Below are positions 1 through 64,000 of a stretch of DNA of 64,000 nucleotides, in pieces. Position 1 is the first letter of the stretch. Every line of letters starts with the position of its first letter. A model generated the notes under the pieces. The model did no database searches, had not been told where the DNA came from, and saw only the letters and a list, made by a program, of their open reading frames with translations. Made by a program: the position numbers and the translations under genes. The DNA comes from Rebecca billardiae RCC1528 (taxonomy: Eukaryota > Protista > Haptophyta), in assembly GCA_965240325.2 (NCBI GenBank), contig OZ251228.1, forward strand, positions 806,001-870,000, in the 5' to 3' direction.

Positions 1-2030
1 TCGGCGAACTCCTCAAAGTACTCCTCCCACCTGTTGGGGTCGTACGGCGGCGCGAGCGCCCTGGCCTTGTTGAGCGCCTTCTCCACCTGCGCCCTGCGCA
101 CGCGCGTCGAGCTCATGCTCGAGCACAGGTCGACGACGGCCGTCTCGGCGCCCTCGGGCGCGAAGGAGTTGTCCGCGTCGGTGCGCAGCGGCGGCACCCA
201 CGGCGGCGTGGCGCGCGGGTTGCCCGCGGCGCGGTTGGCGATCGCGTCGAGGTCAACGCGGTCGAAGAAGACGTGCGAGCGCACCGCCTCGGGGCCGCCG
301 CCCTCCGGCGTCGGCGCGCCCAGCCGCGTCTCGTCGTCGAGCACCAGCAGCTTCTTGAGCAGCTCGACCGCGTCCTCCGGCAGCTTGGGCTCGTGCCGCG
401 TCGGCCAGATCACCTTGCCCGCGATGATGTTGCGCAGGATGTCGACGTCGCTCGCGGAGGGCGGGTAGGCGCACGGCGTGCGCCCGACGAGCAGCTCGAA
501 GACGAGGCAGCCGAACGACCACCAGTCCGCGGCGAGCCCGTGCCCGCGCTGGTCGCCGCGGCACAGCTCGGGCGCCATGTACTCGAGCGTGCCGATGCGC
601 GTGCGCGTGCGGCCGCGGCCGCCGCCGCCGACGTGCACGCACGCGCCCCAGTCGGCGAGGCGCGGCCAGCCGGAGCCGTCGATGAGGATGTTCTCCAGCT
701 TGATGTCACGGTGCGCGATCGCGCGCGAGTGCGCGGCGGAGAGCGCGAGCAGCACCGCGCCCGTGTAGAACGCCGTGTCCGACGGCGGCATCGGCGTGAT
801 CGCGTCCGCCAGCCGGAAGAGCTCGCCGCCCATGCACGCCTCGGTGATCAGGTAGACGAAGTACTCGTCCGCGGCGACGCCGTGCAGGCGGAGGACGGAG
901 GGGTGGCCCTCGAGCGCGTACATGCCGTCGCGCTCGCGCTTGAGCCGGCGGATCGCCGCGGACACGCGCTTCGTGTCGCCGCTCGCGGTGAGCATCGCCT
1001 TGGGCACCGCCTTGATCGCGTACAGCATGCGCGTCTTCTCGTGCCGCGCGAGCAGCACGACGCCGAGCGAGCCGCAGCCGAGCGGCCGCAGCATGTCGAC
1101 CTCGCCGAATTTGACGGTGCCGATGGACGGCTCGACGGGGATGCCCGACATGTAGCGCGGCACCGACGGGAACCGCGCGCGCAGCGCGGGCGTCGCGTCC
1201 CGACTCCCCGGCGGGTGGCGGCGCATCCGCGCGGGCGACGCGGCCGTCGAGCCGCCGCCCGCCGCAAAGCTCACGCCCGAGCGCTTGAGCTCCTCGAGCT
1301 CGAGCTCGCGGCGCTGCCTGCGCTGGCGCCGCGCGTTGCGCGGCGACGCGGGCTCGCTCGTCGAGAAGTTCTGCGCCTCCTTCGTCGCCCGGTCCATCAT
1401 CGCGCGCAAGTGCAGCGCGTCCGTGTCGTACGAGCGGTGGCGGCGCCGAGCAGCGCTTCGCTCCTCCGCAAACTCGCCCTCGTCCGGCGGCAGCTTCGCG
1501 GCGCCCGCGCCGAGCGAGCTTTGGGGCGGCGCGTGCGAGGAGGACGAGGAGCCCTTGGACAACGGCTTGCCCGAGCCCGAGCTCATGTGCGCGAACGCGG
1601 GCATGCTGGGGTGCCGTGACCCCGCCGAGAAGAGCGCACGCTCCGTCTCGCGCGCGGCGCGCTCCGCCTGCACGTCGGCGTCGGCCGCGCTCAGCGCCTG
1701 GCGCAGCTCGGCGAGCTCGTAGCGCAGGCGCACGATCTCTTGTTCTTGGGCCGAGCTCGAACTGTCGGTCGAATCGGCGCGCGCCGTCGGCTTACGGGAC
1801 ATGAGGCGCTTCTCCTCGAGTCTTGGCTTGCCCGGGGCCGTGTCCTCGGGCGTCGAGGGCGTGGCGGGCGAGACAGCGGGTGACGAGCGCCGCTGTGGCG
1901 AGACGCTGCGGGGCGCGGGGCGCACGGAGAGCTTATGCATGCCGGTGATGCGACCGACGATGCTGGAAGCCAGCGAGCGCCGGCGCTCCCCTGGCGACGT
2001 CGCGTCGTCGTGGTCGTGCTGGTTGGTCAT
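1..2030 (-). CDS. AGC-family (PKA/PKG-like) Ser/Thr protein kinase with N-terminal low-complexity/coiled-coil extension; 3' end lies beyond the window edge
   Basis: Manual minus-strand translation from ATG 2030 is open to position 1 (absent from the ORF track because there is no stop in the window). Motifs: LGCGSLGVV, YAIK, EACMGGELF, HRDIKLENILID, LADWG, IGTLEYMAPE, DWWSFGCLVFELLVGRTP, PPWVP and a C-terminal YFEEF. Confidence 0.9.
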   Translation of the reverse strand, partial: MTNQHDHDDATSPGERRRSLASSIVGRITGMHKLSVRPAPRSVSPQRRSSPAVSPATPSTPEDTAPGKPRLEEKRLMSRKPTARADSTDSSSSAQEQEIVRLRYELAELRQALSAADADVQAERAARETERALFSAGSRHPSMPAFAHMSSGSGKPLSKGSSSSSHAPPQSSLGAGAAKLPPDEGEFAEERSAARRRHRSYDTDALHLRAMMDRATKEAQNFSTSEPASPRNARRQRRQRRELELEELKRSGVSFAAGGGSTAASPARMRRHPPGSRDATPALRARFPSVPRYMSGIPVEPSIGTVKFGEVDMLRPLGCGSLGVVLLARHEKTRMLYAIKAVPKAMLTASGDTKRVSAAIRRLKRERDGMYALEGHPSVLRLHGVAADEYFVYLITEACMGGELFRLADAITPMPPSDTAFYTGAVLLALSAAHSRAIAHRDIKLENILIDGSGWPRLADWGACVHVGGGGRGRTRTRIGTLEYMAPELCRGDQRGHGLAADWWSFGCLVFELLVGRTPCAYPPSASDVDILRNIIAGKVIWPTRHEPKLPEDAVELLKKLLVLDDETRLGAPTPEGGGPEAVRSHVFFDRVDLDAIANRAAGNPRATPPWVPPLRTDADNSFAPEGAETAVVDLCSSMSSTRVRRAQVEKALNKARALAPPYDPNRWEEYFEEFA

Positions 2031-3333
2031 TGCGGCGGTGAGTGAGCCCGCTTGGACGTGCAGCTCGAGCCACCCGCTTCGGCGCTGTTCGTCAGACGCT
2101 CGGTCTTCCCAGTTCCCAACCCTGATTTGCCGTGATTACGACCGGCCGGTGTACCTTTTTGCGGCTCGGCGCCTACTGCCGGAAGTTCCCGGGTACGTAA
2201 AACGTCAAAGGAAGTCATGGCGCGAGCGGTTGCCAACGTTCGCGCAGCTTCTCTTGCGTGTGTAGTTGGGTAGAGTCTTGGTTGGGATTCTTCGATGCGC
2301 AACCGACATATACGAGATCAGTCTCCGGGGTTTATCACTACATATCGTCGTATCGTATCGACCCCTCTCCGAAAGCTAGACCGTATGATCATGAGAAACA
2401 TCGTCAATGTGATTACAAACGTGAACGTGTGGCCATTGATGAACACCACTTCAAATTTCATGATCATAGCTGATATAAAAAACGCTTCGTGATGGAATTC
2501 AATATTACGACCTATTGGAGTAATTTGACCTAGTCGGTGTCGATTGGCATAGGTACCTTAAAACAGCGGGGGCCTAGCGGCCTTTTCCCGGTGGGGCTGG
2601 TCGAACACAGCGCGTCTAGGACGCGACGGAGAAGCTTGCCAGGGCCGGCAGACCCGACGACGATGAGACGAGTTGGCCGTTCAGCGCTGACTAACGGTAT
2701 CATCCGAGCTGCCGCGTCTTCGCGCGTCGCGTGTGCGATTTAGCCATTAGCCAGGTGCGGCAGCGTGGCTCTCCCAGTTCTGCAAGGCCCACCGAGGCGC
2801 CAGCGAGGCGCGCGTCGATGCAGTCAATGCAGTCGTCGCTGCGCACGGCCGCTCGGGCACGGCGGCACGGCAACGGCACGCACCGATCACGCCGTGCGTG
2901 CGCGCGTCGGCCATCGACGCGTGGTAGTCGTGCAGCAACTGCAGTCCGCACGTCGTGCGCGCTGCTGCCGCCGGACGCCCAGATGGCGCGCGACCGCGTC
3001 GGTCGCGGCGGCCTCGCGCGCCGCGCGCGGTTCGGCTCGACGCGCGGCGTGACCCTCGCGGCGCTCCGCGTTGCGCGCCTCGTCCACGCCGTTCAGCGTG
3101 CTCGCCAGCCGCGCTGCGCGAGGCACGCGTCGAGCGCTGCCGGCGTCTCGCAGTTTGGGTGCGAGGCCGCGGGCGCGCGCGCGCCGGGGCGCGTGGCCTC
3201 GTGCGGGTGCACGGCGAGGCGCGCCAGGTCCGTACCGTTACCGTATTGTATAGGCGGTATGAACTGGGTAAGGGGGTACCGCTAAGATCGCCGCCAGATT
3301 TGTGGGAATCGCAACGACATCTCTATGCGGCGC

Positions 3334-3431
3334 GCGCAAAAATTAACCACATGCGCTTCGATTCCCGAGGCGTGCCTTAATTGGCGCAAAAATTAACCAA
3401 GTGCGTTCTCGATTCCCGAGGCGTGCCTAAT
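3334..3431. repeat. Two-copy ~50-bp tandem direct repeat
   Basis: gcgcaaaaattaaccacatgcgcttcgattcccgaggcgtgccttaat is followed by gcgcaaaaattaaccaagtgcgttctcgattcccgaggcgtgcctaat. Confidence 0.85.
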
Positions 3432-6400
3432 CAAAAAACGTTTGAGGCCCCATTCTTCGTATTCCTACTCCGGTATTACTTGGGACAGCAGTACGTCACA
3501 CCCAATTAAAGGGGGTCGGAGCTGGGTCTCCCAGGGCTTTGTCACGAATTAAAATTGTTTAAAGCTGTGTTCACCAGAATACGATCGGCTACACCAATCT
3601 TCCGGTCGTAAACAACGAGGTTGAGGGCGCACGGCCCTGGTAGTTCCCTCGCGTTCTTCACCGAATCACGATGCGCGCGCCCGGCGCGTTGCCGTGCAGG
3701 AGGCGCGGCCGGCGCGGGCGCGAGTAATCGACGCGATCGACGGCCTCGGGGGGCTGCGCCGTGTCGAACTCGACGCGCAGCAGCCGCAGCGCCTCCGCCC
3801 GGTGCGCTTCGGGCAGCCCTGCTGTGGCCGCGCGCAGCGCAGAGATCGCGCTCGGCAGCTCGCCCGTCTCAGCCTCGCACAGCCTCGCGCGCTCGGCGGG
3901 ATCGGCGCAGCGTCGGATGAATGAGCTCGCAGCTCTGAGCTCGCAGCTCGTCGGCCGGTCGGCGGCGGGAAAGAGCGTCGCGAGCAGCCGCGGCTCGAGC
4001 CTGTCTACGACCTCCCGCAGCCGCAGCAGCCGCTGGCCTTGCACGCCCTCGGCGTCTTCCCCTCGAATGCGGGCACAATGAGCTCCCCACGGCACGTGAC
4101 ACCCTGGATTGCGACCTTTGTCTGTCAGCCTCGCCGCCGCGTCGATCGATGCAGTGCGAGGGCCGCTGTGCGCGTCGGCGCCGCCGCGGGTGCTGTCGGC
4201 CGACGGCCTGGAGCGCGAGGGCGACTGCGAGCACGGGCGAGAGAGGAGCACGGCGTCGCCCGTAGCATATGCCACCTCGCCATCGTCGCGGACTCGCCGC
4301 TCGCAGATCTAAGCCCAGCCTCGTCGCGAGCAAAACAGATGTCCGCGCTCGGCCTCGTGCTGCGAGGACTGGCGCCCAGCCTCGTCGCCCGCAGATCTGC
4401 GCGCGCTGCTTCAGCCGCGCCGTCATGCGCAGCCAGAGAGAGAGAGGCTCACGGTCAGCACTCCGCACGCGGAGCCATCACAGCGCGGCCATGGTCATGG
4501 ACGGCGCGAGCGTGAGGGCTTGGGCGAGCGACTTCCCGCGAACATGCCGAGAGTTCAGCTGCGCGGGCGTGCGGCGTGGCGCGCGCGGGCGCGCGCATGG
4601 TCAGCTGGAAAGACCGAGCGAGAAACGCGCCTCGCCCCCACACGCCACGCGCTTTCGCACCCAGAGTATCACACACGAGGAGCCGACGAGCCGGTCGACA
4701 ACTCGGCCAGCCGTCGGGAATCCTGCGACGAGTGCTCGATTGGAAAACGCACTGGGCCGAAGAGGCATGGCAGGGCGGGGCGCGCGGAGTGAGCGAGGCA
4801 CGAATGCGATGGCGACGGCCCGGTTGGGACCCGCCGCGCAGCTGGCGCGCACCAGCGCTGAGTCTTGTCGGATTGAACGATCGTGCCTGCGTCACGCATT
4901 GCCCGCCTCAGAGGCTTTGCTCGAGCCCGCTCGTTCGTGTGGCAGGGCTTTTGTATCATCGCCGGCGTGAAGCCGTGTGATGAGCGCAGTATTTTATTAA
5001 TCTCGGAACGGGAGCCATAAATAACTACTATCATACTGATCAGAAAGGATGACGGTTATGAATCGCGCGCGGGAAGTGGAACCGGGGAACGCCTTCGGGC
5101 TACCCGCGTCAATGATATTCTGAGACATTAGGGCTCTCGAAACGAAGGCGTGTGGCTTCGGCCTACGGCAGTGGGCCCTGGCCTGACTGGGGGGCAACCA
5201 GAGGATGCGGCCCCGAACCTCGCCTTGGCGGCTGGCTGGCCTGGCCGGCAGCTGACTGACCAGGCAGCAGCCCCGCCCAATCGGTTTAACACCGGTAACG
5301 TGGCTTAGTGGAAGCCACGATCTCCGTATGTATCTGCGTCGCCCCGGTAAGCGGGTAGAGCATCGCATACGGGAGTAGTTAATGAGCGAATATTGGAGTG
5401 GAAGGTAAATGAACGTATCCTTGACGAAAGGTGTAATCACCAGCTTGTAGTGATTACTCACCTCGCGCTTAAGCAGCCCTCGAGCAGCTCTTCGCGTTCG
5501 GTGTCACACGGGTATCCGGCGAGTCCGGGTAGCCCGACACTCCTCCTCACCGAGTGCGGTGAGGTGCGAGTAAGCGTGTGCGTGTGTGCGGTGCGCGCGC
5601 GCGCGCGTGTGCGCGCGTGCGCGCGTGTGCGTGCAGCTCCTGTGCGTGCCCGCGATCAGCGGGCGAGCGATGCACGCGGACGATCTTCGTCTTCGGGTGA
5701 CACTCACCTACTTGAGCCGGGTGAGCGTCGTGGTGGCACCACAGAGGTGGTCCACCAAGCGCTTGAACTTGTCGCTGTGGCCGTGGAGCTCACCGAGCTG
5801 GAGGATCCACGAGCTGGTGTTGGCAGTTGGGGCAGGGCTGCACGGTGCACCGCCGCCCGGCACCGCGGCGCCGACGCGGCGCGCGCGCGCGCGCGCGCGC
5901 AGCCGCCTGTGGCACTACTGTGAGTCCGGGTGTGCCAGGCGTGGGCAGAGCGCTGTCCGGGCGTCACGTTACGCCATTCCTCGCGGCACGTCATGACGTC
6001 ATGACGTGACGTCACGTCATGACGCGTCACACACGCCCAGCCTAAGCCTTGGGCCGGGCGCGGCCCCGGAACTGGTGCCAACCGCGCCCGTCGCAACTCA
6101 CGGGCGGCGAACCGTAGCTTGGTTTACAGGCAATCGCGGGCAATGAGAAGTCAGAGATCTCACGGCTGGTCTCGATTTCTTAGCCGTTCGGTAGCCCGAG
6201 CGCCTACGGAGTCTCAGTTTCTTACGGCTAGGTCTGCCCGCCACGCAGTGCCGCGGCGCAGGCGCGGGGGGCGCAGGGGGGCAGAGCCCCCCGCTGAGTC
6301 TTAGGCCCGGCCGGCGAGGCCGATGAAAAATTTGGGCCATTTTTGAGCAAATCTGGCATGATGTTGCATGGATGCTGCGGTGCACTGGCCAGGAGTCAGT

Positions 6401-7240
6401 CATCAGGAGACTCAGTCGGGACTTGGCCTGTACGGTCACGTAGTCGGGCCGCGGGCCGCGTCCCACGGGCACTGCGCCTCGGGCCCTCGGCGGACCACTC
6501 ATCCGTCATCGGCCGCGGGCGACGTAGTCCCGGTTTCTTAGCGTGACTATGCGTATCATAGCGAACCAGCCAATCGCTAGTCTCAGTTTTTAGGCCAGAT
6601 CCGCAGATAGCAAGCCCCAGTTCTTAACGCGTGACAGCTCCTTATTGCCAGCGATTGCCTGCATGTAGTGTCAGCCCGGTCCTGAAAGGGCGAATAAATA
6701 ACTGCGCCGAACTTCTTAGGCGAAACTCGCGGCCCGAACGCCCGCTGGCCGCTGAGCTGGCCGGTAGTTAGTAGTACTAGTAGGCTTCGACGAACAACAG
6801 TTACGAGTAATATCGCCTGACCGGCCTTACGAGTTACCCCTGTTAAGTGTTACAGTACGTATATACTACGGTGAGTTACCGCCGCTCGGCCTCGGGGGCG
6901 CCGCACGGCCCTGGCCCCGCGTACTCGGGAGGTCGGGCGTTCGAGCGGACCGGGTCCGGGGTGCCACTGCGAGGCTCACGTCGGAGAGAATACCCGGCAT
7001 AGTCGTCAGCCACTCCCGACTCCGCACATTGTCTTGACACATGACCTTCACCTTGGACGAAGCAATACTGTTCATCAAAGTAGGGGCCGCGTGACGCCTC
7101 CTGTCAGATGCCAAGCACTGATCTGACAATGATGCGACTAATCAGTAATCACTATATATATAATCAGCACATGTATTGAAGCGTGACTTAGCACATGGCG
7201 CATCTTTAGTAGAGTATGCTTGGCACGCAGACATGGCCGG

Positions 7241-7762
7241 TCACAGGTCGATGTATCGTGCCGTCGAGTGCACCAACTCGCGCACAAAGAGTTCGATGAG
7301 GTGATGTCCATCATCGGGGCTCACCCACGCCTTGTGCGGCACGTCGTACACGTACCAGCGGGCGCCGGACACGGGCGATGCGAGGCAGAGCCGCTCCGGA
7401 TGGGTGCTCGTCCGGGGCTCGCGCATAATGACATACACGCCCTTCTCGGCCCCGAGATCGAGTGACAGCTTGTTCGAGGCCTCGTCCAACTCGACCGCGT
7501 CCGAGCCAAAGCTGTCCGCCAGTGCGCGCTGGATACGCAGGAGCTCAGCTGTGCCCGCGGTGCCACCCTGGGCGGGCGTCGTGAGAGTGCGCGCCCGCGT
7601 CACGAGGTGCATTGGCGCCAGCACGGCCGGTGCAGTGGTAGTCAACGTGGCGTAGCGCATCGACGCCTGCGCCCACGCGCCGACTGGGCGCAGCGCCGCG
7701 GGAGCCCTCGGTGTGAGCGCCACCCGCCTCGCCGCCGCGACCATCGAGGCCTGGACGCGCAT
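7241..7762 (-). CDS. FXN: Frataxin/CyaY-family protein (divergent) with probable mitochondrial transit peptide
   Basis: KLSLDLGAEKGVYVI...LASPVSGARWYVYD...WVSPDDGHHLIELFVREL follows the frataxin pattern (LTxxLG..GTYVINKQ..QIWLSSPxSGPKRY..W...DG..L.ELL..EL). The N-terminus is Arg/Ala-rich and acid-free. Confidence 0.8.
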   Translation of the reverse strand: MRVQASMVAAARRVALTPRAPAALRPVGAWAQASMRYATLTTTAPAVLAPMHLVTRARTLTTPAQGGTAGTAELLRIQRALADSFGSDAVELDEASNKLSLDLGAEKGVYVIMREPRTSTHPERLCLASPVSGARWYVYDVPHKAWVSPDDGHHLIELFVRELVHSTARYIDL

Positions 7763-7863
7763 CGCCGGTGTTCGTGCGCACTCTCGAGATGCGAAAGCGG
7801 AGACTGCGCACGCGTGTGCGCGGATCCGGTTCAGACCTGATCTGCTCCGGACTGGAGTCCTTG

Positions 7864-9640
7864 GGCTTGTCCCCTACACCCCTGGCTCGGGGGGACGGCT
7901 GCCGTGGCGGCGGTGGGTGCGTGCTCGCCGAGCGTCCTAGCGGTCGATTGCGGGGCGTTCCGTGGCGGCACGCTGGGCGGGGCGGGCTCCAAGACATAGG
8001 GGAACGTCGACAAAGCAGCCCACTGATGTCTCTCCTCGCTCGTCGCCCTTGCGGTTGGCGCGCGCAACCACTTGCGAGCTTGACCTTGTGCGAGCGGTCA
8101 CTTCCTGCCAGCCGACTCGACATTTGGGGAGCCTGGGCGCGAGGAGATGGCTCGGGGAGGTGGGGGTATGTATGCACAATGTATACGTACACGCGCGCTG
8201 GACGTCCGACCCCGCACGCCGCATGAAAGTGGTCACGTTTGGCACGCGCGGCGCTCTCGCGTTTCAAACGGTGTGTGCGCACGACATTTCCAGCGTCACG
8301 GATCACTGATCGAACTGCTTTGCTGGTCGCCGATAGCATATATCAGCCTACCCGACTAGCCCCATGCGTCACGGCCGGGTCTTGAGTGCTATGACACCAC
8401 TTGTAGCAGCTTCTTGCACGCTAGGCACTGCCACAAGCGCCGCGAGCCAGCTTTGTGAGCATTTGAACGCAGACACAAGGTGCCGAGGCAGTCTTCCGGG
8501 CGAGGCAATGGCATGGGAGTCAGCGCCTGGTGTTGTACAAGCAAGGTGACGGCGCGCACACGCGCGACTACGTGCCACAAGGTCTGCGATACCCGCGGGC
8601 CGCCACGCTCGCGCGCCCGTCGCTCCTCCAGCCGCCGCTTGGCGACGCAGCCCGGACTCAGCGGCACTGGTCGTCGCCGCCCGGACAATGAGGGGGGGGG
8701 GGGGGGGACCTCGTTGACGAAACCCAGGGCTTATCTCCTAAACCCCTGGACGGGTAAATCCAGGTCCCCCCCCCCCCCCTGGGGTCCGGGAGACCGCGAC
8801 CAGTGTCGACGCTGAGTCCGGGCGACGTCGCCAACTCGCCAAGCGGCGGCTGGAGGAGCGACGGGCGCGTGAGCGTGGCGGCTCGCGGGTATCACCGGCC
8901 TTGTGGCACGTAGTCGCGCGTGTGCGCGCCGTCGCATTGCGTGTACAACACCAGACGCTGACTCCCATGCCATTGCCACGCCCTGAAGACTGCCTCGGCA
9001 CCTTGTGTCTGCGTTCAAATGCTCACGAAGCTGGCTCGCGGCGCTTGTGGCAGTGCCTAGCGTGCAAGAAGCTGCTACGAGTGGCGCCATAGCACTCAAG
9101 ACCCGGCCGTCACGCATGGGGCTAGTCGGGTAGGCTAATCTGTGCTATGGGCGACCAGAAAAGCAGCTCGATCAGTGATCCGTGACTCTGGAAATGTCGC
9201 GCGGCACACACCGTTTGAAACGCGAGAGCGCGGCGCGTGCCTAACGTGACCTCTTTCAGGCGGCGTGCGGGGTCGGAAGTCCAGCGCGCGTGTACGTATA
9301 CATTGTGGATACATACCCCCACCTTCCCGAGCCATCTAATCGCGCCCAGGCTCCCCACATGTCGAATCGGCTGGCAGGAAGTGACCGCTCGGCACAAGCT
9401 CAAGCCCGCAAGTGGTTGCGCGCGCCAACCGCAAGGGCGACGAGCGAGGAGAGACATCAGCGGGCTGCTTTGTCGACGTTCCCCTGCGTCTTGGGGCCCG
9501 CCCCGCCCAGCGTGCCGCCACGGAACGCCCCGCAATCGACCGCTAGGACGCTCGGCGAGCACGCACCCACCGCCGCCACGGCAGCCGTCCCCCCGAGCCA
9601 GGGGTGTAGGGGACAAGCCCAGGGGTTTAGGAGACAAGCC
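7864..9640 (+). mobile_element. Non-autonomous DNA transposon (PIF/Harbinger-like MITE), copy A, ~882 bp, interrupted in its right TIR by copy B
   Basis: Left TIR ggcttgtcccctacacccctgg (7864-7885). Right TIR ccag|gggtttaggagacaagcc is split by the insertion (8724-8727 plus 9623-9640). 3-bp TSD TTG at 7861-7863 and 9641-9643. Confidence 0.8.
8728..9619 (-). mobile_element. Same MITE family, copy B (892 bp), inverted and nested in copy A
   Basis: Ends are ggcttatctcctaaacccctgg (8728-8749) and ccaggggtgtaggggacaagcc (9598-9619). 3-bp TSD CAG at 8725-8727 and 9620-9622. The body is the reverse complement of 7864-8727 with scattered substitutions. Confidence 0.82.
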
Positions 9641-9781
9641 TTGGGCGCGAGGTTTGGTGACGTTTGGGCGATGGCGCCCGATCCGGTCAGAAAACCCGGA
9701 CTTCAAGCACGTGGGCACGCAGGGCGGCACGCCTCTCGGACGCTTGGGCAGGGCTATCGCGCTGCACCCCAGCGCGCGAGC

Positions 9782-10828
9782 ATGGCGGTCGGCAAGAACA
9801 AGGGCTTCAAGGGGAAGCGCGGGAAGGGCAAGAAGGTGGTCGATCCCTTCACGAAGAAGGAGTGGTATGACATCCGTGCCCCCTCGATGTTCGCCGTGCG
9901 CAACTGCGGCAAGACGCCCGTGGTACGTGGGCGCGCCTCGCGTGTCTGCGCTCGCCGCGGGCCAAGCGCAGCTTGCTGGCCGCAGCCCGTCCGCACGAAC
10001 CGACTGGAGCGAGAGTCGCGTGCGCCACCGGCCGGCGGCGCGCTCGTCCGCGCGCGCTGGGCGTGCCGTGCGCTCACGCCCGCATCGCGGCGGCGCGCTT
10101 TCGCCACGCGCTCCTGCGCCGCGCCGCGCCGCGCCGCGCAGACCAAGTCGAGTGGCACGCGTATCGCCTCGGACTCGCTCAAGGGGCGTGTGTTCGAGGT
10201 GAACCTTGCGGACCTGAACAAGGACGAGGACCAGGCCTTCCGCAAGATGTACCTCGAGTGCGAGGAGGTGCAGGGCACCTACTGCCTGACCAACTTTTAC
10301 GGGATGAACTTCACGACGGACAAGCTCCGCAGCCTGGTGCGAAAGTGGCAGTCGCTGATCGAGGCGCACGTCGACGTGAAGACGACGGATGGCTACGTGC
10401 TGCGCCTCTTCTGCATCGGCTTCACGCGCAAGCGGCCCAACCAGCTGAAGAAGACCTGCTACGCGACCTCGGCGCAGATCAAGCAGATCCGCGCAAAGAT
10501 GCGCGAGGTGATGGTGCGCGAGGCGTCGACGGTCGAGCTCAAGGAGCTGGTGAACAAGTTCATCCCGGAGGTGATCGGCAAGGAGGTGGAGAAGGCGACG
10601 CAGGGCATCTTCCCGCTGCAGAACGTCTTCGTGCGCAAAGCGAAGATCATGCGCAAGCCCAAGTTTGACATGGTCAAGCTGCTCGAGATCCACGGCGACG
10701 TGGGCAACGAGGACACGGGCAAGATGATCGACGGCACGATCAAGGACGACCCGCTCGGCGTGGGCAAGAAGAAGCCCGAAATCGACGACGACGAGGGCGG
10801 GCCGAAGAAGGTCGTCGGCGACGAGTAG
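9782..10828 (+). CDS. RPS3A: 40S ribosomal protein S3a (eS1); exons 9782-9922 and 10142-10828, ~275 aa
   Basis: MAVGKNK...[29 protein letters not shown]|[25 protein letters not shown]...[48 protein letters not shown]. Intron GTACGT...CGCAG at 9923-10141 (219 bp). Confidence 0.97.
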
Positions 10829-11309
10829 GCGGCTGCGCTGCGCTCGCTCGGCCCTGGTCGTGGCCCGCACTGCGGGCGTCGATTTAATTTCGGCGCGGCG
10901 CGCCGGGCATCGCTGCTGGGTGCTTCATTCAACGGCGGATCGCCTGATCGGGTCTGGGTCTCCTGTCAGAAAGCGCGAGCGGCCGTCTCGCATTCGATAA
11001 GTGACGTACCCGCCCGTGATGCGTGACATAGAATAAACTTTGATCCGCGCAACTGTCACTGCCAACGCCAACGGCCGCGATGGCGTCAGACTCACTGTCG
11101 GTGACCGGCGTCGCGGGCGTTCCGGGACCGGGCGGACGGATGACCGTTGTCCGTTCGGAACCGCGTTCATCATTCTCATTCTGCCCGGGCGCGCGGCTTA
11201 GTTGTTAGTTATAGACCGGTAGTGCCACTGAGGCCGGGCCCGGCCCTGAGGACCTGAGCCCGCTCCATCAGGCTCATCAGCACAGTGGCAGCATGGACGT
11301 AGAAGCGGG

Positions 11310-13013
11310 TCAGGCCCCGGGCTGCGGAAGCCTTGCCCTCGCCCCGAGGCCGCCCCCGCCGCTTCGCCTCTGCTCGCCGGGCCATTCGGCGTCGTGATCC
11401 GATGACGCAGCCTCGAAGCCGGCTTGGTTCCGCCCACTGCCGTCCGACTGCGAGCGCCGGTGCTGCGGCGGGCGCGACGCCGACCTACTGGGCCCTGGCT
11501 GGGCGTACGGGCCTGCCGGCGGGCGGGCGGGCTCGAGGCGCTCTCGCGATGCGGTGATCGACCACATCATCCCGTGCGGCGCGACGGGCGCGCGCCGCAC
11601 CGTGCGCAGCATGACGGGCGCGCTGCCGCTCCGGCTGAGCGAAGGCGGGCCGCGCGTCGTCGGCCCGGAGCCCGCTCGGAAGGCTCCTGGCGCGCGCGCG
11701 TCGGCAAAGGCGGCCGTGCGCGGGTACAGCTCGTCGAGGGAGTGCGCGATCGTCGCCGGCGAGGCGAGCACGGGCTGCACGACCCCCCGCGCGCCGTCCA
11801 GCCGGCGCGAGAACGACTGCGGCCGGCGCGGCAGCAGCAGCGGGTCGTCCAGGTGGCGAAGCGCCGCGCGCACGGCCGAGCGCTGCGGCTGCGAGCGCCT
11901 CGAGCGCGTGGCCGGCGAGGGCTTGGCGGCGGCGGCGGCGGCGGCGGCGTCGACGCGCGCGGGCGGCGCGGCGGGCAGCTCGTGCGCGAGCGCCTCGTCC
12001 GACAGCGCGCGCGGCGACGGCGCCTCGTCCGACGCGATCCGCCCGCTGGTGAGCAGCCCCACGCCGGTGAAGCAGAGCAGGCAGCCGAGCACAAACACGA
12101 CGACCGCGCCCGCCGGCTGCTCGTAAAAGTCCTGGTACAGCATGGCGGAGCCGGTGATGGTGGAGAGGGTGAAGAGGATGTAGTAGATGGGCACGACCTG
12201 CGTGTTGTCGAAGAGCTCCATCGTCTCGTTCAGGTACTTCACCTGCCCCACCGCCGTCGGCACGAGCACGCACAGCAGCGCGTACGGCACCCACGAGCGC
12301 AGCGCGGCGCCGACCGAAGCCGAGACGAGGAAGTGGGAGAGCGCGGTCGCGCAGAGCACGGTGAGCGTGCCGAGGAGCGAGCAGAGGAGCAGGCCGAAGA
12401 CGGGGTGCTTGTGCTGCACGCGCGGCAGCTGCGCGCGCAGCACGAGCAGCGTCACCAGCACCGCCGAGATGTACCCGACGAAGATCGGGTTGGTCGCGTA
12501 CGCGATCAGGTCGGTCACCGACATCGACTCGTCGGACGCGGGCGCCTTGACGACGATGAGCGTGCCGCCGAGGCAGGTGAGCAGCACGCCGAGCGCGTCG
12601 CGGATGCGGAAGAGCTCCCCGAGGAACGTGCACGCGATCACCGCGTTCGACACCACCGCCACCGCGCCGAGCGGCGTGACGATGTCCGCGCCCGCAAACC
12701 CGAACGCGAGGAAGTTGCCGAGCTCGCCCGCGACCGTGCAGCCGAGGCCGAGCCACCAGACGGGCTGCGCGGTGAACGGGCGGCGCTCGGACTCGGGCCG
12801 CGCCTCGTTCCGGTTGTGCACGTACTTCTGCACGTTCAGCCCGATCGAGATGACGAGGTTGCCCACGACGGCCAGCAGCACGCCAATCATCAGGCCGGGC
12901 TTGGACGTGTTCACGTGGATCGGGCGGACGCGCGCGGAGGGGGCGGAGGCCTCCGTGCCGGGCAGGTCGGAGCCCAGCTGCGCCGTGACGTAGATCACCG
13001 ACGACGTCGCCAT
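11310..13013 (-). CDS. NIPA-family (DMT superfamily) magnesium transporter with a long disordered C-tail
   Basis: GNLVISIGLNVQK, P-x-WW-x-G...GELGNFLAFGFA..IVTPLGAVAVVSNA..FLGE, QVKYLN..ELFDNTQVVPIYYILFT...GSAMLYQDF, with about 9 hydrophobic helices. Confidence 0.92.
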   Translation of the reverse strand: MATSSVIYVTAQLGSDLPGTEASAPSARVRPIHVNTSKPGLMIGVLLAVVGNLVISIGLNVQKYVHNRNEARPESERRPFTAQPVWWLGLGCTVAGELGNFLAFGFAGADIVTPLGAVAVVSNAVIACTFLGELFRIRDALGVLLTCLGGTLIVVKAPASDESMSVTDLIAYATNPIFVGYISAVLVTLLVLRAQLPRVQHKHPVFGLLLCSLLGTLTVLCATALSHFLVSASVGAALRSWVPYALLCVLVPTAVGQVKYLNETMELFDNTQVVPIYYILFTLSTITGSAMLYQDFYEQPAGAVVVFVLGCLLCFTGVGLLTSGRIASDEAPSPRALSDEALAHELPAAPPARVDAAAAAAAAKPSPATRSRRSQPQRSAVRAALRHLDDPLLLPRRPQSFSRRLDGARGVVQPVLASPATIAHSLDELYPRTAAFADARAPGAFRAGSGPTTRGPPSLSRSGSAPVMLRTVRRAPVAPHGMMWSITASRERLEPARPPAGPYAQPGPSRSASRPPQHRRSQSDGSGRNQAGFEAASSDHDAEWPGEQRRSGGGGLGARARLPQPGA

Positions 13014-13134
13014 CGCCGCGTCGCCACCGACGCGCGGGCGCCGAGATGTGGCGACTCGGGGCTGGTCAGTGCCGCGCCGCCATTTCGCACGGGTATTTGA
13101 TGCCGCGCGTGCCCTCCCAGTCCGGCGCTCCCTC

Positions 13135-15681
13135 CAGTGGTGCTAATCTGCCCTGAGGGCACCGTGCCCTCTGGAGGGCACCGTGCCCTCGTGGGGCTCT
13201 GAGGGCACGGTGCCCTCGCGGGACGCAGCCTCGCACTGCGCGGCGCGCCGCGATGAGTTGGAGTGGTGGACGGGGGTGCATCGGGTGCTAGTGACGGTAC
13301 GATGGGCCGCGACGAGCCCACCATCACCCAGTGATCTCGTGCGGTGCCAGCTCGCCCTCCTCCTCGTCGTCACTCGCACTGGCACCACATCGCGCGCGCG
13401 CGCGCATGGCTTGCCTTGCGCGCGCTGTGTTCACGCGCAGTCTGCTTGGCAGCAGGGCGACCGTGGCTGGTGGTTGCGGTCGCGGATGATTGGAGTGTGT
13501 GCAGCTGCGCTACATCCGCACGCGACCCGCCCGTCCTCGTCGAGCGCTGGAGAGACACGCGTGTCGCGCATGCACTCGAGTGGAAGCAGGAGAGCGGCAC
13601 GCGAGCTTGGCTGCGCGCGCACGACAAGGTGCGCCAACACACAGCTCCTCCCGCCATGAGCACCAGCTACGCACGCACCCCTTCCGCGCCGCCTGACCTG
13701 CGAGGCCGCCGCGGTGCGGACACTGCGTGAGGCACCCACGGTCAGCGGCCACGGCTGACACGGTCGCGTGCTGCACAGCAATCTGGCTCATAGCATACTC
13801 TCGCGAGCAATGGCCACATCGACCGGCTAGCCATGTCAGTCCGATCAGCGATGGCGCGACATCGCTGCTGTCTGCCGGTGGGCCCCCCTCCCGCAATGCC
13901 GCCCTTGTTCCTCTTTGGAACGGCGGGCTTGATCGCTCCGCGCGCCACTGACGCTGCTTGCACCGTTCACGGCCGCGCTCGAGCTCGCGCTCGCTGCATT
14001 GGTGGCACCACCGCCCGTGGTCGTGCTCTCTGTCACCACCGCCGTGGCGGCGCGGATGCTTTACTCGTGCTCTGGCTTGTCGCGCGCCGGCAGCCGCCAA
14101 GCGAGCGCCTACGAATCCGGCCGGCAGGGCTGCCGACTTCACTGCCTGCGAGTGCGCGCTGGGGCGAGCTGCAGCCGCGTGCGTACCCGGCGCCCTGGTT
14201 CCGGCAGCTGCATCCACACCCGCCCGACACGCTGCCTGGTGAGCGCCTGACGCCGCATGCGCCGTGAGCACCGACGGCGCTACTGCTGCAGCCGGGTGGA
14301 CCCGGTGCCGAGCCGCTGACGCCTTGCACGTTGCGAACCCCACCGCCATTGCCGCGCCCGTCCGCATGCGCGTGGGACCGCGCTGCTGCGGCGATGCCAT
14401 CAGGCGAGCGGCGCGCGGCTTTGGCACCACCGCCAAAGTGCGAGTACGCGGAAGCGGCTGCCACAGCGCTGCGCTGCGTGCGGGGTGGGACACGCCTACC
14501 ACGCCCCGGAGGATACGAGCTCCCTAGGCTCCATGCGCCGACGCTTCACGTGCCGTGTGAGCCCTGCAGCACAGCCGCCGCGTCAAGAGTGCACACACCA
14601 AGTCTCTGTCAGCGGGATTTTCATTTATTATTAAAATCCAGCCGGGCGAAAAAAAAGACGGAAATCCCATTTATTGATGCCACATCGCGTTCTAGTAAGT
14701 CATAACGCTGATGATGCTGATGGTACAGCTGCGGTGAAGCTACCATCGCGAGCAATAGCAGTTGCTGTCTCAGCTGCAGCAGCTATAGCAGCCGCTTGGA
14801 GCAGCATGCAGCGACAGTGCGCCCCAAGGTCATGGAGCTGCCCGTGCGGCTGCTCCGGGACGACAGCCTGGTCCGTATTGCCGCCACTCAGCCGAGCGGC
14901 GTGCCGCAGCTGCTGGACGTGCAAGGGCTGCTGGTGCCGTGGGCGCTTTGGCGCCGAGGGTTGTTACGCCAGCGACAGCGATGGGGTTGACTGCCACCAG
15001 CGCTGCTGCTGTTTCAATCGAAGCTGCAGCAACGGCTGCATGAGCTGTTGACAAGTGTCAGCCGTGGCCGCTGACCGTGGGTGCCTCACGCAGTGTCCGC
15101 ACCGCGGCGGCCTCGCAGGTCAGGCGGCGCGGAAGGGGTGCGTGCGTAGCTGGTGCTCATGGCTGGAGGAGCTGTGTGTTGGCGCACCTTGTCGTGCGCG
15201 CGCAGCCAAGCTCGCGTGCCGCTCTCCTGCTTCCACTCGAGTGCATGCGCGACACGCGTGTCTCTCCAGCGCTCGACGAGGACGGGCGGGTCGCGTGCGG
15301 ATGTAGCGCAGCTGCACACACTCCAATCGTCCGCGACCGCAACCACCAGCCACGGTCGCCCTGCTGCCAAGCAGACTGCGCGTGAACACAGCGCGCGCAA
15401 GGCAAGCCATGCGCGCGCGCGCGCGATGTGGTGCCAGTGCGAGTGACGACGAGGAGGAGGGCGAGCTGGCACCGCACGAGATCACTGGGTGATGGTGGGC
15501 TCGTCGCGGCCCATCGTACCGTCACTAGCACCCGATGCACCCCCGTCCACCACTCCAACTCATCGCGGCGCGCCGCGCAGTGCGAGGCTGCGTCCCGCGA
15601 GGGCACCGTGCCCTCAGAGCCCCACGAGGGCACGGTGCCCTCCAGAGGGCACGGTGCCCTCAGGGCAGATTAGCACCACTG
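13135..15681. mobile_element. Foldback-like non-autonomous DNA transposon with ~627-bp terminal inverted repeats (13135-13761 / 15055-15681) and a ~1.3-kb non-coding core
   Basis: Starts cagtggtgctaatctgccc and ends gggcagattagcaccactg. The arms are near-identical (mirror ORFs in the track). Each arm has three gagggcac-N-gtgccctc palindromes. Flanks cgctccctc / cgctgcttc match 7 of 9. Confidence 0.8.
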
Positions 15682-15795
15682 CGCTGCTTCCTTCTCGCGC
15701 GCCGCCGCGCGCGGCTGTTGATCAGGGGCCGGACCTCGTCGTGTCAAGCGCGGGCGGAAGGACGCGCCGCCGAGACGGACGCGCACCCTAGCCGC

Positions 15796-18662
15796 ATGCT
15801 CGACATCTGGCCGACGCTGTGGCGCATCAACCTGGTCGCGCTCGCCCTCTCCCTCGCCGTCGGCGTGCGCATTCACTCGGTGCTCAACTACGGGCCCATC
15901 ATCCACGAGGCGCGCGCGCGCGTCGGCGCATCGGCAGCGCGCGCGGTGCGCGCGCTGCGCGCTGCGCGCGCGCTCGGCTCACCTCGCGCGGCGCGCGCGT
16001 GCGCGCGCGTGCGCGCAGTTCGACCCGTGGTTCAACTTCCGCGCGACCGAGTACCTCGTCGACCACGGCGCGCGCGCGTTCCGCCACTGGTACGACGACC
16101 GGAGCTGGTACCCGCTCGGCCGGCCGGTCGGCCCGACCGTCTACCCGGGGCTCATGTACGCGGGCGCGGGCGCGCACGCGGCGGCGCGCGCGCTGGGCGC
16201 GGATCTCTCGCTGCACGACGCGTGCGTGTACCTCCCGCCCGCGTTCGCCTGCCTCACCGTCGCCTTCGTCGGCCTGCTCGCGCACGAGGCCACGCGCTCG
16301 GCGAACGCGGGCGTCGCGGCCGCGTGCGTCTCGGCCGTGCTTCCCGCGCACACGCTGCGCTCCGTGGCGGGCGCGTACGACAACGAGGCGGTGGCGATGG
16401 CGGGGATGACGTGCGCCTTCTGGCTCTGGGCCCGCTCGCTCCGCACCGCCCGCGCCGCGCCGCTCGCCGCCCTCGCCGGCCTCGCGTACGCTGGCGTCGC
16501 GAGCGCGTGGGGCGCGCATCCGTTCGTCGCCAATCTGGTGGCGGCGCACGCGGCGCTGCTCGCGGCGGTCGGGGAGGAGGGGTGGGCGGGCGTGCGCGGC
16601 GCGTACGCGTGGTTCTACGTGGTGGGCGCGGCGCTCGCGATGCAGCTCGACGTCGTGGGCGCGCAGCCCCTGCGCTCCGCCGAGCTGCTGCTGCCGCTGT
16701 GCGTGCTCGGCGCGTGCGCAGGCTCGGCGGCGGTGGACGCGGCGGGCGCGGCGGGCGCGCGGCTCGGCGGCGCGCGCGGCCGCGAGCGCGCGCGGCGCGG
16801 CGCGCGCGCGCTGCTGGGCGCGTGGCTGGCGTGCGTCGCGCTCGGCGCCGCGGCGCGCGGCCCGCTCCCCGCGCGCGTCCGCTCGCTCTTCCTGCCGCAC
16901 GTGCGCACGGGCAACCCGCTGGTCGACTCGGTCGCAGAGCACCGGCGCACGGCCGCGAGATCGTATCTCAGTTTCGTCCACGTGGGCTGCGTGCTGGCGC
17001 CGCCGGGCGTGTGCGCGTGCGTGCTGCGCGCGCCGCGCGCGGGCTCGTTCGTCGCGCTGTACGCCGCCGCCGCGCTCTTCTTCTCGCTGCGCATGGTCCG
17101 GCTGATGGTCCTCGTCGCGCCGCCGGCCGCGGTCGGCGCCGGCGCGGCGATCGCGCTCGCCGGCGAGTGGGCGGTGGCCGAGGTGGCGCGCGCGCGCGAG
17201 GCGGGCTCGCTCTCGCTGCTGCCGGAGCACGAGGAGCGCGCGGCGCGGCACGCGCGCGCGCGCGCCGCGCCGCGCGCGCCGCCCAGCGCCGAGCCCTCGC
17301 CGCTCAGCGCGGAGTGGTGGCGCGCCGAGTGCGCGGATGCGTTCGGACTGTGCGCCGCGCTCACGGCCGTGCTCGCCACCGCCGGGCCGGAGGCGGCGGT
17401 GCGCGCGGCGCGCGAGCGGTGGTCGGCCACGCGCGCCGGCGGCGCGGGCACCCCCACCCCGCCGCCGGCCGCGAAGCCGCCCCCGCCGCGCGCCGCGCCG
17501 CGCCGCCCCGCGCTGCGCGGGCTGCGCGACGCGCTCCGACCGGGCGGCGCGCTCGCGCCGGTGCGGCCGATCGTCGGTGGCATGCTGCTTGGCCTTGGCG
17601 TGCCCGCGCTGCTGTCGTTCGTCGCGCACTCGCTGACGGTGGCGCGCTCGCTCTCCGAGCCGCTGGTGGTGACGCGGCTGCGCGTGCCGGGGAAGGGCGT
17701 CGTCGTCGCGCGGGACTACCTCGAGGTGCGCGCCGCGCGCGCCGCGAGGCCTGGGTGGCCGCGCGCGCGCCGGGCCGCGCGCCGTGCGCCGGCCGTCGCG
17801 GCGCCCGCGCGCGCGCTCGCGCGCGCGCGCGCGCTCGCAGAGGCTGGCTGACGCGCGCACCCCCCCGGCGGGCCGCTGACCCGGCGCGGCGCAGGCGTAC
17901 GCCTGGCTCGGCGAGCGCACGCCCGCCGCCTCGCGCGTCCTCGCCTGGTGGGACTACGGCTACCACGTGAGCGGCATCGCCAACCGCACCTCGCTCGCAG
18001 ACGGCAACACATGGAACCATGAGCACATCGGGCTGGTGGCGCGCTGCCTGCTGCTGCCGCCCGCGCGCGCGCACGCCGAGCTCGTGCGCCACCTCGCGGA
18101 CTACGTGCTGCTCTGGACCGGCCGCCACGCCGGCCGCTCGGGCGACGACCTCGCCAAGGCGGCGCACATGGCGCGCATCGCCGGCTCGGTGTTTGACGAC
18201 GTCGACGAGGGCGCAGTGCGCATGCGCGCGGACGGGCCGTCGGACGCGCTGCGCGGCTCGCTGCTGTACGCGCTGCACGCGCACCGCCTCGGCGGCGCGG
18301 GCGAGCCCGACCTCTCCGACGACGCGGAGCGCGCGCAGGCCGCGGCCGACGCGCTCGCCGAGCTCGGCTTCGAGGAGGCCTTCACGTCCACGCACAGGAT
18401 GGCGCGCGTGTACCGCGTGCTGCGCGTGCACGAGGGCTCGCGCGCGCAGGTCGACGCGTCGTACGCGCGCATGCACGCGTGCCACGCCGCGCGCGGCGAG
18501 CTCGACCCCGCCTGCCGCGCGCACCACGGCTACCCGTCCGCGCTCGCGCGCGCGCGCGTCGGCGAGCAAACGCTCGCAGAGCTCGGACACTTTCGCTTCG
18601 TCGACGCCGACGCACCGGCCGGCGAGGTCGGGGGCGGCGTGCCCGCGGGCGACGCCGCCTGA
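15796..18662 (+). CDS. STT3: Oligosaccharyltransferase catalytic subunit STT3; exons 15796-15909, 16019-17725, 17895-18662
   Basis: IIHE|FDPWFNFRAT, WYPLGRPVG.TVYPGLM, RSVAGAYDNE, RTGNPLVDSVAEH, DYLE|AYAWL, WWDYGY, DGNTWNHEHI, DDLAK..HMARIA. Introns 15910-16018 (GC-AG) and 17726-17894 (GT-AG) restore the frame. Confidence 0.93.
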
Positions 18663-19128
18663 TGTCTGCCGCCGCGCGCGCGAGCGCCGGTGCCTCCGCC
18701 GTCCACCGCGCGCACGAGCCCATCGCGAGTGCGCGAGTGCGCTTCACGCGGTGCAGCCCGCGCAGCGACGCATCACCGTCCCCGCGGGCCAGATCGGCTG
18801 AGAGAGCGCGCGATTCTTCATCGAAAGATCGCGGCAGATCAGCACGGGTCCGCATCAAACTTGGTGAAACTTGCCGGGGAAGCTCGGTTCGGAGGAAGGT
18901 TCCGCCACGGGCGGCGAAAGTAACTTGCGTGCCTGCCCACCGCAGCACTCAGGGCGAAAAACGGCTGCTCAGCCGCTTTTCTCGCGGCGGGGCAAATTGA
19001 ATCCTGAAACGGCAGCGCGCTTCAACACGCGCACGGGTGCCGAGAGAGCCAGCCTCCCTCCGGCCACACGCGACACGCACGCGCGCTGCGCGAGAGCTCA
19101 CCACACAACGGCCCAGCCACGAGACGCG

Positions 19129-22100
19129 ATGACGGCGGAGGAGTCAGCGCAACCGGACAAGGGCGTCCCCTGCAACTCGCAGCTCTCCACACTCGACTCG
19201 GACTCGGTGATCGACAACCTGCGCACGCGGCACGGCGTCGACGAGGTGTACACGTGGACGGGCACGATCCTGCTCGCAGTCAACCCGTACAAGGCGGTGC
19301 CGGGTCTGTACGGCGAGGCGGTGATGGCCGAGACGCGCGGGAGCAAGCTGCTCCGCGCGCCGCACGCCTACTCCGTCGCCGAGCGCGCGTACCGCCAGAT
19401 GGCGCGCGACGGCACCAACCAGTCGATCGTGATCTCAGGCGAGAGCGGCGCGGGCAAGACGGAGAACTGCCGGATCATCCTGCAGTACCTCGCGGCGCGC
19501 TCGCGCACGGAGGCGTCGCTGATGGAGAAGCGCCTCCTCGCGGCGAACCCCATCCTCGAGTCCTTCGGCTGCGCCAAGACGCTGCGCAACAACAACTCGA
19601 GCCGGTTCGGCAAGCTGGTCAAGACGTACTTTGACGACGAGAACCGCATCTCGGCGTCGGCGATCACGACGTACCTGCTCGAGAAGTCGCGCATCGTGTT
19701 CCACGCGGAGGGCGAGCGCAACTACCACATCTTCTACCAGCTCGCCGCCGCCGCCGCCGCCGGCCACCCGCTCGCGCGCGAGCTCGCGCCGCGCGCGCAC
19801 ATCGGGTGCAGCTACCTCGCGCGCGGCGGCGCGCCGACCATCCGCGGCGTCGACGACCTCGCCGAGTTCGACGCGACGATCGAGACGCTCCGGCTGGTGG
19901 GCGTGGGCGAGCCGGCGCTCGAGGACGTGCTGCGCGTGCTCGGCGGCCTCCTCGAGCTCGGCGAGATCGGCTTCGCCGAGAACGACCAGGGGCAGGCGGA
20001 GCCGAACGACTCGGCTGCGCTCGAGCGCACCGCCGCGGCGCTCGGCGTCGAGGTCGGCCAGCTCGACCGCTGCCTGCGCACGCGGACGGTGGTGTCGGGC
20101 CGCGGCTCGTCGTACACCGTGCACTTCTCCGCCACGCAGGCCGCCACCGCGCGCGACTCGCTCGCCAAGGCCGTGTACGAGCGCGTGTTTGCGTGGCTCG
20201 TCAAGGCGGCCAACGCGTCGCTCCGGCTCGGCGCCGACGGCGCGGGCGTCGGCGGCGCCGCCGCCGCCGAGCTCGAGCTCGAGCTCGAGCCGCTGGACGA
20301 CGACCGGTTCATCGCGACGCTCGACATCTTCGGGTTCGAGAACTTCGAGTCGAACTCGTTCGAGCAGCTCCTCATCAACTACTGCAACGAGAAGCTGCAG
20401 CACCAGTTCCTCTGCCACGTCGTGCAGCAGGAGCAGGAGCTGTACCGGCACGAGATGATTGCGTGGCGCCACCTCAACTACGAGAACAACGCGGACGCGG
20501 TCGCGCTGTTCGAGGCGTACCCGACGGGGCTGCTGTGGCTGATGCAGGAGTACGCGCGGCTGCCCACGCGCGAGTCCGCCGCCGAGGTCGAGAAGAAGCT
20601 CACGCGCCGCATCCACGCGAGCCACGGCGGCTCGCTCCACCTCTCAGTGCCGCGCACGCGCCGCGGCCACGCGCTCAACTCGGACGACGGCTTCATCGTC
20701 AAGCACTTCGCGGGCGACGTGTGCTACTCGACGGAGGGCTTCCTGGAGAAGAACGCGGAGAACCTGCACGCCGAGCTCGAGATGCTGGTCGGCACCTCCG
20801 CGCGCCAGTGCGTCGCGCTCGCCGGCGCGCTCGCCGGCGGCGCGGTCGGCGGCGCGGGCGGCGCGCGCCGCTCGAGCGCCGCCGCCGGCCCGGGCGCGGC
20901 GTCGCACCCGCGCCGCTCGGCGACGACCAAGACGGTGGGCACGGGCTTCATGACGCAGCTCAACGCGCTGGTGCAGACGCTGCAGCTCACCTCGTCGCAC
21001 TACGTGCGCGCGATCAAGCCCAACGCCAAGCAGGCCCCCGCCAAGTTCGACGGGCCGCTCGTGCGCAAGCAGCTCGACGACTCAGGCATGCCGCAGGTGC
21101 TGACGCTCATGCACTCGGGCTACCCGACGCGCTGCCCGTTCGCGCAGCTGTGCGACAAGTACCGCCCGCGCGCGCCCGAGCCGATGCGCGCGCTCGAGCC
21201 GCGCGTGTTCATCGAGGGCCTGCTCTACGCCCTCGGCGTGCCCGCCACCGACTTCCAGCTCGGCATGACCCAGCTCTTCTTCAAGGGCTCGGGCAAGATG
21301 GCCTTTCTCGAGTCGCTGCTCGACTCCAACCTGCTCTCGACGCCGCAGGCGCTCGAGCGGCTCAGGCGGTGGATGGTGCTCAAGCACTGGCACCAGGCGC
21401 TCGCCGCGGCCAAGTGCGCCGTGCGCTTCGGGTGCGCGCGCGAGCAAGCGCGCGCGAGCGAGCGCCAACCGCCGCCGTGCCTCGCGCGCGCCGCGCTCAC
21501 GTGCCGCGCCCCGCGCCCGCGCTCGCGCCGCTCCGCCCTCTCCCTGCGCGCGCGCGCGCGCCGGCGCGCGCAGCACGCGGCTGCGCTACATGCGCGCGGC
21601 CGCGCGGCTCGCCAAGCACGTGCGCGTGGTCGTGCGCGCGCGCCGGGTCTTCGTCCCGCGCGCGCGCGCGGCGAGGCGCGTCGTCTGGGTCCGGCACGCG
21701 GGCGAGCGCATCGCGGACGCGTGGCGCGCGCGCGCGCTCCGCCGCCGCCTCGCGGCCGCGCGCGGATCCATCCTCCGCGTGCAGGCGGCCGCGCGCCGCC
21801 TGCTCGCCGTGCGCGAGCGCGGGCGCAGGCTCGAGCTCAAGCGCGCGGAGGAGGCGGCGCGCCTCGCGCTGCTGCAGGCCAAGGCGGTGGTCTCGATCGT
21901 CCGCGCGTGGCACTGCAAGGCCGCGCGCACAGAGCTCGCCGGGTTGCGCGCCGTCAAGGCTGAGCGCCGCGCCGCCGCGCGCGCGGCGCGCGCGGCGCGC
22001 GACCGCGCGCGCGCCGAGGCGCGCGCGGCGGCGCGCATCCAGGCGGCCGCGCGCCGCGTCGCCGCGGCCAAGGCCTTCGCCGCGCTCGGCGCCGCGCGCT

Positions 22101-23167
22101 CGGCGGCGCGGCGCGAGGCGGCAGCGCAGCGCGCGGCGCGCGCGCGCGCGCGCGCGAGCGTGCGCGCCGCGCGCCGCGTGCAGCGCGCGTGGCGCGGGCT
22201 CGCCGGACGGCGCACGGCGGTGCGCGCCGCGCCGCGCCGTCAGCCACGCGCGCGCGCCGTGCGCCCCGCGCCGCGCGCCCCGCGCGCACTCACGCCCCTT
22301 TCCCGCCGCCGCGCACGCTGCGCCCCGCAGGCGGAGCGCCGCCGCTCGCTGAGCGCCGAGGCGCTCGCGTCGATGGCAGAACAGACCAAGCGCGCGCGCT
22401 ACGTCGGCTCGCTGCGCGAGGCGGCGCGCGAGCTCGCCATCGCGCGCAACGAGGCGCACCGCGCGCAGGAGAAGGTGCGCGGGGCGCTCCGCGCGGCGCG
22501 CGCGGGCGCGCGAGCGCGCACGGCTGACCCGCTCCCGCCGCCTGCCTCCCGCGCGCGCGGTGCGCGGTGCGTGGTGCGTGGTGCGCGGTGCGCGGCGCAG
22601 ACGTGGGGGTACCAGGAGCTCCTGCAGTCGGCCGGCACCGTCAACGGGCCCGACGTCTCGCCCGTCGGCGCCGAGCCGCCGCCCAAGCCCGCGGCGCGGC
22701 GGCTGTCCATCCTCTCGCTCCCGATGCACCGCAAGGGCGGCGGCGCCAAGGGCGGCAGCACGGTCGCGCCCTCGCCCGCGCCGCCCGCCTCCAAGTTCCG
22801 CGCGTCGTACGCCGACGGCATGAGCGTCACGCCCGGCCCCGGCTCCGCCAAGCCGCCCGCGGAGCACTCGCTCGGCTTGCTCTCGGCCACGCTGGGCAGC
22901 CACAAGGACATTGCGAGCGCGCGCCCGCCCGCGGTGGCGACGTCGGCCGCGGCGCCGGAGGGCTCCGGCGGGCGCGCGGTGCTCAGCCCGCGCACGGGCA
23001 ACCAGCCGGGCACGCCCCGGTACGGCAACAAGGGGTCGGAGGCGAGCCGCGGGTTTGGCGGCAGCGCGGCGCGCACGGGCTCGTCCGGCACGCCCACCTA
23101 CGGCTCCGCCGCGAAGCAGGCCTCCTCCTTCGCCGCGGCGGGCGCGGCCATCGAGCGCGTCGCCTAG
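19129..23167 (+). CDS. Myosin heavy chain (motor domain, several IQ-like motifs, disordered tail); predicted exons 19129-21431, 21574-22219, 22331-22474, 22601-23167
   Basis: YTWTGTILLAVNPY, P-loop GESGAGKTE, LESFGCAKTLRNNNSSRFGK, LDIFGFENF..NSFEQLLINYCNEKLQ, HFAGDVCY, HYVRAIKPN. IQ-like motifs VQAAARRLL, IQAAARR, VQRAWRG. Introns are GTGCGC...CGCAG; the two in-frame ones are less certain. Confidence 0.92.
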
Positions 23168-23665
23168 TCCGAGGGCGCGGCGCGGCGGTCGGGAAGCTTT
23201 TCGGCGGCGGGCGGCGGGGATGGCCCCCGCTCGCCGGGTCTGGGAGGGTTGTGGGGCTGGAGAGCCAGCGAGAGAGGTGGGGACCAGGCCCGGTGCTGGA
23301 TCACTGCGGCCGCGTGACCGCGCGCGCCCCGAGGCCGAGGCCTCGGTGCGCAGGCCGCTACTGCGCCATGCCGGATGGGCCGTGAATCTCATGAACCCGG
23401 AAGTCGACGAGCGCATGCAGCTCTCGAGCCGTGGTCCCGTGGACGGTTTCAAAGGTCAGCCGGCAGCGGATATTTTGGGATCGCTGATAATGTACCACTC
23501 TGATCACGTATTCACGAACACCTTGACGAAATCTGAGGATACGGTTAGTACCCACCTTGTGAAGCCACGCCGACCGAGGGCGCCGCGCCGACCGGTACTG
23601 GCCGGGTTTTCCCGGCTGTTGGCTGCGCCACCCGGGTGTCGGGAGCTGCAGGGCCGCCACGCGCC

Positions 23666-26600
23666 ATGGCACCGGAGCTCGCCGCCCGAGGCCGCGTGCG
23701 CGACGATAAGGCGCGTGCAGGGATCTGCGCGCGCCCCACGGCGCGTGCCGTCCTCCTCGCCCTCGCTGCCTTGCTGCGCCTCCCGGGCGCCGCTGCCGGG
23801 TTTGCCTTCACCAAGGATGAGTTCGCGCTCGTGGCTGACGACCCGATCGTGCTCGCCGACTTTGGCGGCGCCGTCGCTGCGATAGGTGACGTGGATGGGG
23901 ACAGCGTCCAGGACGTCGCCATCGGCTCGCCCGGGAACGACGAGTGCACCATACCGACGGGCGTGAACAACTGCGGCGCGCTCTACGTGCAGCTGCTGAG
24001 CGCTAACGGCACGGTGAAGAGCACGACCAAGATCGGACACTCGATGGGCGGCCTCGGCACGCTCACCAATAACGACAACTTCGGCGAGTCCGTCGTCGGC
24101 CTCGGCAACATCGACGGCGGCTCCCTCGAGTGCATCGCTGTCGGCGCGCCGGCCGATGGCGGGAAGGGAGCCGTCTACATTCTCTGCCTCGCGACCGACG
24201 GCACTGTCTCAAGCAACGCGAAGATCGTCTCGGCGGATCTCACGGACACGGCAGGGCTCTCGAGCGGCGATCGTTTCGGCGTCTCCGTCGGCAACCTCGG
24301 CGACCTCGACGCCAACGGCGTGGTGGACCTCATCGTCGGCGCGGAGGGTGACGCTTCAGGCGGCGCGATGACGGGCGCTGCGTACGTGCTCTTCATGGAG
24401 AGCACGCCCGCCCCCGCCTCCACCTCGGCGCAGGTCAAGATCGCGAGGGTTGGCGGCGCGAGCACGGTGCCCACGCAAGCGGGCGGCCGCTTCGGCGCCG
24501 CCGTCGCCGGCATCGGCGACGTCAACTTCGACGGCGTGCCAGACGCAGCTGTCGGCGCTCCGGACACGGATGCGAGCGCCGGCGCAGTCCACGTCCTGCT
24601 CCTGACCGTGAACGGGACGGTGAGCATGGCCATCAACCACACGGCGAGCAGCGTCGCGCCGGGCATGCCGGCGCTGAGCAGCGGCGACAGGTTCGGCGAG
24701 GACCTCGCAGGGCTCGGAGACTTCGATGGCGACGGCTTTCTCGACATGCTCGTTGGCGCGCCGGGCTCGGTCACCGACCCGGGCAAGGCGTTTGTGATCC
24801 TCGTCGACGGCGTCGGCCAGCCGATCGACCACCTTGAGCTGCCGGAGGCCGCCAGCGGCCTCAGCCTCAGCCTGGACGACCAGTACGGCTACGCGGTCGC
24901 CAGCATGGGCGACTTCGACGGCGATGGCGACACGGACGTGCTCATCGGCGCGCCCGGCGACACCGGCGACATTGGCAAGGCGTACATCACGCTCCTCGGC
25001 CTCACTGCGTCACCTCCTCCGCCGCCGCCCGCGAATCTGGGCGTGGTGGATGCGTTCAAGCTCTCGCTGCTCGAGGGCGGCCTCGACTTCTCGCTCGGCG
25101 CGGACGCGTTTGGCTCGTCTGTTGCAGGCATCGACGACCTGGACGGCGACGGCGCGTTCGACATCGCGGTGGGCGCGTCGCAGGCCAGCACGGGCATGGG
25201 CGCGCTGCACGTGCTCTTCCTGCACGCGAACGCGACGATGAAGGCGTCGAGCCTGATCGACTCCGGCGTGGTCGGTCTGGCCGCGTCGGACGAGTTCGGC
25301 TCGTGCGTGGCGTGCGTGGGCGACGTGAACGGGGACGGCGTGAACGACTTGATCGTGGGCGCCGCTCGCGACTCGTCTCAGGTGAGCGGCGCGGGCGCGC
25401 TGTGGGTGCTGCTGATGGCGTCGGACGGCAGCGTGTCGAACTCGACGAAGATCGCGTCGGATCTGAACGGCGGCCCGACGCTTGCCGTGGACGTCGAGTT
25501 TGGGAGCTCATGTGCCGGCCTCTTTGCTGACCTCGACGCCAACGGCATCGACGACGTGATCGTCGGCTCGCCGCTTTCCGACGACACCGCCGGTTCTGAC
25601 GTCGGCGCGTTTGCGATCCTGTCGTTGGACGCCGCTGGCGCGGCCGTCGCATCGTTGAGCTATGTCGACTCTGCGGAGTCGTACATCTTCTCGCTCGCGG
25701 CGGAGGACCGGTTCGGCAGGAGCGTGTCGGCGTTGGGCGACCTTGACGGCGACGGCGCTGTGGACATTGTCGTCGGCGCGGACGGCGTTGACGACGGCGG
25801 CACGGACGCGGGCGCGTTGTTCGTGGTCTTCCTCGACGGCGTGGGTCTGGTGTTGCGCTCGCTGCGTATCTCGGCGTCGTCCGGTGGGCTGCAGTTCCCG
25901 CTGGGCGCTGGGATGTCGTTCGGCACGTCGGTCGCGTCGATGGGCGACCTGAACCTTGATGGGGTCGTGGACATTGCTGTTGGCGTGCCGGGCGTGGCGG
26001 ACGGCGGCAGCTCCGAGAACGGCGCGGTGCTGATGCTGTACCTCAACGCGAGCGGGTATGCTGTGGACGAGCGCAAGATCTCGCAGACGCACGGCTTGCC
26101 GTTCTCGCTGAACGACGGCGACCGTTTTGGGGAGGCCGTTGCGCACTTCGGCGACCTGTGGTACGACGGCCAGAGCGATCTGCTCGTGGGCGCGCCCGGC
26201 ACGGACGACGACGTGATGGACTCGGGCGCCGCGTACGTGGTCGAGCTCTTCCAGCAGCAGCCGCCCTCACCGCCGCCCTCTCCTGCTCCACCGCCTCCGC
26301 CACCATCGCCGCCGCCGCCGCCGCCCGCGAATCTGGGCGTGGTGGATGCGTTCAAGCTCTCGCTGCTCGAGGGCGGCCTCGACTTCTCGCTCGGCGCGGA
26401 CGCGTTTGGCTCGTCTGTCGCGGGCATCGACGACCTGGACGGCGACGGCGCGTTCGACATCGCGGTGGGCGCGCCGCAGGCCGGCACCGGCATGGGCGCG
26501 CTGCACGTGCTCTTCCTGCACGCGAACGCGACGATGAAGTCGTCGAGCCTGATCGACTCTGGCGTGGTCGGTCTGGCCGCGTCGGACGAGTTCGGCTCGT

Positions 26601-29600
26601 GCGTGGCGTGCGTGGGCGACGTGAACGGGGACGGCGTGAACGACTTGATCGTGGGCGCCGCTCGCGACTCGTCTCAGGTGAGCGGCGCGGGCGCGCTGTG
26701 GGTGCTGCTGATGGCGTCGGACGGCAGCGTGTCGAACTCGACGAAGATCGCGTCGGATCTGAACGGCGGCCCGACGCTTGCCATGGACGTCGAGTTTGGG
26801 AGCTCATGCGCCGGCCTCTTTGCTGACCTGGACGGCAACGGCATCGACGACGTGATCGTCGGCTCGCCGCTTTCGGACGACACCGCCGGTTCTGACGTCG
26901 GCGCGTTTGCGATCCTGTCGTTGGACGCCACGGGCGCGGCCGTCGCATCGTTGAGCTATGTCGACTCTGCGGAGTCGTACATCTTCTCGCTCGCGGCGGA
27001 GGACCGGTTCGGCAGGAGCGTGTCGGCGTTGGGCGACCTTGACGGCGACGGCGCTGTGGACATTGTCGTCGGCGCGGACGGCGTTGACGACGGCGGCGCG
27101 GACGCGGGCGCGTTGTTCGTGGTCTTCCTCGACGGCGTGGGTCTGGTGTTGCGCTCGCTGCGTATCTCGGCGTCGTCCGGTGGGCTGCAGTTCCCGCTGG
27201 GCGCTGGGATGTCGTTCGGCACGTCGGTCGCATCGATGGGCGACCTGAACCTTGATGGGGTCGTGGACATTGCTGTTGGCGTGCCGGGCGTGGCGGACGG
27301 CGGCAGCTCCGAGAACGGCGCGGTGCTGATGCTGTACCTCAACGCGAGCGGGTATGCTGTGGACGAGCGCAAGATCTCGCAGACGCACGGCTTGCCGTTC
27401 TCGCTGAACGACGGCGACCGTTTTGGGGAGGCCGTTGCGCACTTCGGCGACCTGTGGTACGACGGCCAGAGCGATCTGCTTGTGGGCGCGCCCGGCACGG
27501 ACGACGACGTGATGGACTCGGGCGCAGCGTACGTGGTCGAGCTCTTCCAGCAGCAGCCGCCCTCACCGCCGCCCTCTCCTGCTCCACCGCCTCCGCCGCC
27601 ATCGCCGCCGCCGCCGCCGCCCGCGAATCTGGGCGTGGTGGATGCGTTCAAGCTCTCGCTGCTCGAGGGCGGCCTCGACTTCTCGCTCGGCGCGGACGCG
27701 TTTGGCTCGTCTGTCGCGGGCATCGACGACCTGGACGGCGACGGCGCGTTCGACATCGCGGTGGGCGCGCCGCAGGCCGGCACGGGTGCGGGCGCGCTGC
27801 ACGTGCTCTTCCTGCACGCGAACGCGACGATGAAGGCGTCGAGCCTGATCGACTCCGGCGTGGTCGGTCTGGCCGCGTCGGACGAGTTCGGCTCGTGCGT
27901 GGCGTGCGTGGGCGACGTGAACGCGGACGGCGTGAACGACTTGATCGTGGGCGCCGCTCGCGACTCGTCTCAGGTGAGCGGCGCGGGCGCGCTGTGGGTG
28001 CTGCTGATGGCGTCGGACGGCAGCGTGTCGAGCTCGACGAAGATCGCGTCGGATCTGAACGGCGGCCCGACGCTTGCCATGGACGTCGAGTTTGGGAGCT
28101 CATGCGCCGGCCTCTTTGCTGACCTGGACGGCAACGGCATCGACGACGTGATCGTCGGCTCGCCGCTTTCGGACGACACCGCCGGTTCTGACGTCGGCGC
28201 GTTTGCGATCCTGTCGTTGGACGCCACGGGCGCGGCCGTCGCATCGTTGAGCTATGTCGACTCTGCGGAGTCGTACATCTTCTCGCTCGCGGCGGAGGAC
28301 CGGTTCGGCAGGAGCGTGTCGGCGTTGGGCGACCTTGACGGCGACGGCGCTGTGGACATTGTCATCGGCGCGGACGGCGTTGACGACGGCGGCGCGGACG
28401 CGGGCGCGTTGTTCGTGGTCTTCCTCGACGGCGTGGGTCTGGTGTTGCGCTCGCTGCGTATCTCGGCGTCGTCCGGTGGGCTGCAGTTCCCGCTGGGCGC
28501 TGGGATGTCGTTCGGCACGTCGGTCGCATCGATGGGCGACCTGAACCTTGATGGGGTCGTGGACATTGCTGTTGGCGTGCCGGGCGTGGCGGACGGCGGC
28601 AACTCCGAGAACGGCGCCGTGCTGATGCTGTACCTCAACGCGAGCGGGTATGCTGTGGACGAGCGCAAGATCTCGCAGACGCACGGCTTGCCGTTCACGC
28701 TGAACGACGGCGACCGGTTCGGCGACGCCGTTGCGCACTTCGGCGACCTGTGGCACGACGGCCAGAGCGATCTGCTTGTGGGCGCGCCCGGCACGGACGA
28801 CGACGTGATGGACTCGGGCGCCGCGTACGTGGTCGAGCTCTTCCAGCAGCAGCCGCCCTCACCGCCGCCACCGCCGCCCGCCAATCTGGACGTGCTGAAC
28901 GCGTTCAAGTTCTCGCCGCTCGAGGGCGGCCTCGACTTCTCCCTCGGCGCGGACGCGTTTGGCTCGTCTGTCGCGGGCATCGACGACCTGGACGGCGACG
29001 GCGCGTTCGACATTGCGGTGGGCGCGCCGCAGGCCGGCACCGGCATGGGCGCGCTCCACGTGCTCTTCCTGCACGCGAACGCGACGATGAAGTCGTCGAG
29101 CCTGATCGACTCCGGCGTGGTCGGTCTGGCCGCGTCGGACGAGTTCGGCTCGTGCGTGGCGTGCGTGGGCGACGTGAACGGGGACGGCGTGAACGACTTG
29201 ATCGTGGGCGCCGCTCGCGACTCGTCTCAGGTGAGCGGCGCGGGCGCGCTGTGGGTGCTGCTGATGGCGTCGGACGGCAGCGTGTCGAGCTCGACGAAGA
29301 TCGCGTCGGATCTGAACGGCGGCCCGACGCTTGCCGTGGACGTCGAGTTTGGGAGCTCATGTGCCGGCCTCTTCTCGGACCTCGACGGCAACGGCATCGA
29401 CGACGTGATCGTCGGCTCGCCGCTTTCCGACGACACCGCCGGTTCTGACGTCGGCGCGTTTGCGATCCTGTCGTTGGACGCCACGGGCGCGGCCGTCGCA
29501 TCGTTGAGCTATGTCGACTCTGCGGAGTCGTACATCTTCTCGCTCGCGGCGGAGGACCGGTTCGGCAGGAGCGTGTCGGCGTTGGGCGACCTTGACGGCG

Positions 29601-32600
29601 ACGGCGCTGTGGACATTGTCGTCGGCGCGGACGGCGTTGACGACGGCGGCGCGGACGCGGGCGCGTTGTTCGTGGTCTTCCTCGACGGCGTGGGTCTGGT
29701 GTTGCGCTCGCTGCGTATCTCGGCGTCGTCCGGTGGGCTGCAGTTCCCGCTGGGCGCTGGGATGTCGTTCGGCACGTCGGTCGCATCGATGGGCGACCTG
29801 AACCTTGATGGGGTCGTGGACATTGCTGTTGGCGTGCCGGGCGTGGCGGACGGCGGCAGCTCCGAGAACGGCGCGGTGCTGATGCTGTACCTCAACGCGA
29901 GCGGGCACGTGCTAGACGAGCGCAAGATCTCGCAGACGCATGGCTTGCCGTTCTCGCTGAACGACGGCGACCGGTTCGGCGACGCCGTTGCGCACTTCGG
30001 CGACCTGTGGCACGACGGCCAGAGCGATCTGCTCGTGGGCGCGCCCGGCACGGACGACGACGTGATGGACTCAGGCGCCGCGTACGTGGTCGAGCTCTTC
30101 CAGCAGCAGCCGCCCTCACCGCCGCCCTCTCCTGCTCCACCGCCTCCGCCGCCATCGCCGCCGCCGCCGCCGCCCGCGAATCTGGGCGTGGTGGATGCGT
30201 TCAAGCTCTCGCTGCTCGAGGGCGGCCTCGACTTCTCGCTCGGCGCGGACGCGTTTGGCTCGTCTGTCGCGGGCATCGACGACCTGGACGGCGACGGCGC
30301 GTTCGACATCGCGGTGGGCGCGCCGCAGGCCGGCACCGGCATGGGCGCGCTGCACGTGCTCTTCCTGCACGCGAACGCGACGATGAAGGCGTCGAGCCTG
30401 ATCGACTCCGGCGTGGTCGGTCTGGCCGCGTCGGACGAGTTCGGCTCGTGCGTGGCGTGCGTGGGCGACGTGAACGCGGACGGCGTGAACGACTTGATCG
30501 TGGGCGCCGCTCGCGACTCGTCTCAGGTGAGCGGCGCGGGCGCGCTGTGGGTGCTGCTGATGGCGTCGGACGGCAGCGTGTCGAGCTCGACGAAGATCGC
30601 GTCGGATCTGAACGGCGGCCCGACGCTTGCCATGGACGTCGAGTTTGGGAGCTCATGCGCCGGCCTCTTTGCTGACCTGGACGGCAACGGCATCGACGAC
30701 GTGATCGTCGGCTCGCCGCTTTCGGACGACACCGCCGGTTCTGACGTCGGCGCGTTTGCGATCCTGTCGTTGGACGCCACGGGCGCGGCCGTCGCATCGT
30801 TGAGCTATGTCGACTCTGCGGAGTCGTACATCTTCTCGCTCGCGGCGGAGGACCGGTTCGGCAGGAGCGTGTCGGCGTTGGGCGACCTTGACGGCGACGG
30901 CGCTGTGGACATTGTCGTCGGCGCGGACGGCGTTGACGACGGCGGCGCGGACGCGGGCGCGTTGTTCGTGGTCTTCCTCGACGGCGTGGGTCTGGTGTTG
31001 CGCTCGCTGCGTATCTCGGCGTCGTCCGGTGGGCTGCAGTTCCCGCTGGGCGCTGGGATGTCGTTCGGCACGTCGGTCGCATCGATGGGCGACCTGAACC
31101 TTGATGGGGTCGTGGACATTGCTGTTGGCGTGCCGGGCGTGGCGGACGGCGGCAACTCCGAGAACGGCGCCGTGCTGATGCTGTACCTCAACGCGAGCGG
31201 GTATGCTGTGGACGAGCGCAAGATCTCGCAGACGCACGGCTTGCCGTTCACGCTGAACGACGGCGACCGGTTCGGCGACGCCGTTGCGCACTTCGGCGAC
31301 CTGTGGCACGACGGCCAGAGCGATCTGCTTGTGGGCGCGCCCGGCACGGACGACGACGTGATGGACTCGGGCGCAGCGTACGTGGTCGAGCTCTTCCAGC
31401 AGCAGCCGCCGTCACCTCCACCTTCCCCTGCACCTCCACCGCCGCCACCGACTACGTTTGGGGTTCCAGGCTCGGCGAAGATCTCCTTAACCGAGGGTGG
31501 CCTGCCATTCGGCCTTGGCCCGTCGTTTAACTTTGGCGCAGCCGTCGCTGGCGTTGGTGACGTCGACTCCGATGGTTACGTGGAGGTCGCTGTCGGCATC
31601 CCTGGCCGTTCGGCTGGCCGTGGAGCGGTGGGGATCCTCTCCTTGTACGCGAACGCGACCGTCAGGACGGCAAAAATCGTCACCGGGGGTGCTGGCATGA
31701 ATTTCACGCTCTCTCCCGGCGACAACTTCGGCTATGCAATTGGTGTCGGCGATGCCGACTCGAATGGCTTCCCCGACCTCGCCATCGGCGCCCCGTACGA
31801 CAGCACTCTCGTGTCCGCTGGAGGCGCCGTGTACTTCATGGCCCTGAGCGGCAGCGGCGTGAGCGGGATCTTCAAGGTCGCGTCGGGCCTCAACGGGGGC
31901 CCGGCGCTGGATGCAGATGACAACTTTGGAGCCGCCGTCGCGTCCATGGAGCAGGACACCGACTCGAACGGTCTGCTGGATGTCATTGTCGGTGCGCCAG
32001 GAGACGACGACGGCGGCACGGACTACGGGGCAGCGTACTTCCTCTCTTTCAACAACGTCGGGACCATCGTCAACACCGTGAAGGTCTCCGCGCTCACCAC
32101 GAACGCGCCACCCCTCGGCTTCCAGCACTTGTTCGGCTCTGCAGTGGCAGCTGTTGGTGACCTCGACGCCGATGGCGATGTCGACGTCGCCGTCGGAGCG
32201 CCGGGCGATGACGTGGACGGGCTCGATGATTCAGGCGCGTTGTACATCCTCTTTCTCGGGGCCGACGCCCAGCCCACTGGCTACCAGAAGATCTCGCAGC
32301 TCGACGGCAACCTGACCGGCTTTGGTGGGCCATTGCACGAGAATTCGAAATTTGGCCGCTCTGTCGCGCCGCTTGGCGACCTCAATGCCGATGGTGTTCC
32401 TGACATTGCTGTCGGCGCGCCCGGTGACAGCGACGGGGGAGGTGGCGGCAATGGCGCTGTCTTCATCCTCTTCCTAGCGCCCAGCGGAAGCGTCGTGCAG
32501 GCGCGCAAGATCTCGTCGACGTACAGCCAGTTTGGCGCCGCGCTGGCCGATATGGACTTGTTTGGCATCGCCGTGGCATTGATCGGCGACTTGGATGGTG

Positions 32601-35600
32601 ACGGCTTCGAGGATCTTCTCGCTGGTGCGCCCGGTACCGACGATGGAACGGCCGGCACAGGGGCGGTGTACGTGCTTCACCTCACGCAGCTGCAACCACC
32701 GTCGCCTCCGGCTCCGCCACCGAGCCCACCGCCACCAACGCCACCGCCGATCCCGCCTCCGAGCCCGCCGCCTTCTCCGCCACCAAGCCCACCGCCACCA
32801 ACGCCACCGCCGAGCCCACCGCCATCGCCACCTCCGTCGCCGCCGCCGAGCCCGCCGCCTCCAAGCCCGCCGCCAATTCCACCGCCATCGCCGCCACCGT
32901 CCCCACCGCCGTCGCCGCCTCCGCCGAGCCCGCCGCCATCTCCGCCACCATCTCCGCCACCTTCGCCCCCGCCCAGCCCACCGCCACCGTCGCCACCACC
33001 GAGCCCGCCGCCGTCGCCACCACCGAGCCCGCCGCCGAGCCCGCCGCCACCGAGCCCGCCGCCATCACCGCCGCCAAGCCCGCCGCCATCACCGCCGCCC
33101 AGCCCACCGCCACCCTCGCCACCACCGAGCCCACCGCCGTCGCCACCGCCGAGCCCGCCGCCGAGCCCACCGCCGCCCACTCCGCCGCCGAGCCCACCGC
33201 CCGCCCCACCGCCTTCTCCGCCACCAAGCCCACCGCCGCCGACCCCACCACCGAGCCCTCCTCCATCGCCACCTCCGTTACCGCCGCCGTCACCGCCGCC
33301 GCCGAGCCCGCCGCCGTCCCCACCACCATCGCCGCCACCATCGCCGCCACCCAGCCCACCACCACCGTCGCCACCACCAAGCCCGCCGCCGTCGCCACCG
33401 CCGAGCCCGCCGCCGTCACCGCCGCCGCCGAGCCCGCCGCCATCACCGCCGCCAAGCCCGCCGCCATTACCGCCGCCCAGCCCACCGCCACCAACGCCAC
33501 CACCGAGCCCACCGCCGTCGCCACCGCCAAGCCCGCCGCCGTCACCGCCGCCGCCAAGCCCGCCGCCATCTCCACCACCATCGCCGCCACCTTCGCCGCC
33601 ACCAAGCCCACCGCCACCGTCGCCACCACCGAGCCCACCGCCGTCGCCACCACCGAGCCCGCCGCCGAGCCCGCCGCCACCGAGCCCGCCGCCATCACCG
33701 CCGCCAAGCCCGCCGCCATTACCGCCGCCCAGCCCACCGCCACCAACGCCACCACCAAGCCCACCGCCGTCGCCACCACCGAGCCCGCCGCCGAGCCCAC
33801 CGCCACCGAGCCCGCCGCCATCGCCGCCACCATCGCCGCCACCATCGCCGCCACCCAGTCCACCGCCACCGTCGCCACCACCGAGCCCACCGCCGTCGCC
33901 ACCGCCAAGCCCGCCGCCGTCACCGCCGCCGCCAAGCCCGCCGCCATCGCCGCCGCCATCGCCGCCGCCAAGCCCGCCGCCCAGCCCACCGCCGCCGAGC
34001 CCACCGCCCAGCCCACCGCCATCGCCACCTCCGTTACCACCGCCGTCACCGCCGCCGCCAAGCCCGCCACCGAGCCCACCGCCCGCGCCGCCACCGTCGC
34101 CGCCGCCAAGCCCGCCACCTCCGACTCCACCGCCGAGCCCGCCGCCGAGCCCACCGCCATCACCGCCGCCGAGCCCACCACCACCGAGCCCGCCGCCGAG
34201 CCCACCACCGAGCCCGCCGCCGTCACCGCCACCAAGCCCACCGCCGCCGAGCCCGCCGCCGAGCCCGCCACCAAGCCCACCACCTTCACCGCCTCCGAGC
34301 CCGCCGCCACCAAGCCCACCGCCGAGCCCACCGCCGAGCCCGCCACCTTCTCCGCCACCGAGCCCGCCGCCTCCGAGCCCGCCGCCGAGCCCGCCACCGT
34401 CACCGCCACCATCGCCACCGCCGAGCCCGCCGCCGCCCAGCCCGCCGCCCAGCCCGCCGCCCAGCCCGCCGCCCAGCCCGCCGCCGAGCCCGCCGCCTCC
34501 GAGCCCCCCGCCAAGCCCACCGCCATCGCCTCCACCCTCGCCCCCGCCCAGTCCACCACCACCCAGTCCTCCGCCGAGCCCACCGCCAAACCCACCACCG
34601 TCACCGCCTCCGAGCCCGCCGCCGCCAAGCCCGCCGCCGAGCCCACCGCCGAGTCCGCCACCTTCTCCGCCGCCGAGCCCGCCGCCTCCGAGCCCACCGC
34701 CGAGCCCACCGCCGTCACCGCCACCATCGCCGCCTCCGAGCCCACCGCCGCCGAGCCCGCCGCCGAGCCCACCGCCAAGCCCGCCGCCAAGCCCGCCGCC
34801 GAGCCCGCCGCCTCCGAGCCCGCCGCCAAGTCCACCGCCCTCGCCACCACCCGCTCCGCCGCCGAGCCCGCCGCCTCCGAGCCCGCCGCCAAGCCCGCCG
34901 CCGAGCCCACCGCCATCACCGCCGCCGAGCCCGCCGCCCCCAAGCCCGCCACCGAGCCCACCGCCGGCGCCGCCTCCGAGCCCGCCGCCAAGCCCGCCGC
35001 CGCCGGCGCCGCCGCCGAGCCCGCCACCATCGCCACCTCCGTTGCCACCACCGTCACCGCCGCCGCCAAGCCCGCCACCATCGCCGCCGCCGTCGCCGCC
35101 ACCTTCGCCGCCGCCAAGCCCGCCGCCGCCGAGCCCACCGCCGAGCCCGCCGCCATCGCCGCCACCTCTACCGCCGCCGTCGCCGCCGCCGCCAAGCCCG
35201 CCACCGAGCCCACCACCCGCGCCGCCACCGTCACCGCCGCCAAGTCCGCCGCCGCCGAGCCCACCGCCGAGCCCGCCGCCATCGCCACCTCCCTCTCCGC
35301 CGCCGTCACCGCCGCCGCCAAGCCCGCCACCGAGCCCACCACCCGCGCCGCCACCGTCACCGCCGCCAAGCCCGCCGCCGCCGACCCCACCGCCATCTCC
35401 GCCTCCGAGCCCGCCACCATTGCCCCCGCCGAGCCCGCCGCCGCCAAGCCCGCCGCCAAGCCCACCGCCGTCGCCTCCGCCGAGCCCGCCGCCATCACCA
35501 CCACCACCCACTCCACCTCCGAGCCCCCCGCCAAGCCCGCCACCTTCGCCACCGCCGAGCCCGCCACCGCCGAGCCCACCGCCGAGTCCACCACCATTGC

Positions 35601-38600
35601 CGCCGCCCTCACCGCCACCGAGCCCACCGCCGCCCAGCCCACCACCCAGCCCGCCACCAAGCCCTCCGCCATTGCCACCGCCAAGCCCGCCGCCGCCAAG
35701 CCCGCCGCCCAGCCCGCCACCTTTGCCGCCGCCGTCGCCACCACCCAGCCCGCCGCCGCCCAGTCCGCCACCCAGCCCACCACCGAGCCCGCCGCCGAGC
35801 CCGCCACCGAGCCCGCCGCCGCCGAACCCACCACCGTCGCCGCCGCCGTCGCCGCCGCCGTCGCCGCCGCCTAGCCCGCCGCCCTCGCCGCCGCCAAGCC
35901 CGCCACCGAGCCCGCCGCCAAGCCCACCGCCCTCGCCTCCGCCTTCCCCGCCGCCTTCCCCGCCGCCGTCGCCGCCGCCGTCGCCACCTCCCAGCCCGCC
36001 GCCCAGCCCGCCGCCCAGCCCGCCGCCCAGCCCGCCGCCATCGCCACCGCCGTCGCCGCCACCGAGCCCGCCGCCGAGTCCACCGCCGAGCCCACCGCCA
36101 TCACCGCCACCCAGCCCGCCGCCCTCGCCGCCGCCCAGCCCGCCGCCCTCGCCGCCGCCGAGCCCGCCGCCGAGCCCTCCGCCGAGCCCACCGCCTTCGC
36201 CGCCACCGAGCCCGCCACCGAGCCCACCGCCCAGCCCGCCTCCCTCGCCGCCGCCTTCCCCGCCGCCTTCGCCGCCCCCCTCGCCGCCCCCGAGCCCGCC
36301 CCCGAGCCCGCCGCCCAGCCCGCCGCCCTCGCCACCGCCCTCGCCACCACCAAGCCCGCCCCCGAGCCCGCCGCCGAGCCCGCCGCCGAGCCCACCGCCG
36401 TCGCCGCCACCCTCGCCGCCGCCGAGCCCTCCGCCGAGCCCGCCTCCAAGCCCGCCGCCGTCACCACCGCCAAGCCCGCCGCCGAGCCCGCCGCCGAGCC
36501 CGCCGCCGAGCCCGCCGCCGTCGCCGCCACCCTCGCCGCCGCCGAGCCCTCCTCCGAGCCCGCCCCCAAGCCCCCCGCCGTCGCCACCGCCGAGCCCGCC
36601 GCCGAGCCCGCCGCCGAGCCCGCCCCCCTCGCCGCCGCCCATCCCGCCGCCGAGCCCGCCGCCTTCGCCGCCGCCCTCGCCGCCACCGAGCCCGCCGCCG
36701 AGCCCGCCGCCTTCGCCGCCACCGAGCCCGCCACCGTCGCCACCGCCGAGCCCGCCGCCGAGCCCGCCGCCGAGCCCGCCGCCGAGCCCGCCGCCGAGCC
36801 CACCACCGTCACCGCCACCCTCGCCGCCGCCGAGCCCTCCGCCGAGCCCGCCCCCAAGCCCGCCGCCGTCGCCACCGCCGAGCCCGCCGCCCAGCCCGCC
36901 GCCGAGCCCGCCGCCGAGCCCGCCGCCGTCGCCGCCGCCGTCGCCACCGCCGAGCCCTCCACCCTCGCCGCCGCCATCGCCACCACCGAGCCCGCCGCCG
37001 AGCCCACCGCCAAGCCCACCACCGTCACCGCCTCCGAGCCCGCCGCCACCAAGCCCGCCGCCGAGCCCGCCGCCGAGCCCGCCGCCTTCTCCGCCACCGA
37101 GCCCGCCGCCCCCGAGCCCGCCGCCGAGCCCGCCGCCCTCGCCGCCGCCCTCGCCGCCGCCGAGCCCGCCGCCGAGCCCACCGCCAAGCCCGCCACCGTC
37201 ACCGCCTCCGAGCCCGCCGCCACCAAGCCCGCCGCCGAGCCCGCCGCCGAGCCCGCCACCGTCTCCGCCACCGAGCCCGCCGCCCCCGAGCCCGCCGCCG
37301 AGCCCTCCACCCTCGCCGCCCCCCTCGCCGCCACCGAGCCCGCCGCCGAGCCCACCGCCAAGCCCACCACCGTCACCGCCTCCGAGCCCGCCGCCACCAA
37401 GCCCACCGCCGAGCCCACCGCCAAGTCCTCCGCCTTCTCCGCCACCGAGCCCGCCGCCCCCGAGCCCGCCTCCGAGCCCGCCACCGTCACCGCCACCCTC
37501 GCCACCGCCCAGCCCACCACCGCCCAGCCCGCCGCCGAGCCCGCCGCCCAGCCCGCCGCCCAGCCCGCCGCCCAGCCCACCGCCACCGAGCCCGCCGCCG
37601 AGCCCGCCGCCAAGCCCACCACCATCACCGCCTCCGAGCCCGCCGCCACCAAGCCCACCGCCCAGCCCACCGCCGAGTCCGCCACCTTCTCCGCCACCGA
37701 GCCCGCCGCCCCCGAGCCCGCCGCCGAGCCCGCCACCGTCACCGCCGCCCTCGCCACCGCCGAGCCCACCACCGCCGAGCCCGCCCCCGAGCCCGCCGCC
37801 CAGCCCGCCGCCCAGCCCGCCGCCCAGCCCACCGCCACCGAGCCCGCCGCCGAGCCCACCACCGTCGCCTCCGCCCTCGCCCCCGCCCAGTCCACCACCA
37901 CCCAGTCCACCGCCCAGCCCGCCGCCAAGCCCGCCACCTTCTCCGCCACCGAGCCCGCCGCCTCCAAGTCCACCGCCCAGCCCACCACCAAGCCCACCGC
38001 CGTCGCCACCACCAAGCCCGCCGCCGCCAAGTCCGCCGCCGAGTCCACCACCGTCACCGCCACCATCGCCGCCTCCGAGCCCACCGCCGCCGAGCCCGCC
38101 TCCGAGCCCGCCGCCCAGCCCGCCGCCAAGCCCGCCGCCGAGCCCGCCGCCTCCGAGCCCACCGCCGAGCCCACCACCGTCACCGCCACCATCGCCGCCT
38201 CCGAGCCCGCCGCCGCCCAGCCCGCCGCCGAGCCCACCGCCAAGCCCACCACCCAGCCCGCCGCCCAGCCCGCCGCCTCCGAGCCCACCGCCCAGCCCAC
38301 CGCCCTCGCCACCACCTTCTCCGCCACCGAGCCCGCCGCCCCCGAGCCCGCCGCCGAGCCCGCCACCGTCACCGCCACCCTCGCCACCGCCGAGCCCACC
38401 ACCGCCGAGCCCGCCCCCGAGCCCGCCGCCCAGCCCGCCGCCCAGCCCGCCGCCCAGCCCACCGCCACCGAGCCCGCCGCCGAGCCCACCACCGTCACCT
38501 CCGCCCTCACCCCCGCCCAGTCCACCACCACCCAGTCCACCGCCGAGCCCACCGCCAAGCCCGCCACCTTCTCCGCCACCGAGCCCGCCACCTCCGAGTC

Positions 38601-41600
38601 CACCGCCCAGCCCACCACCGAGCCCACCGCCGTCGCCACCACCAAGCCCGCCGCCGCCGAGTCCACCGCCCAGCCCACCACCGTCGCCGCCACCATCGCC
38701 GCCTCCGAGCCCGCCGCCACCAAGCCCACCGCCCAGCCCGCCGCCGAGTCCGCCACCTTCTCCGCCACCGAGCCCGCCGCCTCCGAGCCCGCCGCCGAGC
38801 CCACCACCGTCACCGCCACCATCGCCGCCTCCGAGCCCGCCGCCGCCCAGCCCGCCGCCGAGCCCACCGCCAAGCCCGCCACCAAGCCCGCCGCCGAGCC
38901 CGCCGCCTCCGAGCCCGCCGCCAAGTCCACCGCCATCGCCACCACCCGCGCCGCCGCCGAGCCCGCCGCCGCCAAGCCCGCCGCCAAGCCCGCCGCCGAG
39001 CCCACCGCCATCACCGCCGCCGAGCCCGCCGCCCCCAAGCCCGCCACCGAGCCCACCGCCCACGCCGCCACCGTCGCCGCCGCCAAGCCCACCGCCGCCA
39101 AGCCCGCCGCCGAGCCCGCCGCCAAGCCCGCCACCGTCACCGCCGCCGAGCCCGCCGCCACCGAGCCCACCGCCGAGCCCACCGCCGAGTCCGCCGCCTT
39201 CTCCGCCGCCGAGCCCGCCGCCCCCGAGCCCGCCGCCGAGCCCGCCACCGTCACCGCCACCCTCGCCACCACCGAGCCCGCCGCCGCCGAGCCCGCCGCC
39301 GAGCCCGCCGCCGAGTCCGCCACCTTCTCCGCCACCGAGCCCGCCACCTCCGAGTCCACCGCCGAGCCCACCACCGTCGCCTCCACCCTCGCCCCCGCCC
39401 AGCCCACCACCACCCAGCCCTCCACCGAGCCCGCCGCCAAGCCCACCACCGTCACCGCCTCCGAGCCCGCCGCCACCAAGCCCACCGCCCAGCCCGCCGC
39501 CGAGTCCGCCACCTTCTCCGCCACCGAGCCCGCCACCTCCGAGTCCACCGCCGAGCCCACCGCCGTCACCGCCACCATCGCCGCCTCCCAGCCCGCCGCC
39601 GCCCAGCCCGCCGCCGAGCCCACCGCCAAGCCCGCCACCAAGCCCGCCGCCGAGCCCGCCGCCTCCGAGCCCGCCGCCAAGTCCACCGCCATCGCCACCA
39701 CCCGCGCCGCCGCCGAGCCCGCCGCCGCCAAGTCCGCCGCCAAGCCCGCCGCCAAGCCCACCGCCATCACCGCCGCCGAGCCCGCCGCCCCCAAGCCCGC
39801 CGCCGAGCCCACCGCCCGCGCCGCCACCGTCGCCGCCGCCAAGCCCACCGCCGCCAAGCCCGCCGCCGAGCCCGCCGCCAAGCCCGCCACCGTCACCGCC
39901 GCCGAGCCCGCCGCCACCGAGCCCACCGCCGAGCCCACCGCCGAGTCCGCCACCTTCTCCGCCGCCGAGCCCGCCGCCCCCGAGCCCGCCGCCGGGCCCG
40001 CCACCGTCACCGCCACCCTCGCCACCGCCGAGCCCGCCGCCGCCGAGCCCGCCGCCGAGCCCGCCGCCGAGTCCGCCACCTTCTCCGCCACCGAGCCCGC
40101 CACCTCCGAGTCCACCGCCGAGCCCACCACCGTCGCCTCCACCCTCGCCCCCGCCCAGCCCACCACCACCCAGCCCTCCACCGAGCCCGCCGCCAAGCCC
40201 ACCACCGTCACCGCCTCCGAGCCCGCCGCCACCAAGCCCACCGCCCAGCCCACCGCCGAGTCCGCCACCTTCTCCGCCACCGAGCCCGCCACCTCCGAGT
40301 CCACCGCCGAGCCCACCGCCGTCACCGCCACCATCGCCGCCTCCGAGCCCACCGCCGCCGAGCCCACCGCCAAGCCCGCCGCCGAGCCCACCGCCATCAC
40401 CGCCTCCGAGCCCACCGCCACCAAGCCCGCCGCCGAGCCCGCCGCCGAGCCCTCCGCCGTCACCGCCGCCGAGCCCACCACCACCGAGCCCGCCGCCGAG
40501 CCCGCCGCCAAGCCCACCACCGTCACCGCCGCCAAGCCCGCCGCCACCAAGCCCGCCGCCGAGCCCGCCGCCGCATCCGCCACCTTCTCCGCCGCCGAGC
40601 CCGCCGCCACCCAGCCCACCGCCGAGCCCACCGCCGTCGCCGCCACCGGCGCCGCCGCCATCACCGCCACCTCCGAGCCCGCCGCCGAGCCCGCCGCCAA
40701 GTCCACCTCCGTCACCGCCGCCAAGCCCACCGCCACCGAGCCCGCCGCCAAGCCCACCGCCGTCTCCGCCGCCCCTGCCACCGCCGAGCCCGCCGCCACC
40801 GAGCCCGCCGCCGAGCCCACCACCACGCCCGCCACCGTCACCGCCGCCGAGCCCGCCACCACCGAGCCCGCCGCCAAGTCCACCGCCAAGCCCGCCCCCA
40901 GCTCCGCCACCGAGCCCGCCGCCACCGCGTCCGCCGCCAAGCCCGCCGCCCTCCCCACCGCCCCTACCTCCGCCGAGTCCGCCGCCGCCAAGCCCACCGC
41001 CAAGCCCGCCGCCACGCCCACCGCCATCGCCACCGCCGAGCCCACCGCCGCCAAGCCCGCCGCCAAGCCCGCCGCCAAGCCCGCCGCCAAGCCCACCGCC
41101 ATCGCCACCGCCACCAAGCCCACCGCCGAGCCCGCCACCGAGTCCACCGCCATTACCGCCGCCAAGCCCGCCGCCACCGAGCCCTCCGCCGAGCCCACCG
41201 CCCAGGCCACCGCCGTCGCCGCCACCGTCGCCGCCACCGCCGAGCCCGCCGCCATCGCCGCCGCCCAGTCCGCCGCCCGCGCCGCCCCCCAGCCCGCCAC
41301 CGCCGAGCCCACCGCCGAGCCCTCCACCGGCGCCTCCACCGCTTCCACCACCCAGCCCCCCGCCACCGGCACCGCCTCCGAGCCCGCCGCCCTCGCCACC
41401 GCCATTCCCACCCCCTAGCCCGCCACCGCCGAGCCCGCCGCCGTCGCCACCGCCGGCACCGCCACCATCGCCTCCGCCAAGCCCGCCGCCACCATCGCCA
41501 CCGCCAAGCCCGCCTCCACGCCCACCCCCATCCCCGCCGCCATCGCCGCCGCCACCGACGCCGCCGCCGAGCCCACCGCCGAGCCCACCGCCATTGCCGC

Positions 41601-44600
41601 CGCCGAGCCCGCCACCGCCCAGCCCGCCTCCGAGCCCGCCCCCGAGCCCGCCGCCAAGCCCACCGCCGTCGCCGCCACCGCCGCGACCGCCGCCGGCACC
41701 GCCGCCAAGCCCGCCACCGCTGCCACCACCGAGCCCGCCACCGCCGAGCCCGCCGCCACCGCGGCCGCCGCCCAGTCCACCTCCATCTCCGCCGCCTCAG
41801 CCACCGCCTTCGCCCCCGCCTCCGATGCCGCCGCCGAGTCCGCCGCCGAGCGAACCTCCGAGTCCGCCACCGAGCCCACCGCCACCGAGCCCGCCACCAA
41901 GCCCACCGCCGCGCCCACCGCCGCGCCCACCGCCCAGCCCGCCACCGCCACAGCCGCCGCCGCTGCCGCCCCCGCTGCCACCGCCAAGCCCGCCGCCGAG
42001 CCCGCCGCCAAGCCCGCCTCCCATTTCGCCGCCGAGTCCACCACCGAGCCCGCCGCCACCGAGTCCACCGCCGAGCCCACCACCATCGCCGCCACCAGTG
42101 CCACCGCCTAGCCCGCCGCCGCCACGACCGCCGCCGAGCCCACCGCCCAGCCTGCCACCGAGCCCGCCTCCGAGCCCGCCGCCACCCAGCCCGCCGCCGA
42201 GCCCGCCGCCATCACCGCCGCCGGCTCCGCCTCCGTCACCGCCGCCGCCGACCGCACCGCCGAGTCCGCCGCCATCACCGCCACCGAGCCCGCCACCGAG
42301 CCCGCCGCCGCCGAGCCCGCCGCCGAGCCCGCCTCCATCGCCGCCGCCGATACCGCCGCCGAGTCCTCCGCCGCCACGGCCACCGCCATTCCCGCCGCCG
42401 CTGCCGCCGCCGTCGCCGCCGCCGAGCCCGCCGCCGCCTCTCTTGCCTCCCTCGCCGCTACCATCGCCGCCGCCGATGCCGCCGCCTTCCCCGCCGCCGT
42501 CGCCGCCCCCGGCGACGCCACCGCAACCTCCGCCGAGCCCGCCGCCGAGCCCGCCGCCGAGCCCTCCCCCGATGCGGCCGCCACGCCCACCGCCCGCGCC
42601 ACCGCCAGTGCCGCCACCGGTGCCGCCGCCGGTGCCGCCACCGTCGCCACCGCCGGCACCGCCGCCGGCGCCACCGCCAGTGCCGCCGCCGGCGCCGCCG
42701 CCCAGCCCGCCGCCGAGCCCGCCGCCGGCGATGCCGCCGCCGCCGCCGCCCAGCCCACCACCATCGCCGCCGCCCAGGCCGCCACCCAGCCTTCCGCCGC
42801 CGCCCCCATTCGCGCCGCCGCCGCCGTCGCCGTCGCCACCGCCGCCGTCACTGCCACCGCGCGCCCCACCGCCGCCGCCATCCCTGCCTCCTGCTCCGCC
42901 GCCGCCGCCGCGAGCTGAGCCGTTCCCGCCGCCATCGCCGCCGTCCGAGCCGCCGCTGTCGCCGCCGCCGAGCCCACCGTCTCCGCCCCCGCCGCCGCCG
43001 GGCACGACGACGTACCTCACGCTCACGATCGACCTCGGCGCGGAGGACTTTGGCGACACGGCGCGCGCGGAGCTTCTCGCCGGTCTGGAGGCGCTCACGG
43101 GCGTGTCGGCGTCGCGCATGACGATCGAGGAGGAGAAGGCCGCGTCCGTGTCCGTCGTGATCCGGATCTTCCAGACCGAGGCGGACGGGGTCGTGGACGT
43201 GGTTGGCGCGCTCGCGCCACAGTCCGACGAGGCGATCGGCGCGGCGCTCGGCTTTGGTGTCGTCGAGCGGCCGACCGAGCTGTTCGTCGGCTGCACGGAC
43301 GCGAATGCGCCCAACTACGACTCGACGGCCACATACGAGCCCGCGGCGGGTCTGTGCGTGTACACGTCGCCGCCTCCGCCGCCGTCGCCGCAGCCGCCGC
43401 GGCCACCGCCGCCGCCGAGCCCGTCGCCGCCCCGCCCGCCGCCGCCGCCCGCCCCGCCGCCGCCGTCGCCGCCGCCGCCTCCGCTGCCGCCGCCGCCCAG
43501 CCCGCCGCCGCCGCCCAGCCCGCCGCCGCCGAGCTCGCCGCCGCCGCCCAGCCCGCCGCCGCCCAGCCCGCTGCCGCCCAGCCCGCCGCCGCCCAGCCCG
43601 CTGCCGCCCAGCCCGCCGCCGCCCAGCCCGCCGCCGCCCAAGCGCTCGGAGAACGTGACCTCGTTCGAGGCGGTGCGCGCCGTGCCCAAGCAGCTCGACT
43701 TCTCGGCGGTGCCGTGGCTGGCGGAGGGCTCGGCGGTCAAGTGGCTGCCGAGCAGCGCCGGTCCGGAGGAGAGCTTTGACTGCACCGCCGCAGCGCTCGC
43801 CGAGCTCGGCGGCGAGCAGACGCTCGGCGCGGACCTGCTCGCCACCTTCGACGTGAGCGTGTCTGGGTACGGCTACCGCTTCTGCTACTTCAACCCGGGC
43901 GGCCTCGCCGAGTGGCGGCTCGAGCCGCTCTTCTTCCTCGACGTGTTCGACGTGACCGCCGCCTCGCGCGCCGTCGCGGTGGCGGGCGTGGAGGCGCGGT
44001 ACAGCTTCGCCGGCGTCGGCGTCGCGAGCGGCGACGCGGCGTTCTGGGTGGACGGCGCGGCCGCGGACTGCTCGGCGGGCGGCGTGGCCGCGCTGGGCGG
44101 CGAGCAGACCCTCGTCGGCTCGCGCGCGCTCTTCACGTTTGCGCAGACGGCGTCCGCGCTGCGGCTGTGCTTCCGCTTCCGCGACGAGCCGTTCGCGCTG
44201 TACGCGGGGATCACGCTGAGCGTGTACGGCCTGGACTCCGGACCGCTCGCGCTCGACACGGTCGTCGGCGCGAGCGTCGCGCTCAACGTGAGCGGCCCGG
44301 GCGTGAGCGGCGCAGACCGCGCGTACTGGGTGCCCGCTTCGGACATCAGCTGTGCGCGCGCGCCGCTCGCGGCGTACGGCGGCGTGCAGTCGGTGGGCGC
44401 GTCGGGCGTGGCGTCGTTCGTGCCCACCGTGGGCGCGGCGGAGCTCGCGGTGTGCTACGCCTTCGGCGCGCAGCCGTTCGCGCGGTACGCCGACCACACG
44501 CTCATCGTGCGCGCGGTCACCGGCCCCGCGACCACGGTCGCCGTCGTCGGCGCGTCCGAGCTGCTCGCGTTTGCGGGCGTCGGCCTGCGGGCGGGCGACC

Positions 44601-47600
44601 GCGCCAAGTGGGTGGCGCCGGGCGCGACGGGCTGCGCCGACGCGGCGGACGACGCGAGCGCCGAGGCGGTGCTCGGCGCGGACGCCACCGCCGCCTTCAC
44701 GCTCGGCGCGGCCGCGATCGGCCTGCAGCTCTGCTTTGCGCACGGCGCGGCCGCCTTCAAGCTGTACCCCGCGCTGCGCCTGTCCGCATACGCGCTGGGC
44801 GGCCCCGCGGAGTCGCGCGCGGTGGTGGGCGCGGAGGAGAGCGTGGGCTTCACCGGCGTCGGAGTGGGCGCCGGCGAGCAGCCCGACGGCGCGTTCTGGG
44901 TCGAGGCGGGCTCGGACTGCGCCGAGGGCGGCGCGCGCGCCGAGTACGGCGGCGCGCTCAACGTGACGGCGGGCGGCGTCGTCACGTTCACGCTGCTCGC
45001 GCCCGCGCCCTCGGGCGCGCTCTCGGCGTGCTACCGGTTCGGGGCGGAGCCGTGGGCGCACTACGCCGCCATCGCGCTGCGCACGCTGCACGTGCTCGGC
45101 CCGGCGAGCACCGTCGCCGCCGTGGGCGCGCTCGAGCCGATCTCGTTCGACGCGGTCGGCGCGTCCGACTCGGACCGAGCCTTCTGGGCGGACGCGGCCG
45201 CGACGGCGTGCGACGCGGCCGCGGCCGCGGCGGGCGGCGGCGTGCAGGCGGTGCTGCGCGGCAGCGCCAACTTCACCTTCGGCGCGCCCGCGCTCGGGCT
45301 GCGGCTGTGCTACCAGTTCGCCTCCAAGCCGTTCCGGCTGTACGGCGCGCTCGGTCTGGACGTGCTGCAGGTGAGCGCGCCCGCGCTCAGCGTCGCCGTG
45401 GCGGGCGTGGCGGAGCGCGTGGCGTTCGGGGGCGTCGGGCTGGCCGACGGCGACCGCGCGTACTGGGCGCCGGCGGGCACGCCCTCGTGCGCCGCCGCGC
45501 CGCCGTCCGACGCGCGCGGCGGCGTGCAGCCCGTGCTCGGCGCCAACGCCACGTTCAGCCTCGACGCGCCGACGCCGCTCGGGCGGCACGTCTTGTGTTA
45601 CGCGTTTGGCGACGAGCCGTTTGCGCTGTTCGGCGGCGTGCAGCTCGACGTGTACGCGGTGCGCGCGCCCGCGTTCACGCAGGTGGTCGTGGGCGTCGCC
45701 GAGACGATCGTCTTCGCGGGCCACGGCCTCGCCGACGGCGACCGCGCCAAGTGGGTCGCGCCCGACGCGGCCGACTGCAACGCGCCGCCGTACGCGCACG
45801 GCGGCGCGCTGCCGCTCGCCGCGTCGCGCGCCGAGTTCACGCTCGAGGCGGCCGCGCTCGGCTTGCAGCTGTGCTTTGCCTTCGGCAGCCGGCCGTTCCG
45901 GCTCTACGCCGCGGGCGCCGCCGACGCGATCACGCTCGACGCGCTGCAGGTGACCGAGCCGTCGTACACGCTCGCGGTCGTGGGCGTGCCCGAGGCCGTC
46001 GCGTTTGGCGTCGTCGGGCTGGAGGACGGCGACCTCGCCAAGTGGGTGCCGCTGGTGGAGGGCGCGAGCCTCGCGTGCGAGGCCGAGCCGCTCGACGCGT
46101 ACGGCGGCGCGCAGCCCGTCACCAACGGCTCGGCCACCTTCCTCTTCAGCCAGCCGCACGCGGAGCTGCGTTTGTGCTATGAGCACGCGCAGGAGCCGTG
46201 GGCGCCGTACGAGGCGATCAGACTGCGCGCCGCGCAGGTGCAGGCGCCCGCGGAGAGCGTGGCGGTGGTGAACGTGAGCGAGACCGTCGTCTTCGCCGGC
46301 GTCGGCGTGCAGGCCGGCGATGGCGCCTTCTGGGTCGAGGCCGCCGCCGAGTGCGCGGCGGGCGGCGCGCGCGCCGCGTACGGCGGCGAGCTCAACGTGA
46401 CAGCGGGCGGCGGCGTCACGTTCACGCTGCTCGCCGCCGCGCCCTCGGGCTCGCTCGCGCTGTGCTTCCGGCACGCGGCCGAGGCGTGGGCGCACTACCC
46501 GGCCATCGTGCTGCGCACGCGCCAGATCCTCGGCCCGGCGCTCTCGACCGTCGTCGTGGACGTGCCCGAGCAGCTCGCCTTCTCCGGCGTGGGCGTCGGC
46601 GCGGGCGACGTCGCGTGGTGGGTGCGTGCGGACGCGACGGACTGCGCGCTCGGCTCGGAGACGGGGTACGCCGTCTCGAGCGACGGCGCGGTCGTCGTCA
46701 CGTTCACCACGGCCGGGCTGCAGTGGCAGCTCTGCTACGCCTTCGCCACCAAGCCCGCCAAGCTGTACGGCCCGTCGACCGCCGAGCCGATGCTGCTGGA
46801 CGCACTCGGGCTGAGCGCGCCGCTCTCGACGGTCGCGGTGCTCGGCGTCGCGGAGACGTTCGCGTTCGCGGGGGTGGGCGTGGGCGCGGGCGACCGCGCG
46901 TACTGGGCGCCGGCGAGCGCGGACGCGTGCCCCACCGCCGCTCCAGCCGACGAGCGCGGCGGCTTGCGCAACGTCTCCGCCGTCGGCACGGCCGCATTCA
47001 CCTTTGGCGCGACGACCGAGCTCGAGCTCGGCGGGCTGCGCCTGTGTTACGCCTTCGAGGGCGAGCCGTACAAGCTGTACGCCGCGATGCGCGTCGAGGT
47101 GTACGATGTGGCCGGCCCCGCGTTCTCGCGCGTCGTCGTCGGCGTGCCTGAGACCGTGGCCTTCAGCGGCTACGGCGTGCGCGTGGGCGACCGCGCCAAG
47201 TGGGTGGGCGCGGACGCGACCGACTGCGCGGGCGTTGCGTTCGGTGCGGCGCGCACGCTCGGCGCCGGCCTGAGCGCGAGCTTCACGCTGCCCGCGGGCG
47301 GGCTGGGCCTGGCGCTGTGCTTCGCGTTCGCGGGCGAGCCGTTCAAGCGGTACCCGTCGCTCACGCTCGACGCGCTCGTCGTGAGCGCGCCCACCGCGAG
47401 CCTCGCGGTCGTGGGCGTGCAGGAGGCGGTGCGCTTCGATGGCTACGGCCTCGTGCCGGGCGACGGCGCGTACTGGCTGCCGTACAACGGCACGGCGGTC
47501 GACTGTGCCGACCCGGTGGACGGCGCGCCGCGTGCGGCGTACGGCGGCGCGCAGACCCTCGACGCCGCCCTCTCCGCGCCCTTCACCTTCGACGTCGCCC

Positions 47601-50600
47601 ACCCGGACCTGCACCTGTGTTTCACGCACGCGGACGAGCCCGTGCGCTCGTACGGCGCGGCGATCACGCTGGTCGTGGCGCAGGTGCAGGGCCCGGCGTT
47701 CACCGTCGCGGTGGCGGGCGTGGAGGAGGCGCTGCCGTTCGAGGGCGTCGGCCTCGCGGCGGGCGACCAGGCGTACTGGGTCGAGGACGCGTCCGCGTGC
47801 CCGCCGGCGGGCGGCGGCGCGCTCGACGAGTACGGCGGCGTGTTCAACACGACCGGCCTCGGCGTGGGCGCCTTCACGCCGCTCGCGCCCAGGGCCGGCC
47901 TCTCGCTGTGCCACCGCTTCGCGGCCGAGCCGTGGGCGCACTACGCGGGCGTGACGCTCGACGTCTACCAGCTCGACGCGCTCGGCGGCGGCAGCCGCGC
48001 CGTGGTGGGCGAGCCGCACGCCGTCACCTTCTCGGGGTTTGGCGTGGCGGACGGCGACGCCGCGTACTGGGTGCCCGCGGGCACGGCCTCGTGCGCGGAC
48101 GAGCCGCCGCTCGTGCAGTGGGGCGGGCAGAAGACGCTGAGTGCGGGCCTTGGCGCGAGCTACACCTTCCTGCGCAAGTTTGGCGGCCTCGGCTACTCGA
48201 TCTGCTACCGCTTCCGCGCCGAGCCGTTCGCGCTGTACGCCAGCCTGCAGCTGGACGTGCTCGAGGTGAGCGGGCCGTTTGTCGTGCTCGCAGTCGTCAC
48301 GCTCGAGCGCACCTTCGCCTTCCAGGGCGTGGGCGTCGGCGCGGGGGACGAGGCGTACTTCGTGCCCGCGGCCGCGACGGCGTGCGACGAGGCGGCGAGC
48401 GTGAGCGGCGCCGCGGCCGTCGTCGCCGCCGACCGCACCGCCTCGTTCACGTTTGGCGCGGTCGCGACGGGCCACCGATTGTGTTACCGCTTTGGCGGCG
48501 CGTCGGGCGGCCTGCCGTGGCGCCGCTTCGCCGGCGTCACGCTCTCGGTCACCGTGCCCGGCGACCCGTTCGCACTCGCCAACTTCGATTCGCTCTCGCC
48601 GACGGGCGCGACGCTCACCAACAGCGGCATCGCCACCGACGTCACCATCGTCGGCACGCAGTTCGACCTGGGCGCGCAGAGCAAGGCGGACATCATCTAC
48701 TGCGTGTTCGACGGCACGCGCGTGCTCGTCAGCTCGATCACGCCCACCGAGATCTCGTGCACCGCGCCCGCCGCGAGCGTCGCGGGCGAGGTGACGCTCT
48801 CGCTCGTCGCGGACGAGGACGACGAGGACGGCGAGCCGCGCGAGCCCATCGCCATCACCAACGAGTTCGCCTACTTCGACATGGCGGGCGTGACGGTGGG
48901 CGCGCTCGCGCCGCCGGGCGCGCCGCAGGGCACGGCCGACGTCGAGGTCGCGGTCTCCGGCGCCAACTTCGCGGACTACGGCGAGCTGCGCTGCGCGTTC
49001 ATCGGGCCCAATTTTGCCGGCGGCCGCGTCGAGGTGGCGGCGACGCTGCCCGACGCGGGCACGTCCGAGCTGCTCTGCACCGCGCCGTACGTGTCGCCCA
49101 CCGTGAGCGCGGGCGCGATCGTGGTCGAGGTGTCGCTCAACGGCCAGGCCTTCAGCACCTCCGGCGCGCAGTTTACGCTGTACACCGCGCTCGTCGAGTC
49201 GGGCGAGCCGCAGGGCGCGCCGGTCGACGGCGGCGACGGCACGCGCCGGCGCGCGCTCGCGGGCTCCACCGCGATCACGCTCAGCGGCTCGGGCTTCGTC
49301 GACCTCGGCGCGGGCGCGCCGCTCTGCTTCTTTGTCGGCGCGGCCGGCGGCGGCGCGGTCTTCCAGGCGCCCGCCACCGTGGTCGACGCGGCGACGGCGG
49401 AGTGCGACACGCCGGTGGGCGCGGGCGCGGGCGAGTACACCGTCTCGCTCTCGCTCAACGGCGGCGTGCACCTCGCGCCGCTCTTCTTCGACCAGATCGG
49501 CTTCGAGCTGTACGACGCCTCGAACGTGGGCGTGACGGCGCTCGTGCCGCCCGGCGGGCCGGTGGCGGGCGGCACGCGCGTCACCGTGTTCGGCACGGGC
49601 TTCAAGGAGTACGGCGACGGCGCGAGCGAGGCGACCAAGCTACTGTGCTGCGTGCTCGACCGCGCGGGCGAGTGCGCCGTCAAGGCGACGCTCCTCGCGC
49701 CCGCGGCCAACGGGCAGGATCGCGCGCTGTGCACGATGCCCGCGGTCGACGTGTCGGGCAACCGCACGCTCGACGTCTCGCTCGGCGGCGGCAGCCTCGC
49801 GTCCACCACCGACGCGGGGCGGCCCTTCGTGTACTACGACGAGCCGAGCGTGCTCGAGGTCAGCCCGGCCGAGGGCGACGCGCTCGGCGGCACGCGCACC
49901 ACCATCATCGGCTCGGGCTTCGCCGCGCTCGCCGACGCGGCGCTGGGGTACGGCGCGGAGCCGGCCTCCTTCTTGCGCGTGCGGTTCGGGCCGACGACCG
50001 CCGCGCCGCCGCTCGAGTTCAGCGACACGCGCATCGTGCAGGTGGCGAGCTGGGGCGCGGAGGGCGGCGCGGCGGTGCGCGTCGCGCTCAACGGGCGGCA
50101 GTTCGCCCCCGCCGCCGCGGCCGACGCCGGCTCCTTCACCTTCGTCGGGCTGCACGCGCCCGAGATTGTATCTGCCGCGTTCAACGACGAGGCGACCGCG
50201 CTGATCGTGCAGCTCGACGACCAGCCGACCAACCGCGGCGGGATGGCGGGCTCGGGGCCGTGCGCGCGCGTGCTCGACGACGCGACGGTCGCGGCGATCC
50301 GCGGCGGCTTCAACGCCGCGCCGTCGTGCTACTGGGCCGACGACAGCACGCTGATCGCCGAGCTCAACTACCTGACGGCGCTGGGCCCGGGCTCGAGCGT
50401 GGCGCTGCGCGAGAACACGATCTGGCCCAAGGCGTTTGGCGGCAGCTGCCCGGACGAGGTGTGCGCGAGCTCGAGCGCGACGATCGACGCGGACTTCCCG
50501 TGCGTGGGCGCGTGCCCGGTGCCGGTGGCCGCGCTCAACGGGCCGACGCAGATCTCGTCGTGCCCGGGCGAGGTGCTCGTGCTCGACGCGAGCGGCTCGT

Positions 50601-53600
50601 CCGGCGGCGGCATCAAGGACCTCACGTACACGTGGCGCGTCGACCCGAGCGTCTCCGACTTTGCGGCGCAGATCAACGCGCGCCTCTCGGACGCGGCGAC
50701 GTACCCGCCCTCAACGGCGGTGCTCTCGATCGACGGGCTGCAGGGCACGAGCTTCGTCTTCCTGCTGCGCGTCTCCTCCTTCCTCGGCCGCACGTCCACG
50801 CTCGTGCGCTGGGCGGTCACGCGCGCGGGCGGCGCGACGCCCTCGCTCTCGATCGACGGGCCGTTCGAGCTGACCGCGCGGCCGGCGTCGAGCGTGCTGC
50901 TCAAGGGCGTGGCGGCGCTCGCCGACTGCTGGCCGGCGGACGACCCGGCGCAGATCGACTTCGCGTGGTCGGTCACGGGGATCGCCGACGCGACGGGCGC
51001 GGACGCCATCGCCACCGCCTCGCTCGCGCTCGCCGAGCCGAACAAGGCGTCGCTGCTCATCCCGGCCTTCACGCTCGTGCCCGATCTGTCGTACACGCTC
51101 GCGCTCTCGGCGGCGATGGCCGTCGACCCGACGTCGACGACGAGCGCGACCGTGCGGCTGGTGGTGGTGGCGCAGGCGCTGCAGGCGATCATCTCGGGCG
51201 GCGACCGGCGCGTGAGCACGACGGCCGACCTCGAGGTCGACGCCTCCTCCTCGTACGACCCGAACGTGCTCGACTCCGCCGCCGACACGACGCTCGAGTT
51301 TGCGTGGTCGGTCGCGCGCCAGACCAACGCGACGCACAGCGTCGCCACGTCCTTCGACGCGAGCGTCGCCGTGGACGGGTCGGTGCTCAGCGTGCCCGAG
51401 GCGGTGCAGCTGGTCGAGGGCAACTACACGATCAGCCTCACGCTCTCCAAGCCCGGCCTCGCCGACGCCACCGCCTCCATCTTTGTCGAGGTCGTGAACG
51501 GCGCCGTGCCGGTGATCACGTTTGCGCCGCTCACCGCGCTCAAGTACAACCCGACCTGGTCGCTGCCCACGCAGCGCGTCTCGCTCTCGACGACGCTGGA
51601 CGCGGTGTCGGTGGCGCGCGAGGAGGCGGGGCTCGACGCGTACGCGTACGCGTGGAGCGCGCGCGTCGACGTCGCCGGCGAGCTGCTCGACGCGGGCCTC
51701 GACCTCGCGGACACGGCGCGCGTGACGACGACGGGCGCGGACGGTCCGTCGCTCGCGTTCCGCTCGGGCGTGCTCACGCCCGGCGCGCTGTACGTGTTCG
51801 GGCTGGAGGTGTTCGGCGGCTCGCAGCCGGCGTTCGCGTCGGTGAGCGTGCAGATCAACCGCCCGCCGTACGGCGGCGACCTCGCCGTCTCGCCCATGGC
51901 CGGCGGCGTCGAGCTCGACACGAGCTTTGCGCTGCGCGCGAACGGCTGGACGGACGACCCGGAAGACACGCCGCTCGAGTATGGCTACTCGTACCTGCCG
52001 AGCGGCGCCGCGGCGGCGCAGTCGCTCGGCCAGCGCGTCAGGTCGAAGACGGCGAGCGCGTTCCTCCCCGCGGGCAACCTCACCGTCGCCGTCGCCGTCT
52101 TCGACTTCTACGGCGCGTCCGCCACCACGTCCGTGCCGGGCGTGCTCGTCGAGGCGGCCGGCTCGCTCGACTGCTCGGCGATCGCGGCCGCGCTCGATGC
52201 GGCCAGCACCGCCGCCGAGACGGGCTCGGGCTCGTCGGCGATGCAGCTGCTGCTCGCGCTCTCGAGCGCGGCGGGCGGGGTGACCGGCGTGTCCGAGTGC
52301 GACGGCACGAGCGGCCGCCGCCGCCGCCGCCTCGCCGACGACAACTCGACGGCGGCCGGCTCGTCTGCCGTCTCGACGCAGATGCTCGGCACGGCGAGCG
52401 CGGTCGCGACCGGCTCGGTCGCCACGTCCGACGCGCTGCAGCAGACCGCGTCGGTGGTGAGCTCGATCACGAGCGCGGCGGGCGACTCGCTCGACGAGAG
52501 CGGGCAGACCCTCGCCATCTCCACCGTCGCCGACGCCGCCGGCAGCGCCTCGTCCGAGGGCGGCTCGGACGCGTTCGTGAGCAACGTGGTCGGCACGATG
52601 AACAGCGTGCTGCAGTCGGCGGACGCGACGGCGAGCCGCCGCCGCCGGCTCGCCGAGGCGGGCAACGAGACGAACTGCACGGCGTCGGCGCTCGCGGCGA
52701 TCAACGCGGCGACGAAGCGCGCGGCCGACGCGGTCGCGTCGACGATGACCGCGGGCGGCGTCCCCGGCGAGCCCGGCACCGACGCGAGCACGCCCAAGGT
52801 GAACATCAGCGCGGTCGTCGCGACCAAGGGCGCGCTCACCAACGGCACGCTCGCCGGCCCCGGCGGGCAGGGCGCGCTCGACATCCAGCCGTCGGCGCTG
52901 GGCAACGCGACGGGCGGCGGCGTGGTGCTGCACTCGTCCATCATCGCCGACAACATCTACGCCGACCTCGGCTGCCCCGAGCCGAACGGCACGAACGCGT
53001 CGGACGGCTCGGACGGGCGGCGGCGCGCGCGCCGCCGGCTGCAGTCGGGCGACTCGGCGACCGGCACGCTGCAGACCGGCGTCTTCTCGGTCTCGCTCAA
53101 GGCGACGGACGGCGTCGAGCTCTCGATCAGCAACCTGGACGAGCCGATCGTGATCGCGATCCCGCTCAACCCGCCCGCCGACCCCGTCGTCGGCGCGTCG
53201 GGCACGTGCGCCGAGTTCGAGTCGTGCAACGCGGCGCGCGGCCGGGGCGCGTGCGAGGGCGGCGCGTGCCGCTGCGTCTCGCCCTACATGGGCGCGGCGT
53301 GCGCGGAGGAGGCGCAGTGCTTCTACTGGGACGAGACGCTGGCCGAGTGGACGCAGGACGGGTGCACGCGCATCCCCACGCCCGCGGGCGCCGACCCGTC
53401 CCTGCTCTACTGCAGCTGCACGCACCTCACCGACTTTGGCGGCGTCGCGGTCGACGTGCCCACCTCGACCGACGACATCGCCGAGGACGCGTCCGGCGTG
53501 AACGTCAACACCTTCTCGGCGGACGACGCGAAGAACGCGCTGGTGGTCTCGTCGCCGGAGCAGCTCGCCGAGCGCATCTCGAACAACCCGTACATCTTCG

Positions 53601-54626
53601 GCCTCGTCCTCGGCATGGCGGGCGGGTGCGCCGCCTCGCTGCTGCTCTTCTGCTGGAAGGACCGCACCGAGACGGAGGGGCGGCGCGCCAAGCGGATCGC
53701 CGCCGAGGAGAAGAAGCGCAAGAAGGCGGAGGCGCGCGCGCAGGCGCTCGAGGCGAGGCTGGACAAGATGGACGACGCGATCGCCGACCAGACCGAGAAG
53801 GCCGCGCTCGCCATCCAGGCCGTGATGCGCGGCAAGGCCGCGCGCAAGGAGGTGAAGGAGGCGCACTCGCTCTTCAAGCGCGGCGACCGCAACAAGGACC
53901 ACTCGTTCACGCGGCTGTACCGCATGATGGTGGGCGCGCTCGAGTCCGAGCACACGCTGCTCGGGCTGTGGTTCGGCGACCCCGAGACGGCCAAGCGCGC
54001 CGAGCTGTGCCAGTGCTTCTGGAACGTGTGCATGCTCGGCCTCGTCATCGAGTGCATGCTGTACGACACGTCGCCCTCGTCGGACGACGGCGGCTCGTCG
54101 GGCGCGGCGATCTCGTTCAATCTCGTGCAGATGGTGATCTTCGCCTCGATCACCGCGGGGCTCTCGCTGCCCGCGCTCGCGCTGTTCAAGATGATCTTCA
54201 CGCTCGGGTACGGCCGCGACACGCCGGTCGCGCAGCGCATCTTCAAGAACCTCGTCGACCCGAACGAGTCGGAGGACAAGATGATGGTGAGACACCGCGC
54301 CAAGCCGCCCACGCCCGCGCCCTCGCCCTCGCCCGCCAAGGCGGCGCAGCTGTGGCCCGAGCCGCCGAGCGCGGGGAGCGAGGACGGCGAGAGCGCGGGC
54401 GGCACGCGCACGAAGCGCGCGTCCAAGCTCCGCACGAGCAGCTCCGACCGCTCGCGCTTCGACGACACCGTCCGGCCCGTCACCACGCCCGCGGCGGACA
54501 GCGGGCGCGGCGCGCGCGCCATCGCCGCGCTGCAGGCCGGCGCCTCGGACGCTCGCGGCGGCGGCTCCCAGGGTGTGCGCGCGTGCGCGAGGCTGAAGAG
54601 CGGCAGCGACGCGAGCGCGGTGACGC

Positions 54627-54667
<41 letters not shown>

Positions 54668-56114
54668 GAGGCGGGTGCGCCGACCGGCAGTGGCCCCGCC
54701 GTGCGCACCGTCGCAAGGCTGCAGAGCAGCAGCGGCTCGAGTGCCGTGTCGCGCGCCGTGTCGCCGCCGCCCTCGCCGCCCGCGCCACCCGAGGCGGCGG
54801 CGCCGGCAAAACCGCCGCCGCCGCCGGCCGCCGCCCCAGCCGACGAGCCCACGCCGGCTACGATGCCACTGGCGGCCGTGCGGAGCACGCCCGCGCGCCC
54901 GGTCTCCGGCTCGGCCAGCACCCGCAGGGTCTTGAGCTCGCGCGTCGGCCTGCCACCCATGCCGTCCACTGCCGACGGCTCACGCACGCTCCCTGGCAAC
55001 GCCCCCGCCGGCGGCAGCTCCGGCGCCGGGAGCGGCCTGCCCCCACGCCCGCCGGCGGGAGAGCCGCGGCAGGGCGGTGTGCCACCGCCGCCGCGCGAGC
55101 AGAAGCGCGCGCTCAAGACCCCGCCGCCGCCGCCGCCGCCACCGGACACGGCCGGCGGCATCGCCCCCGCGCCCAGCGCCGCGGCGCCCGTCGCTGACGC
55201 GCCGGCGCAGTCGAAGACCCTCAAGCGCGTCGGATCGCTCAGCGTCAACGTGCAGCACTCGCTCTCCGAGGCGGTGGTGCGGCTGCTGCGCGCCAAGTTC
55301 AACAAGTTCGACGCGGACGGCAGCGGCCACATGGACGTGGGCGAGCTGCGCACGCTGCTCAACGAGATCGGCTTCAAGATGTCGCGCCGCCGCGTGCAGA
55401 AGCTCGCAAACACGCTCGACAAGGACCAGAACGCCGAGATCTCCTTCACCGAGCTGATCGCGTGGTACGACACGATGACGCAGGTGCGCGCGCGGCCCAG
55501 AGCGCGCGCGCGCCCCCACGCGGCACGCGGCGCTGCTCGCCCCCCTCACGCCGCGCGCGCCCCGGCGCGATGGCGCGCCCCGACCCCGCAGGAGGCGGCC
55601 GCGCGCGACGAGCGGCGCAAGCACGGCTGGCGCAAGCACGCCGCGGCGGTGCAGCGCGCGCTCACGCCGCACCCGTACGTGCGCATCGCGCTCGCGTGGT
55701 GCGCCATCTGGGCGATCTTCATCGCGATGGCGATGATCGCCATCACCTTCTCGGTCACGTTCGGGAACAACACGACGCGCGAGCTGCTCGTCAGCTGGAG
55801 CTTTGCTGAGGTGCAGACGCTCTCCGTCGAGGTGCGCGCGCCGCGCCAACGCGCGGGCCATCGCCCCGCAGGCCAGCCAGCCTCCCGGCCGCGCCGCCGC
55901 ACGCGCGACGACTCACCCGTGCGCTGTCACGGCCGCGTGCCGCCCACCTGCGCACCCGTCGCAGGAACCCATCATGATCGCCCTGAGCGCGGCGATGCCG
56001 TGGGTGATCGACCGCCTCACGTCCAACGAGGTGATGGCCGAGATCATCAACGACATCCTCGGATCGACTGTGGGGGCAGCCATCTCCGGTCTCAAAACCA
56101 TCTTCACGGGATGA
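23666..56114 (+). CDS. Giant (~10,735 aa) polycystin-1/REJ-GPS-like cell-surface protein; predicted exons 23666-55483, 55592-55831, 55965-56114
   Basis: Uninterrupted 32-kb ORF. Signal-like AVLLALAALLRLPGAAAG, FG-GAP repeats, SPn rod, IPT/TIG, REJ-type NRPPYGG..VSP..G..L.T.F..A.GW.DD, GPS CFYWD..W..DGC..CSCTHLTDF, TM helices, IQ and EF-hands. Two GTGCGC...CGCAG introns near the end give the C-terminus EPIMIAL...KTIFTG*. Confidence 0.9.
23810..32695 (+). other. Seven FG-GAP (integrin-alpha-type) beta-propeller modules within the giant CDS
   Basis: Recurrent FG-x-S/A-V...GD-x-D/N-GDG-x-x-D-I/L-x-VGAP blades, about 7 per ~420-aa module. Modules are separated by short poly-Pro linkers. Confidence 0.88.
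25031..31405 (+). repeat. Five near-identical tandem coding repeats of 1296 bp (432 aa; one unit 1257 bp)
   Basis: Unit starts at 25031, 26327, 27623, 28880 and 30176 (gcgaatctgggcgtggtgg / gccaatctggacgtg). Confidence 0.95.
32696..43000 (+). repeat. 10.3-kb coding repeat: extensin/HRGP-like Ser-Pro3/Ser-Pro4 rod (~3,435 aa)
   Basis: Translation is SPPPP(SPPP)4 units (21 aa / 63 bp), a central pure (SPPP)n block and a degenerate C-terminal part. Confidence 0.96.
43650..48560 (+). repeat. Seventeen diverged ~96-aa two-Cys beta-rich repeats within the giant CDS
   Basis: Consensus AVVG..E...F.G.G...GD.A.WV.....C......YGG........A.FT......L.LC(Y/F).F..EP(F/W)..Y....L, counted 17 times by the C(Y/F/H) motif. 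Confidence 0.85.
48580..53440 (+). other. About 5 IPT/TIG domains, PKD/REJ region, EGF-like module and GPS motif within the giant CDS
   Basis: P..GP..GGTRVTVFGTGF and VEVSLNGQ.F (IPT); LDASGS, AIISGGDR..VDASSSYDP, NRPPYGG (REJ); C..RGACEGGACRCVSPYMGAAC (EGF); CFYWD...CSCTHLTDF at 53318-53437 (GPS). Confidence 0.8.
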
Positions 56115-56214
56115 GCACCGCCCCGCACTACTGTACCTTACAGTTTGCCGTAAGTATTTAGCTAACTAGCTAGTAGCTACTACAGACATGACGACGGTAC
56201 TTACATTATTATAT

Positions 56215-57867
56215 GTGGCGTTATAGGGAACCTATAACTGAGTGTCTATGAGCGACGCCAAGAATCCGGCTCGCACGGCATTCCTGCGTTGTCCTGTGCG
56301 CACCGCCGCGCGCAGGAGTCCTGGTGCGCTGCCAATCTGGCCCACAGCGGCGCACCTGCAGGACTCGGTTGGTTACCGCTCACATCGGATCGATCAGGCT
56401 TCGCTCTCGGGGGCGCCATGGGGCTGCTCACGACGAAGGCGCCGAGCTGGGCAAGGGAATCGCCTGCATCGGGCACTGCCGGGTGCACGCTCCGCTGCAG
56501 GAGGTGCACCGCAGTCGCCGCAGCCCCTCTGCTCGGTAAGGTCGCTGGCTGTCTGTGTGGCCCGGCTCCCCGCCTGATCGTTCGGCGGCGCGACGTCATC
56601 ATCTGTCTTCGCCGCGTCGCCCCTCATGCAATGGTCTCTTGCTCTCGCCGCTGTCGCGTCAACCCGCACGCTTCATCGTTTGAGATACGCGCTCGCCTCG
56701 CGCCCGTGCGTCGCGCGGGTGCGGCGCACTCTGACGCGTGTCTGCTCGCCGCGCGTCGCGATCGATCGTGCGCGCGCGGCCGCGCAGTCCTCGTCTCTTC
56801 TATTTCTAAACGGGATTCATCAACGACTACTTGGACGCCCGCTCCAACTTATAAACGGGACTCGCGGGCGCCCTCTCGACCTCGGGCAGCAGCTCAACCG
56901 CCACGCCGCTGCCAGCGCCCGCCGTCGTTCGTTGCTCAAATCCCAACATAGCTAACCTGATCGTTCCATGATTGATCATTGTGGTCTGTCTACTCCACGA
57001 CGCCGCGCGCCGCGACCATCCAGCTCCAGAGTCCATTCGTACCCGACGCCTTGTACGAGCCGGGCATGGCGGAGTGGCTAGACGTGGCGTTATAGGGAAC
57101 CTATAACTGAGTGTCTATGAGCGACGCCAAGAATCCGGCTCGCACGGCATTCCTGCGTTGTCCTGTGCGCACCGCCGCGCGCAGGAGTCCTGGTGCGCTG
57201 CCAATCTGGCCCACAGCGGCGCACCTGCAGGACTCGGTTGGTTACCGCTCACATCGGATCGATCAGGCTTCGCTCTCGGGGGCGCCATGGGGCTGCTCAC
57301 GACGAAGGCGCCGAGCTGGGCAAGGGAATCGCCTGCATCGGGCACTGCCGGGTGCACGCTCCGCTGCAGGAGGTGCACCGCAGTCGCCGCAGCCCCTCTG
57401 CTCGGTAAGGTCGCTGGCTGTCTGTGTGGCCCGGCTCCCCGCCTGATCGTTCGGCGGCGCGACGTCATCATCTGTCTTCGCCGCGTCGCCCCTCATGCAA
57501 TGGTCTCTTGCTCTCGCCGCTGTCGCGTCAACCCGCACGCTTCATCGTTTGCCCGCCCGCCCACCCTCGGCCTCTGGCGGATATGGAAGCACTGCAGTGT
57601 CAGCGAGCCATCAGCCTTAATCGACCTTGCTCAGTGACTGACGACTCGCGGGCGCCCTCTCGACCTCGGGCAGCAGCTCAACCGCCACGCCGCTGCCAGC
57701 GCCCGCCGTCGTTCGTTGCTCAAATCCCAACATAGCTAACCTGATCGTTCCATGATTGATCATTGTGGTCTGTCTACTCCACGACGCCGCGCGCCGCGAC
57801 CATCCAGCTCCAGAGTCCATTCGTACCCGACGCCTTGTACGAGCCGGGCATGGCGGAGTGGCTAGAC
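56215..57867. repeat. Head-to-tail tandem pair of a non-coding element (56215-57083, 869 bp; 57084-57867, 784 bp)
   Basis: Both copies begin gtggcgttatagggaacctataactgag and end ggagtggctagac. They match except for one internal segment. The pair is flanked by ATAT on both sides. Confidence 0.92.
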
Positions 57868-58404
57868 ATATATATATATTATTGGTAACACTGACAGCGT
57901 GCGTCATGGCAATCTGTCGTCATCAGACTCAGTTACCAGTCATTGTCACCGTCGGAGTCCGGACCGATCGTCACCCGCCGACTTATATATGACGCGACTA
58001 CTCATCATCATGACATCAATGATCAATCGATGACTCATGAGTCATATGTCACGGTCCGAAGGCTCCGATCCGGGCGATCATCACAGCACAGGAGTCAGCA
58101 GGATCGCCCCGCGCCGACGCGGGTCGCGGGCACGCCCGAACGAAGCGTGACTGACGCGTCGTAGCTGCTACTATTATTTATAATATATATATAGTACGAC
58201 ATCATCCGGTGAGAATAATGCGATCAGCGATGCTGATGATCAGATGCTCGGACGAATGCTGCGCCGCCTGACGCGACGTTATTTATATTGACGACTATAC
58301 TACCATGATGATCATGACGATCATGATCATCAGGCATCAGCGCTACCAGTGATGCTCGTCATCGACTCGATCGAGCATCAGTGACGATGATAATCATAAT
58401 TCGA

Positions 58405-59310
58405 TCAGGCAAACCAGCGATCCTTGGGCGTGCCAGCAGCGCCCTGCTCGTCCGCCTCGAAGATCTCAAAGACCTTGTTCTTCGCGCCCGTGGCGAAGAG
58501 GGCCTCGACGCACACTTCGGCGACGCTCGCGCGCGCGACCTCGCCCGAGTTGAGCGTGTCCTCGCCGCTGACTGTGATCGGTCCTCCGACTGCGTCGCGC
58601 AGGCCTGCTGGCCGCACGATCGTGTACGCGAGCCCGCTCGAACGCAGATGCTGCTCGGCGACGAGCTTCTCGTCCAGCACGCCCCCGAAGGCGTTCGTGA
58701 TCACGAATCCCGGCGACTTCTCCTGGCCCCATGCGCGGCCGTTCGTGAGGATCGACGAGACCATCACTAGCTGCTTCACGCCCGCCTTGGCCGAGGCGTC
58801 GATGAGCTTGCACGTGCCCACATTGTCGACCTCGTGTGCGTTGGCGCTCATCTTGAGCGGGTTCGAGGCGGCGAAGCCGAGTGCGCACACAACGCTCTGT
58901 ACGCCCTCGAGCGACTTTGCGATGGCATCGACGGACTCGGTCACGTCCAGGTGGCGGAGCGACGTGCACTTGAGCTCAGCAATCTCGGAGGCCTTCTTCT
59001 CAGAGCGCACGCCGGCGAGCACGTCCACGCCGGATCGGGCGCACAGCTGCTTGCACACGAGGCGACCGGTCTTGCCCGTCGCCCCGGCGACGAGAATAGG
59101 CTGCCCTGCGGCGTAGGCCGGTGCGTTCCCCACGAGAAGGGCAGAGCCCACGCCGCCTGCGACGACGACACCAAAGTCGCGACGGGAGGAAACACGCGAG
59201 TCGGCTGCGATGCGGCTGCGCACGCATGCGGGCGAGGAGCGGATGCACCCAGGCGCCCGTCCGGCAACCAGGCCGTTCACGGCGATCGCGAGGATCGTCA
59301 GCCCCAGCAT
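58405..59310 (-). CDS. Plastid-targeted NAD(P)-binding Rossmann-fold protein (atypical SDR, TIC62/Ycf39-like), ~301 aa
   Basis: ILVAGATGKTG, VDNVGTCKLIDA..KAGVKQLVMVSSILTNGRAWGQ, KLVAEQHLRSSGLAYTIVRPAGL, G.VARASVAEVCVEAL. The ATG at 59310 begins a signal peptide (MLGLTILAIAVNG) followed by a transit-like segment. Confidence 0.9.
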   Translation of the reverse strand: MLGLTILAIAVNGLVAGRAPGCIRSSPACVRSRIAADSRVSSRRDFGVVVAGGVGSALLVGNAPAYAAGQPILVAGATGKTGRLVCKQLCARSGVDVLAGVRSEKKASEIAELKCTSLRHLDVTESVDAIAKSLEGVQSVVCALGFAASNPLKMSANAHEVDNVGTCKLIDASAKAGVKQLVMVSSILTNGRAWGQEKSPGFVITNAFGGVLDEKLVAEQHLRSSGLAYTIVRPAGLRDAVGGPITVSGEDTLNSGEVARASVAEVCVEALFATGAKNKVFEIFEADEQGAAGTPKDRWFA

Positions 59311-59444
59311 TCTTCTGTCGGCGGAGGCGCTACGACGAGGCGGCGTCGAGTCGGCCGCACGGGCGCGCGAAGCCTGATGAAGCGCGCCGAAAAACGGGCG
59401 GCGACTCGGCGAGCTTTTTCTTTCTTTTCCGACCACAGGCCAGG

Positions 59445-59870
59445 ATGGCGCCGCCGCCCTGGAGGGCAGGCCACGAGGAGAAGCTGATGGCGCCCGTGCT
59501 ACAGCCCGCAGGCAACCAGTACAATGGCCAAGGTGTCGTGCAGGCATCGACGTGCCTGCCGCTGCACATGGAGGGATTCGATCTCCAGTGGCGCGCCCTC
59601 TGGGACCAGCACGTCAACTTTGGTCTGACTCGATCACACAAGAAGCTGAGCAAGCAGGGCGCAAAGCGCAAGCGAGCTGATGGGACCGGCCCCGAGTGGC
59701 AGAAGAGACTTGCCGCAAAGCAAAACGCTGCAGACGAGCCCGTATCAGTTGCCACTCCCGGGCCGGCGAAGGTCGAGCGCAAGAAGCCCTCAGCTCAACC
59801 TCCGACTGCCCGGCGCAACTTTGCTCATACCAAAGCGGCGCAGCTCCTCGTGGGTGCTGGCTTGGCATAG
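59445..59870 (+). CDS. Hypothetical basic protein, ~141 aa
   Basis: ATG-initiated ORF with normal, non-GC-shadow composition (NQYNGQG, FDLQWRALWDQHVNFG, KKLSKQGAKRKR). It is divergent from the SDR gene. Confidence 0.55.
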   Translation: MAPPPWRAGHEEKLMAPVLQPAGNQYNGQGVVQASTCLPLHMEGFDLQWRALWDQHVNFGLTRSHKKLSKQGAKRKRADGTGPEWQKRLAAKQNAADEPVSVATPGPAKVERKKPSAQPPTARRNFAHTKAAQLLVGAGLA

Positions 59871-60328
59871 CCCGTGGGTCCAGTGGTGAGATGGCCATGG
59901 CTAACAACGTTACATCCACCTCCACGAGTCCTGATGGCCGCCATCGGGTAACAGACGCCGCCGGCTGAGAACGACGTTGCTGGCACGGCATTGCGCAGGC
60001 TACTGAGGAGACTCTGGCGCGGACTGTCTGTACTCTGTAAACAGTAAAACAACGCTGTGTGCAGCGTTACGCGTGTAAATTATTACGACTATTATCAATA
60101 ACAGCAGTACTGCTAGTTTGCGGTGCAGGCTATGCTCTGCCACCAACGCCGACTTCGTGTCGACGATCGGCGGGCACTGCCCGCCGCCCGGCGACGCCCC
60201 GACGAATCCGTTGAACTAATTATAATATTATAAATAATATAATAATCAGCAGGAGTGACCGTCGCCGTCGGACCAGTATATATTCAGTAATAAGACCTGC
60301 CGCCTGCGCCTCGATTCAATATTATTAT

Positions 60329-61936
60329 GGCCCGCGGTGCAGGGCGGAGCGCGCAGCGTGGAGCCCGCACCAGCGGGCCCGAACCAAGTTTCAAAAAGAT
60401 CTTTGATCAAGAAAAAAAGGACGGGGGGCGATTTTTAGGGCTGGCGGAGACCGAGTTTCGAGTTTTTGAGATCGCATAGAGAGGTCTATTAGGCCGAAAA
60501 TAAGCGCGCCCAGCTGATTCCCTTAAGTAAAGTGCGATCTGGACGTCAGCTGGACGTGACATTAGTGTAACGGTTCGTTACGAGCGCGATTTTGTGGGTA
60601 GACTCTCGTTCATGTGTGATAGTTTGCCTCCGCCTTGATGAATATGAACTTGGCTTCGCGGCGGTTGGTATCTAGAGTCTAAAACCCGCAAGCCTTATTG
60701 AAAATACCCGCGCAGCTATTCGTTGCCAGCCCATTCCATAGTCACTGACTCACCGAGCTGGCGAGCTCAAAACCTGCCGCCGTCGCAAGGACGACGTGTG
60801 CAGGTTTCTTCTGGGGCCTGGCGAGCGAGCCGCGACGACTCTTGGTTGGTCCGCAAGGGGGCGCTCGATGGGCAGGTGCGCGTGGCGAGTGCCGAGTGGC
60901 GCCTGGAGCGCGCGTCTGCGGCGGGTCCCGACGGCCGTCGACATCGCGTTCGTGCCCGCTCACTAGTCACTCCGCACGCCCCTGCCGCGCCCTGTCGATG
61001 CCTGCGCGGCCGGCCGCGCGGCCGCGCCGCCGCCGCCGCAGCCGCCGCCCTGTGTTCGGGCTCTCGCAAGCTCGGGGGCAGCGGCGCATGATGCCGGACT
61101 GATCGATCTCTGAGTCTCCGACTTCACCACACGCCCCCCTTGCCATGCCTCTCCGCCAGGGTCTCCCAGAACTCTTCTTCAGAGCAGGCGCAAGTCGAAC
61201 TCGGAACTGGCCGCGGCCCCGCGCGCCGTCGGCTCCCCGTGGCTGTCAGCTCCGCGTGGCCTGGGCGCCTGGCGTGCCCAGAGCTGGCCGTGCCTCTGCG
61301 ACGCGTGCCGAGCCTGACCGAGGTGTGTCACCCCGTGCACGCGCGGCGCGCGCAAGCACCGGTGCTGCATGGCTGCTCGCACCGTGCTCCCTGGCTCGCG
61401 GTCAGTCAGCTCGGCCGCGTGGTGCCTGGTGTGCACGTAGAGTCGCGCTCATGCGTCGCTCACGCCTCGCGCCCGCCTGTCGGCCGTCGCGCAGGCGCGC
61501 AGGTCGAACCCTACTGACCTGCAGATCATCTACTCCTGCGCTGCTGGCGTCGCGGCGACGACGGTCAGCGGCAGGCCCGAACGAACGGTCGAATCCGCGC
61601 GGTCCCGCGCCGTCCGGCTCCCTGGCTGTCAGTCAGCTCCGCCGGTGGCCTGGCGTGCAAGAGTCGCGCTCGTGCGTCGATCACGCCGAGTCGCATCCGC
61701 CTGTCGGCCGTCGCGCACGCGCAGGGGGTCAGGTAAGGGCCGTCTGTGATGAGGGCAGCTCGGCCGACGACCGACATCCACACTCGGCGCACGCCGGCGG
61801 CGGCGCGGCGCTGGGGCGGCGCGCCGCTGGATGGAGTCTAGTTACACGTGTACGGGACGACTGCGACGGAGGGTGCACCGCCACCGCGGGCCCCGAACTA
61901 CGTTCGTTCTACGGAAAAGGACCGCGGAACGCGGTC
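60329..61936 (+). mobile_element. Putative non-autonomous Helentron/Helitron2-like (DINE-1-type architecture) element
   Basis: 5' subTIR ggcccgcggtg (60329) with a nearby partial inverted copy. 3' subTIR caccgcgggcc (61882-61892) is followed by the stem-loop gaccgcg-gaa-cgcggtc (61920-61936). Flanks are AT-rich with no clear TSD. Confidence 0.6.
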
Positions 61937-62273
61937 ATAATAAGTTAGTTGCTGCTACGCGTTCTTAGTAGTACGTAGCGGTAGTTACGGTCGTCGGCGC
62001 CACCGCTGACCGTGAGTAGTCACCGTCAGACGACTGTAGCCGTACTAACTACGTGTCGTTAGTTAGCTAAATAAGCATCATAGTTAGATCTACTGATAGA
62101 ATGAGTTCGCCTTACGGCTCGGTCTGCTACTGATGATGTAATATTATAAGTCATTATACTATTATTAACACTATACCGGCAGAACTCGTAAGCTACCGGA
62201 CTACGGAGTAATATGACTGACGTAGCTACTATGACAGCGGGTTCGGTGCGGCGGCCAGTGCTTAAAATGATAC

Positions 62274-62276
<3 letters not shown>

Positions 62277-62340
<64 letters not shown>
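62277..62340. repeat. (TA)n microsatellite, ~32 units
   Basis: Directly visible. Confidence 0.97.
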
Positions 62341-62341
<1 letters not shown>

Positions 62342-62448
62342 CTATACTATCAGGCTGGCTACGAGAATAATTTCTGTGCCGCTAAGATCGACACACGCAG
62401 CTCAGGCAGGCGAGTATACCTTTAATCACGTCAGATGCGTACTATATG

Positions 62449-62717
62449 TTATGGCCCGCGGTGCAGGGCGGAGCGCGCAGCGTGGAGCCCGCACCAGCGG
62501 GCCCGAACCACGTTTCAAAAAGATCTTTGATCAAGAAAAAAGGGACGGGGGGCGATTTTTAGGGCTGGCGGAGACCGAGTTTCGAGTTTTTGAGATCGCA
62601 TAGAGAGGTCTATTAGGCCGAAAATAAGCGCGCCCAGCTGATTCCCTTAAGTAAAGTGCGATCTGGACGTCAGCTGGACGTGACATTAGTGTAACGGTTC
62701 GTTACGAGCGCGATTTT
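62449..62717 (+). mobile_element. Second copy of the 269-bp 5' end of the Helentron-like element; this element probably continues past the window end
   Basis: Direct repeat of 60325-60593 with only two substitutions seen. The downstream sequence differs. Confidence 0.75.
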
Positions 62718-62920
62718 AAGTATGAGATTGCCGCCAACCGCCAACCGATAAAAACGGCAAGGCAAGGGCTCGGGAAACTTGATCACTTGTAAATGTGAAT
62801 AGTAAAATGCTCTCCCCGAGCGCGCCTGTCGCCTCGCAGGCCGCGCGTCTCGCTCCCTCTCCCCGAGGCTGAGCTCGCGGCCCGCCTGTCACCTCGCAGG
62901 CGCGCGCCACGGACACATGC

Positions 62921-63755
62921 GCGACGAGATCGCGGCGGGGGCGGCGAGATCGCGGCGGGGGCGACGGGCAACAACCTGCCCGCGGGCGCGTTCGTCACTC
63001 GAGGAGCAGCGCGCAAGGGCGAGCCGAGTCCGGAGCACGCGAGCTCGTCGCTCGCCGACCGGAGCAGAGCGCGCCGCCCGCCGCCGCCGAGCGAGCGGCG
63101 CGGCAGACCTGATGAGCCGGATGCGCCCGGAGCTCGCGCGGCTGAAGGGCGAGCTCGAGCACGCGAGCTCGCGCCTCGACGCCGAGCCCGAGCTCCTCCT
63201 CAACTCAGTCGACGGCGGCGCGGAGGTCCGGCAGCAGCGTGAGGACTCACAGACAGTGTGAGTGAGCCGCGCGCAGCTCAGCCTGCCGCTGGCAGCCGCC
63301 GGCTTCGAGGCCGACGCGGCGGAGGAGGCGGCGGGCGACGAGATCGCGGCGGGGGCGGCGAGATCGCGGCGGGGGCGACGGGCAACAACCTGCCCGCGGG
63401 CGCGTTCGTCACTCGAGGAGCAGCGCGCAAGGGCGAGCCGAGTCCGGAGCACGCGAGCTCGTCGCTCGCCGACCGGAGCAGAGCGCGCCGCCCGCCGCCG
63501 CCGAGCGAGCGGCGCGGCAGACCTGATGAGCCGGATGCGCCCGGAGCTCGCGCGGCTGAAGGGCGAGCTCGAGCACGCGAGCTCGCGCCTCGACGCCGAG
63601 CGCGAGCTCCTCCTCAACTCGGTCGACGGCGGCGCGGAGGTCCGGCAGCAGCGTGAGGACTCACAGACAGTGTTACGAGTGAGCCGCGCGCAGCTCAGCC
63701 TGCCGCTGGCAGCCGCCGTCTTCGAGGCCGACGCGGCGGAGGAGGCGGCGGGCGA
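62921..63755 (+). repeat. Tandem duplication (414 bp period) of a coiled-coil gene-like fragment
   Basis: gcgacgagatcgcggcggggg starts at 62921 and 63335. Both encode MSRMRPELARLKGELEHASSRLDAE. Copy 1 stops at QTV*, while copy 2 reads on. Confidence 0.85.
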
Positions 63756-64000
63756 GCACGGCGGCGCGGTGGAGCAGGCGCGCACGCGCGGCGGCAGGCG
63801 CGACGCGCCGCTCGCCTCGTTCCACCGCCCCGAGCTCCGCTCGGTCGGTCTCGGTGCGCGGCTGCGCAGCCGGCAGGCCGGCGGGCCAGCAGTCGCGCTC
63901 TCGCTCTGCCGGCACGAGGCGTGCCGGCTGAGCGACCAGCGGCCCGTCGTCGAGCGCATGGCGCAGGGCGAGTACCTCAAGCAGGTGCGCCCGCTCGCGC

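What the first reader, a model, noticed from the sequence alone, without database searches (positions are those of the whole stretch)
23666..56114. A ~1-MDa polycystin-1-like receptor: integrin-type propeller head on a micron-scale proline stalk, with built-in Ca2+ sensing
Seen, N to C: signal peptide; 7 FG-GAP propellers; ~3,435-aa SP3/4 rod; SEA-like module; 17 x 96-aa repeats; ~5 IPT/TIG; REJ; EGF; GPS; TM1; IQ; TM2-3; Pro-rich loop; 2 EF-hands; TM4-5. Known: REJ + GPS + multi-TM is the polycystin-1 layout, FG-GAP propellers are Ca2+-binding adhesion heads, and SPn tracts are hydroxylated and glycosylated rods in algae and plants. Chlamydomonas mastigonemes are built around a giant hydroxyproline-rich protein with a PKD2-like membrane domain. 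Inference: a single-chain tethered adhesion or mechanosensory antenna (for example a flagellar hair, haptonema or surface filament) coupled to Ca2+/calmodulin signalling. I know of no described protein with this combination.
Basis: partly seen in the sequence, partly recalled or inferred. Interest (0 to 1): 0.92.

Follow-up and report, generated by a model that had tools for sequence, protein, structure and literature searches.

The report
Giant stalked channel-less polycystin-1-like receptor
A pavlovophyte alga encodes a 10,735-residue (1.06 MDa) surface protein: seven integrin-like calcium-binding heads on a roughly one-micrometre proline-serine rod, anchored by the self-cleaving front half of a polycystin-1-type receptor with calcium-sensor motifs and no ion-channel half. 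No paper found describes this layout.

Summary
One open frame of 10,841 codons (23636-56161) runs through all the listed domains. The gene model is ATG 23666 to TGA 56114 with two small 3' introns, one hidden in frame, giving 10,735 aa.

Pfam confirms FG-GAP, TIG, REJ, GPS and an EF-hand pair. The 3,435-aa rod is coding in the same frame as head and base: its third codon positions vary and Ser uses both codon families. The 96-aa repeats fold as Ig-like domains.

A model of the five-helix base, built on a homologue, matches TM1-TM5 of human polycystin-1 (Z 17.9). PLAT and the channel half are absent. SEA is unconfirmed, and the IQ motif falls just below Pfam's cutoff.

The gene belongs to a family whose named members are all pavlovophytes. 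This scan had already noted several paralogues elsewhere in this genome. The one public gene model I examined (Diacronema lutheri KAG8459354.1) leaves out the signal peptide and rod.

Function is inferred: a tethered adhesion or mechanosensory antenna with a cleavable GAIN joint and cytosolic Ca2+ modules. A passive hair or coat anchor is the main rival. No RNA runs were available.

The parts
23666..55483 (+). Exon 1 (31,818 nt, aa 1-10606)
   Evidence: Uninterrupted frame. The ATG follows a stop at 23633-23635. No convincing hidden intron was found elsewhere.
55484..55591 (+). Intron A, 108 nt, in frame and stop-free (GTGCGC...CGCAG)
   Evidence: Read. Homologues P0001 and P0002 lack these 36 residues.
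55592..55831 (+). Exon 2 (aa 10607-10686)
55832..55964 (+). Intron B, 133 nt (GTGCGC...CGCAG), shifts the frame
   Evidence: Exon 3 continues the alignment with the homologues' C-termini.
55965..56114 (+). Exon 3 with TGA stop (aa 10687-10735)
   Evidence: Homologues end at the same place.
23666..23809 (+). Signal-peptide-like N-terminus (hydrophobic core aa 26-44)
   Evidence: Hydropathy scan. The D. lutheri paralogue also starts with a signal peptide.
23798..25033 (+). FG-GAP head module 1 (about 35% identical to the others)
25034..31456 (+). FG-GAP head modules 2-6, a recent five-fold tandem amplification (94-98.5% nt identity)
31457..32695 (+). FG-GAP head module 7
   Evidence: Matches the Ca2+-binding blades of integrin alpha-5, E 8.4e-12.
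32696..43000 (+). Ser-Pro3/4 rod, 3,435 aa, about 1.0-1.07 micrometre if a PPII helix
   Evidence: Composition and motif census. Codon test: Ser uses AGY 498 times and TCN 227 times; third positions vary while positions 1 and 2 are fixed.
43001..43363 (+). Small alpha/beta ('SEA-like') module plus a conserved Cys motif (GCTDxxAxNYD...C)
   Evidence: Conserved after the rod in L002 and L003. The SEA assignment is unconfirmed.
43364..43690 (+). Second Pro-rich linker (about 110 aa)
43733..48556 (+). 17 Ig-like repeats of about 96 aa, each with a conserved Cys pair and Trp
   Evidence: AF2 model of a repeat pair has pLDDT 93.7. Foldseek finds tandem Ig domains such as CD4 D1D2. Atlas gives a TIG-like lead.
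48563..50155 (+). About 5 IPT/TIG domains
   Evidence: Pfam TIG E 5e-22, two stretches reported. Five units were counted by eye in the translation; a regex count returned nothing.
50945..52132 (+). REJ domain (Pfam range)
   Evidence: PF02010, E 4.9e-42, profile positions 11-407 of 452.
52133..53443 (+). GAIN-like region with an EGF-like insert (53207-53302) and the GPS motif; predicted cleavage HL|T at 53426-53431
   Evidence: PF01825 at 26.9 bits, above the 22.5 cutoff. H-L-T is kept in 36, 37 and 36 of the 38 aligned family members.
53588..53659 (+). TM1
53810..53848 (+). IQ-like motif (IQxxxRGxxxR) in the cytosolic TM1-TM2 loop
   Evidence: Pfam IQ E 0.0015, 18.6 bits, below the 20.3 cutoff.
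54005..54199 (+). TM2 (54005-54061) and TM3 (54122-54199)
54200..55285 (+). Long Pro/Ala/Ser-rich cytosolic loop, predicted disordered
   Evidence: pLDDT below 50 in the homologue's loop.
55286..55468 (+). EF-hand pair (loops DADGSGHMDVGE and DKDQNAEISFTE)
   Evidence: PF13499 E 1.2e-13 on the segment alone. The fold matches a calmodulin lobe.
55673..56009 (+). TM4 (55673-55762) and TM5 (55790-55831 plus 55965-56009, split by intron B) with the near-invariant E-P pair

Best explanation
This is one gene for a 10,735-aa membrane glycoprotein.

Proposed mechanism:
- A signal peptide sends the N-terminus outside the cell.
- Seven Ca2+-binding FG-GAP (integrin-alpha-type) modules form a multivalent adhesive tip.
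- A 3,435-aa Ser-Pro3/4 tract, most likely hydroxylated and O-glycosylated into a stiff PPII rod of about 1 micrometre, holds the tip away from the cell.
- 17 Ig-like and about 5 TIG domains plus a REJ module form the stem.
- A GAIN/GPS joint with an intact HL|T site connects the roughly 9,870-aa ectodomain to an 814-aa membrane fragment.
- That fragment is the polycystin-1 N-terminal five-helix domain (TM1-TM5). It carries an IQ-like helix where polycystin-1 has PLAT, an EF-hand pair in the TM3-TM4 cytosolic loop, and no channel half.

I propose that pull or ligand binding at the tip is passed down the rod to the GAIN joint and the five-helix bundle. The cytosolic IQ and EF-hand modules would couple this to Ca2+/calmodulin, probably together with a separate channel.

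Shown: the gene model, the domain order, the folds and the topology logic. Inferred: glycosylation, cleavage, location, and any signalling.
For: - One frame carries all parts. The rod shows codon periodicity in that same frame.
- The introns and the C-terminus are supported by homologues.
- Rod-to-base continuity is conserved in another species (L002). In D. lutheri, a signal peptide, a roughly 1,880-aa rod and the base lie in one 5,921-codon frame (L003).
- Pfam finds FG-GAP, TIG, REJ, GPS and EF-hand. The heads match integrin Ca2+ blades, with 35 DxDxDGxxD-type loops.
- The 96-aa repeats have an Ig-like fold.
- The base model matches polycystin-1 residues 3063-3610 with Z 17.9 and rmsd 2.7 A over 194 residues. 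PKD1L2 is the top Swiss-Prot AFDB hit, spanning GPS to TM5.
- H-L-T is conserved in 36-37 of 38 relatives.
- The base, with TM4-5 at the extreme C-terminus, recurs in more than 50 proteins. EF-hand or IQ motifs recur in relatives.
- A family member is present in an MMETSP transcriptome.
- Precedents for HRGP rods on membrane anchors: MST3 (PMC11015965) and the cane-shaped sexual agglutinins (PMC2113723).
Against: - There is no RNA, proteomic or localisation evidence for this gene; no sequencing runs were listed.
- The base fold was modelled on a metagenomic homologue (P0006, 36-47% identical), not on this protein.
- No sequence-level hit to polycystin-1 TM helices was found. Foldseek against the PDB saw only the EF-hand.
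- The protein has no recognisable output enzyme or channel, so signalling needs an unknown partner.
- The IQ motif is below Pfam's threshold.
- The five near-identical head modules could in principle be miscounted by assembly.
Confidence: 0.55

Rival explanations
1. It is a passive structural fibril. The protein would be the core or tether of a flagellar hair, haptonemal or body-surface coat filament. The polycystin-type base would serve only as a membrane anchor, with no signalling role.
For: - Chlamydomonas MST3 shows that PPII filaments spanning hundreds of nm can be tethered by a polycystin-type membrane domain.
- The family has variable or absent heads; the D. lutheri paralogue L003 is headless.
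- No catalytic output domain was found.
Against: - The GPS HL|T site, the EF-hand pair and the E-P pair in TM5 are conserved across diverged relatives. That is more than an anchor needs.
- Multivalent Ca2+-binding integrin-type heads suggest ligand binding.
Confidence: 0.25
2. It is a cell-cell recognition adhesin, for example a gamete agglutinin or a prey or partner capture molecule. Head binding would trigger a Ca2+ response, by analogy with Chlamydomonas sexual agglutinins and the sea-urchin sperm REJ receptors.
For: - The head-shaft-membrane layout resembles the agglutinin canes, whose heads point outward (PMC2113723).
- The REJ/GPS module is present.
- The recent five-fold head amplification with mosaic variants fits fast-evolving recognition genes.
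Against: There are no expression or life-cycle data. I know of no described sexual cycle in pavlovophytes (my own knowledge, not checked). Many paralogues with different heads argue for broader roles (scan notes, untested here).
Confidence: 0.12
3. It is an artefact. The long frame would join two or more genes, or a mis-assembled repeat; stops are rare in 70-85% GC DNA, so the frame could stay open by chance.
For: Other frames of the rod are also nearly stop-free. Tandem copies that are 94-98.5% identical, and a 10-kb low-complexity tract, are hard to assemble.
Against: - The head frame has no stop before the rod, and the rod shows codon-position constraint in that same frame.
- The base resumes in the same frame.
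- Independent assemblies of relatives show the rod running in frame into the same modules.
- The repeat copies differ by scattered substitutions, not by collapse.
Confidence: 0.05

Closest known systems
Polycystin-1 / PKD1-like / sea-urchin REJ proteins
   Same: The same order of REJ, then GAIN/GPS (HL|T), then TM1-TM5. The TM1-2 and TM3-4 loops are cytosolic. There is a long Ig-like repeat array in the ectodomain. The five-helix bundle superposes on human PC1 3063-3610.
   Different: No PLAT, no C-terminal 6-TM channel-like or TOP domain, and no PKD (PF00801), LRR, WSC or C-type lectin modules. An IQ-like helix and an EF-hand pair sit in the cytosolic loops. A 1-micrometre Ser-Pro rod and FG-GAP heads have been added.
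Chlamydomonas mastigoneme protein MST3 (PMC11015965)
   Same: A giant hydroxyproline-rich PPII filament protein whose C-terminus is a polycystin-family membrane domain, with its N-terminus at the distal tip.
   Different: MST3's anchor is an incomplete PKD2-like channel subunit completed by SIP. Here the anchor is the polycystin-1 TM1-5 module behind a REJ/GAIN joint. The heads are FG-GAP modules, and no MST1-like sheath partner is known.
Chlamydomonas sexual agglutinins and other HRGPs
   Same: A globular head on a long Ser-Pro(n) shaft that projects from the membrane. SP3/SP4 motifs.
   Different: This protein is itself a 5-TM membrane protein with GAIN, EF-hand and IQ modules. It is also about three times longer than the agglutinins as I recall their size, which I did not check.
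Integrin alpha subunits
   Same: FG-GAP repeats with DxDxDGxxD Ca2+ loops. The best PDB sequence hits are blades 5-7 of integrin alpha-5, alpha-4, alpha-V and alpha-IIb.
   Different: Seven modules in tandem, each with six repeats rather than one seven-bladed propeller. No thigh or calf legs and no evidence of a beta subunit.
Adhesion GPCRs
   Same: A large adhesive ectodomain joined to the membrane part through a GAIN/GPS autoproteolysis site. A tethered-agonist logic is plausible.
   Different: Five helices with the polycystin-1 fold, not a 7-TM GPCR.

Membership tests
Polycystin-1 / PKD1-like family | REJ domain | tested here: met
   PF02010, E 4.9e-42, 144.5 bits against a cutoff of 25.
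Polycystin-1 / PKD1-like family | GAIN/GPS autoproteolysis motif (HL|T) just before TM1 | tested here: met
   PF01825, 26.9 bits against 22.5. The sequence CSCTHL|TDFGG is present, and H-L-T is conserved in 36-37 of 38 relatives. Actual cleavage cannot be tested here.
Polycystin-1 / PKD1-like family | N-terminal five-helix membrane domain (TM1-TM5) fold | tested here: met
   The AF2 model of the family base (homologue P0006 with a 42-sequence alignment) matches 8z6b_A residues 3063-3610 with Z 17.9 and rmsd 2.7 A over 194 aa. PKD1L2 1281-1879 is the top AFDB Swiss-Prot hit. This was done on a proxy, and there was no sequence-level hit.
Polycystin-1 / PKD1-like family | PLAT domain in the TM1-TM2 loop | tested here: not met
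   No PLAT hit. The loop is a coiled-coil/IQ-like helix.
Polycystin-1 / PKD1-like family | C-terminal 6-TM polycystin channel-like domain with TOP domain (11 TM in all) | tested here: not met
   No PF08016 hit. The protein ends 34 aa after TM5, as its homologues do. Nothing coding was seen downstream.
Adhesion GPCR | 7-TM secretin-like domain after GAIN | tested here: not met
   Five helices with the polycystin-1 fold.
Integrin alpha-type FG-GAP propeller | FG-GAP repeats with Ca2+-binding DxDxDGxxD loops | tested here: met
   PF01839, E 4.6e-171, 29 stretches. 35 Ca2+-loop motifs. Integrin alpha-5 E 8.4e-12.
Integrin alpha-type FG-GAP propeller | Seven blades closing one propeller | tested here: inconclusive
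   Six evenly spaced repeats (about 68 aa each) per 406-432-aa module.
Hydroxyproline-rich glycoproteins (extensin / algal HRGP type) | Ser-Pro(3-4) repeats | tested here: met
   SPPP x576 and SPPPP x136 in 3,435 aa.
Hydroxyproline-rich glycoproteins (extensin / algal HRGP type) | Prolyl hydroxylation and O-glycosylation | not testable with these tools
   Needs biochemistry or mass spectrometry.
MST3-type mastigoneme core | PKD2-like (channel-type) membrane domain completed by SIP | tested here: not met
   The base matches PC1 TM1-5, not a PKD2 voltage-sensor/pore fold.
SEA domain | SEA fold or profile match | tested here: inconclusive
   No Pfam hit at E up to 1. Atlas score for SEA clusters is only 0.68.
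IQ calmodulin-binding motif | Profile match above threshold | tested here: inconclusive
   18.6 bits against a cutoff of 20.3, E 0.0015. The consensus IQxxxRGxxxR is present. There is a weak hit to the Sp17 IQ motif.

The most novel reading that the evidence does not exclude
The REJ-GAIN-5TM unit may be an autonomous, ancient sensor module. It would be the free-standing counterpart of the front half of polycystin-1, working without its own channel half. In pavlovophytes it would be mounted on micrometre-long glycosylated rods to form the cell's flagellar or surface hairs. Each hair would then be a single-molecule mechanosensor or adhesion sensor. Its GAIN joint and tethered stalk would switch the five-helix bundle, and it would talk to separate TRPP-type channels through Ca2+, its EF-hands and calmodulin.
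Probability: 0.15. Interest if true: 0.85.

Novelty: new variant of a known kind. Interest (0 to 1): 0.66.

Why it matters
- If the model is right, this is one of the largest single-chain receptors predicted in any protist, by my own estimate.
- It shows that the REJ-GAIN-TM1-5 half of polycystin-1 exists and diversifies without the channel half. That bears on how polycystin-1 arose and on what its poorly understood N-terminal membrane domain does.
- It parallels the Chlamydomonas mastigoneme solution (a PPII filament on a polycystin-family anchor) in an unrelated algal lineage, but uses the other half of the polycystin system.
- The one public gene model I inspected in its DNA (D. lutheri KAG8459354.1) omits the signal peptide and rod. 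Other public or called models start inside or after the rod, or are cut by gaps and contig ends, so comparative surveys probably undercount the family.
- It gives concrete candidates for the unknown proteins of haptophyte flagellar hairs or surface coats.

Tried and rejected
- Sequencing runs: two look-ups (5.5 kb and 1 kb) listed none, so read laying was never used.
- Giant relatives in the protein database: the search for 5,500-17,500-aa proteins found none. The search for 2,400-7,700-aa proteins found only P0008. The word filter clearly misses known relatives such as P0153.
- The CCMP2436 locus L001: an assembly gap lies just upstream of the gene, so it says nothing about head or rod.
- Foldseek of the base model against the PDB, and the atlas shape search, both returned only EF-hand matches.
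- The family profile against PDB sequences was swamped by calmodulin. The small GPS-TM3 profile gave no polycystin hit.
- A scan of exon 1 for hidden in-frame introns found only candidates that would cut through well-aligned domains, plus one ambiguous site in the disordered loop.
- Neighbouring ORFs (myosin, NIPA, RPS3Ae, an NAD-binding protein) show no functional link.
- Literature searches for polycystin or REJ in haptophytes or protists found no description of the family. One of them was badly framed and uninformative.
- The spliced protein itself could not be submitted for folding, because it has no single reference. A homologue was used instead.

Full report
**Observation**

The window holds one open frame of 10,841 codons, 23636-56161 on the + strand. 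Its last 700 nt contain two short introns with the same ends (GTGCGC...CGCAG). Intron A, 55484-55591, is 108 nt, in frame and stop-free, so it hides inside the ORF. Intron B, 55832-55964, is 133 nt and shifts the frame. The true last exon runs 55965-56114 and ends in TGA.

Homologues from Pavlovales sp. CCMP2436 (P0001, P0002) lack the 36 residues of intron A. They also continue through the exon-3 sequence to a C-terminus at the same place. The spliced product is 10,735 aa and 1.06 MDa.

**Domains, N to C**

- N-terminus: a hydrophobic, signal-peptide-like stretch.
- Heads: seven FG-GAP modules separated by six Pro-rich linkers. Pfam FG-GAP scores E 4.6e-171 with 29 stretches. There are 35 DxDxDGxxD-type Ca2+ loops. 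The best PDB sequence matches are the Ca2+-binding blades of integrin alpha-5, alpha-4, alpha-V and alpha-IIb (E down to 8.4e-12). Each module has six evenly spaced repeats, not seven. Modules 2-6 are 94-98.5% identical in DNA, which marks a recent amplification.
- Rod: exactly 3,435 aa, 75.6% Pro and 21.1% Ser, with SPPP x576 and SPPPP x136.
- Spacer: a small alpha/beta module with a conserved Cys motif, then a second Pro-rich linker. The SEA label could not be confirmed.
- Stem: 17 repeats of about 96 aa, each with a Cys pair. An AF2 model of two repeats (pLDDT 93.7) is a tandem Ig-like sandwich. About five TIG domains follow; they were counted by eye in the translation, a regex count returned nothing, and Pfam reports two stretches at E 5e-22.
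- Membrane-proximal part: REJ (E 4.9e-42), an EGF-like insert, and GPS (26.9 bits against a cutoff of 22.5) with the canonical CxCxHL|TxF site.
- Membrane part: five hydrophobic helices. An IQxxxRGxxxR motif follows TM1 (18.6 bits, just under Pfam's 20.3). A canonical EF-hand pair precedes TM4 (E 1.2e-13). No PLAT or polycystin-channel profile is hit.

**Is it one gene?**

High GC makes stops rare, so an open frame in the rod proves little by itself. Two other rod frames are also nearly stop-free. Four independent observations support a single gene.

- The rod shows strong codon-position structure in the frame of head and base. Positions 1 and 2 are almost fixed. Position 3 is mixed (A 23%, C 19%, G 52%, T 6.5%). 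Ser is written with both AGY (498) and TCN (227) codons. This is selection on the protein, not a simple DNA repeat.
- The head frame has no stop before the rod, and the stem resumes in the same frame.
- In a Logan contig from another species (L002, 66% GC), a Pro/Ser rod runs in frame, from the contig edge, into the same spacer module, Ig-like repeats, TIG, REJ, GPS and base.
- In Diacronema lutheri (L003, GCA_019448385.1), a 5,921-codon frame starts with a signal peptide, continues with about 1,880 aa of SPPP rod, and then has the same stem and base. The public model KAG8459354.1 begins only after the rod.

A scan of exon 1 for further in-frame introns found nothing convincing. No public sequencing run could be listed, so there is no direct RNA evidence for this gene. 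One family member, P0020, comes from an MMETSP transcriptome.

**The membrane base**

A profile of GPS-TM1-IQ-TM2-TM3 found 239 proteins at E up to 1e-3 among 1.84 billion representatives. In more than 50 of them the TM4-TM5 module sits at the extreme C-terminus. The near-invariant residues include a GPS-region Cys and an E-P pair in TM5, and H-L-T at the GPS site is kept in 36-37 of 38 members. All named members are pavlovophytes: D. lutheri and Pavlovales sp. CCMP2436.

The spliced protein has no single reference, so I modelled the closest complete homologue instead. This was P0006:330-1230, 36-47% identical to this protein, with a 42-sequence alignment. The helices have pLDDT above 90 and the loops are disordered.

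An exhaustive structural comparison put human polycystin-1 first: 8z6b_A, Z 17.9, rmsd 2.7 A over 194 residues, chain residues 3063-3610. By established knowledge that range is TM1 to TM5, the 'five additional helices' of PKD1 mentioned in PMC11015965. All other rows were EF-hand matches with Z of 12 or less. Foldseek against Swiss-Prot AlphaFold models independently ranked PKD1L2 residues 1281-1879 first.

Foldseek against the PDB saw only the calmodulin-like lobe, and sequence profiles did not reach polycystin-1 helices. The homology of the helices therefore rests on fold plus the adjacent REJ/GPS sequence homology.

The topology follows polycystin-1. TM1 runs from outside to inside. The TM1-2 loop is cytosolic, with the IQ-like helix in place of PLAT. 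The TM3-4 loop is cytosolic, long and disordered, and carries the EF-hand pair. The C-terminus is cytosolic.

**Mechanism**

The shown parts fit a tethered adhesion or mechanosensory antenna.

- A PPII helix at 0.29-0.31 nm per residue makes the rod 1.0-1.07 micrometres long. With stem and heads the reach would be about 1.2 micrometres.
- SP3/SP4 tracts are the substrates for hydroxylation and arabinosyl/galactosyl decoration in algal HRGPs. They form filaments hundreds of nm long in the Chlamydomonas mastigoneme.
- Cleavage at HL|T would leave a roughly 9,870-aa ectodomain held non-covalently on an 814-aa membrane fragment. This is the arrangement that, in adhesion GPCRs and polycystin-1, lets force expose a tethered stalk (established knowledge).
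- The EF-hand pair and IQ-like helix put Ca2+ and calmodulin sensing on the cytosolic face.
- No channel or enzyme is present, so any output needs a partner. Other notes of this scan report TRPP-type channels elsewhere in the genome; I did not test this.

I rate this reading 0.55. The main rival, a passive hair or coat fibril whose base is only an anchor, gets 0.25. A cell-cell agglutinin role gets 0.12. An assembly or annotation artefact gets about 0.05.

**Comparison and membership**

The protein works like a hybrid of three known things:
- polycystin-1/REJ receptors (stem, joint and base);
- algal HRGP filaments such as MST3 and the sexual agglutinins (rod, with the head pointing outward);
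- integrin alpha heads.

It is not a full member of the polycystin-1 family, because PLAT and the 6-TM channel-like half were tested for and are absent. It is not an adhesion GPCR, because it has five helices. It is not MST3-like in its anchor, which is PC1 TM1-5 and not a PKD2-like domain.

Searches of the paper library found no description of such proteins in haptophytes or protists.

This scan had already flagged paralogues of the same family on other DNA of this genome. They carry LRR, FG-GAP or other heads. I did not examine them. This gene adds a member with seven FG-GAP modules and a complete, homologue-supported 3' end.

**Verdict**

I class it as a new variant of a known kind.

Noticed in passing
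L003:4051-21813 (D. lutheri GCA_019448385.1, JAGTXO010000041.1): The public gene model KAG8459354.1 (3,751 aa) starts after the rod. The open frame has 5,921 codons and begins with a signal peptide followed by about 1,880 aa of SPPP repeats. It is a headless paralogue or relative of this family, and the public annotation leaves out its front part.
   Followed up: partly
window 55484-55591: A 108-nt intron that is a multiple of three and stop-free. It reads through as 36 Arg/Ala/Pro-rich residues inside the ORF. Such hidden introns may inflate other long ORFs in this GC-rich genome.
   Followed up: yes
window 23798-32695: Each FG-GAP head module has six evenly spaced repeats of about 68 aa, rather than the seven blades of integrin propellers. 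Whether they close as six-bladed rings was not modelled.
   Followed up: partly
window 43289-43363; also L002 and L003: A short conserved Cys motif (GCTDxxAxNYDxxAT...C.Y) follows the alpha/beta spacer module in all three species. It has no Pfam match.
   Followed up: no
window 56210-57867: Two pairs of near-identical direct repeats lie just 3' of the gene: 300 nt at 56210 and 57079, and 225 nt at 56859 and 57643. This looks like a tandemly duplicated unit of about 0.8 kb in a lower-GC stretch.
   Followed up: partly
window 18871-21963 (+): A myosin motor-domain gene (PF00063, E 4e-177) lies directly upstream on the same strand. The 1.7 kb between it and the giant gene's ATG gave no Pfam hit. 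No link to the receptor was found.
   Followed up: partly
window 9290-10828 (+), 11310-13013 (-), 58405-59547 (-): Ordinary neighbours: ribosomal protein S3Ae, a NIPA-type Mg transporter, and an NAD(P)-binding NmrA/epimerase-like protein.
   Followed up: no
relatives P0042, P0046, P0065, P0079, P0122: Some family members have TM3-TM4 cytosolic loops of more than 1,000 aa that carry EF-hand, IQ, GYF-like or weak PDZ-like matches. The cytosolic loop seems to be the variable signalling platform of the family.
   Followed up: partly
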